Shown here piece by piece: positions 1-36,571 of a stretch of 36,571 bases of DNA. This DNA is from Candidatus Doudnabacteria bacterium RIFCSPHIGHO2_02_FULL_42_25 (GTDB lineage Bacteria > Patescibacteriota > Doudnabacteria > UBA920 > O2-02-FULL-48-8). The stretch spans positions 90,309-126,879 of the forward strand of contig MFEQ01000006.1 in NCBI GenBank assembly GCA_001777665.1, in the 5' to 3' direction. How positions within the stretch are numbered: the first letter of the stretch is position 1; each line of letters starts with the position of its first letter. A program made the position numbers and the translations under genes. Below the pieces are notes generated by a model. That model worked only from the letters and a program-made list of their open reading frames with translations, was not told where the DNA came from and searched no databases.

Positions 1-532
1 GGCCTTCGGCCATTGCCCCAGCTAATATGGCATTCTCGGTCGCGGTAACTGACGATTCTTCTAATATAATTTTATTTCCGACTAATTTCTCTGCAGAAAT
101 TTCGATAACTCCATTGGCTTGGGTAATAGCTCCCAAAGCTTCAAATGCCTGCAAATGTGAATCAATAGGCCGCTTCCCGATCGAATCCCCACCAGGGAAA
201 GACATGGTGACTCTTTTCATCCGCGCTAGCAATGCCCCAAGTAAAACAACACTGCCACGAAGTTTTGAAGTTAGTTCTGGGTTAAGGTCTGTTTTGTTAA
301 TATTGGCTGCAGTAATCAACACTTCGTGAGGGGAGACATTCATCTGGACCCCCAAATCAGCCAATAAATGAACCATGACTTGTTTATCAACAATCTCTGG
401 AACATTGGAAATCCTGCAGGGTTGTTCGGTTAGCAAACTCGCCGCAAAAATAGGAAACAAGGCGTTCTTGGATCCGGAGACTTTAATCTCACCTGATAAT
501 TTTTTACCCCCATTGATTATAAATTTAGCCAT
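1..532 (-). CDS. murA: UDP-N-acetylglucosamine 1-carboxyvinyltransferase MurA (5' part, runs off the window)
   Basis: Manual translation from ATG 532: MAKFIINGGKKLSGEIKVSGSKNALFPIFAASLL...KLRGSVVLLGALLAR...FPGGDSIGKRPID...SVTATENAILA; directly downstream of murB. Not in the ORF track. Confidence 0.95.
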   Translation of the reverse strand, partial: MAKFIINGGKKLSGEIKVSGSKNALFPIFAASLLTEQPCRISNVPEIVDKQVMVHLLADLGVQMNVSPHEVLITAANINKTDLNPELTSKLRGSVVLLGALLARMKRVTMSFPGGDSIGKRPIDSHLQAFEALGAITQANGVIEISAEKLVGNKIILEESSVTATENAILAGAMAEG

Positions 533-536
533 GAGC

Positions 537-1553
537 TTAGATATATAATACTTCTTCTTCTAACTTAACGCCAAATTTCATCAGTACGGATTGCTTAATT
601 TTGTCTGCCAAAGACTTAATTTCTTCGGCGCTCGCTCCTCCATAATTCATCAACCCCAGCGAGTGTTTGGGCGAAATACCGACATTCCCTTCTCTATAAC
701 CCTTACCAAATCCTGATTGCTCTATCAAATAAGCTGCGGATAATTTCACACTATCGGGCATTTCCCAAAATTGGTTCGATGTGGAATCACCAAACATGGC
801 TTTAATTTTTTCAAACTGCTCTTTACTGATAATCGGATTTTTGAAAAATGATCCAGCTGTTTTATAGCTCTCAAATCCTGGCATAATCACATATCCTTTA
901 CTCGCACGAATTTCAATTACAGCACGCCTCACTTCAGCTAAAGTTGGCACTTGCCCTGCAAATCTTTTCTGGATTTCTGGGTAAATTGCAGTTGCAGCCG
1001 ATCCTGGATGTAATTGCAATTCAAATTTAGTTATTATAAATTTGTTTGGGTGCCTTTTGAACCAACTATTACGATATTCAAACTCACATTCGGCAGCTGA
1101 AAATTCTTTAACATTTCCAGTTGCGACTTCAACCGCGTAGACGCTTGATACTAAATCTCCAATCGTCTGACCATAAGCTCCTATATTTTGAACGATGGCC
1201 CCAGCAGCGCTCCCCGGCACTCCAGAGAGACACTCAATCCCAGCCAAGCCCTGTTGAACTGCACTAGCGACCACATCATCCCAGTTTTCTCCTGCCCCGA
1301 CAGTTACCAATCCTGATTCATCTATAGTTAAACGTTTGAGCTGGTTGTGAATTACAACTCCATTAAAGCCTTGGTCGGAAACCAAAATATTGCTTCCACC
1401 GCCGATTATAAACACTGGCAACTTCTTGGCGCGAGCAAAATCCAAAGCCTCTTTCAGTTCTACTTCTGTCGTAACTTCAGCTAAATACAAAGCCGGCCCA
1501 CCGATTTGGAAGGTTGTTAAATCAGCTAATAATTGGTTTTGCTTCATGTTCAT
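537..1553 (-). CDS. murB: UDP-N-acetylenolpyruvoylglucosamine reductase MurB
   Basis: IGGGSNILVSD, GIECLSGVPGSAAGA, FEYRNS, TAGSFFKNP and LEEEV motifs. Confidence 0.96.
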   Translation of the reverse strand: MNMKQNQLLADLTTFQIGGPALYLAEVTTEVELKEALDFARAKKLPVFIIGGGSNILVSDQGFNGVVIHNQLKRLTIDESGLVTVGAGENWDDVVASAVQQGLAGIECLSGVPGSAAGAIVQNIGAYGQTIGDLVSSVYAVEVATGNVKEFSAAECEFEYRNSWFKRHPNKFIITKFELQLHPGSAATAIYPEIQKRFAGQVPTLAEVRRAVIEIRASKGYVIMPGFESYKTAGSFFKNPIISKEQFEKIKAMFGDSTSNQFWEMPDSVKLSAAYLIEQSGFGKGYREGNVGISPKHSLGLMNYGGASAEEIKSLADKIKQSVLMKFGVKLEEEVLYI

Positions 1554-1586
1554 AGGGCCTGAATATTTTACCAGAAAGCCAGAATA

Positions 1587-1615
1587 TTGAAAATGCCTTA
1601 CTTTTCAGGTAAAAT
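1587..1615 (+). promoter_or_regulatory. Putative sigma70 promoter for the PEGA-domain gene (divergent from murB)
   Basis: TTGAAA(1587)-N17-TAAAAT(1610). Confidence 0.5.
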
Positions 1616-1617
1616 AC

Positions 1618-2529
1618 ATGTTAGTCATGAGATTACGGAATCGATTTTTATTGGTTGGGAGCGGAGTGGTGGTATTTGTTCTAATTACCCCGATTTTGGT
1701 GTTGTATGCCCGCGGATTTAAGATTGATTGGGAAAATAAATCAATAGTTAAAACCGGGGCACTTGTCATCAAAACAGAACCGAATAAAGCGGACATCTAC
1801 CTGAATAATGAAAAGATTGATCAAACAACTCCAGTTAATATCCGATTTTTACCACCTAAAGATTATGACATTCGGATCGAAAAAGACGGTTATCAGCCCT
1901 GGATGAAACGACTAAATGTCCGTTCCCAACTAGTCACTTGGGCAAATAATGACAGAGAGTTCATAACTTTATTTTTAAAAAATCCAACGCTGCTCGATCA
2001 TATTGACACCGATGAAGCAGAAAAACTATTTAAAGTCGAGGACGATCTGAATCCGGAAGAACTTCAAAAAATCCTCATCGACCTCAATATATCTGTGCCT
2101 AATTTTACCACTCAAAAAATTATTCGCACCGAGAATCAAATTTACTTAATTCTCGATGATACTTTATACTTTTTAAACGACAGCTTAGAAAAAATATATT
2201 CTCCAGTGAATTTTGCGAATTGGAACAATGAAACAAGACAACTTCTCTACTCCAATACTAATGAAATTTATTTATACCAAGCTGATGGGAACAACTCTGA
2301 TCTCATTTTGCGCAGTATCACCCCGATCCAAATCCCGATTTTAAATCCTGAAACTGGATATTTATTCTACCAAAATGAGAATAAAATAAAAGCTGTCGAA
2401 TTGGACAGCCGCGATCTTCGTAATAATTATACGATTCTAAATTCTTCCGATGATTATAGAATTTCAGAAGACGGCACCAAACTTTATACCAAAAACGAAT
2501 TAGAAATCAAATCTTACCAAATCAGGTAA
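1618..2529 (+). CDS. Membrane-anchored PEGA-domain protein (start may be ATG 1627)
   Basis: N-terminal TM segment, then TGALVIKTEPNKADIYLN...YDIRIEKDGYQPW (PEGA-like); beta-rich C-terminus. Confidence 0.8.
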   Translation: MLVMRLRNRFLLVGSGVVVFVLITPILVLYARGFKIDWENKSIVKTGALVIKTEPNKADIYLNNEKIDQTTPVNIRFLPPKDYDIRIEKDGYQPWMKRLNVRSQLVTWANNDREFITLFLKNPTLLDHIDTDEAEKLFKVEDDLNPEELQKILIDLNISVPNFTTQKIIRTENQIYLILDDTLYFLNDSLEKIYSPVNFANWNNETRQLLYSNTNEIYLYQADGNNSDLILRSITPIQIPILNPETGYLFYQNENKIKAVELDSRDLRNNYTILNSSDDYRISEDGTKLYTKNELEIKSYQIR

Positions 2530-2932
2530 CGATCTCATCCAGGGCTTCATTGACTAGCTGGTCAGCTAGTTTATTTTTTTCGCGAGGGACATGGACAAAT
2601 TCCACTCGATTAAATTTCGCAGTCAAGCGCAAAGTATCTGCCGTTAAGGGTTTTAATCCTTCTTCTCGGACTTTGTATTTACCCGTTAGTTGCCTGACCA
2701 CCAGTTCCGAATCCAAGTGGCAAACCAGGTCTTTAGCACCTATTTTCAATGCTTCTTCCATCCCCGCAATCAATGCTTTGTACTCGGCTTGGTTATTGGT
2801 AGTAATTCCGAGATAATGTTTAAATCTCACCATTTCTTTCCCTCCCAAATCATAAATAACAAACCCAATCGCTGCTACACCAGGATTGCCCCTGGCACCC
2901 CCGTCAGAGTAAAGAATCACTTTATCGTTCAT
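2522..2932 (-). CDS. rnhA: Ribonuclease HI (archaeal/actinobacterial-like type)
   Basis: YSDGGARGNPG, TNNQAEYKALI, DSELVVRQL, HVPREKNKLAD; ATG 2932 overlaps the recJ stop (ATGA). Confidence 0.92.
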   Translation of the reverse strand: MNDKVILYSDGGARGNPGVAAIGFVIYDLGGKEMVRFKHYLGITTNNQAEYKALIAGMEEALKIGAKDLVCHLDSELVVRQLTGKYKVREEGLKPLTADTLRLTAKFNRVEFVHVPREKNKLADQLVNEALDEIVT

Positions 2933-4590
2933 AGAATTTTCGTATCCAAAATTTTTAATTGTAATGATTTGTTGCCATTCCATTCATTGGCTGTTAGCTC
3001 AAATAAACAGTCTATTTTATTATTGGGCTTTAGTGAATTGTTCAAAAATCCTTGACCAAAAGCGATCGCCTCTAAATTATGTTCTCCAAATTTCAATTTC
3101 AATTTGGCATGATTATTATTATTGCCAACTGTCCGGCATTCTAGTACCTCAAGATTTCTACCAATGAATTTGGGAATGGGATTGCCGTAACCGAATGGCG
3201 CTAACTTTTCCAAATATCCATAATTCTCCCAAGAAATATCACCGGGTTCCACTTCGGCATCCGCTAAAAGTACAGGGTCAGATAAAGTTAAATTCAGACT
3301 CTCGGCATACTCCAAAAGCCGCTGATGAAAACTAAGTAAATTGTCGCTCGACAAAGTAAATCCAGCGGCTTGAGTGTGCCCACCATATTTTTGCAGCAGA
3401 TCTTTTGAAGCAGTTAGCGCTGCCACGATATCAAATTCGGGCGTAGACCTCGCTGACCCAGTTGCCACGCCTTCGATGCTACTGATAGCTAAAACCGGCC
3501 GGTTATATTCCTCTGCGAGTCGCCCGGCCACTAACCCAACTACGCCTTTCGGCCAATCCTTACCGACCGCCAACAAAACCTTCTTGTCTAAAGAAAGTTC
3601 AACTTGAGCCTTGGCTTCACTTAAAACTTGATCAGTCAAAAACTGTCGATGCTGATTGAGCTCGTTTAATTCTACTGCCAAACTTTTGGCTTCTGCTTCG
3701 TTCTCTGCCACCAGTAACTTGAACGCCGTGTCGCCGTGTCGGATCCGGCCAGCAGCGTTAATTCTCGGAGCTAAAATAAATCCTAACGTAAACGTGTCAT
3801 ATTTCCGATCCTTCAATCCGCCTAACTCCAACATCGAGCGCAAACCTGGCCAGCGAGTTTTGGTCAAGACCTTAAGTCCAAAACCAACCAAAATCCGGTT
3901 TTCAGAAGTTAAACTATGACAATCAGCCACTGTTCCTATCGCGACTAAATCCAAAAGCCACTTTTCCCAACCATTATTTTTAAACAGGGCAGAAATTAAC
4001 TTAAATGCGACTCCAACACCTGTTAAAAATGGAAACGGATATTCATCGTGTGGATTTTTGGGATTAATTAAAGCAAAAGCTTTGGGCAATTCCCCAGTTA
4101 ATTCATGATGATCAGTAATAATTAAATCTACCCCCAGTTCTTTACAGAGCAAAGCTTCTTCCACCGCGTTCGTTCCACAATCGACTGTAATAATCAAATT
4201 CGTGTCGTTCGCAGCAATTTGATTAATCGCGTCCTTGTTTATGCCGTAGCCTTCTGAAAACCGATCAGGAATATAACACTCTGCCACTAACCCTAATTTT
4301 TTTAAACCTTGATACATCACAGTAGCTGCTGTAATGGCGTCAGCATCATAGTCCGCATAAATCGTGACTTTTTCTTTTTTTGCAATCGCTTCCTCGATTC
4401 TGGTCACGGCTCGCTGCATCTCGCGAAACAAGAAAGGATCATATAATTTGCCAAAATCCGGATTTAAAAAATCCCGAATTGCTTCAGGTTCGGTCAGTCC
4501 TCGCAAGGCTAACAACTTAATAATTAAGCTCGGATATTCAGGAAGTATTGCCTGTGAAGTTTCAAGTTGTTTTATCTTCCAATTTTTCAT
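2929..4590 (-). CDS. recJ: Single-stranded DNA exonuclease RecJ
   Basis: DYDAD, ITVDCG, TDHH, AIGTVAD, APRINAAGR, GSARS, GGHTQAAG. Confidence 0.96.
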   Translation of the reverse strand: MKNWKIKQLETSQAILPEYPSLIIKLLALRGLTEPEAIRDFLNPDFGKLYDPFLFREMQRAVTRIEEAIAKKEKVTIYADYDADAITAATVMYQGLKKLGLVAECYIPDRFSEGYGINKDAINQIAANDTNLIITVDCGTNAVEEALLCKELGVDLIITDHHELTGELPKAFALINPKNPHDEYPFPFLTGVGVAFKLISALFKNNGWEKWLLDLVAIGTVADCHSLTSENRILVGFGLKVLTKTRWPGLRSMLELGGLKDRKYDTFTLGFILAPRINAAGRIRHGDTAFKLLVAENEAEAKSLAVELNELNQHRQFLTDQVLSEAKAQVELSLDKKVLLAVGKDWPKGVVGLVAGRLAEEYNRPVLAISSIEGVATGSARSTPEFDIVAALTASKDLLQKYGGHTQAAGFTLSSDNLLSFHQRLLEYAESLNLTLSDPVLLADAEVEPGDISWENYGYLEKLAPFGYGNPIPKFIGRNLEVLECRTVGNNNNHAKLKLKFGEHNLEAIAFGQGFLNNSLKPNNKIDCLFELTANEWNGNKSLQLKILDTKIL

Positions 4591-4966
4591 TTTTTTTATC
4601 TAGTAATTCCTTCACCTTAGTTAAAATAACATTTGGTCCGGCCAAGCCCTTAATCATAAAAGTAACCTTTGTAAACTTTTCTGCTTTTTTCTTATCTTCT
4701 TCGCGGCCCAAATGCGAAAATAGAATTACAGGAACTTCTGCCATTATCGCATTATTGCGAAGATTCCGCACAAATTCAAATCCATCCATCCGAGGCATGA
4801 TGATCCCGCTAAAAACCAAGTCCGGTTTAAACTTTAGCGCGATGTCTAGTCCTTCTAGCCCGTCATTGGCTCCAGTTACATCATATCCTTTGTCTTTAAA
4901 AACCTGGAGGTACAAATCTTTCTGAACCAAATCATCATCCACCACTAATATCTTCTTTTTTGTCAT
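4562..4966 (-). CDS. Stand-alone CheY-like receiver protein lacking the phosphoacceptor Asp
   Basis: ILVVDDD...DGLEGL...PDLVFSGIIMPRMDG...PVILFS...FMIKG. Confidence 0.85.
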   Translation of the reverse strand: MTKKKILVVDDDLVQKDLYLQVFKDKGYDVTGANDGLEGLDIALKFKPDLVFSGIIMPRMDGFEFVRNLRNNAIMAEVPVILFSHLGREEDKKKAEKFTKVTFMIKGLAGPNVILTKVKELLDKKNEKLEDKTT

Positions 4967-6572
4967 AATCTTCGCTTTTTACTAATTGATCAAGCAAACT
5001 TACACCTGTCATTTCTGGCGGTTTCTGGGTGCCCATTAATTCTAGCATTGTTGGGGCCACGTCGGAAAGTACCCCGACCGGGATCATACTCGCTAAACCC
5101 GCAACTCCATCCTGCTTCGCATTTTTCAAGCGAAATTGTTCAGAGACTAAAATAAATGGCACCGGACTAGTCGAATGCTCTTTATCTATACCACCCGAAC
5201 GATGATCAATCAACTCTTCGACATTTCCATGGTCGGCAGTGATGATTAAACAAATATCTTCTTTCAAACAAGCGTCGGCAATTTTCTTAATACATTCATC
5301 AAGAACTGTGATTGATTGAATTGATGCATTCAAATCACCCGTGTGCCCGACCATGTCACCATTGGCAAAATTAATCAGATAGAAACTGTAATTTTCCGAA
5401 AACTTTGCAATCAATTCTTCAGTGACTTGCCGCGCTGACATTTCTGGCACATCCAAATAATTCTGATAATTCGAAGCCGGAGAACTCACTATTCGCCAGT
5501 CTTCTCCAGGAAAAGGTGTAGTTTTACCACCATTAAAAAATAATGAAACGTGCGCATATTTTTCTGACTCTGCGATATGGAACTGACGCAACCCCTGCTG
5601 ACTAATTATTTCAGACATGGTATTGGTTACATCTTTAGTCTGGAAAGCAACTTGTACGGGATAATCCCGACCAAATTCTGTCATCGTCACAAATAATAAA
5701 TTTTCTAGGTATTTTCGGGGTTGTTTAAATTTGTCTAAATCCGGAGAAACGAACGCTCTTGTAATTTGCTGGACTCGGTCGGGACGAAAATTAAAACAAA
5801 TCACTGCGTCATTACTTTCAATAAGCACAGGCTTGCCTCCTGATTGAACTATTACAGTCGGGACCACCATCTCATCATAAATATCCTGACTGTAGCTATC
5901 CTGAATTGCCTCCAGCGCCGAGTAGGCGGTTTTACCGATCCCATAAGCCATAGCTCGATAAGTTTGTTCGGTTAAATTCCAATGCTCACCACGATCCATT
6001 GCATAAAATCTACCAGTGATTGTAGCTATCTTTCCTACTCCCAATTCTTCAATTTTTTGGTTGAGTTTCTGAATTGTTTCAAGGGCGATTTGCGGTGGAG
6101 TGTCGCGTCCATCCAGAAACATGTGAATAAAAACTTGGGTCAGTCCCTGTTCAGCAGCCAGCCCCATCAGAGCGTACAAATGTTCGATATGACTGTGAAC
6201 CCCGCCAGTGCTCGCCAGTCCCATCAGATGCAAGGCCGAATTATTTTTTTTGACATGCTCGGCGGCGGCCAACAATACCGGATTCGTAAAAAAACTCCGG
6301 TCATCAATCGATAATGTAATCCGAGCCAAATCTTGGGCCACAATTCGACCAGCACCCAAATTTAAATGCCCGACTTCAGAATTGCCCATCTCTCCCCAGG
6401 GCAATCCCACAGTGGCTCCCGAAGCCTGCAATGTGCAAGCTGGAAAATTATTCACTAAATAATCAAAATTCGCCGGATGAGCCTGTGTCACCGCATTCCC
6501 TCTCGAATCAGTCGCGATTCCGAAGCCATCCAAAACAACCAAAACCATTTTTTTATAAGGTTTAAATTCCAT
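4935..6572 (-). CDS. gpmI: 2,3-bisphosphoglycerate-independent phosphoglycerate mutase
   Basis: LDGFG, GNSEVGH, DGRD, GRFYAMDR, NFRPDR, AESEKYAHV, NGDMVGH, TADHGN. Confidence 0.96.
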   Translation of the reverse strand: MEFKPYKKMVLVVLDGFGIATDSRGNAVTQAHPANFDYLVNNFPACTLQASGATVGLPWGEMGNSEVGHLNLGAGRIVAQDLARITLSIDDRSFFTNPVLLAAAEHVKKNNSALHLMGLASTGGVHSHIEHLYALMGLAAEQGLTQVFIHMFLDGRDTPPQIALETIQKLNQKIEELGVGKIATITGRFYAMDRGEHWNLTEQTYRAMAYGIGKTAYSALEAIQDSYSQDIYDEMVVPTVIVQSGGKPVLIESNDAVICFNFRPDRVQQITRAFVSPDLDKFKQPRKYLENLLFVTMTEFGRDYPVQVAFQTKDVTNTMSEIISQQGLRQFHIAESEKYAHVSLFFNGGKTTPFPGEDWRIVSSPASNYQNYLDVPEMSARQVTEELIAKFSENYSFYLINFANGDMVGHTGDLNASIQSITVLDECIKKIADACLKEDICLIITADHGNVEELIDHRSGGIDKEHSTSPVPFILVSEQFRLKNAKQDGVAGLASMIPVGVLSDVAPTMLELMGTQKPPEMTGVSLLDQLVKSEDYDKKEDISGG

Positions 6573-7789
6573 TATTTCTCCAAAACTTCGATTCCTGGAA
6601 GCTCTTTACCTGCTAAAAATTCCAACATCGCCCCACCGCCAGTTGATAAATGATCCACGAAATTTCCCACTTTTGCTTGATTCACAAGTTCTACTGTCTC
6701 CCCACCCCCGACGACTCCAAAGGCCGCACCTCTGGATCTGGCGGCAAAAGACATTGCAATCGCTTTACTCCCAAACGCATATCTTTTGTTTTCAAATAAA
6801 CCAAACGGACCGTTCCAAACCAAAGTTTTTCCAGTTTTGATAATTTTCGCAAACTGCCTAATCGATTCAGGACCGATATCGAAAATTGCTTCGTTCGGTC
6901 GAACCTTTTCAATTTTGGACAGTCTGGGCTTTGATTCTTCATCCGTAGCGACCACGACATCCAACGGCAAAACAATTTTGTCTTTGTAATGTCTTAGGAG
7001 TTTTTTAGCAATAGAGACATCTGTAACTTTTGATTTGCCCACTTCATAACCCAAGGCTTTCAAAAAAGTATTCGCGATCGCCCCGCCTAAAATTATTTTT
7101 GTTGCATGCTTCGCCAAATTAGTCAGCGTTTCGACTTTGTCGTCAATTTTGGCCCCGCCCATAATTACGATCATGGGTTGCTGTGGTTTGGTGATAACTT
7201 TTTTCAAAGCTTTGATCTCGCGCAGCAGGGCTATCCCTGCATAAGCCGGAAGTTTTTCCGCCAAACCATAATGCGAAGCGGATTTACGATGCGCTGATGG
7301 AAATCCTTCCTCCACGTAAATATCGCCATATTGGGCAAGGACTTTTACAAACTTCGTGTCGTTTTTTTGTTCTCCTGGATAGAACCGCAAATTTTCCAAA
7401 AATAAAATATCCCCTCCATTTATCTCTTTGCTTAATTCCGAACAATCATTTTTGATAATATTCGATTCCAAAAAGTTGATATGAGGAACTTTGTAATCTG
7501 GGAGCCGGTCTTCTATTTTTACCACTTTGATATTTAAAAATTCGCCCAGCTTTTGAGCGACTGGCCACATACTTTTATCATTATCCCAGTTATCTGGACG
7601 GCCCAAATGCGCCACAATTATGATTTTTGCTTTTTGTTCTATCAGATATTTCAAAGTAACCAGCGAATCTTTGATCCGGGTGTCATCAGCTACTTCCCAT
7701 TCTTCTTTCTTTATTAGTGGCACATCAAAACCAGCCCTGACAATTACTCGTCGACCAGCTACTTTTACATCCTTGATTGATTTTATCAT
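6572..7789 (-). CDS. pgk: Phosphoglycerate kinase
   Basis: HLGRP, LENLRF, GGAKIDDK, DIGPES, WNGPFG, GGGET, STGGGAMLEFL. Confidence 0.95.
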   Translation of the reverse strand: MIKSIKDVKVAGRRVIVRAGFDVPLIKKEEWEVADDTRIKDSLVTLKYLIEQKAKIIIVAHLGRPDNWDNDKSMWPVAQKLGEFLNIKVVKIEDRLPDYKVPHINFLESNIIKNDCSELSKEINGGDILFLENLRFYPGEQKNDTKFVKVLAQYGDIYVEEGFPSAHRKSASHYGLAEKLPAYAGIALLREIKALKKVITKPQQPMIVIMGGAKIDDKVETLTNLAKHATKIILGGAIANTFLKALGYEVGKSKVTDVSIAKKLLRHYKDKIVLPLDVVVATDEESKPRLSKIEKVRPNEAIFDIGPESIRQFAKIIKTGKTLVWNGPFGLFENKRYAFGSKAIAMSFAARSRGAAFGVVGGGETVELVNQAKVGNFVDHLSTGGGAMLEFLAGKELPGIEVLEK

Positions 7790-7812
7790 TCGGCGGTTAT
7801 TCTTTAATATAT

Positions 7813-7908
7813 TGTAGCGCGCCCATTTATGGGCTCGAGGGCTCGGCTACTCTAGAGCCGACCCGCCTGCCACGCCGGCATGGCGGGCAGGTGAATCGGC
7901 ACGCTACA
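7813..7908. repeat. GTAG-type REP/REPIN-like palindromic element with a nested 30-bp palindrome
   Basis: TGTAGCG...CGCTACA ends; internal hairpins GCCCATTTATGGGC and GCCGA|TGAATCGGC, the latter interrupted by CCCGCCTGCCACGCCGGCATGGCGGGCAGG (7862-7891). Confidence 0.7.
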
Positions 7909-7927
7909 GAGAACCCGTTCTAATAAT

Positions 7928-8107
7928 TTATCTCTTTCTTTTCTTTGTCACCGCATCCAAAATCATGAATCCGCGAGGAATTCTTTTTACGATCACTCGT
8001 TGTCTCTCGCGCCAACCCAAACTCCTTACACCTGAAGCTGGAAGCATAATTCCCAGTGACCCTTTGCCGATTCTGGTGACCTTTTTGATATTTGAATTTT
8101 TTGCCAT
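7928..8107 (-). CDS. AbrB/MazE/SpoVT-like DNA-binding protein, 59 aa
   Basis: Manual translation MAKNSNIKKVTRIGKGSLGIMLPASGVRSLGWRERQRVIVKRIPRGFMILDAVTKKRKR; swapped-hairpin pattern; below the ORF-track cutoff. Confidence 0.75.
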   Translation of the reverse strand: MAKNSNIKKVTRIGKGSLGIMLPASGVRSLGWRERQRVIVKRIPRGFMILDAVTKKRKR

Positions 8108-8113
8108 ATTTTT

Positions 8114-8135
8114 TCTACGTAGTTAACTACGTAGA
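8114..8135. promoter_or_regulatory. Perfect 22-bp palindrome, probable operator upstream of the AbrB-like gene
   Basis: TCTACGTAGTTAACTACGTAGA, 6 nt upstream of ATG 8107. Confidence 0.55.
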
Positions 8136-8141
8136 TCTTAA

Positions 8142-8438
8142 TTATTCTCTTACCCAACCTTCTGGGACATCACAGGGTGTTGGGAATTGCTTAATCTCGC
8201 CTGTTTGAGGATTTCTGGCTTCAGCGATGACCTGGATACAAACCTGGCCGTCATTCGATGTTTCTTCGGAATTTGATTTGGCTATAAAAAAATAATATCC
8301 GGCAGCCAAGACAGCGCCTGCTAATACAATCCCTAAAATTTCAGCCAGCAAATGCCTGGCAAACCAAGATTTATGGCTAATAGATTGGAGATCTGAAGCA
8401 GGTGTTCTATATATTATTTCGGGTTTCTGTTCGTCCAT
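8142..8438 (-). CDS. Single-pass membrane protein with a C-terminal Cys-pair motif
   Basis: TM segment followed by CIQVIAEARNPQTGEIKQFPTPCDVPEGW. Confidence 0.75.
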   Translation of the reverse strand: MDEQKPEIIYRTPASDLQSISHKSWFARHLLAEILGIVLAGAVLAAGYYFFIAKSNSEETSNDGQVCIQVIAEARNPQTGEIKQFPTPCDVPEGWVRE

Positions 8439-8447
8439 CGATTCTAA

Positions 8448-9506
8448 CTACTCCTTTCCGATCATTATTGCTTGTTCGACAAACCGATTCGCATACCCAA
8501 ATTCGTTATCATACCAAGCGACCACCTTTACCATATCTCCGTCTACTACTTGAGTCAGTTCGAGATCAACAATCGATGAATGGGGGTTGCCAATAATATC
8601 AGTGGAAACAATCGGATCATGAGTTACCTGCAAGATATTTTGCCATATTGGATTTTTCGCTGCGTCAATAAAAACTTGGTTGACTTCCGCAACGGTCACT
8701 TTCTTGTTCAAAATAAAAGTAAAATCCGAAAGTGAACCGACAGGAGTTGGAACACGGAAAGCCATAGCCGTCAAAAGGCCCTTAAGTTCTGGGAGTGCTT
8801 CTGTTGTAGCGATTGAAGCCCCACTGCTTGTCGGGATAATGTTTTCCGCAGCGGCCCGAGCACGCCTCATATCATTCGATTTGCCACCGGGAGGTGGTCC
8901 GTCCACCAAATTTTGTTCAGCTGTGTACGAATGAATAGTCGACATCATCATTTTCTTTACTCCAAATTTAGAATGTAAAATTGCGATTACAGGTGTAATA
9001 TTGTTAGTCGTGCATGAAGCGTTAGAGATAATTTTTTCTTCATTATATTTATTATGGTTTACTCCAATGATAAATGTCGGGGTAATACCCTCATCCTTCG
9101 CTGGAGCTGAAATAATTACTTTTTTTGCACCAGCCTTGAGATGAGCACTAGATGCTTCAGTCGTAATAAACCGGCCAGTAGATTCCAGCACGACATCGAC
9201 ACTCAAGTCTCGCCATGGTAAGGTAGCTGGGTCTTTTTCTGCAAAAATGGGATAGCGTTTACCATCAACGATAATACTACCCATGGAAGAAATCGTTTGG
9301 TTTGCTTTTTCCTGCTTATCATCACTTCCAACTTTTTTATCGTATGGACCGTAATTGGAATCAAAGCGCAACAAATGCGCCAGAACTTTTGGTTCAGTTA
9401 AATCATTGATCCCGACCACTTCTAATTCCGGTTTGGTGAGTGCGATTTTAAAAGCTTGGCGGCCGATTCGACCAAAGCCATTGATGGCAATTCGAATTTT
9501 TTCCAT
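8448..9506 (-). CDS. gap: Type I glyceraldehyde-3-phosphate dehydrogenase
   Basis: IAINGFGRIG, SNASCTTN, RRARAAAENIIP, WYDNEFG; start taken as MEKIRI (9506). Confidence 0.96.
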   Translation of the reverse strand: MEKIRIAINGFGRIGRQAFKIALTKPELEVVGINDLTEPKVLAHLLRFDSNYGPYDKKVGSDDKQEKANQTISSMGSIIVDGKRYPIFAEKDPATLPWRDLSVDVVLESTGRFITTEASSAHLKAGAKKVIISAPAKDEGITPTFIIGVNHNKYNEEKIISNASCTTNNITPVIAILHSKFGVKKMMMSTIHSYTAEQNLVDGPPPGGKSNDMRRARAAAENIIPTSSGASIATTEALPELKGLLTAMAFRVPTPVGSLSDFTFILNKKVTVAEVNQVFIDAAKNPIWQNILQVTHDPIVSTDIIGNPHSSIVDLELTQVVDGDMVKVVAWYDNEFGYANRFVEQAIMIGKE

Positions 9507-9511
9507 CGGTT

Positions 9512-9631
9512 TTATATATATTGAGTTAAGAATACGGTGACAAGGGTTGCCCAGATCAAAACGATAAAATATTCTGTATCGTTCGTGATCCATTTGTATA
9601 TTCCCTGCACATTGTTTTTCTTTTTGGCCAT
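9512..9631 (-). CDS. Small membrane protein, 39 aa
   Basis: Manual translation MAKKKNNVQGIYKWITNDTEYFIVLIWATLVTVFLTQYI; stop 5 nt before the gap ATG. Confidence 0.55.
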   Translation of the reverse strand: MAKKKNNVQGIYKWITNDTEYFIVLIWATLVTVFLTQYI

Positions 9632-9657
9632 TTGATTTTAATTAATAATATTTTTAT

Positions 9658-9758
9658 AACCATTTCGAGCGAGCGATGCGAGGGAGAAATCGCTCTCCGA
9701 GGGTGACCCTCGTAGGAGGGATCTCTCCCCCGGATCAAGTCCGGGGTCGAGATGGGTT
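9658..9758. repeat. REP-like composite palindrome overlapping the fba stop codon
   Basis: AACCATTTCGA...TCGAGATGGGTT ends; internal GGGAGAAATC/GATCTCTCCC, CGAGGGTGACCCTCG and CCCCGGATCAAGTCCGGGG hairpins. Confidence 0.65.
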
Positions 9759-10652
9759 AACTCTAAAACCTTTTGCTTTTCCACTCGTATACATTAACTT
9801 CAGCTTAGCTTCCGCGGCTTTACTCAAAGCTTCAGTGGCAGGGGCAAGTATCTTTCTCGGATCATAAACCTCGACATGTTTTTTTAAATTATCTCGAAGC
9901 GCTTTATTAAACGCTACTCGCAAATCAGTGTCGATGTTAAACACAGCTACTCCATGCTTAATCGCGGCTCGAATCTGTTTATCTGGGACACCGGAAGCTC
10001 CATGCATGACAAGAGGAATTTTTACTTTTTTTCTAATTGCTTTTACTCGGTCGATGTCGACATGTTCTTTAAGGGTGCTTAAAACTTTTTTGATCCGAGG
10101 ATCTACCGGAATACCGTGAACGGATCCGACTGCTATCGCCAACGTATCGATACGAGTGTCTCTGACAAATTCGGCAGCTTGGTCAGGATCAGTCATGAGA
10201 TCATCCCCACTTTTTACGTTCTGCCAATCTTCATTGCCTAAAATTCTTCCTAGTTCAGCCTGGACCCAGACTCCTCGGCGATGCGCGTAGCTAACCACGG
10301 CTTTCGTTAACTTCAAATTTTCTTTGTACGGTAAATGCGAGGCATCAACCATCACTGAACTATACCCGAGACTGATCAATTTTTTTATCAGATTAAAATC
10401 ATGACAATGATCTTGGTGGAGTGCGACTGGAATCTTCGCTTCTCTAGCAAAAGCTTTATTTAAACCCACTAATTCATCAATCCCTGCATACTCGAGAGCA
10501 CCGACAGAAGTTTGAACGATCACCGGCGCTTTTTGCTTCTCTGCAGCTCTGATTATCCCTTGCGTCATTTCGAGATCAGAAGTATTGAATGCTGGGATCG
10601 CATATTTCCCAAGCATATTTGGAGTTACAATTCGGCCAATATGTACCAGCAT
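9735..10652 (-). CDS. fba: Class II fructose-bisphosphate aldolase
   Basis: ALHQDH, SSVMVDAS, AELG, LAIAVGSVHG, LVMHGASG, NIDTD, YDPRK. Confidence 0.93.
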   Translation of the reverse strand: MLVHIGRIVTPNMLGKYAIPAFNTSDLEMTQGIIRAAEKQKAPVIVQTSVGALEYAGIDELVGLNKAFAREAKIPVALHQDHCHDFNLIKKLISLGYSSVMVDASHLPYKENLKLTKAVVSYAHRRGVWVQAELGRILGNEDWQNVKSGDDLMTDPDQAAEFVRDTRIDTLAIAVGSVHGIPVDPRIKKVLSTLKEHVDIDRVKAIRKKVKIPLVMHGASGVPDKQIRAAIKHGVAVFNIDTDLRVAFNKALRDNLKKHVEVYDPRKILAPATEALSKAAEAKLKLMYTSGKAKGFRVNPSRPRT

Positions 10653-10859
10653 CTAAAACCTGGCTCCTGCTTTGAGAACTTCGAAGATGCCTGGGATGGA
10701 TTTTGCTCCTTTGGTATCACAAACTGCATACGCGATGTGATACTCGCAATCCCATTTTTTATCCGCTTCCACATTTTTTATTCCACGCCAGTATAAAAAT
10801 AGTAAAACAGCGACGATGACTAAAATTAATTTTGTTCGGTATCTTTTGCGGAGTAACAT
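10653..10859 (-). CDS. Small membrane-anchored hypothetical protein
   Basis: Basic N-terminus, TM segment, two Cys; abuts both neighbours (0-1 nt gaps). Confidence 0.7.
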   Translation of the reverse strand: MLLRKRYRTKLILVIVAVLLFLYWRGIKNVEADKKWDCEYHIAYAVCDTKGAKSIPGIFEVLKAGARF

Positions 10860-10860
10860 T

Positions 10861-11844
10861 TTATTTATTGTATTCTTTCGCTTTAAATTTTGGATGCTTA
10901 CGTAGCCAGGATTCTATTTGAGATTTCGTCTGTAATCCTTTGTGCGGTCCTGTATACAGTGCTACATTACCGCCATTGATCGTCCCCCAGGCTATAGCTT
11001 CAGGAACTGTTTTCCCATGAAAAATCGCAGCAGTAAATGCTGTACCAAAGGCATCTCCAGCGCCCGTTGCTTCTATAAGTGGGCCGGGGAAATGATCTAA
11101 GAACCAAATATTGGTTCCGTTCGAAGCATAAGCACCTGCGCGACCATCAGTGATGACAGCAATTTTCACGCCCATTTTGTGCATACCATGCGCAAGTGAT
11201 CGAATAGCTCTGGTTGTTTGTTGGGTCACCAGCTGTGCTTCTTCGCGGTTCAAAAATAAAATTTCAGTGCGTTTATAAATGCCGCCTAGAGCTTTTTTGC
11301 CCATCCGCATTTGGAATGTTCCGGGATTAAAGGCTAATTTCACCGATTTATTTTTTTGTAAGTACCGATCAACTTCTTTGTGGAATTTTTCGGTTCCTTG
11401 AGCCATGGACGAAAAATAAACCCATTCTGTGCTCAAATTCGGCAGTGTATATTTAAATTTATTGTGCTTGAGTAGTATGGTTCGTTCGCCTTTGAACACC
11501 AAAACAAAATGATAATTAGTCGCTACACCTTTGTTGATACTAATATGGGATGTATCGACTTTTTCTTTCTTAAATTCGTTGAGAATATCTTGACCATGGG
11601 CGTCTTGACCGATGGCACCAATATAGGTACCTTTCATTCCGAGTCTGGACGAACCAATAGCATTGTTGGCTGAATTACCGCAAGCAGGAAGGACGATTAA
11701 ATTCTCGTAAGGAATTTTATTAGCATAAGAAAAACAGATCTGGCAATCCCCATGATTAATATTGCAATGCACCGAAGCCTCATGAACTTCAATAAAAGCA
11801 TCGATGGTTGTATCACCTATGGAAACAATATCAAATTTAGCCAT
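10861..11844 (-). CDS. PfkB/ribokinase-family carbohydrate kinase
   Basis: GNSANNAIGSSRLG, LFLNREEA, ITDGRAGA, ATGAGDAFG. Confidence 0.92.
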   Translation of the reverse strand: MAKFDIVSIGDTTIDAFIEVHEASVHCNINHGDCQICFSYANKIPYENLIVLPACGNSANNAIGSSRLGMKGTYIGAIGQDAHGQDILNEFKKEKVDTSHISINKGVATNYHFVLVFKGERTILLKHNKFKYTLPNLSTEWVYFSSMAQGTEKFHKEVDRYLQKNKSVKLAFNPGTFQMRMGKKALGGIYKRTEILFLNREEAQLVTQQTTRAIRSLAHGMHKMGVKIAVITDGRAGAYASNGTNIWFLDHFPGPLIEATGAGDAFGTAFTAAIFHGKTVPEAIAWGTINGGNVALYTGPHKGLQTKSQIESWLRKHPKFKAKEYNK

Positions 11845-11876
11845 TTTTGGTTTCTAAAAGCTTATTTTACGTCTTT

Positions 11877-11905
11877 ATTATAATGAAAACTTATCTTTTT
11901 GGCAA
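11877..11905 (-). promoter_or_regulatory. Sigma70 promoter upstream of the PfkB gene
   Basis: Minus strand TTGCCA-N17-TATAAT. Confidence 0.65.
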
Positions 11906-11960
11906 GAAAATTCCCCTCCTCGGTTCGAGAATAAAAACTGCTGTCTAATTCTAGTATCTA

Positions 11961-11993
11961 CCCCACCTAACCTCCCCTGCTCCAGGGGAGGAA
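11961..11993. repeat. C/G-run REP-like hairpin
   Basis: CCCCACCTAACCTCCCCTGCTCCAGGGGAGGAA; same style as 20965-21051. Confidence 0.55.
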
Positions 11994-12003
11994 CAACTGC
12001 ACG

Positions 12004-12978
12004 CTATTTTCTTTTTACTACTCTCTTTACAGCAGCAACTATAGCCTTCGCGTCCATTCCCCATTTGGCGATCAGTTCATTAGGTTCGCCGGATTCCCCG
12101 AATTTGTCAGGCATGCCCACAAACTCTTGGGGTACTGGCAAATTTCTACTTAAAGCTTCGGCCACCGCTGAGCCAACTCCACCTGTAATCTGATGTTCTT
12201 CTGCTGTGACAATGCATTTGGTTTTTTTAACTGATTCAACGAGGGTTTGTTCGTCTAGGGGCTTAACAGATGCCACGTTGATGACTTCGCATTCAATTCC
12301 TTCTTTGGTTAATTGATCAGCGGCTTGCAGGGCATAGTAAACTTGAGCGCCAGCTGCAGCGATCGTCACATCTTTGCCTTCGCGGTAAACAAAAGCTTTT
12401 CCGATTTCAAACGGGGTTTCTTCAGTAGTGAATTGAGGAGTTTTTTCTCTGGCCAATCGAATATAAACAGGCCCATTATGTTTGGCAGCTGCTAAAGTCG
12501 CTTTGCGAGCTTCAATTGCGTCTGCTGGGACTAATACCGTCATTCGCGGCAATACGCGCGTGATCGCGATATCTTCCATTCCTTGATGAGTAGCTCCATC
12601 TGGACCCACAGAAATACCTGCGTGCGAACCGACGATTTTGACATTGTTGCCAGAATAACAAATCGAAACGCGAATTTGGTCCCAATTTCTTCCCGGAGAA
12701 AATGTCGCGTAGGAAGTTATAAACGGAATATAGCCTTCGTGAGCAAATCCAGCACCCAGTCCGGCTAAATTCTGTTCTGCTACTCCGACTTCGATAAACC
12801 GATCAGGGTACTGTTTAGAAAATTCAAGCATTCTAGTGGATTCGGTAAGGTCGCAACAAAGTCCGATAACTTTCGGATTTTCTTTGCCTAATATCAAAAG
12901 GCCTTCCCCGTATCCATTTCGGATCGGGACTTGTTTGATATCAGGAGCAAATAAATTGTCTATGAGTTTGACTGTCAT
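12004..12978 (-). CDS. Transketolase C-terminal subunit
   Basis: EVGVAEQN, GPDGATHQ, GPVYIRLAR, AEEHQITGG. Confidence 0.93.
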   Translation of the reverse strand: MTVKLIDNLFAPDIKQVPIRNGYGEGLLILGKENPKVIGLCCDLTESTRMLEFSKQYPDRFIEVGVAEQNLAGLGAGFAHEGYIPFITSYATFSPGRNWDQIRVSICYSGNNVKIVGSHAGISVGPDGATHQGMEDIAITRVLPRMTVLVPADAIEARKATLAAAKHNGPVYIRLAREKTPQFTTEETPFEIGKAFVYREGKDVTIAAAGAQVYYALQAADQLTKEGIECEVINVASVKPLDEQTLVESVKKTKCIVTAEEHQITGGVGSAVAEALSRNLPVPQEFVGMPDKFGESGEPNELIAKWGMDAKAIVAAVKRVVKRK

Positions 12979-12984
12979 ATTAGT

Positions 12985-13049
12985 TCTACGAAAGTACGAA
13001 TTCTCGAATTACGAACTGTTCGTAGTTTCGCAATTTCGTATTTCGTAGA
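12985..13049. repeat. TACGAA x4 / TTCGTA x4 modular inverted repeat, copy 1
   Basis: TCTACGAAAGTACGAATTCTCGAATTACGAAC-T-GTTCGTAGTTTCGCAATTTCGTATTTCGTAGA. Confidence 0.85.
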
Positions 13050-13895
13050 TTATTCATGCTCACTCCTTATCTTCCCTCCAAGTGTTCTTAATTCATCCAA
13101 GGCTTTTTTGGCTTCATCTTTTTCAAAAACTTTACTATGCCATTCGTATCGATACTCCATGAAGTCCACACCTTTGCCGGGAATAGTGTGGCAAATAATT
13201 ACTGTGGGTTTTTCATAAATCGCTTTGGCTTGATTGCAAGCATCGATAATTTCGCGGATATTGTGACCATCAATTTCCAGGACATGCCAACCAAATGCCC
13301 TCCATTTATCAGCAAACGGCTCCAGCGGCATGATGTCTTCGGTATGACCGTCAATTTGAATGTTGTTGCGATCGATAAGTCCTGTTAGATTTCGCAGTTT
13401 GTATTTCGATGCAAACATCGCTGCTTCCCAAGTTTGTCCTTCTTCTTGTTCCCCGTCACTCATGACGCAGTAAACTCGCCAGGGCTGTTTTTTTAAAATC
13501 AAACCTGCATAAGCCATGGCTGCTGCTTGCGATAAACCTTGGCCCAGCGGGCCAGAAGAGTTTTCAATCCCAGGTAGAGCTTCATTGTGTGGATGCCCAT
13601 GAAGGCGTGTGCCTAATTTTCGAAGTGTCGCTAATTCACTAGTGGGGAAAAATCCGGCATGTGCCATAGTCGCATACCACACAGGGTTAATATGCCCGCA
13701 AGAAAGTACAAATCTGTCCCGACTCTCCATCTGAGGGTTCTTCGGATCATAGTTCATTACTCCGAAGTAAAGCGCAGTAAATACGTCGGCCATATCCAAA
13801 GGCCCGGCAACATGTCCTGATTTGGCGGAGACAAGCATCCTGATGATGTCTTGTCTGATTTCATTCGCTTTGAGTTCGAGCTGTTCTAAGTTCAT
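13050..13895 (-). CDS. Transketolase N-terminal (TPP-binding) subunit
   Basis: RDRFVLSCGH, LHGHP, GPLGQGLS, SDGEQEEG, DRNNIQIDG. Confidence 0.94.
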   Translation of the reverse strand: MNLEQLELKANEIRQDIIRMLVSAKSGHVAGPLDMADVFTALYFGVMNYDPKNPQMESRDRFVLSCGHINPVWYATMAHAGFFPTSELATLRKLGTRLHGHPHNEALPGIENSSGPLGQGLSQAAAMAYAGLILKKQPWRVYCVMSDGEQEEGQTWEAAMFASKYKLRNLTGLIDRNNIQIDGHTEDIMPLEPFADKWRAFGWHVLEIDGHNIREIIDACNQAKAIYEKPTVIICHTIPGKGVDFMEYRYEWHSKVFEKDEAKKALDELRTLGGKIRSEHE

Positions 13896-13905
13896 AAGGG
13901 GAATA

Positions 13906-14559
13906 TTATAATTCTATATCTTTTCTAAGACTTTCCAAAGCTTCTTGCTCATTCGGGCTTTGTAAAATACTGGAACCAGCCACTATAATATTTGCTCCGG
14001 CTTCAGCCACATCATGCGCAACACCAACTTTCACGCCGCCATCTACAACTATAATTAAAGTTTTAGACAAAGATCTTAATTCCTCAACCTTATCTATTAT
14101 TGAAGGAATAAACTCCCGCCCCTGTGCCCCTGGATGAATTCCCATGACCTGGACCATGTCTACTTTCTGTAAATATTTTCCTAATCGGTGGACCGCTGTT
14201 TCGGGATTGATCGCTATTCCGATCTGAAAACCCAAATTTTTTCCGTGCGCAATGACTTGATCCATATCTGGTTCATCCACTGCTTCATAATGAAATATAA
14301 CTTGCTTGAATCCTATTTCTTTAGCTTTCTCAAAATATTGTTGTGGCATCATGGTCATAAAATGAGCCATGAGAATCAAAGGCGAAGATTTTAGGAAATC
14401 CAATGCATCGGGCATGACAGTGGTTCGATCGACAAACACATCATCCATAAAGTCCACGTGTAGAATCCGAAAATACTGACTTAATCCAAATAGATCTGAA
14501 TACTTTTTTCTGAAATCTGATATATCATTAGTGAGTATCGCTGGTGCTAATTCTGTCAT
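13906..14559 (-). CDS. rpe: Ribulose-phosphate 3-epimerase
   Basis: APAIL, LHVDFMD, HFM, AINPET, MGIHPGAQG, VDGGV, AGSSI. Confidence 0.9.
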   Translation of the reverse strand: MTELAPAILTNDISDFRKKYSDLFGLSQYFRILHVDFMDDVFVDRTTVMPDALDFLKSSPLILMAHFMTMMPQQYFEKAKEIGFKQVIFHYEAVDEPDMDQVIAHGKNLGFQIGIAINPETAVHRLGKYLQKVDMVQVMGIHPGAQGREFIPSIIDKVEELRSLSKTLIIVVDGGVKVGVAHDVAEAGANIIVAGSSILQSPNEQEALESLRKDIEL

Positions 14560-15005
14560 AAATTAATATCGATCTTTCGGACTTTGTTGACTCGTCGCAA
14601 GAACCGTTCTTCTTTTGCAAATGGCGTGGTTAAGAAAGTTTGGACAATATTTTTAGCTAAATCAAGAGTTGTATAATCTGCCGCCAGACACAAAATATTG
14701 ACATCATCGTCATTCCGCGCTGCATGAGCTGATTTTTCGTTCCAGGCCACTGCGGCTCGAGCGCCCTTCGCCTTGTTGGCAACGATACATTCCCCCTGAC
14801 CTGATCGGCAAATCAAAATTCCAAATGAACCATGTTCGTGCCCGACTTTCACTGCCACAGGCCAGGCAAAATCCGGATAATCATCCTCGGGGTCAAACTT
14901 GTCATTTCCAAAATCCTCATAGCTGTGCCCCCATTCTTTCAGCCAATTTTTGATTTCTTCTTTTAATTTGTAACCCCCATGATCAGCTCCTAGGTAAACT
15001 TTCAT
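14556..15005 (-). CDS. rpiB: Ribose-5-phosphate isomerase B
   Basis: GADHGGYKLKE, DDYPDFA, GILICRSGQG, ANK, NILCL. Confidence 0.92.
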   Translation of the reverse strand: MKVYLGADHGGYKLKEEIKNWLKEWGHSYEDFGNDKFDPEDDYPDFAWPVAVKVGHEHGSFGILICRSGQGECIVANKAKGARAAVAWNEKSAHAARNDDDVNILCLAADYTTLDLAKNIVQTFLTTPFAKEERFLRRVNKVRKIDINL

Positions 15006-15778
15006 TTATGTACACTTTCTCGATTAAATTCCGTGACTACTTGCCAGAAATTATCTGAATCCAAACTGGCTGCCCCGACCAATGCACCATCAATTTCCGG
15101 ATATTTAGCATACTCGTGAACGTTATCTTTGTTTACAGTACCACCGTACAACACTCTGATGTTTCTCGCAACTCCTTTGGCCAATTTTTTCTCCAGTAAA
15201 CTATAGATGTGATTAATTAATTCCAAAGCGTGTTCACCTGTTGCAGGATACGAATGCCTGGAAGTGGATATACTCCAAGTCGGTTCATAAACATAAATAA
15301 TATTTTCTAATTCTTTCGGTTCTAAATGTTTCGTAACTTTATTAAATTGTTTGGTCACGATAGCTTTCATTTCGTCCTTCGTTGCATCTTCTTCTGCACC
15401 CAAACATACTATAGGGGTCAGTTTATATTTCAGGGCAGTAAAAATTTTCGCATTGACTATTGAGTCTGTTTCGCCTAAATTTAACCGCCTCTCGGAGTGG
15501 CCCAGTATAACATAATTAGCTTTCCATTGTTTGACTTGAGACGCTGAAATCTCACCCGTCATGGCCCCATGTTCGACCCAACTGATATTTTGGGCTCCTA
15601 GCGAAAGGTGGTGCGTGTAGTGGCTTAATGCTGGCAAATATACAAATGGCGCGCAAATCACTACTTCAACATTATCAACCACTGAAGACATACGGTGCTC
15701 AATCGCAGACACCAAATGCCTAGCCTCTTCCACAGTCTGCGGGTTCATTTTCCAGTTGGCAATAATTAATTTCTTCAT
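15002..15778 (-). CDS. tpiA: Triosephosphate isomerase
   Basis: ANWKMN, GAMTGEIS, LGHSERR, YEPTW, LYGG, DGALVG. Confidence 0.93.
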   Translation of the reverse strand: MKKLIIANWKMNPQTVEEARHLVSAIEHRMSSVVDNVEVVICAPFVYLPALSHYTHHLSLGAQNISWVEHGAMTGEISASQVKQWKANYVILGHSERRLNLGETDSIVNAKIFTALKYKLTPIVCLGAEEDATKDEMKAIVTKQFNKVTKHLEPKELENIIYVYEPTWSISTSRHSYPATGEHALELINHIYSLLEKKLAKGVARNIRVLYGGTVNKDNVHEYAKYPEIDGALVGAASLDSDNFWQVVTEFNRESVHK

Positions 15779-15779
15779 C

Positions 15780-16778
15780 TTATTTCTGCCTAAATATGTC
15801 GGCGGACATTTCGGGCAATACTGTGTTTACGTAGACGTCACTTCCGAGTTCAAATCCACCCCAAACGTTTAATCGAGGCAATATTTCTAGATGCCAATGA
15901 TAGCTTCGCTCGTCATAGCGAGAAAGTAATGAATGCGAAATTGGCAAAGAATGAATGTAGTAATTATATGCTGGATTATTCAGTTTATAGTGAAGCTTCT
16001 GGAGTACAATTTTTAAAACTAAACCCAACGATTTTCTTTCTTTAGCCGTAATTTCCATAAAACTGGCTTGGTGACGTTTCGGGATAATTCGCATCGCGTA
16101 CGGCACTCTAGCGGCAAACGGCGCAAATACCAGAAAGTCTTCATTGTCCAAAATAATTCGTTCCCGATCCGAAATTTCTTTGAGAATCATTTCGCAATAA
16201 ATGCATGCCCCTTCAGATTTAAAAAAAACATAACATCCAGTAACCTCGTCATGTAAATGTTCCGGAACAAAAGGTGTCGCAAAAATTTGTGAATGAGGAT
16301 GAATAAGCGAAGCTCCTCCAGCGAAACCGTGATTTTGCAAGATATGCACATATTCGACTTCGGAATGATTGGATAATTCTGTCATTCGCTCTTGATAGAC
16401 TTTCAAATTTAAATCCATAAGTTCATCAGATAAAAAACCGGTCAAAACATTGTGTGGACGAGTAACGACCACTTCGTGATCTCCAATTCCTTCACGGACT
16501 CGATAAAAGTCCGATCGTTCACGACCACCCGAATGCCCTAGTGCTTCAAACTTATTCAGGATTACTCTCACTTTCCAGTTCTTGCCCTTCGGATGAGCGG
16601 CAACTTCCAAATTAAATTCTTCTTTCCCAGCACAAAACGGACAAGTTATGTCGTGTTCGGGAACGGTTTTTGGATTTGGAGTCGCCGGGGCATGCTTAAA
16701 ATCCTCTGGTCTTGAGGCTCTATTTGGAGCAAATAATACCCAGTGTTGGGAGACGATATCTTGTCGAAATTCAGACAA
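15780..16778 (-). CDS. galT: Galactose-1-phosphate uridylyltransferase family (HIT superfamily)
   Basis: RASRP, CPFC, GASLIHPHSQ, CIYC, YHWHLEILPR, GGFELG; TTG start. Confidence 0.9.
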   Translation of the reverse strand: MSEFRQDIVSQHWVLFAPNRASRPEDFKHAPATPNPKTVPEHDITCPFCAGKEEFNLEVAAHPKGKNWKVRVILNKFEALGHSGGRERSDFYRVREGIGDHEVVVTRPHNVLTGFLSDELMDLNLKVYQERMTELSNHSEVEYVHILQNHGFAGGASLIHPHSQIFATPFVPEHLHDEVTGCYVFFKSEGACIYCEMILKEISDRERIILDNEDFLVFAPFAARVPYAMRIIPKRHQASFMEITAKERKSLGLVLKIVLQKLHYKLNNPAYNYYIHSLPISHSLLSRYDERSYHWHLEILPRLNVWGGFELGSDVYVNTVLPEMSADIFRQK

Positions 16779-16782
16779 ATGT

Positions 16783-17304
16783 TTACTTAGTTATAAAATG
16801 AAATGTTAACAAAACTGGTCGCATCAAATTTTCTGTGCCGTTCACAACATACAATTTCTTGTTGTGCGTTGCCATGATTATGATCTCACTGTGTCCTCCG
16901 CCCAAATCATTTACTAATCGCGTCGCAATAATCCCACCAAGTGTCGTGTTAGTTTCAGATATTATTTTAAGATTTTTTCGGATTCCGACAGATGAACTCG
17001 GATCTGCGACGGTCACCGTGACACCACTGTCTGATAATTCTGGAGGTAGGAATGTCACGCTAGAGGCTTCAGCCTCAATAGCCCAGTCTGCCGGGTACCT
17101 GACTCCAAATCCCAATCTGGAATCGCTGTAACTATGGAAGGAAGAAAAAACACTATCAGCTTCACTGGAAATGTTTAGATCAGAAATCTTGATATAACTA
17201 ATCAAAGCTAAAGCAACGATCAAGGCATAAGCCAGCGCCCAGATCAACCACCGGTTATGATGGATTTTTATTTTATGTAGATGGTATAGTTTTCTTTTTG
17301 CCAT
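16783..17304 (-). CDS. Membrane-anchored PsbP-like hypothetical protein
   Basis: N-terminal TM segment followed by YSDSRLGFGVRYPADW. Confidence 0.7.
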   Translation of the reverse strand: MAKRKLYHLHKIKIHHNRWLIWALAYALIVALALISYIKISDLNISSEADSVFSSFHSYSDSRLGFGVRYPADWAIEAEASSVTFLPPELSDSGVTVTVADPSSSVGIRKNLKIISETNTTLGGIIATRLVNDLGGGHSEIIIMATHNKKLYVVNGTENLMRPVLLTFHFITK

Positions 17305-17311
17305 TTTGTTT

Positions 17312-17327
17312 TCCGCCAGCTGGCGGA
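17312..17327. repeat. Perfect 16-bp palindrome, REP-like
   Basis: TCCGCCAGCTGGCGGA in an AT-rich spacer. Confidence 0.6.
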
Positions 17328-17338
17328 TTAATTAATTA

Positions 17339-17626
17339 TTATGTAAATTTAACACTAATCAAATATAATCCTACAGTCCCTCCTAAAAGAATAATGAAAT
17401 ATGTAAAAATATTGCTTTGGGCTCGATGTAATAATTTGGTCCAGAAATATATAATAAATGATAAAATTGCTAATCCGATCAGGAGACCGGCATTGACTTT
17501 TTCGTCAAAAATAAATGCCAAAAATATGTTAACAAAGAAGTAACCAACTGCAAGCCACACCAGTCTATTTTCATCGATATAGCGGGCGAATGTCGCTAGG
17601 ATGAACAGAAAAAGTATATCTATCAT
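17339..17626 (-). CDS. Small multi-pass membrane protein
   Basis: 3-4 hydrophobic segments; ATGA-type overlap with the ruvX stop region. Confidence 0.7.
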   Translation of the reverse strand: MIDILFLFILATFARYIDENRLVWLAVGYFFVNIFLAFIFDEKVNAGLLIGLAILSFIIYFWTKLLHRAQSNIFTYFIILLGGTVGLYLISVKFT

Positions 17627-18027
17627 TTATTTGTGTCTAAATATTGCTGCAGCATAATTTGGGCTGCGATATTATCTTTAATTGTCCTCTGTTTCTTTTC
17701 TTTCATTCCAGCCTCGTGTAATTTATTCCTTGCTTGAACTGACGAAAACCTTTCATCGACTAATTCAAATTTGCAACTGGTGTACTCCTTTAGGATTCTT
17801 ACAAAATCTTCAACTCGGGTAGCGCTGGCGGCTCGGTCGCCCGATAAATTTTTCGGGTTCCCGATTATGATTTTTTCTACATCTAGATCCGTAATAATTT
17901 TTTTAATTTCAGATACTGCGACTTTTGCATCAATCACTTTATCTAAAGGAAATGCGATTGTAGCTTCTGGATCAGAAATAGCAGCACCGATTCTTACATC
18001 ACCCCAATCTAACGCTAAAATTCTCAT
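17623..18027 (-). CDS. ruvX: RuvX/YqgF-family nuclease
   Basis: ILALDWGDVRIGAAISD, IIIGNP, VDERFSS, DNIAAQIMLQ. Confidence 0.93.
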   Translation of the reverse strand: MRILALDWGDVRIGAAISDPEATIAFPLDKVIDAKVAVSEIKKIITDLDVEKIIIGNPKNLSGDRAASATRVEDFVRILKEYTSCKFELVDERFSSVQARNKLHEAGMKEKKQRTIKDNIAAQIMLQQYLDTNK

Positions 18028-19226
18028 TTAGACTCACCCAATGTTACCGTGATTGTTTTTTCTTCACCACGGCTCAAAATCTTCATTGTGACCTGATCAT
18101 CAGGGTTAAAATTCTTTAATTCAGCAGCTAAACTGTTTTCCTGCTCGATCTTTTTGCCGTTGATTTCCAAAATAATGTCATTCTCGCGAAGCCCGGCTTT
18201 ATCAGCAGCTGAACCGGGTATGACTGCTGGGTTGGAAGGAGTGCCTCCAGATACAATTAAAGCTCCATAATCGACTTCTAAATTATTTTCTTCCTTCAGA
18301 GTCTGATTAATCAAAACATAGCGGATTCCTAAGAAAGGTTTAACAATTCGTCCAAATTTTCGAAAACTATCTAAGTCTCGTTTCGCATCATTAATCGGTA
18401 TCGCAAATCCCAAGAGCTGGCCTTGAGAATCAATGGCAGTATTAATCCCAATCACAGAGCCGCCGATATCTAATAATGGTCCACCAGAATTCCCTGGATT
18501 AATGGCAGCATCTGTTTGAATTACTCCTTCTAGCTGTTCTGCAGTACTGCCTCCACTCGCTGTTATAGACCTCCCAATCCCAGAAACCACTCCAGTCGTA
18601 ACTGTATTTTGGTATTGGCCCAGTGAATTACCAATCGCAATAACTGATTGGCCGATTTCTAAGTTGGCGGAATCTCCGAGTATTAAAGTCGGCAACCCGC
18701 TGGCGTCAATCTTGACTAAAGCAATATCATTTACCGGATCCCTGGAAAGAACTGTCGCGTCGTATTTTTTTCCATCAGTGGTTAGAACTGTGTACGTTGC
18801 TGTCGTATCTTCGACCACATGTTTGTTGGTCATGATCAATCCGTCATCAGTTATAATAAATCCGGTACCACCTCCGATTTCTTGAACGTCGGGTATCGGC
18901 CCAAAATTGAACGGCGAAGTAGAATAACCTGGAATTTTATTTAAATCTTTCGAGACTATGATCGAAACCACCGCTGGTGAAGATTTATTTACGACATCGA
19001 TCACTGCGGAGCTCTCGTCGACAGACACGGTTCGTACATCGCCCAAAGATGTTATAGAAAGTCCTCTCTCACCGAGGAAAGCTGATCCAAAAACCGCGCC
19101 TGCTATCCCAAAAAGAAAACTCAATAAAGCCACCACGCCCAATAATTTCAGGTGGTTCTGGTCTGATTTATCCGAAACTTCCGAAAAGCTCGGAAGTAAA
19201 CTTTTATCCTCGTTAGAATTGCTCAT
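18024..19226 (-). CDS. htrA: HtrA/DegP-family serine protease with one PDZ domain
   Basis: GTGFII, TNKHVV, DIAL, IQTDAAINPGNSGGPL, C-terminal PDZ; N-terminal TM. Confidence 0.93.
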   Translation of the reverse strand: MSNSNEDKSLLPSFSEVSDKSDQNHLKLLGVVALLSFLFGIAGAVFGSAFLGERGLSITSLGDVRTVSVDESSAVIDVVNKSSPAVVSIIVSKDLNKIPGYSTSPFNFGPIPDVQEIGGGTGFIITDDGLIMTNKHVVEDTTATYTVLTTDGKKYDATVLSRDPVNDIALVKIDASGLPTLILGDSANLEIGQSVIAIGNSLGQYQNTVTTGVVSGIGRSITASGGSTAEQLEGVIQTDAAINPGNSGGPLLDIGGSVIGINTAIDSQGQLLGFAIPINDAKRDLDSFRKFGRIVKPFLGIRYVLINQTLKEENNLEVDYGALIVSGGTPSNPAVIPGSAADKAGLRENDIILEINGKKIEQENSLAAELKNFNPDDQVTMKILSRGEEKTITVTLGESK

Positions 19227-19248
19227 CGTGCCTATATTATACCATATT

Positions 19249-20007
19249 TTAGGTCAGGATCTCAAATCCATCCTCCGTGACCAATATTGTGTGTTCTCTA
19301 TGTGCAGACCAACCGCCATCTTCAGTGACTATAGTCCAATTATCAGGTGCAAAATTGATTTTCCATCCATTTTCATTCACCATGGGCTCTATCGCCAAGA
19401 CCATTCCTTGAACTAATTTAGTCCCGGTGCCCTTTTTCCCGAAACAAGGAACTTCTGGTTCTTCATGTACAGCTTTTCCTACGCCGTGACCGACTAATTC
19501 TCGTACAACTTGAAAATTATATTTCTTAGTAGTTGATTCTATGGCAAATCCTATGTCTCCAGTGAATTTCCCGGGTTTAACTTCGGATAATCCGGCTTCC
19601 AAGCTTCTTTCAGCTGCTTCTATAAGCTTTAATTTCTTCTCTGAAACGTTACCAACTGGGACTGTAATCGCGGAGTCTGTATATAATCCCTGGTAAATTA
19701 CTCCGAGATCTAAACCAACAATGTCCCCGTCTTGTAAAATTTTATCTTTCCCTGGAACACCATGGACAACTTCATTATTTCGACTAACACACAGACTCGC
19801 AGGGAAAGCGGGATCGCCCACCTGCGATCGATAATTCTTAAAAGAGGGTTTACCGCCCATTTTAATTATTTCTGTTTCCGCCAACTCATCTAACTCTGCT
19901 GCTGAAACTCCAGGCTTAACCTTACTTGCGACCATGTTTAAAACAGTGGCAAGAATTTTGCCACCTTGGCGGAGAATTTTAATTTCGTTTGGATCTTTGG
20001 TAATCAT
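19249..20007 (-). CDS. map: Type I methionine aminopeptidase
   Basis: VVHGVP, DLG, TDSAIT, GHGVG, HEEP, AIEPM, SAHREHT. Confidence 0.96.
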   Translation of the reverse strand: MITKDPNEIKILRQGGKILATVLNMVASKVKPGVSAAELDELAETEIIKMGGKPSFKNYRSQVGDPAFPASLCVSRNNEVVHGVPGKDKILQDGDIVGLDLGVIYQGLYTDSAITVPVGNVSEKKLKLIEAAERSLEAGLSEVKPGKFTGDIGFAIESTTKKYNFQVVRELVGHGVGKAVHEEPEVPCFGKKGTGTKLVQGMVLAIEPMVNENGWKINFAPDNWTIVTEDGGWSAHREHTILVTEDGFEILT

Positions 20008-20071
20008 ATGGTCTTTAATATTTTATATGTATTTCCATGCCTTAGCAACCCTAGATAAGGCCGTTCCTTTT

Positions 20072-20100
20072 TTGACACTCTTGTCAAGGCTCGATATAAT
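20072..20100 (+). promoter_or_regulatory. Consensus sigma70 promoter, probably giving a leaderless transcript
   Basis: TTGACA(20072)-N17-TATAAT(20095); ATG 6 nt after the -10; TTGACA-CTCT-TGTCAA inverted repeat over the -35. Confidence 0.8.
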
Positions 20101-20106
20101 TTATAT

Positions 20107-20346
20107 ATGACTGATTTAACTAAAGAATACCTCGACAAAAGCCTAAAAAACCTGCCGACAAAACAGGAAGTTGATACTATTGTCAACACCGCTGTTGATA
20201 GTGCTGTAGAAAATCTAGCGAAAGTAATAAACGATGGCTTCCAAGCACAACAGGATTTCTTAATTGAAAAATTGGACGTTTCGGAACGGGTGGCCCAACT
20301 AGAGAACGACATGACCAAGATTAAAGAAGCTCTGCATATAAAATAG
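20107..20346 (+). CDS. Small coiled-coil hypothetical protein
   Basis: 79 aa, heptad-like C-terminus (VSERVAQLENDMTKIKEAL); has its own promoter and terminator. Confidence 0.75.
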   Translation: MTDLTKEYLDKSLKNLPTKQEVDTIVNTAVDSAVENLAKVINDGFQAQQDFLIEKLDVSERVAQLENDMTKIKEALHIK

Positions 20347-20353
20347 CCATACG

Positions 20354-20380
20354 AAAGCAGCCTTAATGGGCTGTTTTTTT
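20354..20380 (+). terminator. Rho-independent terminator
   Basis: AAAGCAGCC-TTAATG-GGCTGTTTTTTT. Confidence 0.6.
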
Positions 20381-20944
20381 GTAATCACTTATAGCTTTCT
20401 GAATATCTTTAGAAACATTAGGAATGGTTTGATCACCATTAATCATTCTTAACTTTTTAAGTGATCGGAAATACTTTACTGTTTTACTAACTTGATTCTT
20501 CGTATAATCAATTCGATTCCAAACACCCTGATCTTCAGATTGGAGACGGGCCCGAGCTTTAGTCCTCGCTAAAATTTCTTTGGTCGGAATTTGTATATAG
20601 ATCACAAAAAAATCCCGTCTTTTTTGCTTAAATAATTTAACGAGCAATTGAGCTTCTGGTTTCAGCCTGGGATTGCCGATAAATATTAAATCTTTGTTCT
20701 TAGGTGCATTAGATAGATTTGAAATCAAAAATTTTTTCATCAACACTACTGGTGTTGGGTGGCCCAAAGACATTGTTCGACGCAGCCAAGCGCCATCCGC
20801 ATTCTTTTTCTTGGCCATCGCTCGCCAATGCTTGCCCGATTCAACTGCTTTTAAAGAGTACTTTTTCTTTAAAATTTCCGCGTGCGTATCTTTCCCAGCC
20901 GTCGGATCGCCTAATAAAATCAAATCAAATCCGAGTTTTTTCAT
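20363..20944 (-). CDS. Divergent adenylate-kinase-like protein
   Basis: LILLGDPTAGKDT P-loop variant, GNPR, INGDQTI. Confidence 0.8.
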   Translation of the reverse strand: MKKLGFDLILLGDPTAGKDTHAEILKKKYSLKAVESGKHWRAMAKKKNADGAWLRRTMSLGHPTPVVLMKKFLISNLSNAPKNKDLIFIGNPRLKPEAQLLVKLFKQKRRDFFVIYIQIPTKEILARTKARARLQSEDQGVWNRIDYTKNQVSKTVKYFRSLKKLRMINGDQTIPNVSKDIQKAISDYKKTAH

Positions 20945-20964
20945 AACAATTCCTCCGCAGCTGT

Positions 20965-21051
20965 CCCCCTCCCTGGAAGGGAGGGGTTAGGGGAGGGTCG
21001 GAGAGCTAACCCTCATGACTCCTCCCCCAGCCCCTCCTCAAAGAGGAGGGG
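20965..21051. repeat. C/G-run REP-like doublet between the adk paralogues
   Basis: CCCCTCCCTGGAAGGGAGGGG-TTAGGGGAGG...CCTCCCCCAG-CCCCTCCTCAAAGAGGAGGGG. Confidence 0.7.
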
Positions 21052-21059
21052 TGAAACTG

Positions 21060-21632
21060 CTACTTAATTTTCTCCAAAATTTCTTGCTGGACTGCTTCTA
21101 TTGGTTGATCGCCATTGATGTGAACTAATAAGCCTTTCCTTTCGTAATAATCCTTCACAGGGGCAGTTTTAGTCATATATTCGTCAAATCGTGTTGTCAT
21201 TGCATTAATGTCATCATCCGCCCGTTTTTCTAGTTCTGATCGCAACAAAAGTCGTTTTACTAATTTCTCTCTATCAGCATCTAGAAATACTGCTAGAATA
21301 TTTTGAATATTATATTTTTTCATGAGTTCCTCTAAAAGCTGTACTTGCTCAATGGTTCGAGGGTAACCATCAAGTATGACTCCAGATGCATTCAAAATAC
21401 TTTCAAATTTTTTAATAAAAATCTGCCGTATAATTTCAATCGGAAGAATAATTCCCTGATCAATAATTGATTTAATTTTTTGGCCAAGTTCCGAATCTTG
21501 CTTGGCATATTCCCGAGACAATTCTCCAGTGCTAAAAAACTCGTAGCCTAATTTACTACTAAGGAGTTTGGTTTGAGTGCCTTTACCACTACCAGGCGCT
21601 CCCATAAACACAATAATTTTCTGTAGTCCCAT
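21060..21632 (-). CDS. adk: Adenylate kinase (short-LID type)
   Basis: GAPGSGKGTQ, STGELSR, LDGYPRT, RADDD, INGDQPIE; TATAAT lies 6 nt before the ATG (leaderless-like). Confidence 0.92.
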   Translation of the reverse strand: MGLQKIIVFMGAPGSGKGTQTKLLSSKLGYEFFSTGELSREYAKQDSELGQKIKSIIDQGIILPIEIIRQIFIKKFESILNASGVILDGYPRTIEQVQLLEELMKKYNIQNILAVFLDADREKLVKRLLLRSELEKRADDDINAMTTRFDEYMTKTAPVKDYYERKGLLVHINGDQPIEAVQQEILEKIK

Positions 21633-21658
21633 GATGATATTATAGCGAAAATTGGTGC

Positions 21659-21696
21659 AAAAAAAAAGCCGAGGGCAGGACGCTGTGATCCCCGGC
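21659..21696 (-). terminator. Rho-independent terminator of the inserted gene
   Basis: Minus strand GCCGGGGA...CCCTCGGC followed by T9. Confidence 0.65.
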
Positions 21697-21701
21697 AGGA
21701 A

Positions 21702-22004
21702 TTACGAAGCCTTTAAAAGCGCACTGGGCCGAAAGTCCCTGAAGGGTAATTTGACCCCGTGTTGTGTAACGAAATTCATAAAGCGCTTGTAGTCTCCAGG
21801 AGGCATGTTCAAAATCTCGACTACGCGCTTGTAGCACCCTCCGGTTTCTCGCAGCGCGATGGACACCAGCTCTCGCATCTGACCCCTGGTCATGTCTCGG
21901 TTCATGTACGTCGGATAGGCCGTCGTCCAGAAGCTCTTCTTTCCTTCTGTGATCTCCGAAAACACATCTTGCGCGACCTTTTCATCGTCTGAACGGTCAC
22001 TCAT
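21702..22004 (-). CDS. Hypothetical protein resembling a stand-alone Fis-type HTH of sigma54-activator C-termini
   Basis: Start at MSDRS with SD AAGGGGGA; SFW...YMNRDMTRGQMRELVSIALRETGGCYKRVVEILNMPPGDYKRFMNF. Confidence 0.65.
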   Translation of the reverse strand: MSDRSDDEKVAQDVFSEITEGKKSFWTTAYPTYMNRDMTRGQMRELVSIALRETGGCYKRVVEILNMPPGDYKRFMNFVTQHGVKLPFRDFRPSALLKAS

Positions 22005-22056
22005 ATGGTCCCCCTTGTAAGAACTATAGACTAACATAATTAAGAAAGTTAGCAAA

Positions 22057-22091
22057 GCAAAAAAAAGAGCTCGCCTTTCGGAGAGCTCTTT
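22057..22091 (-). terminator. Terminator after secY
   Basis: AAAGAGCTC...GAGCTCTTT stem followed by a T-run on the minus strand. Confidence 0.75.
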
Positions 22092-22104
22092 ATAAAATAT
22101 AAAT

Positions 22105-23400
22105 TTAAAAATCCTCGTAGTCGCGCATGACCATTTGGGCTTGGACTTGCTTCATCACTTCGATAACGACTGATACCGCAATCAACAAACTAGTGCCGCC
22201 CAAAGTAAGCGCTTGTGTATGCGTAAATCCTTGTATGATGTTTGGTAACACGGCTATCAGTCCCAAAAATAGAGCTCCGACTAGAGTGATTCGATTCAAA
22301 ACTTTATACAAAAAGTCTGCAGTCTGGCGACCAGGACGAAGGCCAGGGACGAATCCACCCTGTTTCTGGATATTGTCAGAAATTTCATCAGGATTGAAAA
22401 CAATTGCTGTGTAGAAATAAGTGAAAGCTACGACCAATATGAAATAAATAATCGCTTGATAAGTTTGATTCTGGAAAAAGTTGTTGATCGCAGTGGCGGC
22501 GTTGGCTACGGCTTCAGTTTTTGCATGAGAAAAGAAATTCGCTATCAATCCAGGAAACAATAGAATCGAGATTGCAAAAATGATTGGAATAACACCGGCT
22601 TGGTTCACCCGCAATGGCAGATGAGTATTGACTCCGCCATACATTTTATTACCACGAACACGCTTCGCATATGAAACTGGGATATTCCGCTGCGCTTCGG
22701 TAATTAATACAACTCCGCCTATGACGACCAAAGCTACAGCCAAATATGATATCAGAGTAACCAAGTTCTGCCCGGTAATCGTATTACCAGATGAAGTCAA
22801 ACTGACGTAGGCTTGCTGAGCTGCGGTTGGCAACCCTGCCACGATACCAGCAAAAATGATTAAAGAGATACCGTTCCCGATTTTAAACTCGGAAATCATT
22901 TCACCTATCCAGAGCAAAATCATGGTTCCAGCAGTGATTGAGAGTAAAATAATAAACCATTCAAATGAGGTAAAATCCCCAATACCTACTTGGGTGCTTC
23001 GGCTTAATAATACGATTGTGCCGTAGCCTTGGATTGCTGTTAATGGCACGGTCAGATAGCGCATATACTGGTTGATTTTTGCTCGCCCAGCCTCTCCGCC
23101 TTCTTTCTGTAATTCTCCGAGCTTCGGAATAATTACGGTCAAAAGCTGCATAATAATCGAAGCGGTGATGTATGGCCCGACTCCCAGCATAACAATGGAA
23201 AAATTACGCAATCCACCGCCTGAAAAAATATCAAACAATCCCAATAAAGTATTTTCACTAAGCAGTGATCGCAAATTTGCTAATTCAATTCCTGGGATAG
23301 GGATGTGGGCTAAAATTCGAGTGACCAAAAGCAAAAGCCCCACGATAATAATTTTATTCCGCAGCTCTTTGACCTTCCAAATTTGGGAAATACGAGACAT
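22105..23400 (-). CDS. secY: Preprotein translocase SecY
   Basis: LGVGPYITASIIMQLL, IGNGISLIIFAGI, AGVIPIIFA, PGLRPG, GGTSLLIAV. Confidence 0.98.
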   Translation of the reverse strand: MSRISQIWKVKELRNKIIIVGLLLLVTRILAHIPIPGIELANLRSLLSENTLLGLFDIFSGGGLRNFSIVMLGVGPYITASIIMQLLTVIIPKLGELQKEGGEAGRAKINQYMRYLTVPLTAIQGYGTIVLLSRSTQVGIGDFTSFEWFIILLSITAGTMILLWIGEMISEFKIGNGISLIIFAGIVAGLPTAAQQAYVSLTSSGNTITGQNLVTLISYLAVALVVIGGVVLITEAQRNIPVSYAKRVRGNKMYGGVNTHLPLRVNQAGVIPIIFAISILLFPGLIANFFSHAKTEAVANAATAINNFFQNQTYQAIIYFILVVAFTYFYTAIVFNPDEISDNIQKQGGFVPGLRPGRQTADFLYKVLNRITLVGALFLGLIAVLPNIIQGFTHTQALTLGGTSLLIAVSVVIEVMKQVQAQMVMRDYEDF

Positions 23401-23405
23401 AATTT

Positions 23406-23846
23406 TTATGAAATCTTGCCGCCAGCTTTTTCTATTTTTTCTCGAGCAGCACCAGAAACGATTACCTTTTCCAAAGTCAACGCTTTTTTAATCTCGCCGA
23501 CCCCCAAAATTTTAATTTCTTCGCTAGCGGACTTAACCAATCCTTTATTCTTTAGAATTTTTGGATTGACAGTTTCGCCAGAGTTAAATTTATTATTTAA
23601 ATCATCCAGACTCAAAACAGTGGCCTTGATATGAATGCTTTTGAATCCTCGTTGCTTCGGGATCTGTCGTTGCAGTGGCATTCGTCCACCTTCGAATCCA
23701 GCGGGAATATTTCCACCCGATCGTGCTTTTTGACCCTTCGCGCCTCGTCCGGAAAAAGTTCCATGCCCAGATCCAACACCGCGTCCGACTACTTTTCGGC
23801 GTTTTGTTGCTCCTTTATATGGTTTTAACTCATTTAATTTGAGCAT
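23406..23846 (-). CDS. rplO: 50S ribosomal protein L15
   Basis: GRGVGSGHG, GQKARSG, GFEGGRMPL. Confidence 0.97.
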   Translation of the reverse strand: MLKLNELKPYKGATKRRKVVGRGVGSGHGTFSGRGAKGQKARSGGNIPAGFEGGRMPLQRQIPKQRGFKSIHIKATVLSLDDLNNKFNSGETVNPKILKNKGLVKSASEEIKILGVGEIKKALTLEKVIVSGAAREKIEKAGGKIS

Positions 23847-24327
23847 ATTCTTCCTTTGATCGAAGTTTATTCAAAGCTAGATAAGTGGCCATAACATTAT
23901 TAACTTTATTGCTGGAGCCAATCATTTTAGACAAAACATTCTTAATACCCACTAAATCAAGTACTGATCGGATAGCTCCACCAGCAATCACTCCGGTTCC
24001 AGGCATAGCTGGTTTCAAAAAGACAACTGCAGACTTATATTTTAGCTTAATTTCGTGAGGAATGGTATCGTTGACGATTTTCACAGTTATCATATTCTTT
24101 TTGGCACTGTTCACAGCCTTATTTACGGCTTCTGAAACGTCAGGACCCTTGCGAATACCCATGCCAACTCTACCTTTACGATCACCAATTACTACCAAAG
24201 CCCGAAAACGCATACGCTTACCACCACCGGTCACACGCGTAACACGCTTGATTTCTACAATCTTTTGATCGAATTCTCGTTTGGCCTGATCCCCACCACC
24301 CCGACCGCCTCTACGCTGTTGTTTCAT
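23830..24327 (-). CDS. rpsE: 30S ribosomal protein S5
   Basis: RVTRVTGGGKRMRFRALVVIGD, GTGVIAGG. Confidence 0.97.
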   Translation of the reverse strand: MKQQRRGGRGGGDQAKREFDQKIVEIKRVTRVTGGGKRMRFRALVVIGDRKGRVGMGIRKGPDVSEAVNKAVNSAKKNMITVKIVNDTIPHEIKLKYKSAVVFLKPAMPGTGVIAGGAIRSVLDLVGIKNVLSKMIGSSNKVNNVMATYLALNKLRSKEEYAQIK

Positions 24328-24331
24328 AATA

Positions 24332-24673
24332 TTAGAACTCCAATCCCGCAGCTCTGGCTGCTTCTGCTAATTCTTTGACACGTCCATGATATTGATATCC
24401 ACCGCGATCAAACTGAACTTTCTTAAATCCAGCTTCCACCGCTTTTTTGGCCAATAATTTTCCAACTTCAGCAGCGATTGTCGTCTTGTTACCCTTGGCT
24501 TTAACTTCTTTACTGGAAGCAGCGGCCAATGTTTTTCCTTCTTCATCATTAATCAGCTGAACATAGATATGGTTCAGGGATCGGAAAACATTTAATCTCG
24601 GGCGGTCCATGGTACCAACAACTTTCGCTCGAACTCTGTTATGTCGCAATTTTCGTTGTGCTCTTTTATTCAT
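24332..24673 (-). CDS. rplR: 50S ribosomal protein L18
   Basis: [21 protein letters not shown]. Confidence 0.97.
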
Positions 24674-24676
24674 AGT

Positions 24677-24760
24677 TTTACTAAATACTAATTGTTACTA
24701 ATTTACTAATCGGTAAAGCTTTAGCTATTCGTATATTCGTACCGATTCGTACTTCGTAAA
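24677..24760. repeat. Modular inverted repeat copy 2 (TACTAA x4 / TTCGTA x4)
   Basis: Fills the rplF-rplR spacer; 77/84 identical to copy 4. Confidence 0.9.
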
Positions 24761-24761
24761 G

Positions 24762-25316
24762 TTATTTCCCGCCACCTACGGCTTTAACGACTTTACCAGC
24801 TTTGCGTCGGATAACTTCACCTTGGTATTTAATTCCTTTGCCTTTGTATGGTTCAGGTTCACGCTTTGATCGGATCACCGCCGCAAATTGGCCTACTGAT
24901 TGGCGATCGATTCCGGAAATTGTGATCGTGTTCTTTTCAACTTTCGCTTCCAACCCTGCAGGAATTTCTAATTCAACTGGATGAGAATATCCTAATTGCA
25001 ACACTAATTTCTTGCCCTGTAATTCTACTTTATAACCGACGCCATTGATTTCGAGAACTTTACTGAAACCTGTGCTGACTCCAGCAACCATGTTGTTAAT
25101 CAATGCCCGGTATAATCCCCACAACGCTCGTTGTTGCTTATTCTCTTCATTGGAAACTTTAACCACAACTTCATTTTCACCTTTTTCTATCTGAACTTTT
25201 GGATGCAAATTCAAAGTCAGCTCACCTTTTGGCCCTTTAACTTTTAGGACTTCAGAGGTTAGATCAACATTGACACCCGATGGAATTGTAACTGGTTTTT
25301 TACCGATTCTTGACAT
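24762..25316 (-). CDS. rplF: 50S ribosomal protein L6
   Basis: MSRIGKKPV, LGYSHPV, PEPYKGKGI. Confidence 0.98.
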   Translation of the reverse strand: MSRIGKKPVTIPSGVNVDLTSEVLKVKGPKGELTLNLHPKVQIEKGENEVVVKVSNEENKQQRALWGLYRALINNMVAGVSTGFSKVLEINGVGYKVELQGKKLVLQLGYSHPVELEIPAGLEAKVEKNTITISGIDRQSVGQFAAVIRSKREPEPYKGKGIKYQGEVIRRKAGKVVKAVGGGK

Positions 25317-25320
25317 AGTT

Positions 25321-25719
25321 TTACCAAATTTGACAAACGACTTCTCCGCCGACTTTTTGCTTGCGGGCTTCTTTGTCTGTCATTAATCCTTTCGAAGTCG
25401 AAATAATCGTGGTCCCGAGGCCTCCCAAAGATTTCGGAATCTGGGTGCGGTTACTGTAAATTCTCTGTCCTGGTTTACTGACTCTCTTGATGCCTGTAAT
25501 CGTGGGTTGACCCTTAGTATCGTATTTCAAAATCAAAGACAATGTTTTAAAGCCATCCACTTCTTTTACATCCACTTGAGCCAGCCAGCCTTCACCTTGC
25601 AAAACTTTCGCCAGATTGTGCTTAAATTTGGAGTAAGGCAAAACCACTTCTGGCTTCTGTGCCATAAGTCCGTTGCGGATGCGGGTTAACATATCGGAAA
25701 TTGTGTCAGACATTGTCAT
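25321..25719 (-). CDS. rpsH: 30S ribosomal protein S8
   Basis: DMLTRIRN, RVSKPGQRIY, STSKGLMT. Confidence 0.97.
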   Translation of the reverse strand: MTMSDTISDMLTRIRNGLMAQKPEVVLPYSKFKHNLAKVLQGEGWLAQVDVKEVDGFKTLSLILKYDTKGQPTITGIKRVSKPGQRIYSNRTQIPKSLGGLGTTIISTSKGLMTDKEARKQKVGGEVVCQIW

Positions 25720-25723
25720 ATAT

Positions 25724-25918
25724 TTACCAGGACGCTTTCGATACTCCAGGGATTTCTCCGTTGGAGGCTAATTCTCTAAAACAAATTCTGCAAATATCAA
25801 AATCTCTCATATATCCATGTTTGCGACCACAACGCCAACAACGCCTGACTATTCGAGTCGAATACTTCGCTTGGGTCCGTGATCTATGGGATTTTATGTA
25901 TTGCGCCTTCGTTGACAT
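25724..25918 (-). CDS. rpsN: 30S ribosomal protein S14, zinc-binding (type Z)
   Basis: RCWRCGR...CRICFRE...PGVSKASW. Confidence 0.96.
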
Positions 25919-25921
25919 AGA

Positions 25922-26461
25922 TTATTCTTTCTGGAACGGGAAACCTAATGATTTTAATAACTCGAGAGCTTGCTTGTCGTCATCTGTAGAAGTCTGAATA
26001 TTTACTTCCAGACCGAATGAGTAGTCAACGTGCTCGCGGATGGTTTCTGGAAATACAATCTGTTCTTTTATCCCAACATTGTAATTACCGTGACGGTCAA
26101 ATTTTTTAGGATCCAGTCCTCGGAAGTCTCGAACACGAGGGAGAGCTACTCGAACTAGCTTTTCTAAGAAATCATACATCCGGTTTCCTCGCAGTGTCAC
26201 CATAACTCCCACCACTTGTCCTTCGCGGATCTTAAATCCTGCAATCGATTTCTTGGCAATAGTTTTAACAGGTGCTTGCCCGGTGATGCGTCGAATGTCT
26301 TCAATAATTGCATCCAGCATTTTCGCATCTTTCAGAGTTTTTCCCACTCCAACATTAACTACGACTTTCTGAATTTTAGGCACAGCCATAGAATTCTTCA
26401 AATTGAACTGTTGCTTGAGTGCAGGTGCTGATTTTTCTTTGTAGATAGTTTTCAGTTGCAT
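25922..26461 (-). CDS. rplE: 50S ribosomal protein L5
   Basis: KSIAGFKIREG, VTLRG, LPRVRDFRG. Confidence 0.98.
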   Translation of the reverse strand: MQLKTIYKEKSAPALKQQFNLKNSMAVPKIQKVVVNVGVGKTLKDAKMLDAIIEDIRRITGQAPVKTIAKKSIAGFKIREGQVVGVMVTLRGNRMYDFLEKLVRVALPRVRDFRGLDPKKFDRHGNYNVGIKEQIVFPETIREHVDYSFGLEVNIQTSTDDDKQALELLKSLGFPFQKE

Positions 26462-26465
26462 ATGA

Positions 26466-26780
26466 TTACATTACCTTTCCGCATTTCTTACACTTGCGCA
26501 AATTACCATTCTCTGTGACTTCATGAGCGACTCTGGTTGGTTTACCACAATTCGGACAGAGCAAAATTACATTCGAGACATTCATCGGAGACGGAAGTTC
26601 CAGTCGTTGACCTTTTTCACCTTTTCGCTTCGCTTTCGAAAATCTAACATGAACATTCAATCCTTCGATGGATAATCGGGCGTTTTTTGGAAACACTTCC
26701 AAAACTTTTCCGGACTTTCCTTTTTCTTTTCCGGATAGAACTTTGACTGTATCGCCTTTTTTAATGTTTAATGAAGCCAT
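26466..26780 (-). CDS. rplX: 50S ribosomal protein L24
   Basis: IKKGDTVKVLSGKEKGK; C-terminal CPNC...CKKC. Confidence 0.96.
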   Translation of the reverse strand: MASLNIKKGDTVKVLSGKEKGKSGKVLEVFPKNARLSIEGLNVHVRFSKAKRKGEKGQRLELPSPMNVSNVILLCPNCGKPTRVAHEVTENGNLRKCKKCGKVM

Positions 26781-26801
26781 ATGCTTTAGTTAATTAAACT
26801 T

Positions 26802-26883
26802 TCTACGAAATTACGAATTTTTACGAAAGTACGAACTGAACCGAGTTCTTTCGTATTTTCGTAACTTTTTCGTAGTTCGTAGA
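26802..26883. repeat. Modular inverted repeat copy 3
   Basis: TCTACGAA..x4 loop TTCGTA..x4 GA, starting immediately after the rplN stop. Confidence 0.88.
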
Positions 26884-27255
26884 TCATACTACTTCCTCTG
26901 CTAAAGATATAATCTTGGTAAACCCCAAGTCGCGAAGTTCACGGGGCATCGGACCAAAAATACGGGTGCCTCTTGGGTCTTGGCTGTCTTTAGTTACCAA
27001 TACTGCGGCATTATCATCAAATCGAATATATGAACCATCGGCTCTGCGGACTTCTTTGCGCGTACGGACGATAACTGCATAAACTTTATCACCTTTTTTG
27101 ACTTGGCCTTTCGGGCTGGCAATCTTCACTGAAGCGGAGATGACATCGCCCAATCTGGCCCAGCGTCGTTTGTTCTTTCCATTCACAGAAAAAGCTGCGA
27201 TCTCTTTCGCACCGGTATTGTCAGCAACTATTAATCTGGTACGTAATTGAATCAT
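26884..27255 (-). CDS. rplN: 50S ribosomal protein L14
   Basis: [25 protein letters not shown]. Confidence 0.98.
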
Positions 27256-27256
27256 A

Positions 27257-27520
27257 TTAGACTACTCTCCAGTTAACTGTTTTACTGTAAGGTTTAACTT
27301 CTTCGATCGTAACTTTCTGGCCAACTGTATATACTTTAGCATCGCCATCGGTGTGAGCTGCATATTTTTTAAACACCTTGTAGCGCTTGTGATATTTCGG
27401 ATGGACTTTTACTGATTCAACTTTAACAACGATGGTTTGAGTCATCTTGTTTGAAGTTACAAATCCTGTAAGTTGTCGCTTTACCCCGTTAGATTTTACA
27501 GTGTTATTATCGTTTGTCAT
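27257..27520 (-). CDS. rpsQ: 30S ribosomal protein S17
   Basis: [28 protein letters not shown]. Confidence 0.95.
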
Positions 27521-27524
27521 AAAA

Positions 27525-27572
27525 TTTACTTTCCCGCGTTGATTTTTATAAAAATCTAACGGGGTTTACTTT
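27525..27572. repeat. 32-bp REP-like hairpin flanked by an 8-bp direct repeat
   Basis: TTTACTTT-[CCCGCGTTGATTTTTATAAAAATCTAACGGGG]-TTTACTTT. Confidence 0.7.
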
Positions 27573-27579
27573 ATCCATA

Positions 27580-27765
27580 TTATTTCTTCTTACCGATAAA
27601 TGTTAAAATTCTTGCTATATCTTGTCTGATGTTCTTCAGCATGTGATTATTTTTCACTTCCCGTGAATGAATCTTGAATGTCAGATCGCGAACTTGTTCA
27701 CGCAATACACCCAGTTGTCTGGTCAATTCGTTCGGTGTCATGTTTTCTAATTCTTTCATCTTCAT
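27580..27765 (-). CDS. rpmC: 50S ribosomal protein L29
   Basis: ELENMTPNEL...KNIRQDIARILT; operon position. Confidence 0.93.
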   Translation of the reverse strand: MKMKELENMTPNELTRQLGVLREQVRDLTFKIHSREVKNNHMLKNIRQDIARILTFIGKKK

Positions 27766-27769
27766 AAAC

Positions 27770-27853
27770 TTTACTAATTACTAATTATTACTAATTTACT
27801 AATCGTTAAAGCATTGGCTATTCGTATATTCGTACTGATTCGTATTTCGTAAA
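27770..27853. repeat. Modular inverted repeat copy 4 (TACTAA x4 / TTCGTA x4)
   Basis: Fills the rplP-rpmC spacer. Confidence 0.9.
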
Positions 27854-28267
27854 TCACTTCTGCTCCTTTGTCACGAATCGAGTTTTGACCGGCAACTTGT
27901 GAGATGCCAACCGCATAGCTTCTTCAGCCTGAACCGGGGTTACGCCATCCATTTCAAATAAAATTCGTCCTTTTTGAACTACAGCAACAAAGTGATCTAC
28001 AGCACCTTTTCCAGCTCCCATCGGTGATTCATTACCATGAGCAGTAATTGGTTTATCCGGGAAAATTCGAATCCAAATTTTACCACCACGTTGGATGTAT
28101 CGAGTCATAGCGCGCCTAGCTGCTTCGATCTGACGCGAAGTCACCCAGCTGTTTTCCAGCGATTTCAGTCCAAAGCTGCCGAAGGCGACAAAATTTCCAG
28201 ACATGGCCTTGCCTTTAGATGATCCGCGATGATGCTTTCGATGTTTAACTTTCTTTGGAATAAGCAT
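27854..28267 (-). CDS. rplP: 50S ribosomal protein L16
   Basis: [25 protein letters not shown]. Confidence 0.98.
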
Positions 28268-28276
28268 AAATAATCC

Positions 28277-28936
28277 TTAAACTTTAAGCTTTAACTTGTT
28301 GCCTTCAAAAACTTCGCCTTTGTTGATCCAAACTTTAATACCGATCGTGCCGTATGTAGTAAATGCTGTAACTCTAGCAAAATCAATATTCGCTCTCAAA
28401 GTATGCAAAGGAAGCTTACCTTTGAACAATCTTTCGGATCGGGCAATTTCAGCTCCACCTAATCGGCCTGAACATTCGATACGAACACCAATCGCTCCGG
28501 ATTCCATAACTTTCTCAATCGAAGCTTTCATCGCACGTCGGAAAGCAATACGTCGTTCAATCTGGTCTGCAATGTCTTGGGCTATAACTTGGGCTTGAAG
28601 ATTTACATCCTTGATTTCTTCGATATTGATCTTCATTTCCAATTTATCAAGTTTCAAATGCTTCAAAATCTTCTTTTTCAACTCTTCGATCCCGCCACCA
28701 CCTTTTCCGATAATCATTCCAGGTTTCGTGGTTTTGATATTTATATAAAGTCTGTTGCTGTATCGTTCGATATCGACGCGAACCAATCCGGACTTTTTCA
28801 AAGCATTACCAAGGAAAGCTCGAATTTTCGTATCTTCAGCAAGAAGAGTTGCAAAACCAGTCTTGGTCAGCCATCGTGACTTCCAAGTGTCTGTAATTTT
28901 CAGTCTTAAACTATTTGCGTTTACTTTATGTCCCAT
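28277..28936 (-). CDS. rpsC: 30S ribosomal protein S3
   Basis: PGMIIGKGG, SGRLGGAEIAR, PLHTLRANID. Confidence 0.98.
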   Translation of the reverse strand: MGHKVNANSLRLKITDTWKSRWLTKTGFATLLAEDTKIRAFLGNALKKSGLVRVDIERYSNRLYINIKTTKPGMIIGKGGGGIEELKKKILKHLKLDKLEMKINIEEIKDVNLQAQVIAQDIADQIERRIAFRRAMKASIEKVMESGAIGVRIECSGRLGGAEIARSERLFKGKLPLHTLRANIDFARVTAFTTYGTIGIKVWINKGEVFEGNKLKLKV

Positions 28937-28940
28937 AAAA

Positions 28941-29486
28941 TTATTGACCCGATCTCCTGTTAAATAATCGACGTTTCAAACTAATCTTTTGCTGCTTCAT
29001 CTTTTCATCAGATTTCGGAGCTTGTTTCGGGACATTCTGCTTTTCTGACGCTTGACCAGCTTCAGGAAGAGCTACGGCTTTTGGTCGAAGTGAGAAAACT
29101 GATCTAGATTTTTTCTTGGATTTACCAGCTCTGGATTCTAATACGACACTAATATGACTAGTTCTCTTTCGTTCTACGAATGCTCGTCCTTGTGCTCTTG
29201 GCGCATATCTTTTATAAACTGGTCCGCCATCTACAGTTAGAGATTTAATAAACATATCATCTTTATTCATATTGAAATTATGCACGCCATTGGCAATAGC
29301 AGAATTGATCGCTTTGCTTAGTGGAAGAGCAGCGTTCTTCGAAGAAAATCTAAGCTGTTCCAATGCATCAGAAACATGCATTTTTCTAACCAAATCAGCG
29401 ACAAGTCGAAGCTTTCGCGGAGAGACATGAATGTATCTTGCGAACGCTTTAACCTCGGTATGCAGTTTGGGATTCTTTTCAGCCAT
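28941..29486 (-). CDS. rplV: 50S ribosomal protein L22 with a C-terminal extension
   Basis: SPRKLRLVADLVR, PRAQGRA, RTSHI; about 60-aa basic tail. Confidence 0.96.
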   Translation of the reverse strand: MAEKNPKLHTEVKAFARYIHVSPRKLRLVADLVRKMHVSDALEQLRFSSKNAALPLSKAINSAIANGVHNFNMNKDDMFIKSLTVDGGPVYKRYAPRAQGRAFVERKRTSHISVVLESRAGKSKKKSRSVFSLRPKAVALPEAGQASEKQNVPKQAPKSDEKMKQQKISLKRRLFNRRSGQ

Positions 29487-29494
29487 AAATTTAT

Positions 29495-29573
29495 CTACGA
29501 ACTTACGAAATTTTTACGAAAATACGAAAGAAAGCTATTTTCGTATGTTCGTATTCTTTTCGTACTTTCGTAG
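29495..29573. repeat. Modular inverted repeat copy 5
   Basis: CTACGAA..x4 loop TTCGTA..x4 G, in the rpsS-rplV spacer. Confidence 0.88.
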
Positions 29574-29576
29574 CCA

Positions 29577-29912
29577 TTACTTTTTGGGCTCCTCTTTAGC
29601 AGCAGTTGTGGCACGTCTTTCAGCGTCAGCAGCTGCCAATGCTTCATCTTTTGCCATCTTACCACCATGTCTAGTAAATTTCCGAGTTGGAGCAAACTCA
29701 CCGAGTTTGTGGCCAACCATGTTTTCTGAAGGAATAACTGTAATAAAATTCTTACCCTGGTGGACGAGGAAAGTCATGCCAACCATTTCAGGAAAAATCG
29801 TAGAATCACGTGACCAAGTTTTAATTTGAACTTTAGAACCTGGTTTGTTCTTCTGAACTTTCTCTAATAATTTTGGATCGATAAAAGGTCCTTTTTTCAG
29901 TGATCGTGACAT
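29577..29912 (-). CDS. rpsS: 30S ribosomal protein S19
   Basis: [26 protein letters not shown]. Confidence 0.98.
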
Positions 29913-29913
29913 A

Positions 29914-30747
29914 TTATTTGCTTCGTCTCTTAACTATAAATCTAGAACTTGCTCTCTTTGGGTTACGGGTGCGGACACCAAGTGCGTGTTTACCCCAAGG
30001 AGTTTTCGGATATTTAAGCCCAATTGGGTTATGACCTTCTCCACCACCATGAGGGTGATCCACAGGGTTCATAGCTTTACCGCGTACAGATGGACGAATT
30101 CCCATGTGTCGAGTGCGTCCAGCTTTACCGATTCTAACATACATCCAGTCGACATTTGAAACTTGCCCGAGTGTAGCATAAGCATTGCCAGCAACTTTTC
30201 GAATTTCGCCTGATGGCATTTTCAATAAAACGTGCTCGCCTTCACTAGCGGAAATAATAGCGTAGTTCCCTGCGGCTCTAGCGATTTGACCACCACGTCC
30301 AGCCAAAATTTCTATACTGTGGACATTGGTTCCTACCGGGATATTTTTGAGCATCATACGATTCCCGACTTTCACTTCAGTTCGAGGAGCTGTGAGTAAA
30401 ATAGTTCCGACTTTCACTCCATCTGGAGCGAGGATGTATCGCTTCTCACCATCACGGTATGCAAGCAGGGAAATAAAAGCACTTCGTCCTGGATCATATT
30501 CGAGAGTCTGAACTTTTGCAGGAATATTCAACTTTTCACGCATAAAATCAATCATCCGGACTTTTTGCTTGTGTCCACCACCTTGGTGTCTGGTGGTAAT
30601 CAAACCGCGATTGTTTCGGCCGCCGGTTTTTTTCTTAGACACAATCAAAGCATTCGGAGCTTTGACTCGTTTTCTTAGAACAGAATAATCCGTAACTGAA
30701 TGAATTCTGCGTCCTGGTGAAGTTGGTTTGTAGATTTTGATAGCCAT
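29914..30747 (-). CDS. rplB: 50S ribosomal protein L2
   Basis: [29 protein letters not shown]. Confidence 0.98.
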
Positions 30748-30748
30748 A

Positions 30749-31180
30749 CTAGATTCCTTCGGCTAAGCCGGAAATTTTTTCACCTTGTTTTAATGTCACG
30801 ATGGCCTTCTTCCAATCTTGAGTGCGGCCCATGACTCGTCCCTGTCGGCGGGATTTACCTTGAACATTCGCGATATTTACTTTAACGACATGGACATCAT
30901 AAACTTTTTCTATAGCTTTCTTAACTTCAATTTTATTCGCGTTGCGATCAACTCGGAATACATATCTGCCGGTAGTCGAAAACATATTAGTCTTTTCCGA
31001 CAAATGATGGTTTTTCAAAATTCTGTGTGCTGAACCGGTGTCCTCTTTCAGTACAACCGGCTTGCCCTCCGTAGCTTTAGCGGAGGAGGGCTCTTGGACC
31101 ATATCCAAGACATTCTCTTCTTTCTTCTTCTTACTCCCCTTGTCCCCTTTATTCCCTTTTATTCTATCGAGAAGTCCCAT
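30749..31180 (-). CDS. rplW: 50S ribosomal protein L23 with an N-terminal extension
   Basis: SEKT, ANKIEVKKAIE, WKKAIVTL. Confidence 0.95.
   Translation of the reverse strand: MGLLDRIKGNKGDKGSKKKKEENVLDMVQEPSSAKATEGKPVVLKEDTGSAHRILKNHHLSEKTNMFSTTGRYVFRVDRNANKIEVKKAIEKVYDVHVVKVNIANVQGKSRRQGRVMGRTQDWKKAIVTLKQGEKISGLAEGI
31061..31091. repeat. In-frame REP-like palindrome within rplW
   Basis: CTTGCCCTCCGTAGCTTTAGCGGAGGAGGGC; stem CCTCCG/CGGAGG; encodes PSSAKATEGK. Confidence 0.55.
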
Positions 31181-31808
31181 ATGTTTTTTCTATTACAGTT
31201 AAGGCATCTTTCAAAACCACCACATCGTACTTCATCAAATCAACAACATTCAACTGATTTGCGTATAAAATTTTCACATTGGCAAGGTTTCTGACAGCGC
31301 GTTCCAATTCAGCATTTTTCGCATCCATCACTACCAAATATTTTTTACCCAAACCAGCTTTGGTCGCGAAATCATTCAATCTTTTCGAAATTTCTTTAGT
31401 CTTCGCAGTTTTATCCAAATTTTCGAGCACAACTAATTTCTTATCATTTAATTTATCAGTCAAAATAGTAAACAAAGCTTTACGCCATGCAGAGCGGTTC
31501 ATTTTCAAAGACCAATTTCGATCTGATCGTGGTCCAAATGTAATTCCACCGTGTCGCCAAATTGGAGATCGGATAGAACCAGCTCGAGCGCGTCCAGTAC
31601 CTTTTTGCTTCCAAGGCTTTCGGCCACTACCTGCGACTTCACCTCGGTTTTTGGTATGAGCTAGTGCTGATCTTGCGTTGGATAGTTGGATTCGAACAGC
31701 CGAATGCACCAAATTCGCGTCGATTTTTTCCACGCCAAAAATCTTTGGATTGAGATCCAAATCTGTAACTTTGTCACCTGTTTGGTTATAGACGACGACT
31801 TTGGGCAT
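31164..31808 (-). CDS. rplD: 50S ribosomal protein L4
   Basis: TKNRGEVAGSGRKPWKQKGTGRARAGS, FGPR. Confidence 0.98.
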   Translation of the reverse strand: MPKVVVYNQTGDKVTDLDLNPKIFGVEKIDANLVHSAVRIQLSNARSALAHTKNRGEVAGSGRKPWKQKGTGRARAGSIRSPIWRHGGITFGPRSDRNWSLKMNRSAWRKALFTILTDKLNDKKLVVLENLDKTAKTKEISKRLNDFATKAGLGKKYLVVMDAKNAELERAVRNLANVKILYANQLNVVDLMKYDVVVLKDALTVIEKTYGTSR

Positions 31809-31811
31809 ATG

Positions 31812-32471
31812 TTATTTAATTAACCCTGGATAATCGGTGAAAATTCCATCGACACCGATCTTTTTCATTCGTTTTAATTCCTTCTCGGAATTGACTGTCC
31901 AGACGTAGATATTTTTCGCAAACTTGCGTAAATATTTAACAACCTGATCAGTCACGAACAAATTTCTTGGATGGATCGAATACAACTGCAAATTTCTAGT
32001 AAGCTGCATCATAATCGGCAAGAAATAAAATTTTCTCACCGGAATAATTAATCCCAGATGGACTTTTCCATCCAAAGCTCTGATTTTCTTGAGAACCCCC
32101 GGATAAAATGAGGAAATCAGAACCCTGTGCGGAAAATTTTTAATTTTGTTTAGAACTTTTTGCTCGATGCCTTGGACTTTGATTTCGATATTAACATCAA
32201 CGTCGATGGCGGCTAAGGCTTCGTCGAGAGTTGGAATCAATCGATACCGAGAAATGGCTCGCAATTCTGCCAAAGTACTTTTGGCAATGGCTTGTCCATC
32301 ATCGAACAATCTTTTCAATGTTCGGTCGTGGAAAAGTACTAGTTCTCCATCTCTTGTTACCCGTATATCGAGCTCGACCATTTTCACCCCATGCTCAATT
32401 GCTTTTTTCAAAGAACGGATTGTGTTCTCCGGTTCAAACCCTGATGCTCCTCTGTGCCCGATTACTAGCAT
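31812..32471 (-). CDS. Glycerophosphodiester phosphodiesterase (GDPD/GlpQ-UgpQ family)
   Basis: IGHRGASG..PENT, ELDI, HDRTL, NIEIK, VWTVN, GVDGIFTDYP. Confidence 0.93.
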   Translation of the reverse strand: MLVIGHRGASGFEPENTIRSLKKAIEHGVKMVELDIRVTRDGELVLFHDRTLKRLFDDGQAIAKSTLAELRAISRYRLIPTLDEALAAIDVDVNIEIKVQGIEQKVLNKIKNFPHRVLISSFYPGVLKKIRALDGKVHLGLIIPVRKFYFLPIMMQLTRNLQLYSIHPRNLFVTDQVVKYLRKFAKNIYVWTVNSEKELKRMKKIGVDGIFTDYPGLIK

Positions 32472-32479
32472 AAATCCGG

Positions 32480-33055
32480 TTATTTACGCATCGCCTGAAT
32501 CTTAACTATTCCACCATTTGCGCCTGGAACTGCTCCTTTTATTGCTATTAAATTCCGTGCTGCGTCGACATCCACTACTTCCAAATTCGTCACTGTTCTA
32601 GTGCCGCCCATACGTCCGGCCATGTGCAAACCTTTTCTGACGTGCTGTGGGAAACGGCCTCCGATAGCTCCGACTGCGCGAGGGTGATCATGTCCGTGAG
32701 ATGCTGGCGCTCCGTGGAAGTGCCATCGTTTAACTGGGCCTGCAAACCCCTTTCCTTTCATCTCTGCGGTAACTTTAACCTTATCACCAATAATAAACGT
32801 ATCAGCTTTGATCTCATCACCAGTGCTGTAGCTATCTTTATCATCAGTTCGGAATTCAACTAACTTTTTAAATTTATTGCCGGTTTTCTTTTTACCAAAT
32901 CCAACCTGAACAGCAGTGTATTTATCTTTGTCCATGGTTCGAACCAATGTCACTTTAACTGGACCCGCCTTCAAAATAGTTACCGGAACTACGATACCTT
33001 TGTCGGTAAACATCTGAGACATCTTCAATTTTTGAGCAATTATGAATTTGGCCAT
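32480..33055 (-). CDS. rplC: 50S ribosomal protein L3
   Basis: VPVTIL, KGKGFAGPVKR, MAGRMG, KGAVPG. Confidence 0.97.
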   Translation of the reverse strand: MAKFIIAQKLKMSQMFTDKGIVVPVTILKAGPVKVTLVRTMDKDKYTAVQVGFGKKKTGNKFKKLVEFRTDDKDSYSTGDEIKADTFIIGDKVKVTAEMKGKGFAGPVKRWHFHGAPASHGHDHPRAVGAIGGRFPQHVRKGLHMAGRMGGTRTVTNLEVVDVDAARNLIAIKGAVPGANGGIVKIQAMRK

Positions 33056-33057
33056 GA

Positions 33058-33221
33058 CTTTACTAATTACGAATTTTTACCAATATACGAATGGGTTTTT
33101 AAAAAACCGACCAGATCCCCTTTAATAAAGAAACCTGGTCGGTTCTTCAAGATTGGCGATATCCTGGGGGATCTTGACCCAATCTATTCGTATATTCGTA
33201 CTGATTAGTAATTCGTAAAGT
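33058..33221. repeat. Modular inverted repeat copy 6 enclosing a two-hairpin structured segment
   Basis: Arms 33058-33092 and 33186-33221; inner stems 33105-33144 and 33150-33185. Confidence 0.85.
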
Positions 33222-33222
33222 T

Positions 33223-33546
33223 CTACATCTTAATCTCGACGTCGACACCAGCTGGCAAATTGAGATTACTCAATGCATCTATGGTTTTCGGAGTCGGAGA
33301 AGAGATATCAATCAATCGTTTATGGATGCGCATCTCGAATTGCTCACGTGCATTCTTGTGCACAAAAGTCGATTTGTTGACTGTGTATTTTGTCTTTTCC
33401 GTTGGAAGAGGAACTGGACCCAATACACCTGCACCAGTCCGCTTTGCTGTATCGACAATTTGGCGGGCTGATTGATCAATCAACTTGTGATCATATCCTC
33501 GAATTTTGATTCTTATTCTGCTGACTGCAGCAACTTCTTGAGCCAT
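33223..33546 (-). CDS. rpsJ: 30S ribosomal protein S10
   Basis: [32 protein letters not shown]. Confidence 0.98.
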
Positions 33547-33579
33547 CTTATATAATGAACTTAATTACACAACCCACTA

Positions 33580-33608
33580 ATACTACACGAAACGGAAGCC
33601 CCTGTAAA
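33580..33608 (-). promoter_or_regulatory. Putative rpsJ promoter embedded in the tuf terminator hairpin
   Basis: Minus strand TTTACA-N17-TAGTAT. Confidence 0.5.
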
Positions 33609-33621
33609 GAGGCTTCCGTTT
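33590..33621 (-). terminator. Hairpin/terminator after tuf
   Basis: AAACGGAAGCC-N10-GGCTTCCGTTT. Confidence 0.7.
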
Positions 33622-33627
33622 ACGTAT

Positions 33628-34815
33628 TTACTTCGTGATTTTGTTTACAACTCCAGCACCGACAGTGTGTCCACCTTCGCGAATAGCGAAGCGCATCTTT
33701 TCTTCCAAAGCAACTGGGGTAATCAACTTGACTTTGAGGGAAACAGTGTCTCCAGGCATGACCATTTCTTGACCTGCTGGCAATTCAACTTCTCCGGTTA
33801 CGTCTGTAGTTCGGATGTAGAATTGAGGCTTATAACCTTTGAAGAATGGAGTATGACGTCCGCCTTCTTCTTTGGTCAAAATATAAACTTCTGCATCAAA
33901 TTCAGTGTGAGGAGTAACTGATCCTGGTTTACACAAGACTTGTCCGCGTTCTACTTCATCTTTTTTGGTTCCGCGGAGCAAGATACCTGCGTTGTCACCA
34001 GCGCGTCCTTCATCCAATTGCTTGTTGAACATCTCAATACCAGTGACCACTGTTTTGACAGTTGGGCGGATACCGACGATTTCAATTTCTTCGTTGATTT
34101 TGATCATTCCACGTTCGATTCTTCCGGTGACTACAGTTCCTCGTCCTTCGATGGAGAAGATGTCTTCGATAGGCATCAAAAATGGTTTATCAATTTCACG
34201 AACTGGTTCAGGGATGTAAGAATCCAAATTTTCAATCAATTTGAGAATTGAAGCTTCGCCGATTTCGGAAGTATCACCTTCCAAAGCTTTCAAAGCTGAT
34301 CCTCGAACGATAGGGGTATCTTTTCCTGGAAAACCGTATTTGGTCAGTAAATCTCGGATTTCTTCTTCGACTAAGTCTAGTAATTCTTTATCATCAACCA
34401 TATCTACTTTGTTCATGTAGACGACGATGTAAGGAACTCCGACCTGTTTGGCCAGAAGAATGTGTTCTCGAGTTTGAGGCATAGGGCCGTCAGCTGCTGA
34501 CACGACCAAAATCGCACCATCCATCTGGGCGGCACCGGTGATCATGTTTTTGACATAGTCAGCGTGTCCCGGACAGTCGACGTGGGCGTAGTGACGCTTG
34601 TCAGATTCGTATTCTGCGTGAGAAGTATTAATAGTAATACCACGGGCCTTTTCTTCAGGAGCGTTGTCGATAGAATCGTAGGCGCGTGCTTTGGCTTTGC
34701 CTGATTTTGCTAAAACTGTGGTGATAGCAGCAGTCAAAGTGGTTTTGCCGTGGTCAACGTGACCGATGGTTCCGACGTTGACGTGAGGCTTGGAACGATC
34801 GAATTTTTCTGCCAT
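33628..34815 (-). CDS. tuf: Elongation factor Tu
   Basis: [31 protein letters not shown]; start MAEKFDRSK at 34815. Confidence 0.99.
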
Positions 34816-34955
34816 TTTACTGGCCTTTCCGGTGATTTTTAAGTGGTATCCAGTCCTCCCGAGCCTTAACAAAAACCCCATTTTGCGGGGGTTTAGCCAA
34901 GTTCAGGATGACGCCTGACTCAAAAACCGCCAATAATTAATTTACATGCCTAACG

Positions 34956-34984
34956 ATTATAGAGGATTTGGGGCAGTTTGTAAA
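34956..34984 (-). promoter_or_regulatory. tuf promoter
   Basis: Minus strand TTTACA-N17-TATAAT. Confidence 0.7.
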
Positions 34985-35057
34985 GGGTTTAGGTGTCTGT
35001 GGATAAACTAGCTTAAATTCTATAAATCAGATATTCTTATCTTATTGGGAGGGTTTA

Positions 35058-35183
35058 ATGGCCGATGATGAAGGACAATGGTGGCTCGGAATTATTGCGA
35101 TTGCGGCGATCATCGCAACTGCTCTCATCGGGCGAGATTGGGTACATCAGCTGATCGCCGGTGTAGCCGCAATCAGCAACTAG
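35058..35183 (+). CDS. Membrane micro-protein, 41 aa
   Basis: SD GGGAGG; MADDEGQWWLGIIAIAAIIATALIGRDWVHQLIAGVAAISN. Confidence 0.6.
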   Translation: MADDEGQWWLGIIAIAAIIATALIGRDWVHQLIAGVAAISN

Positions 35184-35200
35184 AAAAATCGGGAGGAACT

Positions 35201-35263
35201 ATGAGAAAAACGGGAAAGAAAAAGCCCAAGAACGGCTGGCCGATCTTCGGCTTTGGAGAGTAA
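35201..35263 (+). CDS. Basic peptide, 20 aa
   Basis: SD GGGAGG; MRKTGKKKPKNGWPIFGFGE. Confidence 0.4.
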   Translation: MRKTGKKKPKNGWPIFGFGE

Positions 35264-35284
35264 ACCGCCAACTCTGTCCGCCAT

Positions 35285-35323
35285 CCACCAAAGCATGAAT
35301 CCACGCCTCGGTGGCTTTTTTTT
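35285..35323 (+). terminator. Conserved two-stem terminator-like element A
   Basis: CCACC AAA GCATGAATCCACGC CTC GGTGG C T8. Confidence 0.65.
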
Positions 35324-35365
35324 ATATGCAAATAGGAGTAATCTTATGACTAGGAGAGGACTATA

Positions 35366-35503
35366 TTGCTAGTGACACTGACCGAGCTTCTCAACAATCT
35401 GCCCAAATACTTCTGGCTCGTTGCAGGAATTGGAACAGTCAGCATCGTGGTGGTCTTAGGACTCATCGCGAAAGTCCATAAAGATTGGGACGGAATCCGT
35501 TAA
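35366..35503 (+). CDS. Membrane micro-protein, 45 aa (TTG start)
   Basis: SD AGGAGAGGA; MLVTLTELLNNLPKYFWLVAGIGTVSIVVVLGLIAKVHKDWDGIR. Confidence 0.55.
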   Translation: MLVTLTELLNNLPKYFWLVAGIGTVSIVVVLGLIAKVHKDWDGIR

Positions 35504-35527
35504 CAAAGTAACTTTAAGGAGGAAATC

Positions 35528-35848
35528 ATGGAGTGGATCTGGTTTGTGCTTGCTGTACTAACTGGCCTCTACGCTTTCGGGTACCACTGTGCGTTGCGTT
35601 TCGCCACTGGCACATGGGATTACTCGAGTGAGCTTCATGACTCGGCGATGCATTTGTGTTTGAATGCAGGTGCATTCCCCGGCTGCTTCCGAAGAATCGC
35701 TTCAGGGTGGGGCTCCTTCACCATCTTCTCTCTGATATTCCTATCCGAGGGTAGAATTGCAGCAGCACTTGCGATTGCTGCCTTCATGGCGATCCTCGTA
35801 GGAATCCATATCTATTTCAACCGGTTCAGACCGGAGCTCAATCTATAA
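35528..35848 (+). CDS. Small membrane protein, 106 aa
   Basis: SD TAAGGAGG; about 3 hydrophobic segments. Confidence 0.7.
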   Translation: MEWIWFVLAVLTGLYAFGYHCALRFATGTWDYSSELHDSAMHLCLNAGAFPGCFRRIASGWGSFTIFSLIFLSEGRIAAALAIAAFMAILVGIHIYFNRFRPELNL

Positions 35849-35886
35849 CCACCAACACGTGATCAAACGCAGCGGTGGCTTTTTTT
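35849..35886 (+). terminator. Conserved two-stem terminator-like element B
   Basis: CCACC AAC ACGTGATCAAACGC AGC GGTGG C T7. Confidence 0.65.
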
Positions 35887-35975
35887 ATTTCTAAACTGTA
35901 TGCTTATAATGTAATCGGGAGGAATGAATAGTAGCTTAGACGCGATCTAACCGGCTAAACATTCAGGAGGTTGCT

Positions 35976-36044
35976 ATGTCGATTGGAAAAATGATCGCCG
36001 TCGCCCTGCTCATCTCGTCGTGGGTCTCTCTATTTGTCGGCTGA
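35976..36044 (+). CDS. Hydrophobic peptide, 22 aa
   Basis: SD AGGAGG; MSIGKMIAVALLISSWVSLFVG. Confidence 0.45.
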   Translation: MSIGKMIAVALLISSWVSLFVG

Positions 36045-36070
36045 AGTCGACTCTCGACCACGCTCCCCCT

Positions 36071-36109
36071 CCACCAAAGCATTCCCCAAATGCCTAGGTG
36101 GCTTTTTTT
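36071..36109 (+). terminator. Conserved two-stem terminator-like element C
   Basis: CCACC AAA GCATTCCCCAAATGC CTA GGTGG C T7; extended -10 TGCTATAAT follows at 36119. Confidence 0.65.
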
Positions 36110-36156
36110 ATGGCAAATTGCTATAATCCATTGAACTCGAATCCGGAGGGAATCAA

Positions 36157-36471
36157 ATGAAAGGAACTGTCAAAAGAAACCCTAAGACCGAGGTCAACTA
36201 CCCCAGCAAAACATACACTGCATCAAATGAAGTGAGAAGCGACTTGTATCGGGGCTATGGTTGTGGTGTCTTCAGTCGTTATACGTGGAGTTCGTACTTC
36301 CAAGGCACAGCAGATCTCACTACACGACGCGTAGTGGATAGCCACAAGAGTTGCTGCCAGTCTTGCAAAGCGTTCCACAAATTAGAGTCCAAAGTCACAC
36401 GAAAAAAAGCGAAAGGACATTCTCGACGTAGACGTGACCGTGCTGGCAAAGCAGTTCAAAAAAAACGATGA
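36157..36471 (+). CDS. Basic, Cys-containing hypothetical protein
   Basis: SD GGAGGG; GCG...CCQSC; Lys/Arg-rich tail. Confidence 0.65.
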   Translation: MKGTVKRNPKTEVNYPSKTYTASNEVRSDLYRGYGCGVFSRYTWSSYFQGTADLTTRRVVDSHKSCCQSCKAFHKLESKVTRKKAKGHSRRRRDRAGKAVQKKR

Positions 36472-36490
36472 CTAACCAGGAGGAAAACTA

Positions 36491-36571
36491 TTGGCACTTC
36501 GTCATGATTGGGGTCTACGAGCCCTTCGTGGTTACAAGCTTGCACAACCGTTCTATGAGGCTCATCCGGAA
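36491..36571 (+). CDS. Hypothetical protein, 5' part (TTG start, runs off the window)
   Basis: SD AGGAGG; MALRHDWGLRALRGYKLAQPFYEAHP... Confidence 0.45.
   Translation, partial: MALRHDWGLRALRGYKLAQPFYEAHPE

What the first reader, a model, noticed from the sequence alone, without database searches (positions are those of the whole stretch)
12985..33221. Dispersed family of modular [TACnAA]x4-loop-[TTnGTA]x4 hairpin elements at stop/start junctions of operons
Seen: six copies at 12985-13049 (tktN/tktC), 24677-24760 (rplF/rplR), 26802-26883 (rplN/rplX), 27770-27853 (rplP/rpmC), 29495-29573 (rpsS/rplV) and 33058-33221 (rpsJ/rplC). Every arm has four hexamers, mostly with mirrored spacing (7/10/8 then 8/10/7 nt in copies 2, 4 and 6). 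There are two subfamilies, ending TTTAC...GTAAA and (T)CTAC...GTAG(A). Copies 2 and 4 are 77/84 identical, and all 7 differences lie outside the hexamers. Inference: a non-autonomous mobile element (MITE/REP-like) whose ends are iterated protein-binding sites, targeting gene junctions in highly expressed operons. No mobilising enzyme is encoded in this window. I recall similar short-period repeats flanking four-helix-bundle/GxxExxY genes elsewhere, but could not verify this here.
Basis: partly seen in the sequence, partly recalled or inferred. Interest (0 to 1): 0.85.

Follow-up and report, generated by a model that had tools for sequence, protein, structure and literature searches.

The report
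Gene-less copies of small nuclease-carrying mobile element
The six repeats are gene-less copies of a small, apparently undescribed selfish DNA element whose complete copies carry a tiny nuclease gene between two mirrored rows of four short "words", and which has settled in the gaps between genes of a very small bacterial genome.

Summary
All six elements sit at the stated coordinates, and the same architecture occurs at 39 loci in this 849-kb genome; a mirrored-pattern control found none. Two genomic copies hold a 131-aa GxxExxY / PDDEXK_3 nuclease gene exactly where the short copies have a loop. In relatives the same ribosomal-protein junctions are empty, or hold this element at another junction, or hold unrelated hairpin elements. 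Two pairs of copies at unrelated loci are identical. So these are insertions of mobile or once-mobile DNA, not a conserved regulatory motif.

The conserved unit is the word, not the helix. At an orthologous secA-leader copy in three genera, synonymous sites are saturated but the words are kept while the spacers change. Copies 2 and 4 do not fold better than shuffles. Central-base variants are not compensated between arms.

In 80 loci from Patescibacteria and Bacteroidota that encode this nuclease clade, 59 have the same TACGA-type words on both sides (control 0). Other nuclease clades carry other words.

Best reading: the short copies are MITE-like, gene-less members of an element whose nuclease recognises the words. 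The mobility mechanism is untested. No paper describing it was found.

The parts
12985..13049 (-). Copy 1, short type (3-nt loop), between the tktN stop (13050) and the tktC start (12978). Each arm has 3 exact words plus 1 variant.
   Evidence: RNA fold z = -5.9. 61/61 identical to G000:C6:301460. tkt halves confirmed by Pfam.
24677..24760 (-). Copy 2, subfamily B, at the rplF/rplR junction. Read in the direction of the genes, the arms are 4 x TACGAA then 4 x TTAGTA; the word centres are mismatched.
   Evidence: No significant fold, z = -0.28. The orthologous junction is 4 nt long in G002 and holds an unrelated hairpin in G001.
26802..26883 (-). Copy 3, type A, at the rplN/rplX junction. 4+4 words, loop GAACTCGGTTCAG.
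   Evidence: z = -5.6. The junction is 8 nt in G002; G008 has a TACGAA element at the same junction.
26781..26801 (-). Possible 3' tail of copy 3 (in gene direction AAGTTTAATTAACTAAAGCAT) lying just before the rplX ATG. Similar tails follow several other copies.
   Evidence: Seen by eye in the listings. Not tested statistically; low confidence.
27770..27853 (-). Copy 4, subfamily B, at the rplP/rpmC junction.
   Evidence: 77/84 identical to copy 2. z = -0.28. The junction is 7-22 nt in G003 and G002.
29495..29573 (-). Copy 5, type A, at the rpsS/rplV junction.
   Evidence: z = -6.1. Its 3' arm is identical to that of the G008 rplN/rplX copy, judged by eye.
33058..33092 (-). Copy 6, subfamily B arm next to the rplC start. 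This is the 3' arm in gene direction.
33093..33185 (-). Terminator-like RNA between the two arms of copy 6. It is conserved at the rpsJ/rplC junction in relatives, so it is not part of the repeat family.
   Evidence: No Rfam family matched.
33186..33221 (-). Copy 6, subfamily B arm next to the rpsJ stop. This is the 5' arm in gene direction and is close to the 5' arm of copy 4.

Best explanation
The six repeats are gene-less members of a family of very small selfish DNA elements.

A complete element is about 465 bp. It consists of an arm of four TACnAA words arranged as two pairs (spacers about 2, 4-5 and 2 nt), then a 131-codon gene for a minimal PD-(D/E)XK nuclease (GxxExxY protein, TIGR04256 / PF13366) that begins and ends within a few bases of the arms, then the mirrored arm of four TTnGTA words. 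The short copies (60-90 bp) keep the two arms and have a 3-20 nt loop in place of the gene.

Shown here:
- The family is dispersed and its sites differ between relatives.
- It occupies gaps between genes, usually filling them from the stop codon to just before the next start codon.
- It mostly lies in one orientation relative to the flanking genes.
- The words are under purifying selection independently of base pairing.
- Nuclease clades and word types go together across phyla.

Inferred:
- The words are the cis sites recognised by the cognate nuclease, probably with several subunits per arm.
- The nuclease makes the DNA breaks that let the element spread, either by moving both complete and gene-less copies (the MITE model) or by copying itself into gene-less copies (the homing model, listed as a rival).
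- Gene-less copies persist at intercistronic gaps because that is nearly the only non-coding DNA in a genome that is about 91% coding, and because this organism depends little on Shine-Dalgarno sites that an insertion could displace.
For: Family size: 39 loci. Of these, 27 are compact two-armed copies, 2 carry the ORF, 1 surrounds a conserved RNA, 4 carry a nested 30-nt palindrome and 5 are partial.

The ORF in the filled copies: G000:C4:6268-6732 and G000:C6:299769-300232 hold it between the arms. It scores TIGR04256 at 108.8 bits (cut-off 35) and PF13366 at 105.5 bits. E36, D75 and K87 are invariant in 22 homologues, and position 85 is E or D throughout. The AF2 model has pLDDT 91. Its nearest solved folds are Cas4, lambda exonuclease, the Hjc resolvase and the tRNA splicing endonuclease.

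Mobility:
- Identical copies at unrelated loci: 61/61 and 90/90.
- The four ribosomal-protein junctions are 4, 8, 22 and 44 nt in G002, against 88, 103, 88 and 90 nt here.
- G001 has the element at rpsN/rpsH instead.
- The pattern was found in 14 of 41 genomes of the order, patchily.
- The secA leader carries the filled copy in G000, G001 and G018, is empty in G002 and G008, and holds other hairpins in G007 and G024.

Selection on words rather than on the helix:
- Between the secA-leader copies, dN is 0.06-0.15 while dS is saturated. By eye, 11 of 12 5'-arm words are exact, while the spacers differ in sequence and length.
- In subfamily B, 15 of 16 word centres are mismatched and the copies do not fold.
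- In 33 filled elements of other genomes, only 5 of 32 variant word pairs are complementary, no more than in within-element shuffles.

Nuclease and word go together:
- Among relatives, the nuclease clades carry TACnAA, GCnAAT, ATCCGAA, ACACGAA, GCGGAT or CACTGA words (clades judged by eye from percent identities, no tree built).
- 59 of 80 loci of the TACnAA clade, from Patescibacteria and Bacteroidota at about 50-80% protein identity, have at least 3 words upstream and at least 3 reverse-complement words downstream. Mirror control: 0 of 80.
- Genomes with a TACnAA-flanked nuclease gene more often have 5 or more pattern hits: 5/9 against 3/32, Fisher P = 0.007. The genomes are related, so this is not an independent sample.

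Placement: the stop codon is within 9 nt of the element in 20 of 31 cases and the next start within 25 nt in 27 of 31. Orientation matches the flanking genes in 26 and opposes them in 5.
Against: - No binding, cleavage or transposition was tested.
- A 131-aa PD-(D/E)XK nuclease is not a known transposase.
- No target-site duplication or target motif could be recognised (flanks, by eye).
- G032 (18 pattern hits) has no GxxExxY gene at all, and G008 (11 hits) has only an unrelated in-frame copy in lepA. These assemblies are 98% and 96% complete. So the short copies can persist, and perhaps spread, without a resident cognate nuclease.
- The second filled copy in this genome appears frameshifted at an A-run (reading).
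- An unrelated four-helix-bundle protein (PF05635) sits in the same kind of word-flanked setting. So the ORF may be cargo rather than the engine.
- In copy 6 the arms flank ancestral sequence, which simple insertion does not explain.
- DNA contigs from four public metagenome runs gave no clean empty-site joint.
- Gene calls are my own crude longest-ORF calls, so distances to start codons are approximate.
Confidence: 0.62

Rival explanations
1. Homing model. The short word-hairpins are an independent repeat family, spread by some other route. The GxxExxY gene is a homing-endonuclease-like parasite of them: it recognises the paired word arrays, cuts in or near the loop, and is copied in from a filled copy by repair, using the arms as homology.
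For: The ORF sits exactly where the loop is and abuts both arms. Each nuclease clade goes with one word type. Elements exist in genomes without the nuclease. The middle spacers of the resident secA-leader copy differ from those of the abundant short type A copies, so the short copies are not recent deletion products of it (by eye).
Against: It leaves unexplained how the short copies reach new loci. The same word family is tied to the nuclease clade across phyla, which is easier to understand if the two travel together. The filled secA-leader copy is an insertion into a site that is simply empty in G002 and G008, not a site that holds a short copy there.
Confidence: 0.2
2. REP/REPIN-like repeats mobilised by the genome's IS200-like Y1 (RAYT-type) transposase.
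For: One Y1_Tnp gene is present at G000:C3:58410-59021. The elements are hairpin-like, lack an evident target duplication and end in ...GTAG(A).
Against: That gene is flanked by its own, different palindrome (ACGAGGGTGACCCTCGT), which has 8 loci in the genome. The TACGAA-rich relatives G008, G032 and G037 have no Y1_Tnp match. The TACnAA arms flank GxxExxY genes instead.
Confidence: 0.04
3. Host regulatory RNA structures (processing sites for RNase III or similar, attenuators, or devices for translational coupling) that are conserved for operon control and are not mobile DNA.
For: They lie at stop/start junctions in one orientation relative to transcription, 26:5. 23S rRNA intervening sequences with inverted-repeat stems are cut by RNase III (PMC4990558, passages read). 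A Shine-Dalgarno-like motif lies just before the element in 9 of 31 cases, against a 10-17% background.
Against: Orthologous junctions are empty in relatives, and the element sits at other junctions there. Copies 2 and 4 do not fold. There is no U-tract after the stems. No Rfam match. Identical copies lie at unrelated genes. Secondary effects on mRNA are not excluded.
Confidence: 0.08
4. Arrays that arise in place by slippage or hairpin-templated repair at many sites, without any copying between loci.
For: One-sided word arrays exist (G001 rpsJ/rplC, G002 rplV/rpsC, G000:C6:45913). Many different words occur. In copy 6 the arms flank ancestral RNA.
Against: Copies at different loci share spacers, loops and ends, up to 100% identity. 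The same word with the same 4+4 layout recurs across phyla next to one protein clade.
Confidence: 0.05

Closest known systems
23S rRNA intervening sequences (IVS) with an ORF, as in Leptospira and Coxiella (S23p / four-helix-bundle protein)
   Same: A small element, roughly 430-760 nt in the known cases. A short ORF of unknown function is bracketed by terminal inverted repeats that can form a stem. Distribution is sporadic and horizontal transfer is suspected. The element is suspected to be mobile by an unknown mechanism (PMC4990558, abstract and passages read). In this genome a PF05635 '23S rRNA IVS protein' gene is also flanked by iterated words.
   Different: The present copies are not in 23S rRNA. 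Two lie in the spacer just upstream of its 5' end; the rest lie between protein genes. The ORF is a PD-(D/E)XK nuclease, not a four-helix bundle. The arms are arrays of iterated words rather than a plain stem. Abundant gene-less copies exist. None of 20 Bacteroidota loci tested was flanked by rRNA. RNase III excision could not be tested.
MITEs (miniature inverted-repeat transposable elements)
   Same: Short, gene-less, with terminal inverted repeats, many copies. They share their ends with a few longer copies that encode an enzyme.
   Different: No target-site duplication was found. The longer copy encodes no known transposase family. The inverted ends are four iterated 6-nt words with free spacers and a free central base.
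REP / REPIN elements with RAYT transposases
   Same: Dispersed intergenic palindromic repeats in bacteria. They sit between co-directional genes and are associated with one domesticated-looking single-copy gene. (The REPIN paper PMC3116915 was seen as a search listing only; the rest is recalled.)
   Different: The associated gene is a PD-(D/E)XK nuclease that lies inside the element, not a Y1 HUH transposase flanked by REPs. The genome's own RAYT-like gene has a separate palindrome family.
Transposon ends with iterated subterminal binding sites (Tn7, Mu, CACTA/En-Spm) - recalled, not from a call
   Same: Each end carries several copies of a short protein-binding word, in inverted orientation at the two ends.
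   Different: Those words are longer and bind a DDE transposase. Here the whole end is 30 nt and the candidate binder is a 15-kDa nuclease.
Small dispersed repeats and heptamer tandem repeats of filamentous cyanobacteria (Elhai et al. 2008) - recalled; the paper itself was not retrieved (one search lists only papers that cite the term)
   Same: Very short mobile repeats that nest inside hairpin-forming tandem short-period repeats. Here a 30-nt GC-rich palindrome is nested inside four of the elements.
   Different: Different phylum and different sequences. No link to a GxxExxY gene is known to me for those repeats.

Membership tests
GxxExxY protein (TIGR04256) / PDDEXK_3 (PF13366): the ORF of the filled copies | Score above the curated cut-off over the full-length profile | tested here: met
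   108.8 bits against a cut-off of 35, profile 1-115 of 116. PF13366 at 105.5 bits against 22. Five such genes in the genome.
PD-(D/E)XK nuclease superfamily | Catalytic E ... D ... (D/E)xK residues on an alpha-beta-beta-beta-alpha-beta core | tested here: met
   E36, D75 and K87 are invariant, and position 85 is E or D, in 22 sequences. The AF2 model has pLDDT 91 with helix-helix-strand-strand-strand-helix-strand-strand order. Foldseek hits are Cas4, lambda exonuclease, Hjc and EndA, E 1e-4 to 5e-3. Activity was not tested.
MITE | Short, gene-less, terminal inverted repeats, multiple dispersed copies | tested here: met
MITE | Target-site duplication flanking each copy | tested here: not met
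   No consistent direct repeat in the flanks of the 39 loci, including the identical recent copies (by eye). The inverted repeat merely extends to TC...GA or TT...AA.
MITE | Ends shared with an autonomous element that encodes a transposase | tested here: inconclusive
   The ends are shared with ORF-bearing copies, but the ORF is a nuclease of unknown function, not a recognised transposase. No reverse transcriptase in the genome.
REP/REPIN-RAYT system | The repeats flank the RAYT (Y1_Tnp) gene and co-occur with it | tested here: not met
   The RAYT-like gene is flanked by a different palindrome. G008, G032 and G037 have the elements but no Y1_Tnp match.
23S rRNA intervening sequence | Inserted in 23S rRNA (helix 25 or 45) | tested here: not met
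   The 23S gene is at G000:C1:1-3656. No TACnAA element or GxxExxY match lies inside it. Its large insertion holds a LAGLIDADG-like ORF. Two elements lie upstream of the 23S 5' end, at C1:3713-3790 and C1:4125-4201.
23S rRNA intervening sequence | Small ORF bracketed by inverted repeats that form a stem | tested here: met
   True of the filled copies.
23S rRNA intervening sequence | Excision from the transcript by RNase III | not testable with these tools
   No RNA run holds the region.
Any Rfam family | Covariance-model match at the gathering score | tested here: not met
   0 matches in the window. Only chance-level hits at E 0.27-0.92.
Intrinsic terminator | G+C-rich stem followed by a U-run | tested here: not met
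   The stems are A+T-rich and are followed by GATAA..., not by T-runs. Only the conserved RNA inside copy 6 has this form.

The most novel reading that the evidence does not exclude
GxxExxY nucleases, and in parallel the four-helix-bundle '23S IVS' proteins, are the engines of a widespread and undescribed class of minimal mobile elements.

In this class a roughly 15-kDa protein recognises two inverted arrays of four short words. Word and protein co-diversify into many specificities. Gene-less arrays spread as the smallest known non-autonomous partners. The classical ORF-bearing 23S rRNA intervening sequences would then be one special landing site of the same class.

The fixed orientation relative to transcription would mean that insertion or retention involves the transcript or one DNA strand.
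Probability: 0.3. Interest if true: 0.85.

Novelty: new variant of a known kind. Interest (0 to 1): 0.7.

Why it matters
How the ORF-bearing intervening sequences of 23S rRNA move, and what their small proteins do, has been open since the early 1990s; PMC4990558 says their function and origin remain unclear. PDDEXK_3 is listed with function 'Unknown' in the 2012 survey of the superfamily (PMC3424549).

This genome and its relatives supply what an experiment needs:
- an intact nuclease gene under purifying selection;
- its likely cis sites, defined to the base as TACnAA in two pairs per arm;
- natural gene-less substrates;
- natural empty sites;
- sister nuclease clades with different words, which can serve as specificity controls.

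It also shows that streamlined Patescibacteria genomes of 0.8 Mb tolerate dozens of such insertions inside their most conserved operons. That matters for annotating their operons, for assembly (public contigs break at these repeats), and for ideas about translation initiation without Shine-Dalgarno sites.

Tried and rejected
- Split ribosome-binding site (the hairpin brings an upstream Shine-Dalgarno motif back next to the start codon). At the ribosomal-protein junctions an SD-like motif does lie just before the element. Genome-wide, however, only 131 of 788 genes have a strict SD motif against 78 of 788 background windows, and only 9 of 31 elements are preceded by one. Kept as a minor possibility only.
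- A '2-kb filled copy' at G000:C4:125849-127921. It is two separate elements.
- Solo arms as independent units. Most are full elements interrupted by a nested palindrome or by partial deletions. Two true one-armed copies remain.
- Reverse-transcriptase-mediated spread. No RVT_1 match in the genome.
- Expression and processing. No RNA holder is listed for the region.
- Population polymorphism. Contigs of runs X9, X12, X13 and X14 break at the elements and show cross-matches from other copies, but no clean joint across an empty site.
- Homodimer prediction for the nuclease. No verdict.
- PDB sequence search with the nuclease. 0 hits at E up to 1.
- A 23S rRNA context for 20 Bacteroidota loci. 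None found.
- Earlier findings of this scan.
- Literature. 'GxxExxY' occurs in 3 papers, in passing only. 'PDDEXK_3' occurs in 1, with function unknown. '23S rRNA' + 'intervening sequence' + 'four helix bundle' gives 1 unrelated genome paper. 'Miniature inverted-repeat' + 'Patescibacteria' gives 2 unrelated papers. 'rRNA-intervening sequence protein' gives 5 passing mentions. 'Small dispersed repeat' + cyanobacteria gives no description of such elements. The CPR rRNA-insertion paper PMC11270868 was seen only as a listing; my query of its text failed on a malformed term and was not repeated. Subscription journals, database family descriptions and supplements were not searchable.
- A derivation of the short copies' loops from the ends of the ORF. 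The resemblance (GGGT...TAAC, CTAGTTCGTA) is too weak to claim (by eye).

Full report
**The genome.** The window is G000:C6:90309-126879 of an 849-kb, 8-contig, 42% G+C assembly that is 98% complete. Relatives fetched by protein similarity carry record titles such as 'Candidatus Doudnabacteria' and 'Patescibacteria group'. The genes around the finding are on the minus strand. They are a split transketolase and the S10-spc ribosomal protein cluster.

- Copies 2-6 have 4+4 exact hexamers. Copy 1 has 3+3 plus one variant word per arm.
- Copies 2 and 4 are 77/84 identical, with all differences outside the hexamers.
- The triple-hexamer pattern occurs 38+40 times in the genome, against 0+0 for the backwards control.
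- A word-agnostic detector of inverted arrays of iterated 5-mers finds 22 loci against 0 for a mirror control. Twenty of the 22 belong to this family.
- With looser criteria I listed 39 loci: 27 compact two-armed copies, 2 with an ORF, 1 around a conserved RNA (window copy 6), 4 carrying a nested 30-nt palindrome, and 5 partial or one-armed.

**'Hairpin' is only partly right.** On the sense strand as RNA, copies 1, 3 and 5 fold at z = -5.6 to -6.1. Their stems are 6-8 bp blocks separated by internal loops, because the spacers between words mostly do not pair. Copies 2 and 4 fold no better than shuffles: z = -0.28, and 71-78 of 200 shuffles fold as well. In this subfamily (ends TTTAC...GTAAA) the centre of the word is mismatched between the arms in 15 of 16 word pairs. 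In the other type 54 of 56 are matched.

G000:C4:6268-6732 and G000:C6:299769-300232 have the same arms about 400 bp apart, with an ORF co-directional with the neighbouring genes.
- The ORF is a GxxExxY protein (TIGR04256, 108.8 bits; PF13366 PDDEXK_3, 105.5 bits).
- It starts within about 0-10 nt of the last 5' word, and its stop codon abuts or overlaps the first 3' word.
- The genome has five GxxExxY genes and one PF05635 four-helix-bundle gene. Each is flanked by iterated words of its own kind.
- The C4 copy lies between a conserved promoter-like TATAAT box and the start of secA.
- The C6 copy seems to have lost its start through a frameshift in an A-run (my reading).

**The protein looks like an active minimal nuclease.** In 22 homologues E36, D75 and K87 are invariant, and position 85 is E or D throughout. 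The AlphaFold model is confident (pLDDT 91, pTM 0.83). Its nearest solved folds are Cas4 SSO0001 (E 1e-4), lambda exonuclease, the archaeal Holliday-junction resolvase Hjc (rmsd 3.6-4.8 A over about 100 columns) and tRNA splicing endonucleases. No PDB chain matches by sequence.

**Evidence that the elements are insertions.**
1. The junctions rplF/rplR, rplN/rplX, rplP/rpmC and rpsS/rplV are 88, 103, 88 and 90 nt here. In G002 they are 4, 8, 22 and 44 nt, and they are similarly short in G003 and G032.
2. G001 has a TACGAA element at rpsN/rpsH, a junction that is 4 nt here. G008 has one at rplN/rplX, and its 3' arm equals that of the window's rpsS/rplV copy.
3. In G001, an unrelated hairpin lies between the stop and start codons at the same rplF/rplR junction. 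G001 and G008 have 9 and 12 enlarged junctions in this operon, holding several unrelated repeat families and, at rplB/rpsS, an extra ORF.
4. Within this genome, two pairs of copies at unrelated loci are identical: 61/61 and 90/90.
5. The pattern occurs in 14 of 41 genomes of the order, patchily across genera and families.
6. The filled secA-leader copy is present in G000, G001 and G018. The same leader is simply short in G002 and G008 and holds other hairpins in G007 and G024.

**The conserved unit is the word.** Between the three orthologous secA-leader copies, dN is 0.06-0.15 while synonymous sites are saturated. By eye, 11 of 12 5'-arm hexamers are still exact, whereas the spacers differ in sequence and even in length (AG/GA/CA; ATAT/AGTAG/ATTAT; AA/AA/AG). 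The layout is two word pairs per arm.

Across 33 filled elements from other genomes with 4+4 exact words, only 5 of 32 word pairs with a variant central base are complementary. The total number of complementary pairs (105 of 132) does not exceed within-element shuffles (mean 106.5). So the central base is free and is not compensated. This speaks against selection for a helix and for recognition of the word itself.

**Word type follows nuclease clade.** Among 33 loci of this genome and 40 relatives, nuclease clades (judged by eye from percent identities, no tree built) carry TACnAA, (T)GCnAAT, ATCCGAA-type, ACACGAA, GCGGAT or CACTGA words (flanks judged by eye, no formal count). For the TACnAA clade, a scan of one genome per species returned 80 loci from Patescibacteria and Bacteroidota MAGs at 48-82% protein identity. 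Of these, 59 have at least 3 copies of a 5-mer upstream and at least 3 of its reverse complement downstream, nearly always TACGA, ACGAA or CGAAT. The mirror-word control gives 0 of 80. Non-coding sequence that survives at this protein divergence and across phyla must be functionally tied to the gene.

**Placement.**
- 31 of the 39 loci lie between co-directional genes. The background share of co-directional neighbours is 72%, so this is not a special preference.
- The upstream stop is within 9 nt in 20 of 31 cases, and the downstream start within 25 nt in 27 of 31 (my own crude gene calls).
- The ribosomal-protein block holds 5 copies against 0.8 expected by junction count (P = 0.0013).
- Orientation agrees with the flanking genes in 26 cases and opposes them in 5 (P = 2e-4). 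Because gene direction and replication direction are probably linked, I cannot tell RNA-level selection from strand-specific insertion.
- Strict Shine-Dalgarno motifs precede only 17% of genes, against 10% background. So an insertion next to a start codon probably costs little here.

**Candidate mobilising enzymes.**
- There is no reverse transcriptase.
- There is one IS200-like Y1 (RAYT-type) gene, but it is flanked by its own palindrome, which has 8 loci. The element-rich relatives G008, G032 and G037 lack any Y1 match.
- Genomes with a TACnAA-flanked nuclease gene more often have 5 or more pattern hits: 5/9 against 3/32, P = 0.007, and the genomes are related.
- However, G032 (18 hits) has no GxxExxY gene, and G008 (11 hits) has only the lepA-embedded one. 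Dependence on a resident nuclease is therefore not shown.

**What remains unexplained.**
- In copy 6 the arms lie on both sides of a roughly 93-nt terminator-like RNA that is present at the rpsJ/rplC junction in G001, G002, G003 and G008.
- Subfamily B has a systematic central mismatch.
- One-sided arrays exist.
- An unrelated four-helix-bundle protein occupies the same kind of setting.
- No target duplication was seen.

**Comparison with what is known.** Rfam has no such family. The papers I could search hold only passing mentions of GxxExxY or PDDEXK_3, with function unknown. The closest described things are the ORF-bearing 23S rRNA intervening sequences, which are bounded by inverted repeats, cut out by RNase III, and suspected but never shown to be mobile (PMC4990558). 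MITEs and REPINs are the other comparators.

The present family works like a MITE with a longer partner. It fails the MITE tests for target duplication and for a known transposase. It fails the REPIN test for RAYT association, and the IVS test for location. I therefore file it as a new variant of the small non-autonomous inverted-repeat elements, tied to a nuclease family of unknown function. The bolder reading is given in the novel case.

Noticed in passing
window 31812-32471 (minus strand): A glycerophosphodiester phosphodiesterase gene (PF03009, 150 bits) sits inside the S10 operon between rplC and rplD. A homologue is at the same place in G001, G003 and G008 but not in G002 or G032.
   Followed up: partly
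window 33093-33185: A conserved structured RNA lies between rpsJ and rplC: a long stem followed by a U-run, like an attenuator. It is shared with G001, G002, G003 and G008. No Rfam match.
   Followed up: partly
window 7862-7891; also G000:C4:125885, C6:10115, C6:176717, C4:127838 and about 10 more loci: A second dispersed family: a 30-nt G+C-rich palindrome (CCCGCCTGCCA..GGCAGG type). About 15 loci, some with longer inserts. Four are nested inside TACGAA elements, in both orientations and at two different positions.
   Followed up: partly
window 9697-9713; G000:C3:58388-59054: An IS200-like Y1 (RAYT-type) gene is flanked by two copies of the palindrome ACGAGGGTGACCCTCGT, next to a tRNA-like stretch. 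There are 8 loci of this palindrome genome-wide, one of them in the window.
   Followed up: partly
G000:C6:19036-21261 (L039 36-2261, minus strand): A GxxExxY domain is inserted in frame in the G domain of a LepA-like GTPase (741-aa ORF). Its 5' word array is translated as QTNAD-like repeats. The same fusion is in G008 and G011.
   Followed up: partly
G000:C1:1-4201: The 23S rRNA gene spans 3656 nt for model positions 1-2464 and holds a LAGLIDADG-like ORF at C1:558-1136. The spacer upstream of its 5' end carries two TACnAA elements and a hairpin made of ATCGGA/TCTGA words with G-T wobble positions.
   Followed up: partly
L001 4491-5515, L003 8961-9403, L004 9430-9983: Relatives G001, G003 and G008 have an extra ORF with a lipoprotein-like signal sequence between rplB and rpsS. 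In the window these two genes are 1 nt apart.
   Followed up: no
L001 and L004, several r-protein junctions: At least three other repeat families fill ribosomal-protein junctions in relatives: a roughly 185-nt element with CCTCTCCC...GGGAGAGG stems, an AACCCCCTCACCAGAACGAGC... hairpin, and TTGAAT-word hairpins. Some are near-identical at two junctions of one genome.
   Followed up: no
G000:C8:18314-18403 and G000:C4:146305-146679; G000:C3:80575-80665: Further word-array hairpins with other words (AGTAA; CTTAT; GCTAAT/ACTAAT). The last resembles the arms around the GxxExxY genes L029-L031 of relatives.
   Followed up: no
L023-L025, L028, G000:C5:24632-24865: In one nuclease clade the ORF runs on into the 3' word array, which is then translated as SDxSD-type repeats at the C-terminus.
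   Followed up: no

Follow-up and report, generated by a model that had tools for sequence, protein, structure and literature searches.

Oriented palindromic elements span stop-to-start junctions in a ribosomal-protein operon of a Candidatus Doudnabacteria genome

Six junctions between a stop codon and the next start codon are occupied by palindromic sequences in the window, that is, the whole 36,571-nucleotide stretch analysed here from the 849-kb genome of a Candidatus Doudnabacteria bacterium, which includes the ribosomal-protein operon of this tiny groundwater organism. The six sequences are fairly likely to be gene-less copies of a directional palindromic insertion element that persist through translation neutrality, with the stem not required. 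All genes in the window lie on the minus strand, and the element, oriented in the sense of the operon, fills the interval between one gene's stop codon and the start codon that follows. The stop-to-ATG gaps of the six junctions are 71-167 nt in length, compared with -17 to 9 nt at the uninterrupted junctions of the same operon, the exception being rpmC-rpsQ, where a gap of 59 nt contains a small hairpin of a different kind. The palindrome begins 0-3 nt past the stop in 6 of 6 copies and, when the inverted-repeat part is disregarded, 4, 4, approximately 4, 6, 11, and 21 nt are left over. SD-like 4-mers precede 18.6% of 796 ORF starts versus 9.8% at a within-gene control position, the genes being crude ORF picks of our own in which a few “upstream genes” have only 54-68 codons. 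The original prediction had described elements at these positions, 0-3 nt after the upstream stop and with these left-over lengths, within an operon whose other junctions are short or overlapping and mostly devoid of SD sites, a description that was reproduced on re-measurement.

That all six are hairpins, as had also been proposed, was borne out by folding against dinucleotide shuffles for four copies (z = -5.2 to -9.5) and failed for two. The rplF-rplR junction (24674..24761, minus strand, 88 nt) is filled by a weak-stem (“A-type”) element with 1 nt before the inverted repeat and 3 nt after, containing in the mRNA sense four TACGAA words in the 5' arm and four TTAGTA words in the 3' arm. A second A-type element, 92% identical to the first, fills the rplP-rpmC junction (27766..27853, minus strand, 88 nt), starting 0 nt after the TGA stop and ending 4 nt before the ATG. 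Folding energies for the RNA of rplF-rplR and rplP-rpmC were -12.4 kcal/mol (z = -0.41) and -8.6 kcal/mol (z = +0.20), values equalled or bettered by 55 and 111 of 200 shuffles, respectively. Well-paired (“B-type”) elements occupy three further junctions. At rplN-rplX (26781..26883, minus strand, 103 nt) the stem (26802-26883) begins 0 nt after the TGA stop and is followed by a tail of 21 nt (26781-26801), with a fold of -32.5 kcal/mol (z = -6.21). At rpsS-rplV (29487..29576, minus strand, 90 nt) the stem (29495-29573) is preceded by the 3 nt TGG and followed by the 8-nt tail ATAAATTT, with a fold of -29.9 kcal/mol (z = -6.08). A short B-type element of a 60-nt subfamily lies at tktN-tktC (12979..13049, minus strand, 71 nt), between split transketolase genes identified from their Pfam matches (Transketolase_N and Transket_pyr/Transketolase_C, respectively), with its stem (12985-13049) 0 nt after the TAA stop, a tail of 6 nt, and a fold of -25.1 kcal/mol (z = -5.20). 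This copy falls outside positions 24674..33222.

The sixth junction, rpsJ-rplC (33056..33222, minus strand, 167 nt), holds an A-type element split around a native leader. The 5' arm (33184..33222) lies directly after the rpsJ stop, the words of the 3' arm (33056..33100) end 4 nt before the rplC ATG, and between the arms lies an 83-nt leader (33101..33183) consisting of a small hairpin and a terminator-like hairpin with a U run. The arm pair (33057-33097 and 33181-33221) is 80% complementary, and the gap folds with z = -9.5. A nested insertion was considered for the core and rejected, since the same core occurs in relatives that have no TACGAA arms; it was located by pattern in nine of these and is visible in further ones. 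By our reading, the long stem of the leader displays compensating changes between genomes. A search of Rfam with the leader returned nothing above threshold (rncO scored 20.5 bits against a cut-off of 43). The two arms bracket an older native leader, an arrangement that a single simple insertion does not explain.

The 849-kb genome contains 37 hexamer clusters, merged into 35 loci that include the six window copies. Each arm consists of four TACNAA words spaced 8-11 nt apart, the elements are AT-rich and 60-80 nt long, and the stem of B-type copies is followed by a short 3' tail rich in A/U. Two split copies outside the window (C4:6265-6737 and C6:299769-300232) enclose an ORF for a GxxExxY nuclease of the PD-(D/E)XK type (PF13366, E = 2.9e-30; TIGR04256, E = 1.9e-31), with arms 82-83% complementary and 397 nt apart. 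The TACGAA/TTCGTA words and the spacing of these gene-bearing copies are common to all 35 loci. Inverted arms scoring above the 99th percentile of shuffles flank 30 of 37 relatives of the nuclease in other genomes. For 25 of those 30, an ORF on the same strand starts ≤15 nt after the 3' arm, and for 16 of the 25 an ORF also ends ≤15 nt before the 5' arm. The GxxExxY nuclease is the only ORF found between such arms. On the grounds of arm design, cargo gene, and the location of gene-less copies just past stop codons, and with no defining difference, the window copies are treated here as members of the GxxExxY-cassette palindromic elements. No publication on such elements was found in the literature; the present analysis adds to them a 3' tail carried by the element, a weak-stem variant, near-identity of copies across genera, and tests of the coupling idea. 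The function of the nuclease family is given as unknown in a 2012 superfamily survey (PMC3424549).

Within the order, 42 of 121 genomes carry the arm pattern, representing 29 of 63 genera, and a reversed control pattern gave 0. The rpsS-rplV copy of the window is 94% identical (84 of 89 aligned bases, TGG and TAAATT among them) to the rplN-rplX copy of another genome, G008, and the rplN-rplX copy of the window is 93% identical to the rpsN-rpsH copy of G001, the tail motif AATTAACTAA included. In contrast, the two copies that share one junction (rplN-rplX in the window genome and in G008) are only 78% alike. The genes flanking the compared copies are 70-78% identical, with 45-55% identity at third codon positions, and where relatives lack an insert, these junctions mostly measure -1 to 11 nt. 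Identity of 93-94% across genera and junctions, despite such divergence of the flanking genes, shows the copies to be, in all probability, independent and recent insertions, although strong constraint instead of recent transfer could underlie the high identity across genera. Recurrence of the tail motifs at other junctions of other genomes likewise shows that the left-over nucleotides of these two well-paired copies are, at least in part, a tail borne by the element; over the well-folding copies in general they are largely such tails and not native spacing, which weakens the restored spacing of the original prediction. No target-site duplications were found in the sense-oriented flanks of 25 copies, and contigs from four DNA runs displayed neither an empty-site allele nor an insertion or excision event. 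We infer mobility solely from distribution and identity, because the element has neither target-site duplications nor a known transposase. Expansion affects 74 of 349 junctions across 21 related operons; the repeat families involved are many and unrelated, and the filled junction varies by genome with none filled consistently. It is precisely this variation that tells against adjustment of expression by the host, in which the hairpin would lower translation of the upstream cistron or alter its stability and thereby adjust the ratios of subunits, and the copies at one junction (rplN-rplX, window genome and G008) are, moreover, not orthologous. Such a role is very improbable, even if the stems here lie 0-3 nt after stops in the manner of E. 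coli REP hairpins, which stall ribosomes and lower upstream translation when ≤15 nt from a stop, according to the part of PMC12306157 that summarises Liang, Rudd and Deutscher 2015.

Placement relative to genes is far from uniform. A residual spacer of ≤30 nt is found in 14 of 29 element-bearing intergenic regions; such regions account for 3.1% of intergenic insertion points, so that approximately 0.9 would be expected by chance (29 x 0.031). The insertions are thus not random relative to stops, in keeping with the original prediction. Co-directional genes flank 25 of the 29 regions, and a stop lies ≤11 nt away in 20 of 33 copies and a start ≤25 nt away in 27 of 33. Spacer A-T skew accords with the direction of the neighbouring genes in 27 of 31 copies (binomial p = 3.4e-5). 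This orientation marker did not carry over to another subfamily: by our reading, 2 of 7 copies in G036 agreed, and 12 of 18 replicate loci overall. One copy is located 8 nt before the rnc start codon, and three elements lie just upstream of the 5' end of 23S rRNA.

The original prediction further held that folding restores the short spacing and that the long stem thereby preserves coupling of termination and reinitiation, which amounts to a hairpin selected in an SD-poor genome for bringing stop and start together. With respect to geometry, the stem base abuts the stop in rplN-rplX, rpsS-rplV, and tktN-tktC (-25 to -32.5 kcal/mol), so that restored spacing stands for the well-paired copies, and the 41 strong-stem junctions of 21 related operons share this arrangement, the median distance from stop to stem being 1 nt (≤3 nt in 31 of 41) and the 5' offset being smaller than the 3' offset in 37 of 41. 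The genome mostly lacks SD sites, the rpsJ-rplC arms sit at the stop and at the start on either side of the 83-nt leader, and predicted start-site accessibility is unchanged, all of which would suit such selection. However, restored spacing does not extend to rplF-rplR and rplP-rpmC, which fold no better than shuffles, and since two of six copies do not fold, folding could not be what keeps the downstream genes translated. Weak-stem copies occupy the tightest junctions of essential operons, variants of this kind are also located in rpoB-rpoC and rpmI-rplT, and z > -2 was obtained for 15 of 69 expanded junctions in the 21 operons. Of 25 copies, 24 were informative as to strand, and among these the antisense fold was the more stable in 18 and the mRNA-sense fold in 6 (p = 0.018); copies in tight junctions were not more stable than those in loose junctions (p = 0.31), and the remainder left unpaired after folding had a median of 13 nt versus 4 nt for native junctions. 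By our own tally, 15 of 17 elements in long co-directional spacers adjoin the start and are remote from any stop. Furthermore, given the footprint of the ribosome, one that terminates 0-3 nt from a stem must open its base, so that the stop and the start are not side by side when termination occurs. Folding as the means of preserving coupling is thus not supported by these predicted structures, selection of the hairpin for reinitiation is unlikely, and the natural weak-stem copies argue that the stem may be dispensable for downstream translation.

Predicted unpaired probability at positions -15 to +12 was 0.54 for B-type copies (n = 19), 0.48 for A-type copies (n = 5), and 0.52 for native tight junctions (n = 120), differences that were not significant. 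With predicted accessibility of the start site equal to that at native junctions, the elements look translation-neutral, and we infer from this modelling that copies may persist in essential operons through such neutrality. In B-type copies, a stem of approximately 75 nt would fold on itself and the A/U-rich tail would leave the start codon open as in a native junction, with a ribosome that stops 0-3 nt before the stem having to melt its base. In A-type copies, the whole 3' arm, with its UUAGUAA repeats, would act as an unstructured A/U-rich leader. On this reading, a stable stem would be only one route to harmlessness and would not be required for termination-reinitiation. Inserted stems are tolerated through folding in 23S rRNA intervening sequences with an internal ORF, in ribosome shunting over a stem in cauliflower mosaic virus, and in the phage T4 hairpins that bridge an SD site and a start codon; in shunting, initiation directly beyond the stem follows a stop located directly ahead of it. 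The window copies differ from these systems in that they lie in mRNA spacers, not rRNA helices, and two of six have no stable stem. It is a doubtful proposition that the element is a transposable intercistronic adaptor, with a stem beginning at the stop codon and its own A/U-rich tail ending at the next start codon, by which the ribosome would be handed from the stop at the stem foot across to the downstream gene in what would resemble a bacterial version of the shunt. If true, essential operons could accommodate, with no polar effects, a selfish nuclease gene, a cassette that is empty, or even a leader already in place (as at rpsJ-rplC).

The well-paired copies might instead be putative RNase III-type processing sites that cut the operon transcript into separate messages, which would liken B-type copies to the intercistronic sites of phage T7, Correia elements, and rRNA intervening sequences. 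An RNase III gene is present (PF00636, 90.6 bits), predicted B-type stems have approximately 30 pairs broken by small internal loops, and the copies adjacent to rnc and to 23S rRNA suit such a role. However, A-type copies have no double-stranded stem and no sequence feature requires cleavage, so that processing is also an improbable account. As for excision of the element followed by rejoining, to our knowledge no bacterial mRNA mechanism exists for this. Correia repeat-enclosed elements of Neisseria, which are likewise co-transcribed palindromic inserts adjoining genes, can bind RNase III, being cleaved or protected, and can create promoters, as reported in PMC2649163. Unlike these, the present elements have no target duplication in 25 copies, and no sigma-70-like promoter match was found inside the five junction gaps of the operon.

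Compared with the REP2 and Borrelia inverted repeats, the former also from Neisseria, the A/U-rich tail of the present element supplies the last nucleotides before the ATG, and the TACGAA elements show no evident SD site or promoter. REP/BIME sequences of E. coli with their RAYT are likewise dispersed extragenic palindromes, often directly after stops inside operons; REPs are short and GC-rich, whereas the window elements are AT-rich and 60-80 nt long, with four words per arm. A REP/REPIN system with RAYT was rejected: the single Y1_Tnp (RAYT-like) gene (C3:58410-59021) is flanked by another, GC-rich hairpin, ACGAGGGTGACCCTCGT, with 8 copies in the genome, not by TACGAA arms, from which the closest TACGAA element is separated by 17 kb. 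Like MITEs, the elements have terminal inverted repeats and numerous dispersed copies; a classical MITE was rejected given the absence of target-site duplication (25 copies) and of any ORF between arms except the GxxExxY nuclease, with no known transposase. An intrinsic terminator or attenuator was also rejected, the stems being AT-rich and followed by GAUAA-type tails, not GC-rich and followed by a U run. A terminator scan reported none in the five junction gaps of the operon, and the sole terminator-like hairpin is the native core of rpsJ-rplC.

Few known gene arrays are as compact or as highly conserved as ribosomal-protein operons, and in this lineage oriented palindromic inserts of several unrelated families fill 74 of 349 junctions in 21 operons. 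This points to a class of selfish element specialised in the few nucleotides between stop and start, and offers a concrete, testable role in the genome for the GxxExxY nucleases, a large family that has gone unstudied. In the annotation of ultra-small bacteria, “conserved hairpins between ribosomal genes” should not be taken as regulatory RNAs by default. Moreover, the presence of folding and non-folding copies in one operon provides a natural test of how translation starts within operons in SD-poor bacteria.

The genome comprises 849,155 bases in 8 contigs, and within the window (C6:90309-126879) the ribosomal-protein operon lies on the minus strand in the order tuf, rpsJ, rplC, GDPD gene, rplD, rplW, rplB ... 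rplO, secY. Six gaps on this strand contain an inverted repeat, namely rplF-rplR (88 nt), rplP-rpmC (88 nt), rplN-rplX (103 nt), rpsS-rplV (90 nt), rpsJ-rplC (167 nt), and tktN-tktC, between the split transketolase genes (71 nt). In agreement with the original prediction, the repeat begins 0-3 nt past the upstream stop in all six, its removal leaves spacings of 4, 4, about 4, 6, 11, and 21 nt, and the unfilled junctions of the operon are tight, ranging from -17 to 9 nt with the exception of rpmC-rpsQ (59 nt; window 27521-27579, minus strand). The latter holds an unrelated small palindrome, CCCGTTAGATTTTTATAAAAATCAACGCGGG, with the direct repeat AAAGTAAA on both sides, perhaps the target duplication of a different element. 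Two further features of the operon can be observed. A glycerophosphodiester phosphodiesterase (GDPD) gene (Pfam GDPD, E = 1.5e-43) is located between rplC and rplD inside the S10 operon (window 31812-32471, minus strand), with flanking junctions of 8 and 3 nt, an insertion shared by 12 of the 18 relatives for which the region retrieved includes that site. The rplW (L23) ORF (window 30749-31180, minus strand) shares 17 nt with the end of rplD and encodes 143 aa; since its Pfam match is confined to residues 54-136, the protein carries an N-terminal extension of approximately 50 residues in which Lys, Glu, and Gly are abundant.

The repeat is a palindrome with four TACNAA-type words per arm. In the mRNA sense it consists of (T/G)C, four TACGAA words with spacers of approximately 2, 5, and 2 nt between them, a loop, and four TTCGTA words, followed in 15-16 of 25 copies by a GATAA-type tail. 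As the spacers of opposite arms are not complementary, the stem is formed by four separate helices of 6-8 bp with small loops between them. Folding against shuffled controls, proposed earlier as a check, gave a divided result. The well-paired (B-type) copies folded strongly as RNA, with -32.5 kcal/mol for rplN-rplX (z = -6.2), -29.9 kcal/mol for rpsS-rplV (z = -6.1), and -25.1 kcal/mol for tktN-tktC (z = -5.2). In the weak-stem (A-type) copies, a 5' arm of TACGAA words is opposed by a 3' arm of TTAGTA words, resulting in a G.A mismatch in each word, and folding remained at the level of dinucleotide shuffles for both rplF-rplR (z = -0.41) and rplP-rpmC (z = +0.20), two copies that share 92% identity. 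In relatives the fourth base of the word is variable (G, T, A, or C) and often unmatched between arms. No Rfam family matched anywhere in the window at the gathering threshold.

The rpsJ-rplC gap folds strongly (z = -9.5), mainly due to an 83-nt core (window 33101-33183, minus strand) in which a small hairpin, ATTGG..GATCC..GGATATCGCCAAT, is accompanied by a long, terminator-like one that has a U run. An arm-less version of this core was found by pattern in 9 relatives and is visible in others too, and the long stem displays compensating changes between genomes, which makes it a native leader rather than a nested insertion. In this genome the core is bracketed by two A-type arms, the first at the stop and the second at the start, a layout that one simple insertion does not explain. 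Rfam matches to this region were sub-threshold only (rncO, 20.5 bits against 43; sraL, 23.6 against 39), and no published description of the leader was found. It is possibly an attenuator or an operon boundary.

Comparison between genomes shows that copies sharing a junction are not orthologous. At 84 of 89 aligned bases (94%) the window's rpsS-rplV copy agrees with the rplN-rplX copy of a relative, G008, a match that takes in the 5' TGG and the 3' TAAATT. The window's rplN-rplX copy and the rpsN-rpsH copy of another relative, G001, are 93% identical, with the tail motif AATTAACTAA in both. Copies at the same junction, rplN-rplX of the window and of G008, are only 78% alike, and the flanking genes display 70-78% identity, with 45-55% at third codon positions. 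These identities, together with the distribution of the arms, point to independent and fairly recent insertions. Furthermore, copies elsewhere share the 5' TGG and the tail motifs, so the surroundings of the stem in the compared B-type copies are at least in part element-derived. The flanks left over after removal had been counted as native spacer, an assignment that fails for the 5' TGG and 3' TAAATT, both of which recur in the G008 rplN-rplX copy; the apparent exception of 21 nt at rplN-rplX is likewise explained by the shared tail motif. Contigs from four DNA runs (at least 85% likeness) provided no empty-site allele. In contigs of the same strain the elements are unchanged, breaks between contigs fall at the repeats, and the contig joints over 33092-33185 derive from other copies with short loops.

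The operon was compared in 20 other genomes of the order, each of a different genus, giving 21 with the present one. The tuf-rpsJ and rpsJ-rplC junctions, being long in all genomes, were excluded, leaving 349 junctions, of which 220 measured 12 nt or less, 55 measured 13-44 nt, 69 measured 45-300 nt, and 5 exceeded 300 nt. The expanded junctions vary by genome, and their inserts come from several repeat families unrelated to one another. Among the 69 junctions of 45-300 nt, 41 contained a single strong stem (z no higher than -3, covering 60% or more of the gap), 13 were intermediate, and 15 had z > -2. At the strong-stem junctions the median distance is 1 nt from the stop to the start of the stem (at most 3 nt in 31) and 11 nt from its end to the ATG; in 37 of 41 the offset on the 5' side is the smaller one. 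The unpaired remainder has a median of 13 nt versus 4 nt in 275 unexpanded junctions (p = 1.4e-7). Within the order, 42 of 121 genomes and 29 of 63 genera contain the arm pattern, and the reversed control pattern gave zero matches. A second palindromic family of approximately 140 nt (ACCCCCACACCAGAACGAGC ... GCTCGTTTGGTGTGGGGGT, then AAAT, then ATG) was also observed, filling different r-protein junctions in four relatives' loci (L004, L011, L012, and L021); all six listed copies have the same orientation, begin immediately past the stop, and end 4-7 nt before the ATG.

Across the source genome, a hexamer-cluster census returned 37 clusters, merged into 35 loci, for which placement was evaluated with crude ORF-based gene picks. 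Random positions relative to stops had been named as fatal to the prediction, and the positions proved non-random: although intergenic regions with a residual spacer of 30 nt or less represent 3.1% of possible intergenic insertion points, they account for 14 of the 29 element-bearing regions. Co-directional genes flank 25 of these 29. In copies with gene context, the first word lies within 11 nt past the upstream stop in 20 of 33, two of the "upstream genes" in this count being ORFs of 54-68 codons only, and the last word lies within 25 nt of the downstream start in 27 of 33. Where the spacer between co-directional genes is long, the element sits in the portion close to the start in 15 of 17 cases (8 of 9 in this genome, 7 of 8 in four others; hand-calculated sign test, about 0.002). 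The link to the next start codon is therefore the steadier one; in tight junctions the stop is necessarily abutted too. Regarding orientation, the spacers are A-rich on the strand that is sense for the neighbouring genes in 27 of 31 informative copies (binomial p = 3.4e-5; Fisher p = 4e-4). Elsewhere this A-T skew was concordant in 7 of 8 copies in G001 and 3 of 3 in G054, and as a general marker it failed in G036 (2 of 7); with 12 of 18 replicate loci concordant overall, it is thus subfamily-specific. No target-site duplications were detected at element copies. Outside the window, three palindromic elements are located just upstream of the 23S rRNA 5' end (C1:3713-4201), one of which has ATCGGA / TCTGAY words whose G.U pairing would arise on the plus strand only.

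It had been proposed that folding of the hairpin brings stop and start together, so that termination-reinitiation coupling is kept. The geometry of the strong-stem junctions, with the stem base at the stop and the start soon after the stem end, agrees with this, as do the rpsJ-rplC arms at stop and start and the predicted unpaired probability of the start region (-15 to +12), which is the same with or without an element: 0.54 for B-type copies (n = 19), 0.48 for A-type (n = 5), and 0.52 for native tight junctions (n = 120). However, the operon's two A-type copies, rplF-rplR and rplP-rpmC, have no stable fold, and five of the six copies with at least two variant (TACTAA/TTAGTA) words lie between genes for translation or transcription (rplF-rplR, rplP-rpmC, rpsJ-rplC, rpoB-rpoC, and rpmI-rplT). 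Tails are shortest, 4-6 nt, in these variant-word copies (p = 0.012, five unsplit copies). Moreover, the mRNA-sense fold is weaker than the antisense fold in 18 of 25 copies and stronger in 6 (Wilcoxon p = 0.018), copies in tight junctions are not more stable than those in loose ones (medians -27.8 versus -28.25 kcal/mol, p = 0.31), and no fold is seen in 15 of the 69 expanded junctions of the 21 operons. A ribosome with its A site on the stop covers roughly the next dozen nucleotides; with the stop 0-3 nt from the stem, the stem base would thus be opened at the moment of termination. The proposed geometry is seen in the B-type copies, and folding as the means of keeping the coupling is not supported. 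Two other candidates were rejected. Displacement of a Shine-Dalgarno-like (SD) site by the element, with restoration by folding, was considered for SD-like words located 8-15 nt before some upstream stops, and was ruled out as the folded state still leaves them more than 20 nt from the ATG. An outward promoter giving leaderless mRNAs found no support in 19 sigma-70-like sites against 19.3 expected, with none inside the operon's five junction gaps.

Outside the window, two split copies enclose a GxxExxY / PDDEXK_3 ORF exactly between the arms (C4:6265-6737 and C6:299769-300232); both ORFs are co-oriented with the host genes, and the second is frameshifted in an A8 run. The genome carries three more GxxExxY genes with other words at the flanks. 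Two of these have arms of other word types on both flanks, and the third lies in frame within a lepA-like GTPase gene with a word array on one side only. In this ORF (G000, the source genome, C6:20667-21023; outside the window) the domain directly precedes the DTPGHVDF motif, and the four GTCTGCGT words beside it are translated as protein. In other genomes, inverted arms scoring above the 99th percentile of shuffles flank 30 of 37 relatives of this protein; in 25 of the 30 a same-strand ORF starts within 15 nt past the 3' arm, in 17 an ORF ends within 15 nt before the 5' arm, and in 16 both apply. The closest record to the protein has 82% identity and a Saccharibacteria label, and the second (81%) is from a Doudnabacteria MAG. 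By tblastn at E <= 1e-3, the 21 r-protein operon regions (window and 20 relatives) contained no full-length GxxExxY copy, and no solved structure matched the nuclease in sequence. The long rplB-rpsS inserts of relatives proved to be a lipoprotein gene. This lipoprotein-like gene, present in five relatives (L004, L006, L007, L011, and L016), starts with MKK, contains an AAC/ASC motif, and terminates in F(K/R)FTK; a 64-nt remnant occurs at rplB-rpsS of L012. PDDEXK_3 is given as of unknown function in a superfamily survey (PMC3424549). No paper on an association between palindromes and GxxExxY was found in the literature searched, a "GxxExxY" passage dealing with the unrelated subject of CRISPR-associated reverse transcriptases, and the Candidate Phyla Radiation literature on palindromic, intergenic, or repeat elements held nothing relevant among the matches listed.

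No known transposase is present in the element. The sole RAYT-like Y1 transposase gene of the genome (203 aa; G000 C3:58390-59052) is flanked on both sides by a GC-rich hairpin, ACGAGGGTGACCCTCGT, with 8 genome copies, one at approximately window 9698-9712. Unlike the TACGAA element, this different hairpin repeat belongs with the RAYT-like gene to a separate REP/RAYT-like system. Published parallels exist in E. coli REP hairpins, reported to stall ribosomes when located within 15 nt of a stop (PMC12306157), and in Correia elements, reported to bind RNase III (PMC2649163). Cleavage of the present elements by RNase III and their excision are further candidate readings. An RNase III gene is present in the genome; outside the window, a TACGAA element (C3:76069-76142) ends 8 nt before its start codon. 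The expectation that junctions mostly have no SD agrees with the genome as a whole, where only 18.6% of ORF starts have an SD-like word in front, versus 9.8% at a control position. Positions -4 to -6 before starts are 44-48% A, and together these values fit initiation that depends on open, A-rich leaders. Most likely, the repeats are selfish directional elements specialised in stop-to-start gaps, which would be tolerated by not disturbing initiation. This could be achieved by two routes: the element may fold on itself and provide an A/U-rich tail that is open, or the 3' arm in its entirety may serve as an open A/U-rich leader.

Follow-up and report, generated by a model that had tools for sequence, protein, structure and literature searches.

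The flank of tuf (33628-34815, - strand) in Candidatus Doudnabacteria bacterium RIFCSPHIGHO2_02_FULL_42_25 carries an islet of small open reading frames (ORFs) that is probably a species-specific set of accessory small-gene mini-operons in a variable chromosomal position, with the three two-stem elements punctuating it being sibling terminators. According to this reading of the window (the whole 36,571-nt stretch of contig MFEQ01000006.1 analyzed herein), the islet would comprise four or more short expression units, each self-contained and all carried by the strand opposite to that of the ribosomal-protein operons, namely ORF41 with ORF20, ORF45 with ORF106, ORF22 on its own, and ORF104 with the next ORF. 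Units 1-3 would each be closed by a Rho-independent terminator of common design (elements A, B, and C), and units 3 and 4 would begin with a -10 box shortly past the preceding T-tract. The predicted products are four hydrophobic or membrane peptides, a basic 20-mer, and a basic Cys/His protein, all of them orphans. The islet is thereby an ordinary kind of object, i.e., orphan accessory genes with their own predicted terminators, in an under-studied phylum.

Seven co-oriented small ORFs, each with a well-spaced GGAGG-type Shine-Dalgarno (SD) sequence before it, are found beside tuf on the + strand in the ORF list of the window. Unit 1 opens with ORF41 (35058-35183), which encodes an acidic, single-pass hydrophobic peptide of 41 aa behind the SD GGGAGGG located 4 nt upstream, and continues with ORF20 (35201-35263), a basic peptide of 20 aa (pI 10.6) whose SD, GGGAGG, is contained in the 12-mer AATCGGGAGGAA. 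Unit 2 consists of ORF45 (35366-35503), a TTG-initiated, single-pass hydrophobic peptide of 45 aa with a charged C-terminus, and of ORF106 (35528-35848), a predicted membrane protein of 106 aa with the SD AAGGAGG; a putative 8-codon upstream ORF read from the sequence (35347..35373, + strand, SD AGGAG 8 nt upstream) overlaps both the start and the SD of ORF45. The sole gene of unit 3 is ORF22 (35976-36044; SD AGGAGG), which encodes a very hydrophobic peptide of 22 aa (GRAVY 1.77), and the first gene of unit 4 is ORF104 (36157-36471; SD GGAGGG), which encodes a very basic protein of 104 aa (pI 10.5, 27 K+R). The second gene of unit 4 (36468..36571, + strand) is open at the window end, and the array thus continues beyond it, as the sequence-only reading had stated; its candidate starts are an ATG at 36468, which is without an SD, overlaps the ORF104 stop as ATGA, and gives a GC3 of 0.76, and a TTG at 36491 with the SD AGGAGG 7 nt upstream. 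Four members of the set are hydrophobic, likewise as had been claimed, with hydropathy segments in ORF41 (6-29), ORF45 (14-38), ORF22 (1-22), and ORF106 (1-19 and 66-98). Mutual similarity among the islet peptides was not found, and the repeat search returned short DNA repeats only.

The density of SD-led ORFs sets the islet apart from the remainder of the window. The 5-mer SD core lies 5-9 nt upstream in 7/7 islet starts, and the islet + strand has seven SD-led ORFs of 20 aa or longer, as compared with 0.6 on average and 4 at most in 500 dinucleotide shuffles and with 2 at most in the 134 other 1563-nt stretches of the window (both strands); the earlier claim of at least seven co-oriented small ORFs with strong SDs was thereby borne out. 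A spaced 5-mer SD precedes only one of the 46 core genes, and even by a looser count the figure rises to 4/46 (Fisher p = 2e-6 against the islet). On the + strand, GGAGG is present 7 times in the 1.57-kb islet versus 12 times in the remaining 35 kb. The annotated frame is the best of six by codon score in five of the six complete islet ORFs, ORF41 included, with no clear codon signal for ORF20, and the 99 % variants of ORF106 and ORF104 in other assemblies have undisrupted reading frames. These SD sites, frame statistics, and intact near-identical copies are the only grounds for coding status in ORFs with no homologues, and they suggest that the islet ORFs are genes that may be translated.

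A motif of the form CCACCAA-N15-22-GGTGGCTTTTT matches at 35285-35320, 35849-35884, and 36071-36107 and nowhere else in the 36.5-kb window on either strand (chance expectation 0.00, 100 shuffles). The three matches correspond to element A (35285..35323; hairpin 35285-35314, then C and T8), element B (35849..35886; hairpin 35849-35878, then C and T7), and element C (36071..36109; hairpin 36071-36101, then C and T7), all on the + strand. Each hairpin of 30-31 nt comprises a CCACC/GGTGG outer helix, an internal loop (3x3, but 4x4 in element B), and an inner helix, the latter with one mismatch in element A, and a C spacer separates the stem from the T-tract of 7-8 residues. Accordingly, the three CCACC...GGTGG-C-T7/8 elements described between units by the sequence-only reading are present as described, and TCCACCAAAGCAT is common to elements A and C, as had been noted. 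The similarity among the elements extends past the T-tract into TTTTTTTAT-GCAAAT. With respect to the gene starts and stops, the elements lie 21, 0, and 26 nt past the stops of ORF20, ORF106, and ORF22, on the coding strand and never within an ORF, and the gene gaps within units (17-24 nt or an overlap) are without any element.

This placement argues for termination as the function of the elements. The two-stem elements are read as three sibling terminators because units 1-3 each end in the same terminator design, and the conservation pattern fits a terminator because the conserved part comprises the stem base and T-tract, i.e., what termination needs. All five pairs of the outer helix are invariant across the elements, and differences occur only in the inner helix and loop. 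The conserved internal loop proposed earlier holds for the 5' side (AAA/AAC/AAA) but not for the 3' side (CTC/AGC/CTA), and the proposed compensatory variation of the inner stem fell away: the covariation is without statistical weight because it concerns one pair in three sequences and 339 of 500 column shuffles do equally well. Similarly, the suggestion that the elements are more than ordinary terminators was not sustained, given that they have the position, strand, hairpin, and T-tract expected of an intrinsic terminator. Like intrinsic terminators in general, the elements have a G+C-rich stem base before a T run, follow stop codons on the coding strand, and occur once per unit; they differ in that three neighboring elements share a 5-bp stem base, an AA bulge side, and the C spacer, and in that the stem is broken by the internal loop, whereas the host terminators elsewhere in the window have contiguous stems of unrelated sequence. 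The hairpins are modest, with folding energies of -9.5 to -11.3 kcal/mol (element A, -9.6; element B, -10.4, z -2.2; element C, -11.4 for the centroid fold) versus -22.5 kcal/mol for the host terminator after rpsJ, and in two of the three cases shuffled sequences fold about as stably (z -0.5 and -0.9). Nevertheless, the hairpins would be expected to terminate transcription. Elements A-C are most likely copies of a single ancestral terminator module, with or without a promoter, in which the stem base and U-tract needed for termination would have been held identical as the inner stem and loop drifted; descent is the most likely explanation for identical stems in three neighboring terminators, even though three copies cannot prove it.

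Candidate promoters were recognized for two of the units. A -10-like box, TGCTTATAAT (35901..35910, + strand), lies 15 nt past the T-tract of element B and may serve unit 3, and an extended -10 box, TGCTATAAT (36119..36127, + strand), lies 10 nt past the T-tract of element C and may serve unit 4. The latter is weak on its own, since its type has two matches in the window and 1.5 are expected by chance, and neither box was recovered by a standard two-hexamer scan; both are nonetheless presumed to fire. Promoter scans of the window revealed no convincing promoter for units 1 and 2. A tuf promoter-like site, TTTACA-17-TATAAT (34956..34984, - strand, 11/12 matches), is directed away from the islet.

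The islet also differs from its surroundings in composition. Its GC content of 0.475 is the highest among 135 stretches of the window (0.413 +/- 0.015 elsewhere), and GC3 is 0.43 in ORF104 and 0.55-0.70 in the five other complete islet ORFs, versus 0.38 in the core genes. The islet DNA may have been acquired from an SD-using donor, but the case for a recent foreign origin is weakened by the dinucleotide signature, which is not unusual (39 of the 134 other stretches deviate as strongly).

Searches of Pfam, PHROGs, PADLOC, and NCBIfam returned nothing significant for the islet ORFs, which are orphans by sequence comparison. The homologues of ORF106 and ORF104 are limited to one 99 % variant each (S34C and Q49K, respectively), located on other contigs (43,004 and 14,346 bp for the ORF104 and ORF106 variants), and the sole database match of ORF45, a 98 % identical 45-aa protein, is taken as the window's own sequence; the exact ORF45 sequence is present on two contigs, the longest of 344,722 bp. 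Exhaustive phmmer searching with ORF106 gave one weak extra match, to the 2350-aa protein P0003 (E 2.5e-4, five stretches), which was treated as hydrophobic-segment noise and set aside. Matches of ORF104 and ORF106 in a PDB sequence search were at chance level only. Rfam yielded no family at the gathering threshold in the whole window and one chance-level match in the islet (E = 3), and 16S rRNA was not found in the window.

One functional lead concerns ORF104. In zf-HC2, a ZAS-type anti-sigma domain, H-x3-C-x2-C is combined with a fourth ligand upstream, spaced as in RsrA. The Cys and His residues read from the ORF104 translation (C36 and H63-x3-C67-x2-C70) follow that spacing, which in so short a motif is a lead only. 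In the Atlas, ORF104 leads to zf-HC2 clusters only, with a feature score of 0.88 and a structural TM of 0.51 on a model of pLDDT 0.48. ORF104 has no match at E <= 10 in Pfam, including PF13490, and no solved anti-sigma domain is among its PDB matches.

Comparison with relatives points to a variable locus. Using Tuf residues 231-280, 80 related loci were found, among which the same species is absent (best match 90 % over 50 aa); the Tuf sequences nearest to that of the window belong to MAGs labelled Doudnabacteria. None of the seven islet ORFs has a tblastn match at E < 0.1 in these 80 loci, and the element motif is absent from the 1.24 Mb that they cover. In the closest relatives, other genes adjoin tuf and the islet is not syntenic: one tuf flank (L006) has a divergent SD-led ORF of 125 aa with a T8 terminator, another (L010) has an rve-like gene (32.2 bits, slightly below the 32.6 cut-off) together with an NTP_transf_2/HepT pair, a third (L017) has two SD-led ORFs that form an islet on the opposite strand, with a separate terminator for each, and a fourth (L050) has a different ORF; in many relatives, contigs end just upstream of tuf. 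The orphan ORFs, their absence from the related loci, and the differing cargo of the relatives uphold the earlier notion of a modular accessory array beside tuf. A protein family shared among tuf flanks had also been considered and was dropped because comparisons of ORF104 with the L006 ORF of 125 aa (E 2.9) and an L017 ORF of 109 aa (E 3.0) were not significant. A search for related loci based on ORF104 itself gave 313 pattern matches, of which none was confirmed.

Other explanations of the islet deserve consideration. In one, which appears rather unlikely, the window would reach the border of an integrated phage or another mobile element, and the islet would be the early, host-takeover-like or moron-like region of that element. 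In the portion of the account of phage morons available (PMC2920897), morons have their own transcription signals and a GC content unlike that of their neighbors; the islet resembles them in its predicted promoter and terminator signals, its deviating GC, and a hotspot position that holds other cargo in relatives, and differs in being flanked by tuf, with no surrounding prophage in the window, no PHROG or phage match, and no occurrence in more than one element type. [quoted passage not shown] The deviation of the islet from the core genes in GC, GC3, and SD use, the orphan status that is frequent among phage early genes, and a viral cluster as the first Atlas neighbor of ORF106 (score 0.85, under the 0.9 mark) would suit such an edge, but no phage gene was found in the window, PHROGs gave nothing significant for the seven ORFs, and searches of 50,697 phage records and 72,556 plasmids with blastn and tblastn gave no match. 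Moreover, the window is without a tRNA, tmRNA, or att-like repeat, a scan of 28 window ORFs detected no integrase or recombinase domain, the dinucleotide signature resembles that of the host, and a phage infecting an SD-poor host would presumably mimic the signals of that host. Type I toxin-antitoxin systems, exemplified by Ldr, Ibs, Fst, and TxpA, offer a second comparison, in which ORF41, ORF45, and ORF22 would be toxin-like membrane peptides, each confined to a tightly terminated unit of its own and countered by an antidote in the form of a partner gene or an antisense RNA. The size (22-45 aa), the single hydrophobic helix, and the charged tail of ORF45 resemble such toxins, the array is a tandem of separately terminated units, and a promoter-like site runs antisense within ORF41 (35118-35091, 9/12 matches). 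Nonetheless, this assignment is quite improbable: Pfam, NCBIfam, PADLOC, and PHROGs contain no toxin-family match, the - strand of units 1-3 is without a hairpin and T-tract that could end an antisense RNA, the folding of the unit-3 mRNA is ordinary (z -0.6) with no sign of SD sequestering, the peptides are unrelated to one another, and many small membrane proteins are non-toxins.

The sequence-only reading had also raised integron-analogous sites, in which the elements would act in recombination (attC-like or in another site-specific system) and the units would be mobile cassettes. As in integron cassette arrays, the units are co-oriented, their content is unrelated, and a repeated imperfect palindrome parts them; the tuf flank varies among relatives as well, and the sub-threshold rve-like gene of L010 (32.2 bits) occupies the corresponding place. 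The attC sites of integrons measure about 57-141 nt and have inverse core sites (RYYYAAC ... GTTRRRY) and extrahelical bases, and the cassettes are mostly promoterless and read from Pc, with attI and intI, the gene of a tyrosine recombinase, adjacent. The islet elements, at 30-31 nt, are too short and carry no such core sites, each is joined to a T-tract and lies on the coding strand only, and the units appear not to be promoterless because two elements precede a -10-like box. In addition, none of the 28 ORFs scanned has a recombinase domain, the related loci lack the motif, and the covariation is not above chance, which leaves recombination sites exceedingly improbable. Finally, the ORFs may not be genes at all, or the tuf junction may be an assembly chimera, which is very unlikely. 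The restriction of ORF homologues to near-identical copies, the sharp differences in composition and SD usage from the remaining window, and the many relatives' contigs that break just upstream of tuf would be expected in that case, but the SD-led ORF count far exceeds that of shuffles, the codon signal is frame-specific, and terminator-like hairpins lie exactly at the unit ends. Furthermore, ORF45 recurs exactly on two contigs, the ORF104 and ORF106 variants lie on others, and the dinucleotide signature is that of the host.

With accessory mini-operons as the favored reading, the islet and the core genes of a single Patescibacterial chromosome differ sharply in translation-initiation style over a distance of 36 kb, and this split provides a handle on whether SD-poor lineages still read SD sites. 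The anti-SD motif is present in only 48 % of Parcubacteria, as given in the available part of one report (PMC9297842). The combination of a few strong-SD genes with an SD-less core recalls the SD-bearing genes of SD-blind lineages, such as rpsU in Bacteroidia, to the extent that the sections consulted of the relevant papers describe them (PMC7797042; PMC9976891; PMC13000453). A broader proposal, that the islet consists of strictly SD-dependent small genes in a genome of non-SD core translation and forms a switchable regulon or self-copying frame, is improbable. If the anti-SD were masked or conditionally exposed as in Bacteroidia, the islet would be a switchable regulon with translation gated by ribosome state; if the other half of the proposal were true, the terminator, T-tract, -10 box, and AATCGGGAGGAA-type ribosome site would constitute a self-copying "expression cassette frame" with which such lineages could domesticate new micro-genes beside tuf. 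The micro-proteins would become candidate symbiont-host interaction factors if a membrane-active or regulatory role were established for them. More generally, lineage-specific cargo may repeatedly settle in the flanks of tuf in these reduced genomes, and the islet adds to the evidence from relatives in this regard, where the SD-led islets at the L006 and L017 tuf genes hint that micro-gene domestication could be a lineage habit.

The islet beside tuf (35009..36571) is best supported as a series of accessory, autonomous mini-operons that would be closed by sibling intrinsic terminators, a reading in which we infer termination, promoter activity, translation, and protein roles from sequence features. 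The small ORFs reported by the sequence-only reading, named here by their lengths in amino acids (ORF41, ORF20, ORF45, ORF106, ORF22, and ORF104, plus a seventh that is cut by the window end), were all recovered on the + strand, and the strong Shine-Dalgarno (SD) sequence ascribed to each was borne out by a 5-mer SD core 5-9 nt ahead of each of the seven starts. For the cut last ORF, the spaced SD fits TTG 36491 and not ATG 36468, while codon statistics favor neither start. Within 1563 nt, a single strand thus carries seven SD-led ORFs of 20 aa or more, a count far above chance (mean 0.6 and maximum 4 in 500 dinucleotide shuffles); 134 other windows of equal size held at most 2 on both strands, and the - strand of the islet holds 1. 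By codon score, the annotated frame outranks the other five in 5/6 complete islet ORFs, and the hydrophobic character attributed to four of the products was confirmed; ORF20 and ORF104 are strongly basic, the latter with four cysteines. A 12-mer round the SD (AATCGGGAGGAA) occurs in two exact and two near copies, exclusively within the islet, its statistic being inflated by the definition of the pattern after the copies were seen. Mini-ORFs of 8 codons also lie near the 5' ends of units 2 and 3, one (35347-35373) overlapping the SD and start of ORF45 and the other (35923-35949) beginning just 1 nt past its SD-like GGAGG.

The islet departs from the 46 core genes in both SD use and composition. 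A properly spaced 5-mer SD precedes 7/7 islet ORFs versus 1/46 core genes when every ORF is taken to begin at its first start codon (tuf being counted from the upstream in-frame ATG 34881, with its homology-based start, 34815, likewise devoid of an SD); 2/46 core genes have one when any start codon within the first 40 codons is allowed, and a looser count yields 4/46 (Fisher p = 2e-6 versus the islet). On its + strand, the islet has 7 copies of GGAGG compared with 12 in the remaining 35 kb, and GC3 is 0.38 in core genes versus 0.55-0.70 in five of the six complete islet ORFs and 0.43 in ORF104. Window GC is ~0.41 throughout, rising to 0.47 over the last 1.5 kb, and that of the islet (0.475) exceeds every one of the 134 other windows. 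These contrasts in GC, GC3, and SD use suggest that the islet may have been acquired from an SD-using source, a reading tempered by its host-like dinucleotide signature, which is unremarkable (equal deviation in 39/134 windows). Upstream of the core genes (537-34815, -), with tuf and every ribosomal-protein gene among them, A/T-rich sequence stands in place of an SD; the lone core gene with a spaced SD is the second adk paralogue (20363-20944). Core genes of related loci are likewise SD-poor, with spaced SDs before 0/22 (L010), 0/27 (L001), 0/25 (L064), 0/24 (L012), 2/16 (L017), and 5/26 (L006) ORFs of at least 100 aa, and before 7/14 in a Bacilli locus. According to a published survey, just 48 % of Parcubacteria have the anti-SD motif (PMC9297842).

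The islet units are separated by elements A, B, and C (from 35285, 35849, and 36071 onward), which share a predicted fold in which an internal loop joins an outer helix of 5 bp to an inner one of 3-5 bp (-9.6, -10.4, and -11.4/-11.8 kcal/mol), with a single C and a T-tract (T8, T7, and T7, respectively) on the 3' side. The recurrence of the element was upheld: all three copies of CCACCAA-N15-22-GGTGGCTTTTT fall inside the islet (expected 0.00), and the looser pattern CCACC-N3-26-GGTGG-N0-1-T5 finds nothing beyond these copies in the window and is absent on either strand from 1.237 Mb of related loci. On the coding strand, the elements follow the stops of ORF20, ORF106, and ORF22 by 21, 0, and 26 nt, respectively, and they are never located within an ORF or between closely spaced genes of one unit. 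Their predicted anatomy is that of a Rho-independent terminator, whereby the array would parse as [41+20] A [45+106] B [22] C [104+...]. The sequence-only reading had instead invoked a conserved two-stem structure with compensatory changes in the inner stem. In the three-copy alignment, the five outer pairs are all invariant and the inner helix shows one doubly changed pair and two non-pairs, covariation that was equaled in 339/500 shuffles; of the internal loop, said to be conserved, the 5' side is kept and the 3' side is not. What is conserved is the stem base and T-tract, the parts on which termination depends, the remainder having drifted; diverged copies of one terminator would be expected to look like this. 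The likeness of A and C runs on beyond the T-tract (TTTTTTTAT-GCAAAT). Candidate -10 boxes follow element C (TGCTATAAT, 36119-36127) and element B (TGCTTATAAT, 35901-35910); the extended -10 motif is found 2 times in the window versus 1.5 expected, which is not significant, and a two-hexamer promoter scan detected neither site. Terminator-like hairpins of the host on the - strand (after rpsJ, at -22.5 kcal/mol; after secY; and at 21667) have contiguous stems and sequences unrelated to the elements. Among the papers of the library that was searched, none joined Patescibacteria with 'intrinsic terminator'.

The products of the islet are orphans, with no family match for any ORF in Pfam, PHROGs, PADLOC, or NCBIfam. 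Among 5.8 billion proteins, ORF106 and ORF104 each matched a single 99 % variant (S34C on a contig of 14,346 bp and Q49K on one of 43,004 bp, respectively), and the sole match of ORF45 (98 %) is read as its own sequence, present on 2 contigs, the longest of 344,722 bp; this suggests that the window was cut from a long contig and speaks against a chimeric contig end. An exhaustive phmmer search of ORF106 against 1.84 billion representatives added one weak match, and tblastn of all seven ORFs against the 80 related loci gave no match with E < 0.1. Atlas neighbors are leads only: those of ORF104 are clusters in which some members carry zf-HC2 (feature score 0.88; structural comparison TM 0.51, with a model pLDDT of 0.48), a lead that the pattern C36/H63-x3-C67-x2-C70 fits and that found no backing in Pfam at E 10 or in PDB sequences, and ORF106 has none above 0.85. 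That three of the hydrophobic peptides are type I-toxin-like is possible but unsupported, as neither a family match nor an antisense terminator nor an SD-sequestering fold was found. [quoted passage not shown] The proposed analogy to integrons failed those tests that could be made.

The surroundings of tuf were compared with those in relatives, for which one genome per species was scanned with a variable Tuf stretch, yielding 80 loci (1.237 Mb), mostly from Patescibacteria; the best match to the stretch was 90 % over 50 aa, and the window's species was not included. The nearest loci by full-length Tuf are L050 (88 %), L017 (87.6 %), L010 (87.4 %), and L006 (85.8 %), the last two labelled Candidatus Doudnabacteria. 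These four all differ at tuf, so its flanks are a variable spot in the lineage. L050 has another co-oriented ORF at the flank. In L017, an opposite-strand islet between tuf and rpsJ (1640-3110, about 1.6 kb) combines a consensus promoter with two SD-led ORFs (109 aa with a basic tail and 207 aa, TPR-like), each closed by its own hairpin-T6 terminator; no other of the 16 long ORFs of this locus is SD-led. L010 carries 4.3 kb between fusA and tuf (3265-7614), with an rve-like ORF (32.2 bits versus a cut-off of 32.6), an NTP_transf_2/HepT toxin-antitoxin-like pair, and others, plus a further 1.85 kb of different, unrelated, low-GC cargo between tuf and rpsJ (8811-10660). L006 has one SD-led (AAGGAGG) 125-aa ORF divergent from tuf, with an N-terminal hydrophobic segment, a T8 terminator at its end, and a GC3 of 0.63 versus 0.50 for tuf of that locus. 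Accessory genes with an SD and a terminator of their own thus recur on the opposite strand at tuf flanks, their sequences and terminators being unrelated. More broadly, 51/80 loci have a same-strand fusA upstream of tuf, with a gap of 45-104 bp in 9 (all except L016 labelled other than Patescibacteria) and of 166-8469 bp in the remaining 42; no tRNA genes were found in the fusA-tuf gaps of 33 loci scanned. In 21 of those 42 loci (L024, L040, L005, L031, L015, L039, and 15 more), a conserved small ORF, co-oriented and Phd/YefM-like at its N-terminus, lies just upstream of tuf; 3/7 scanned matched Pfam, all with scores below cut-off, and the window has no such ORF. Many contigs of relatives end <1 kb upstream of tuf, often at a distance of just a few hundred bases (L017, L002, L007, L027, L018, L009, L075, and others), which may reflect strain-variable sequence breaking assemblies. 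In L006, the stretch from fusA to the divergent small ORF includes a 115-nt element (8483-8597) whose fold is a three-way structure closed by a 15-bp helix (z -9.0 on one strand and -8.0 on the other); none of the other loci among the 80 has this element, and Rfam has no match to it.

The rest of the window belongs to the core chromosome of a bacterium with a small genome; across the whole window, searches for tRNAs and Rfam families gave nothing at threshold. Nearly all of 2 to 34,815 is coded on the - strand, with murA/murB, recJ, glycolysis and pentose-phosphate genes, htrA, map, two adk paralogues, and secY by Pfam, followed by the spc and S10 ribosomal-protein operons, rpsJ (33223-33546, -), and tuf (33628-34815, -). 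Transketolase is split into two genes, encoding the N-terminal part (13050-13895) and the pyrimidine-binding/C-terminal part (12004-12978). In the tuf leader, a short hairpin followed by T5 (CCCCG...GGGG TTTTT; 34876-34890, -) sits between a near-consensus promoter-like site (34956-34984) and the start codon (34815) and could be an attenuator. Finally, the rpsJ-rplC spacer (33107-33142, -) contains a very stable 16-bp hairpin (-22.5 kcal/mol) with T6, within what is usually one operon.
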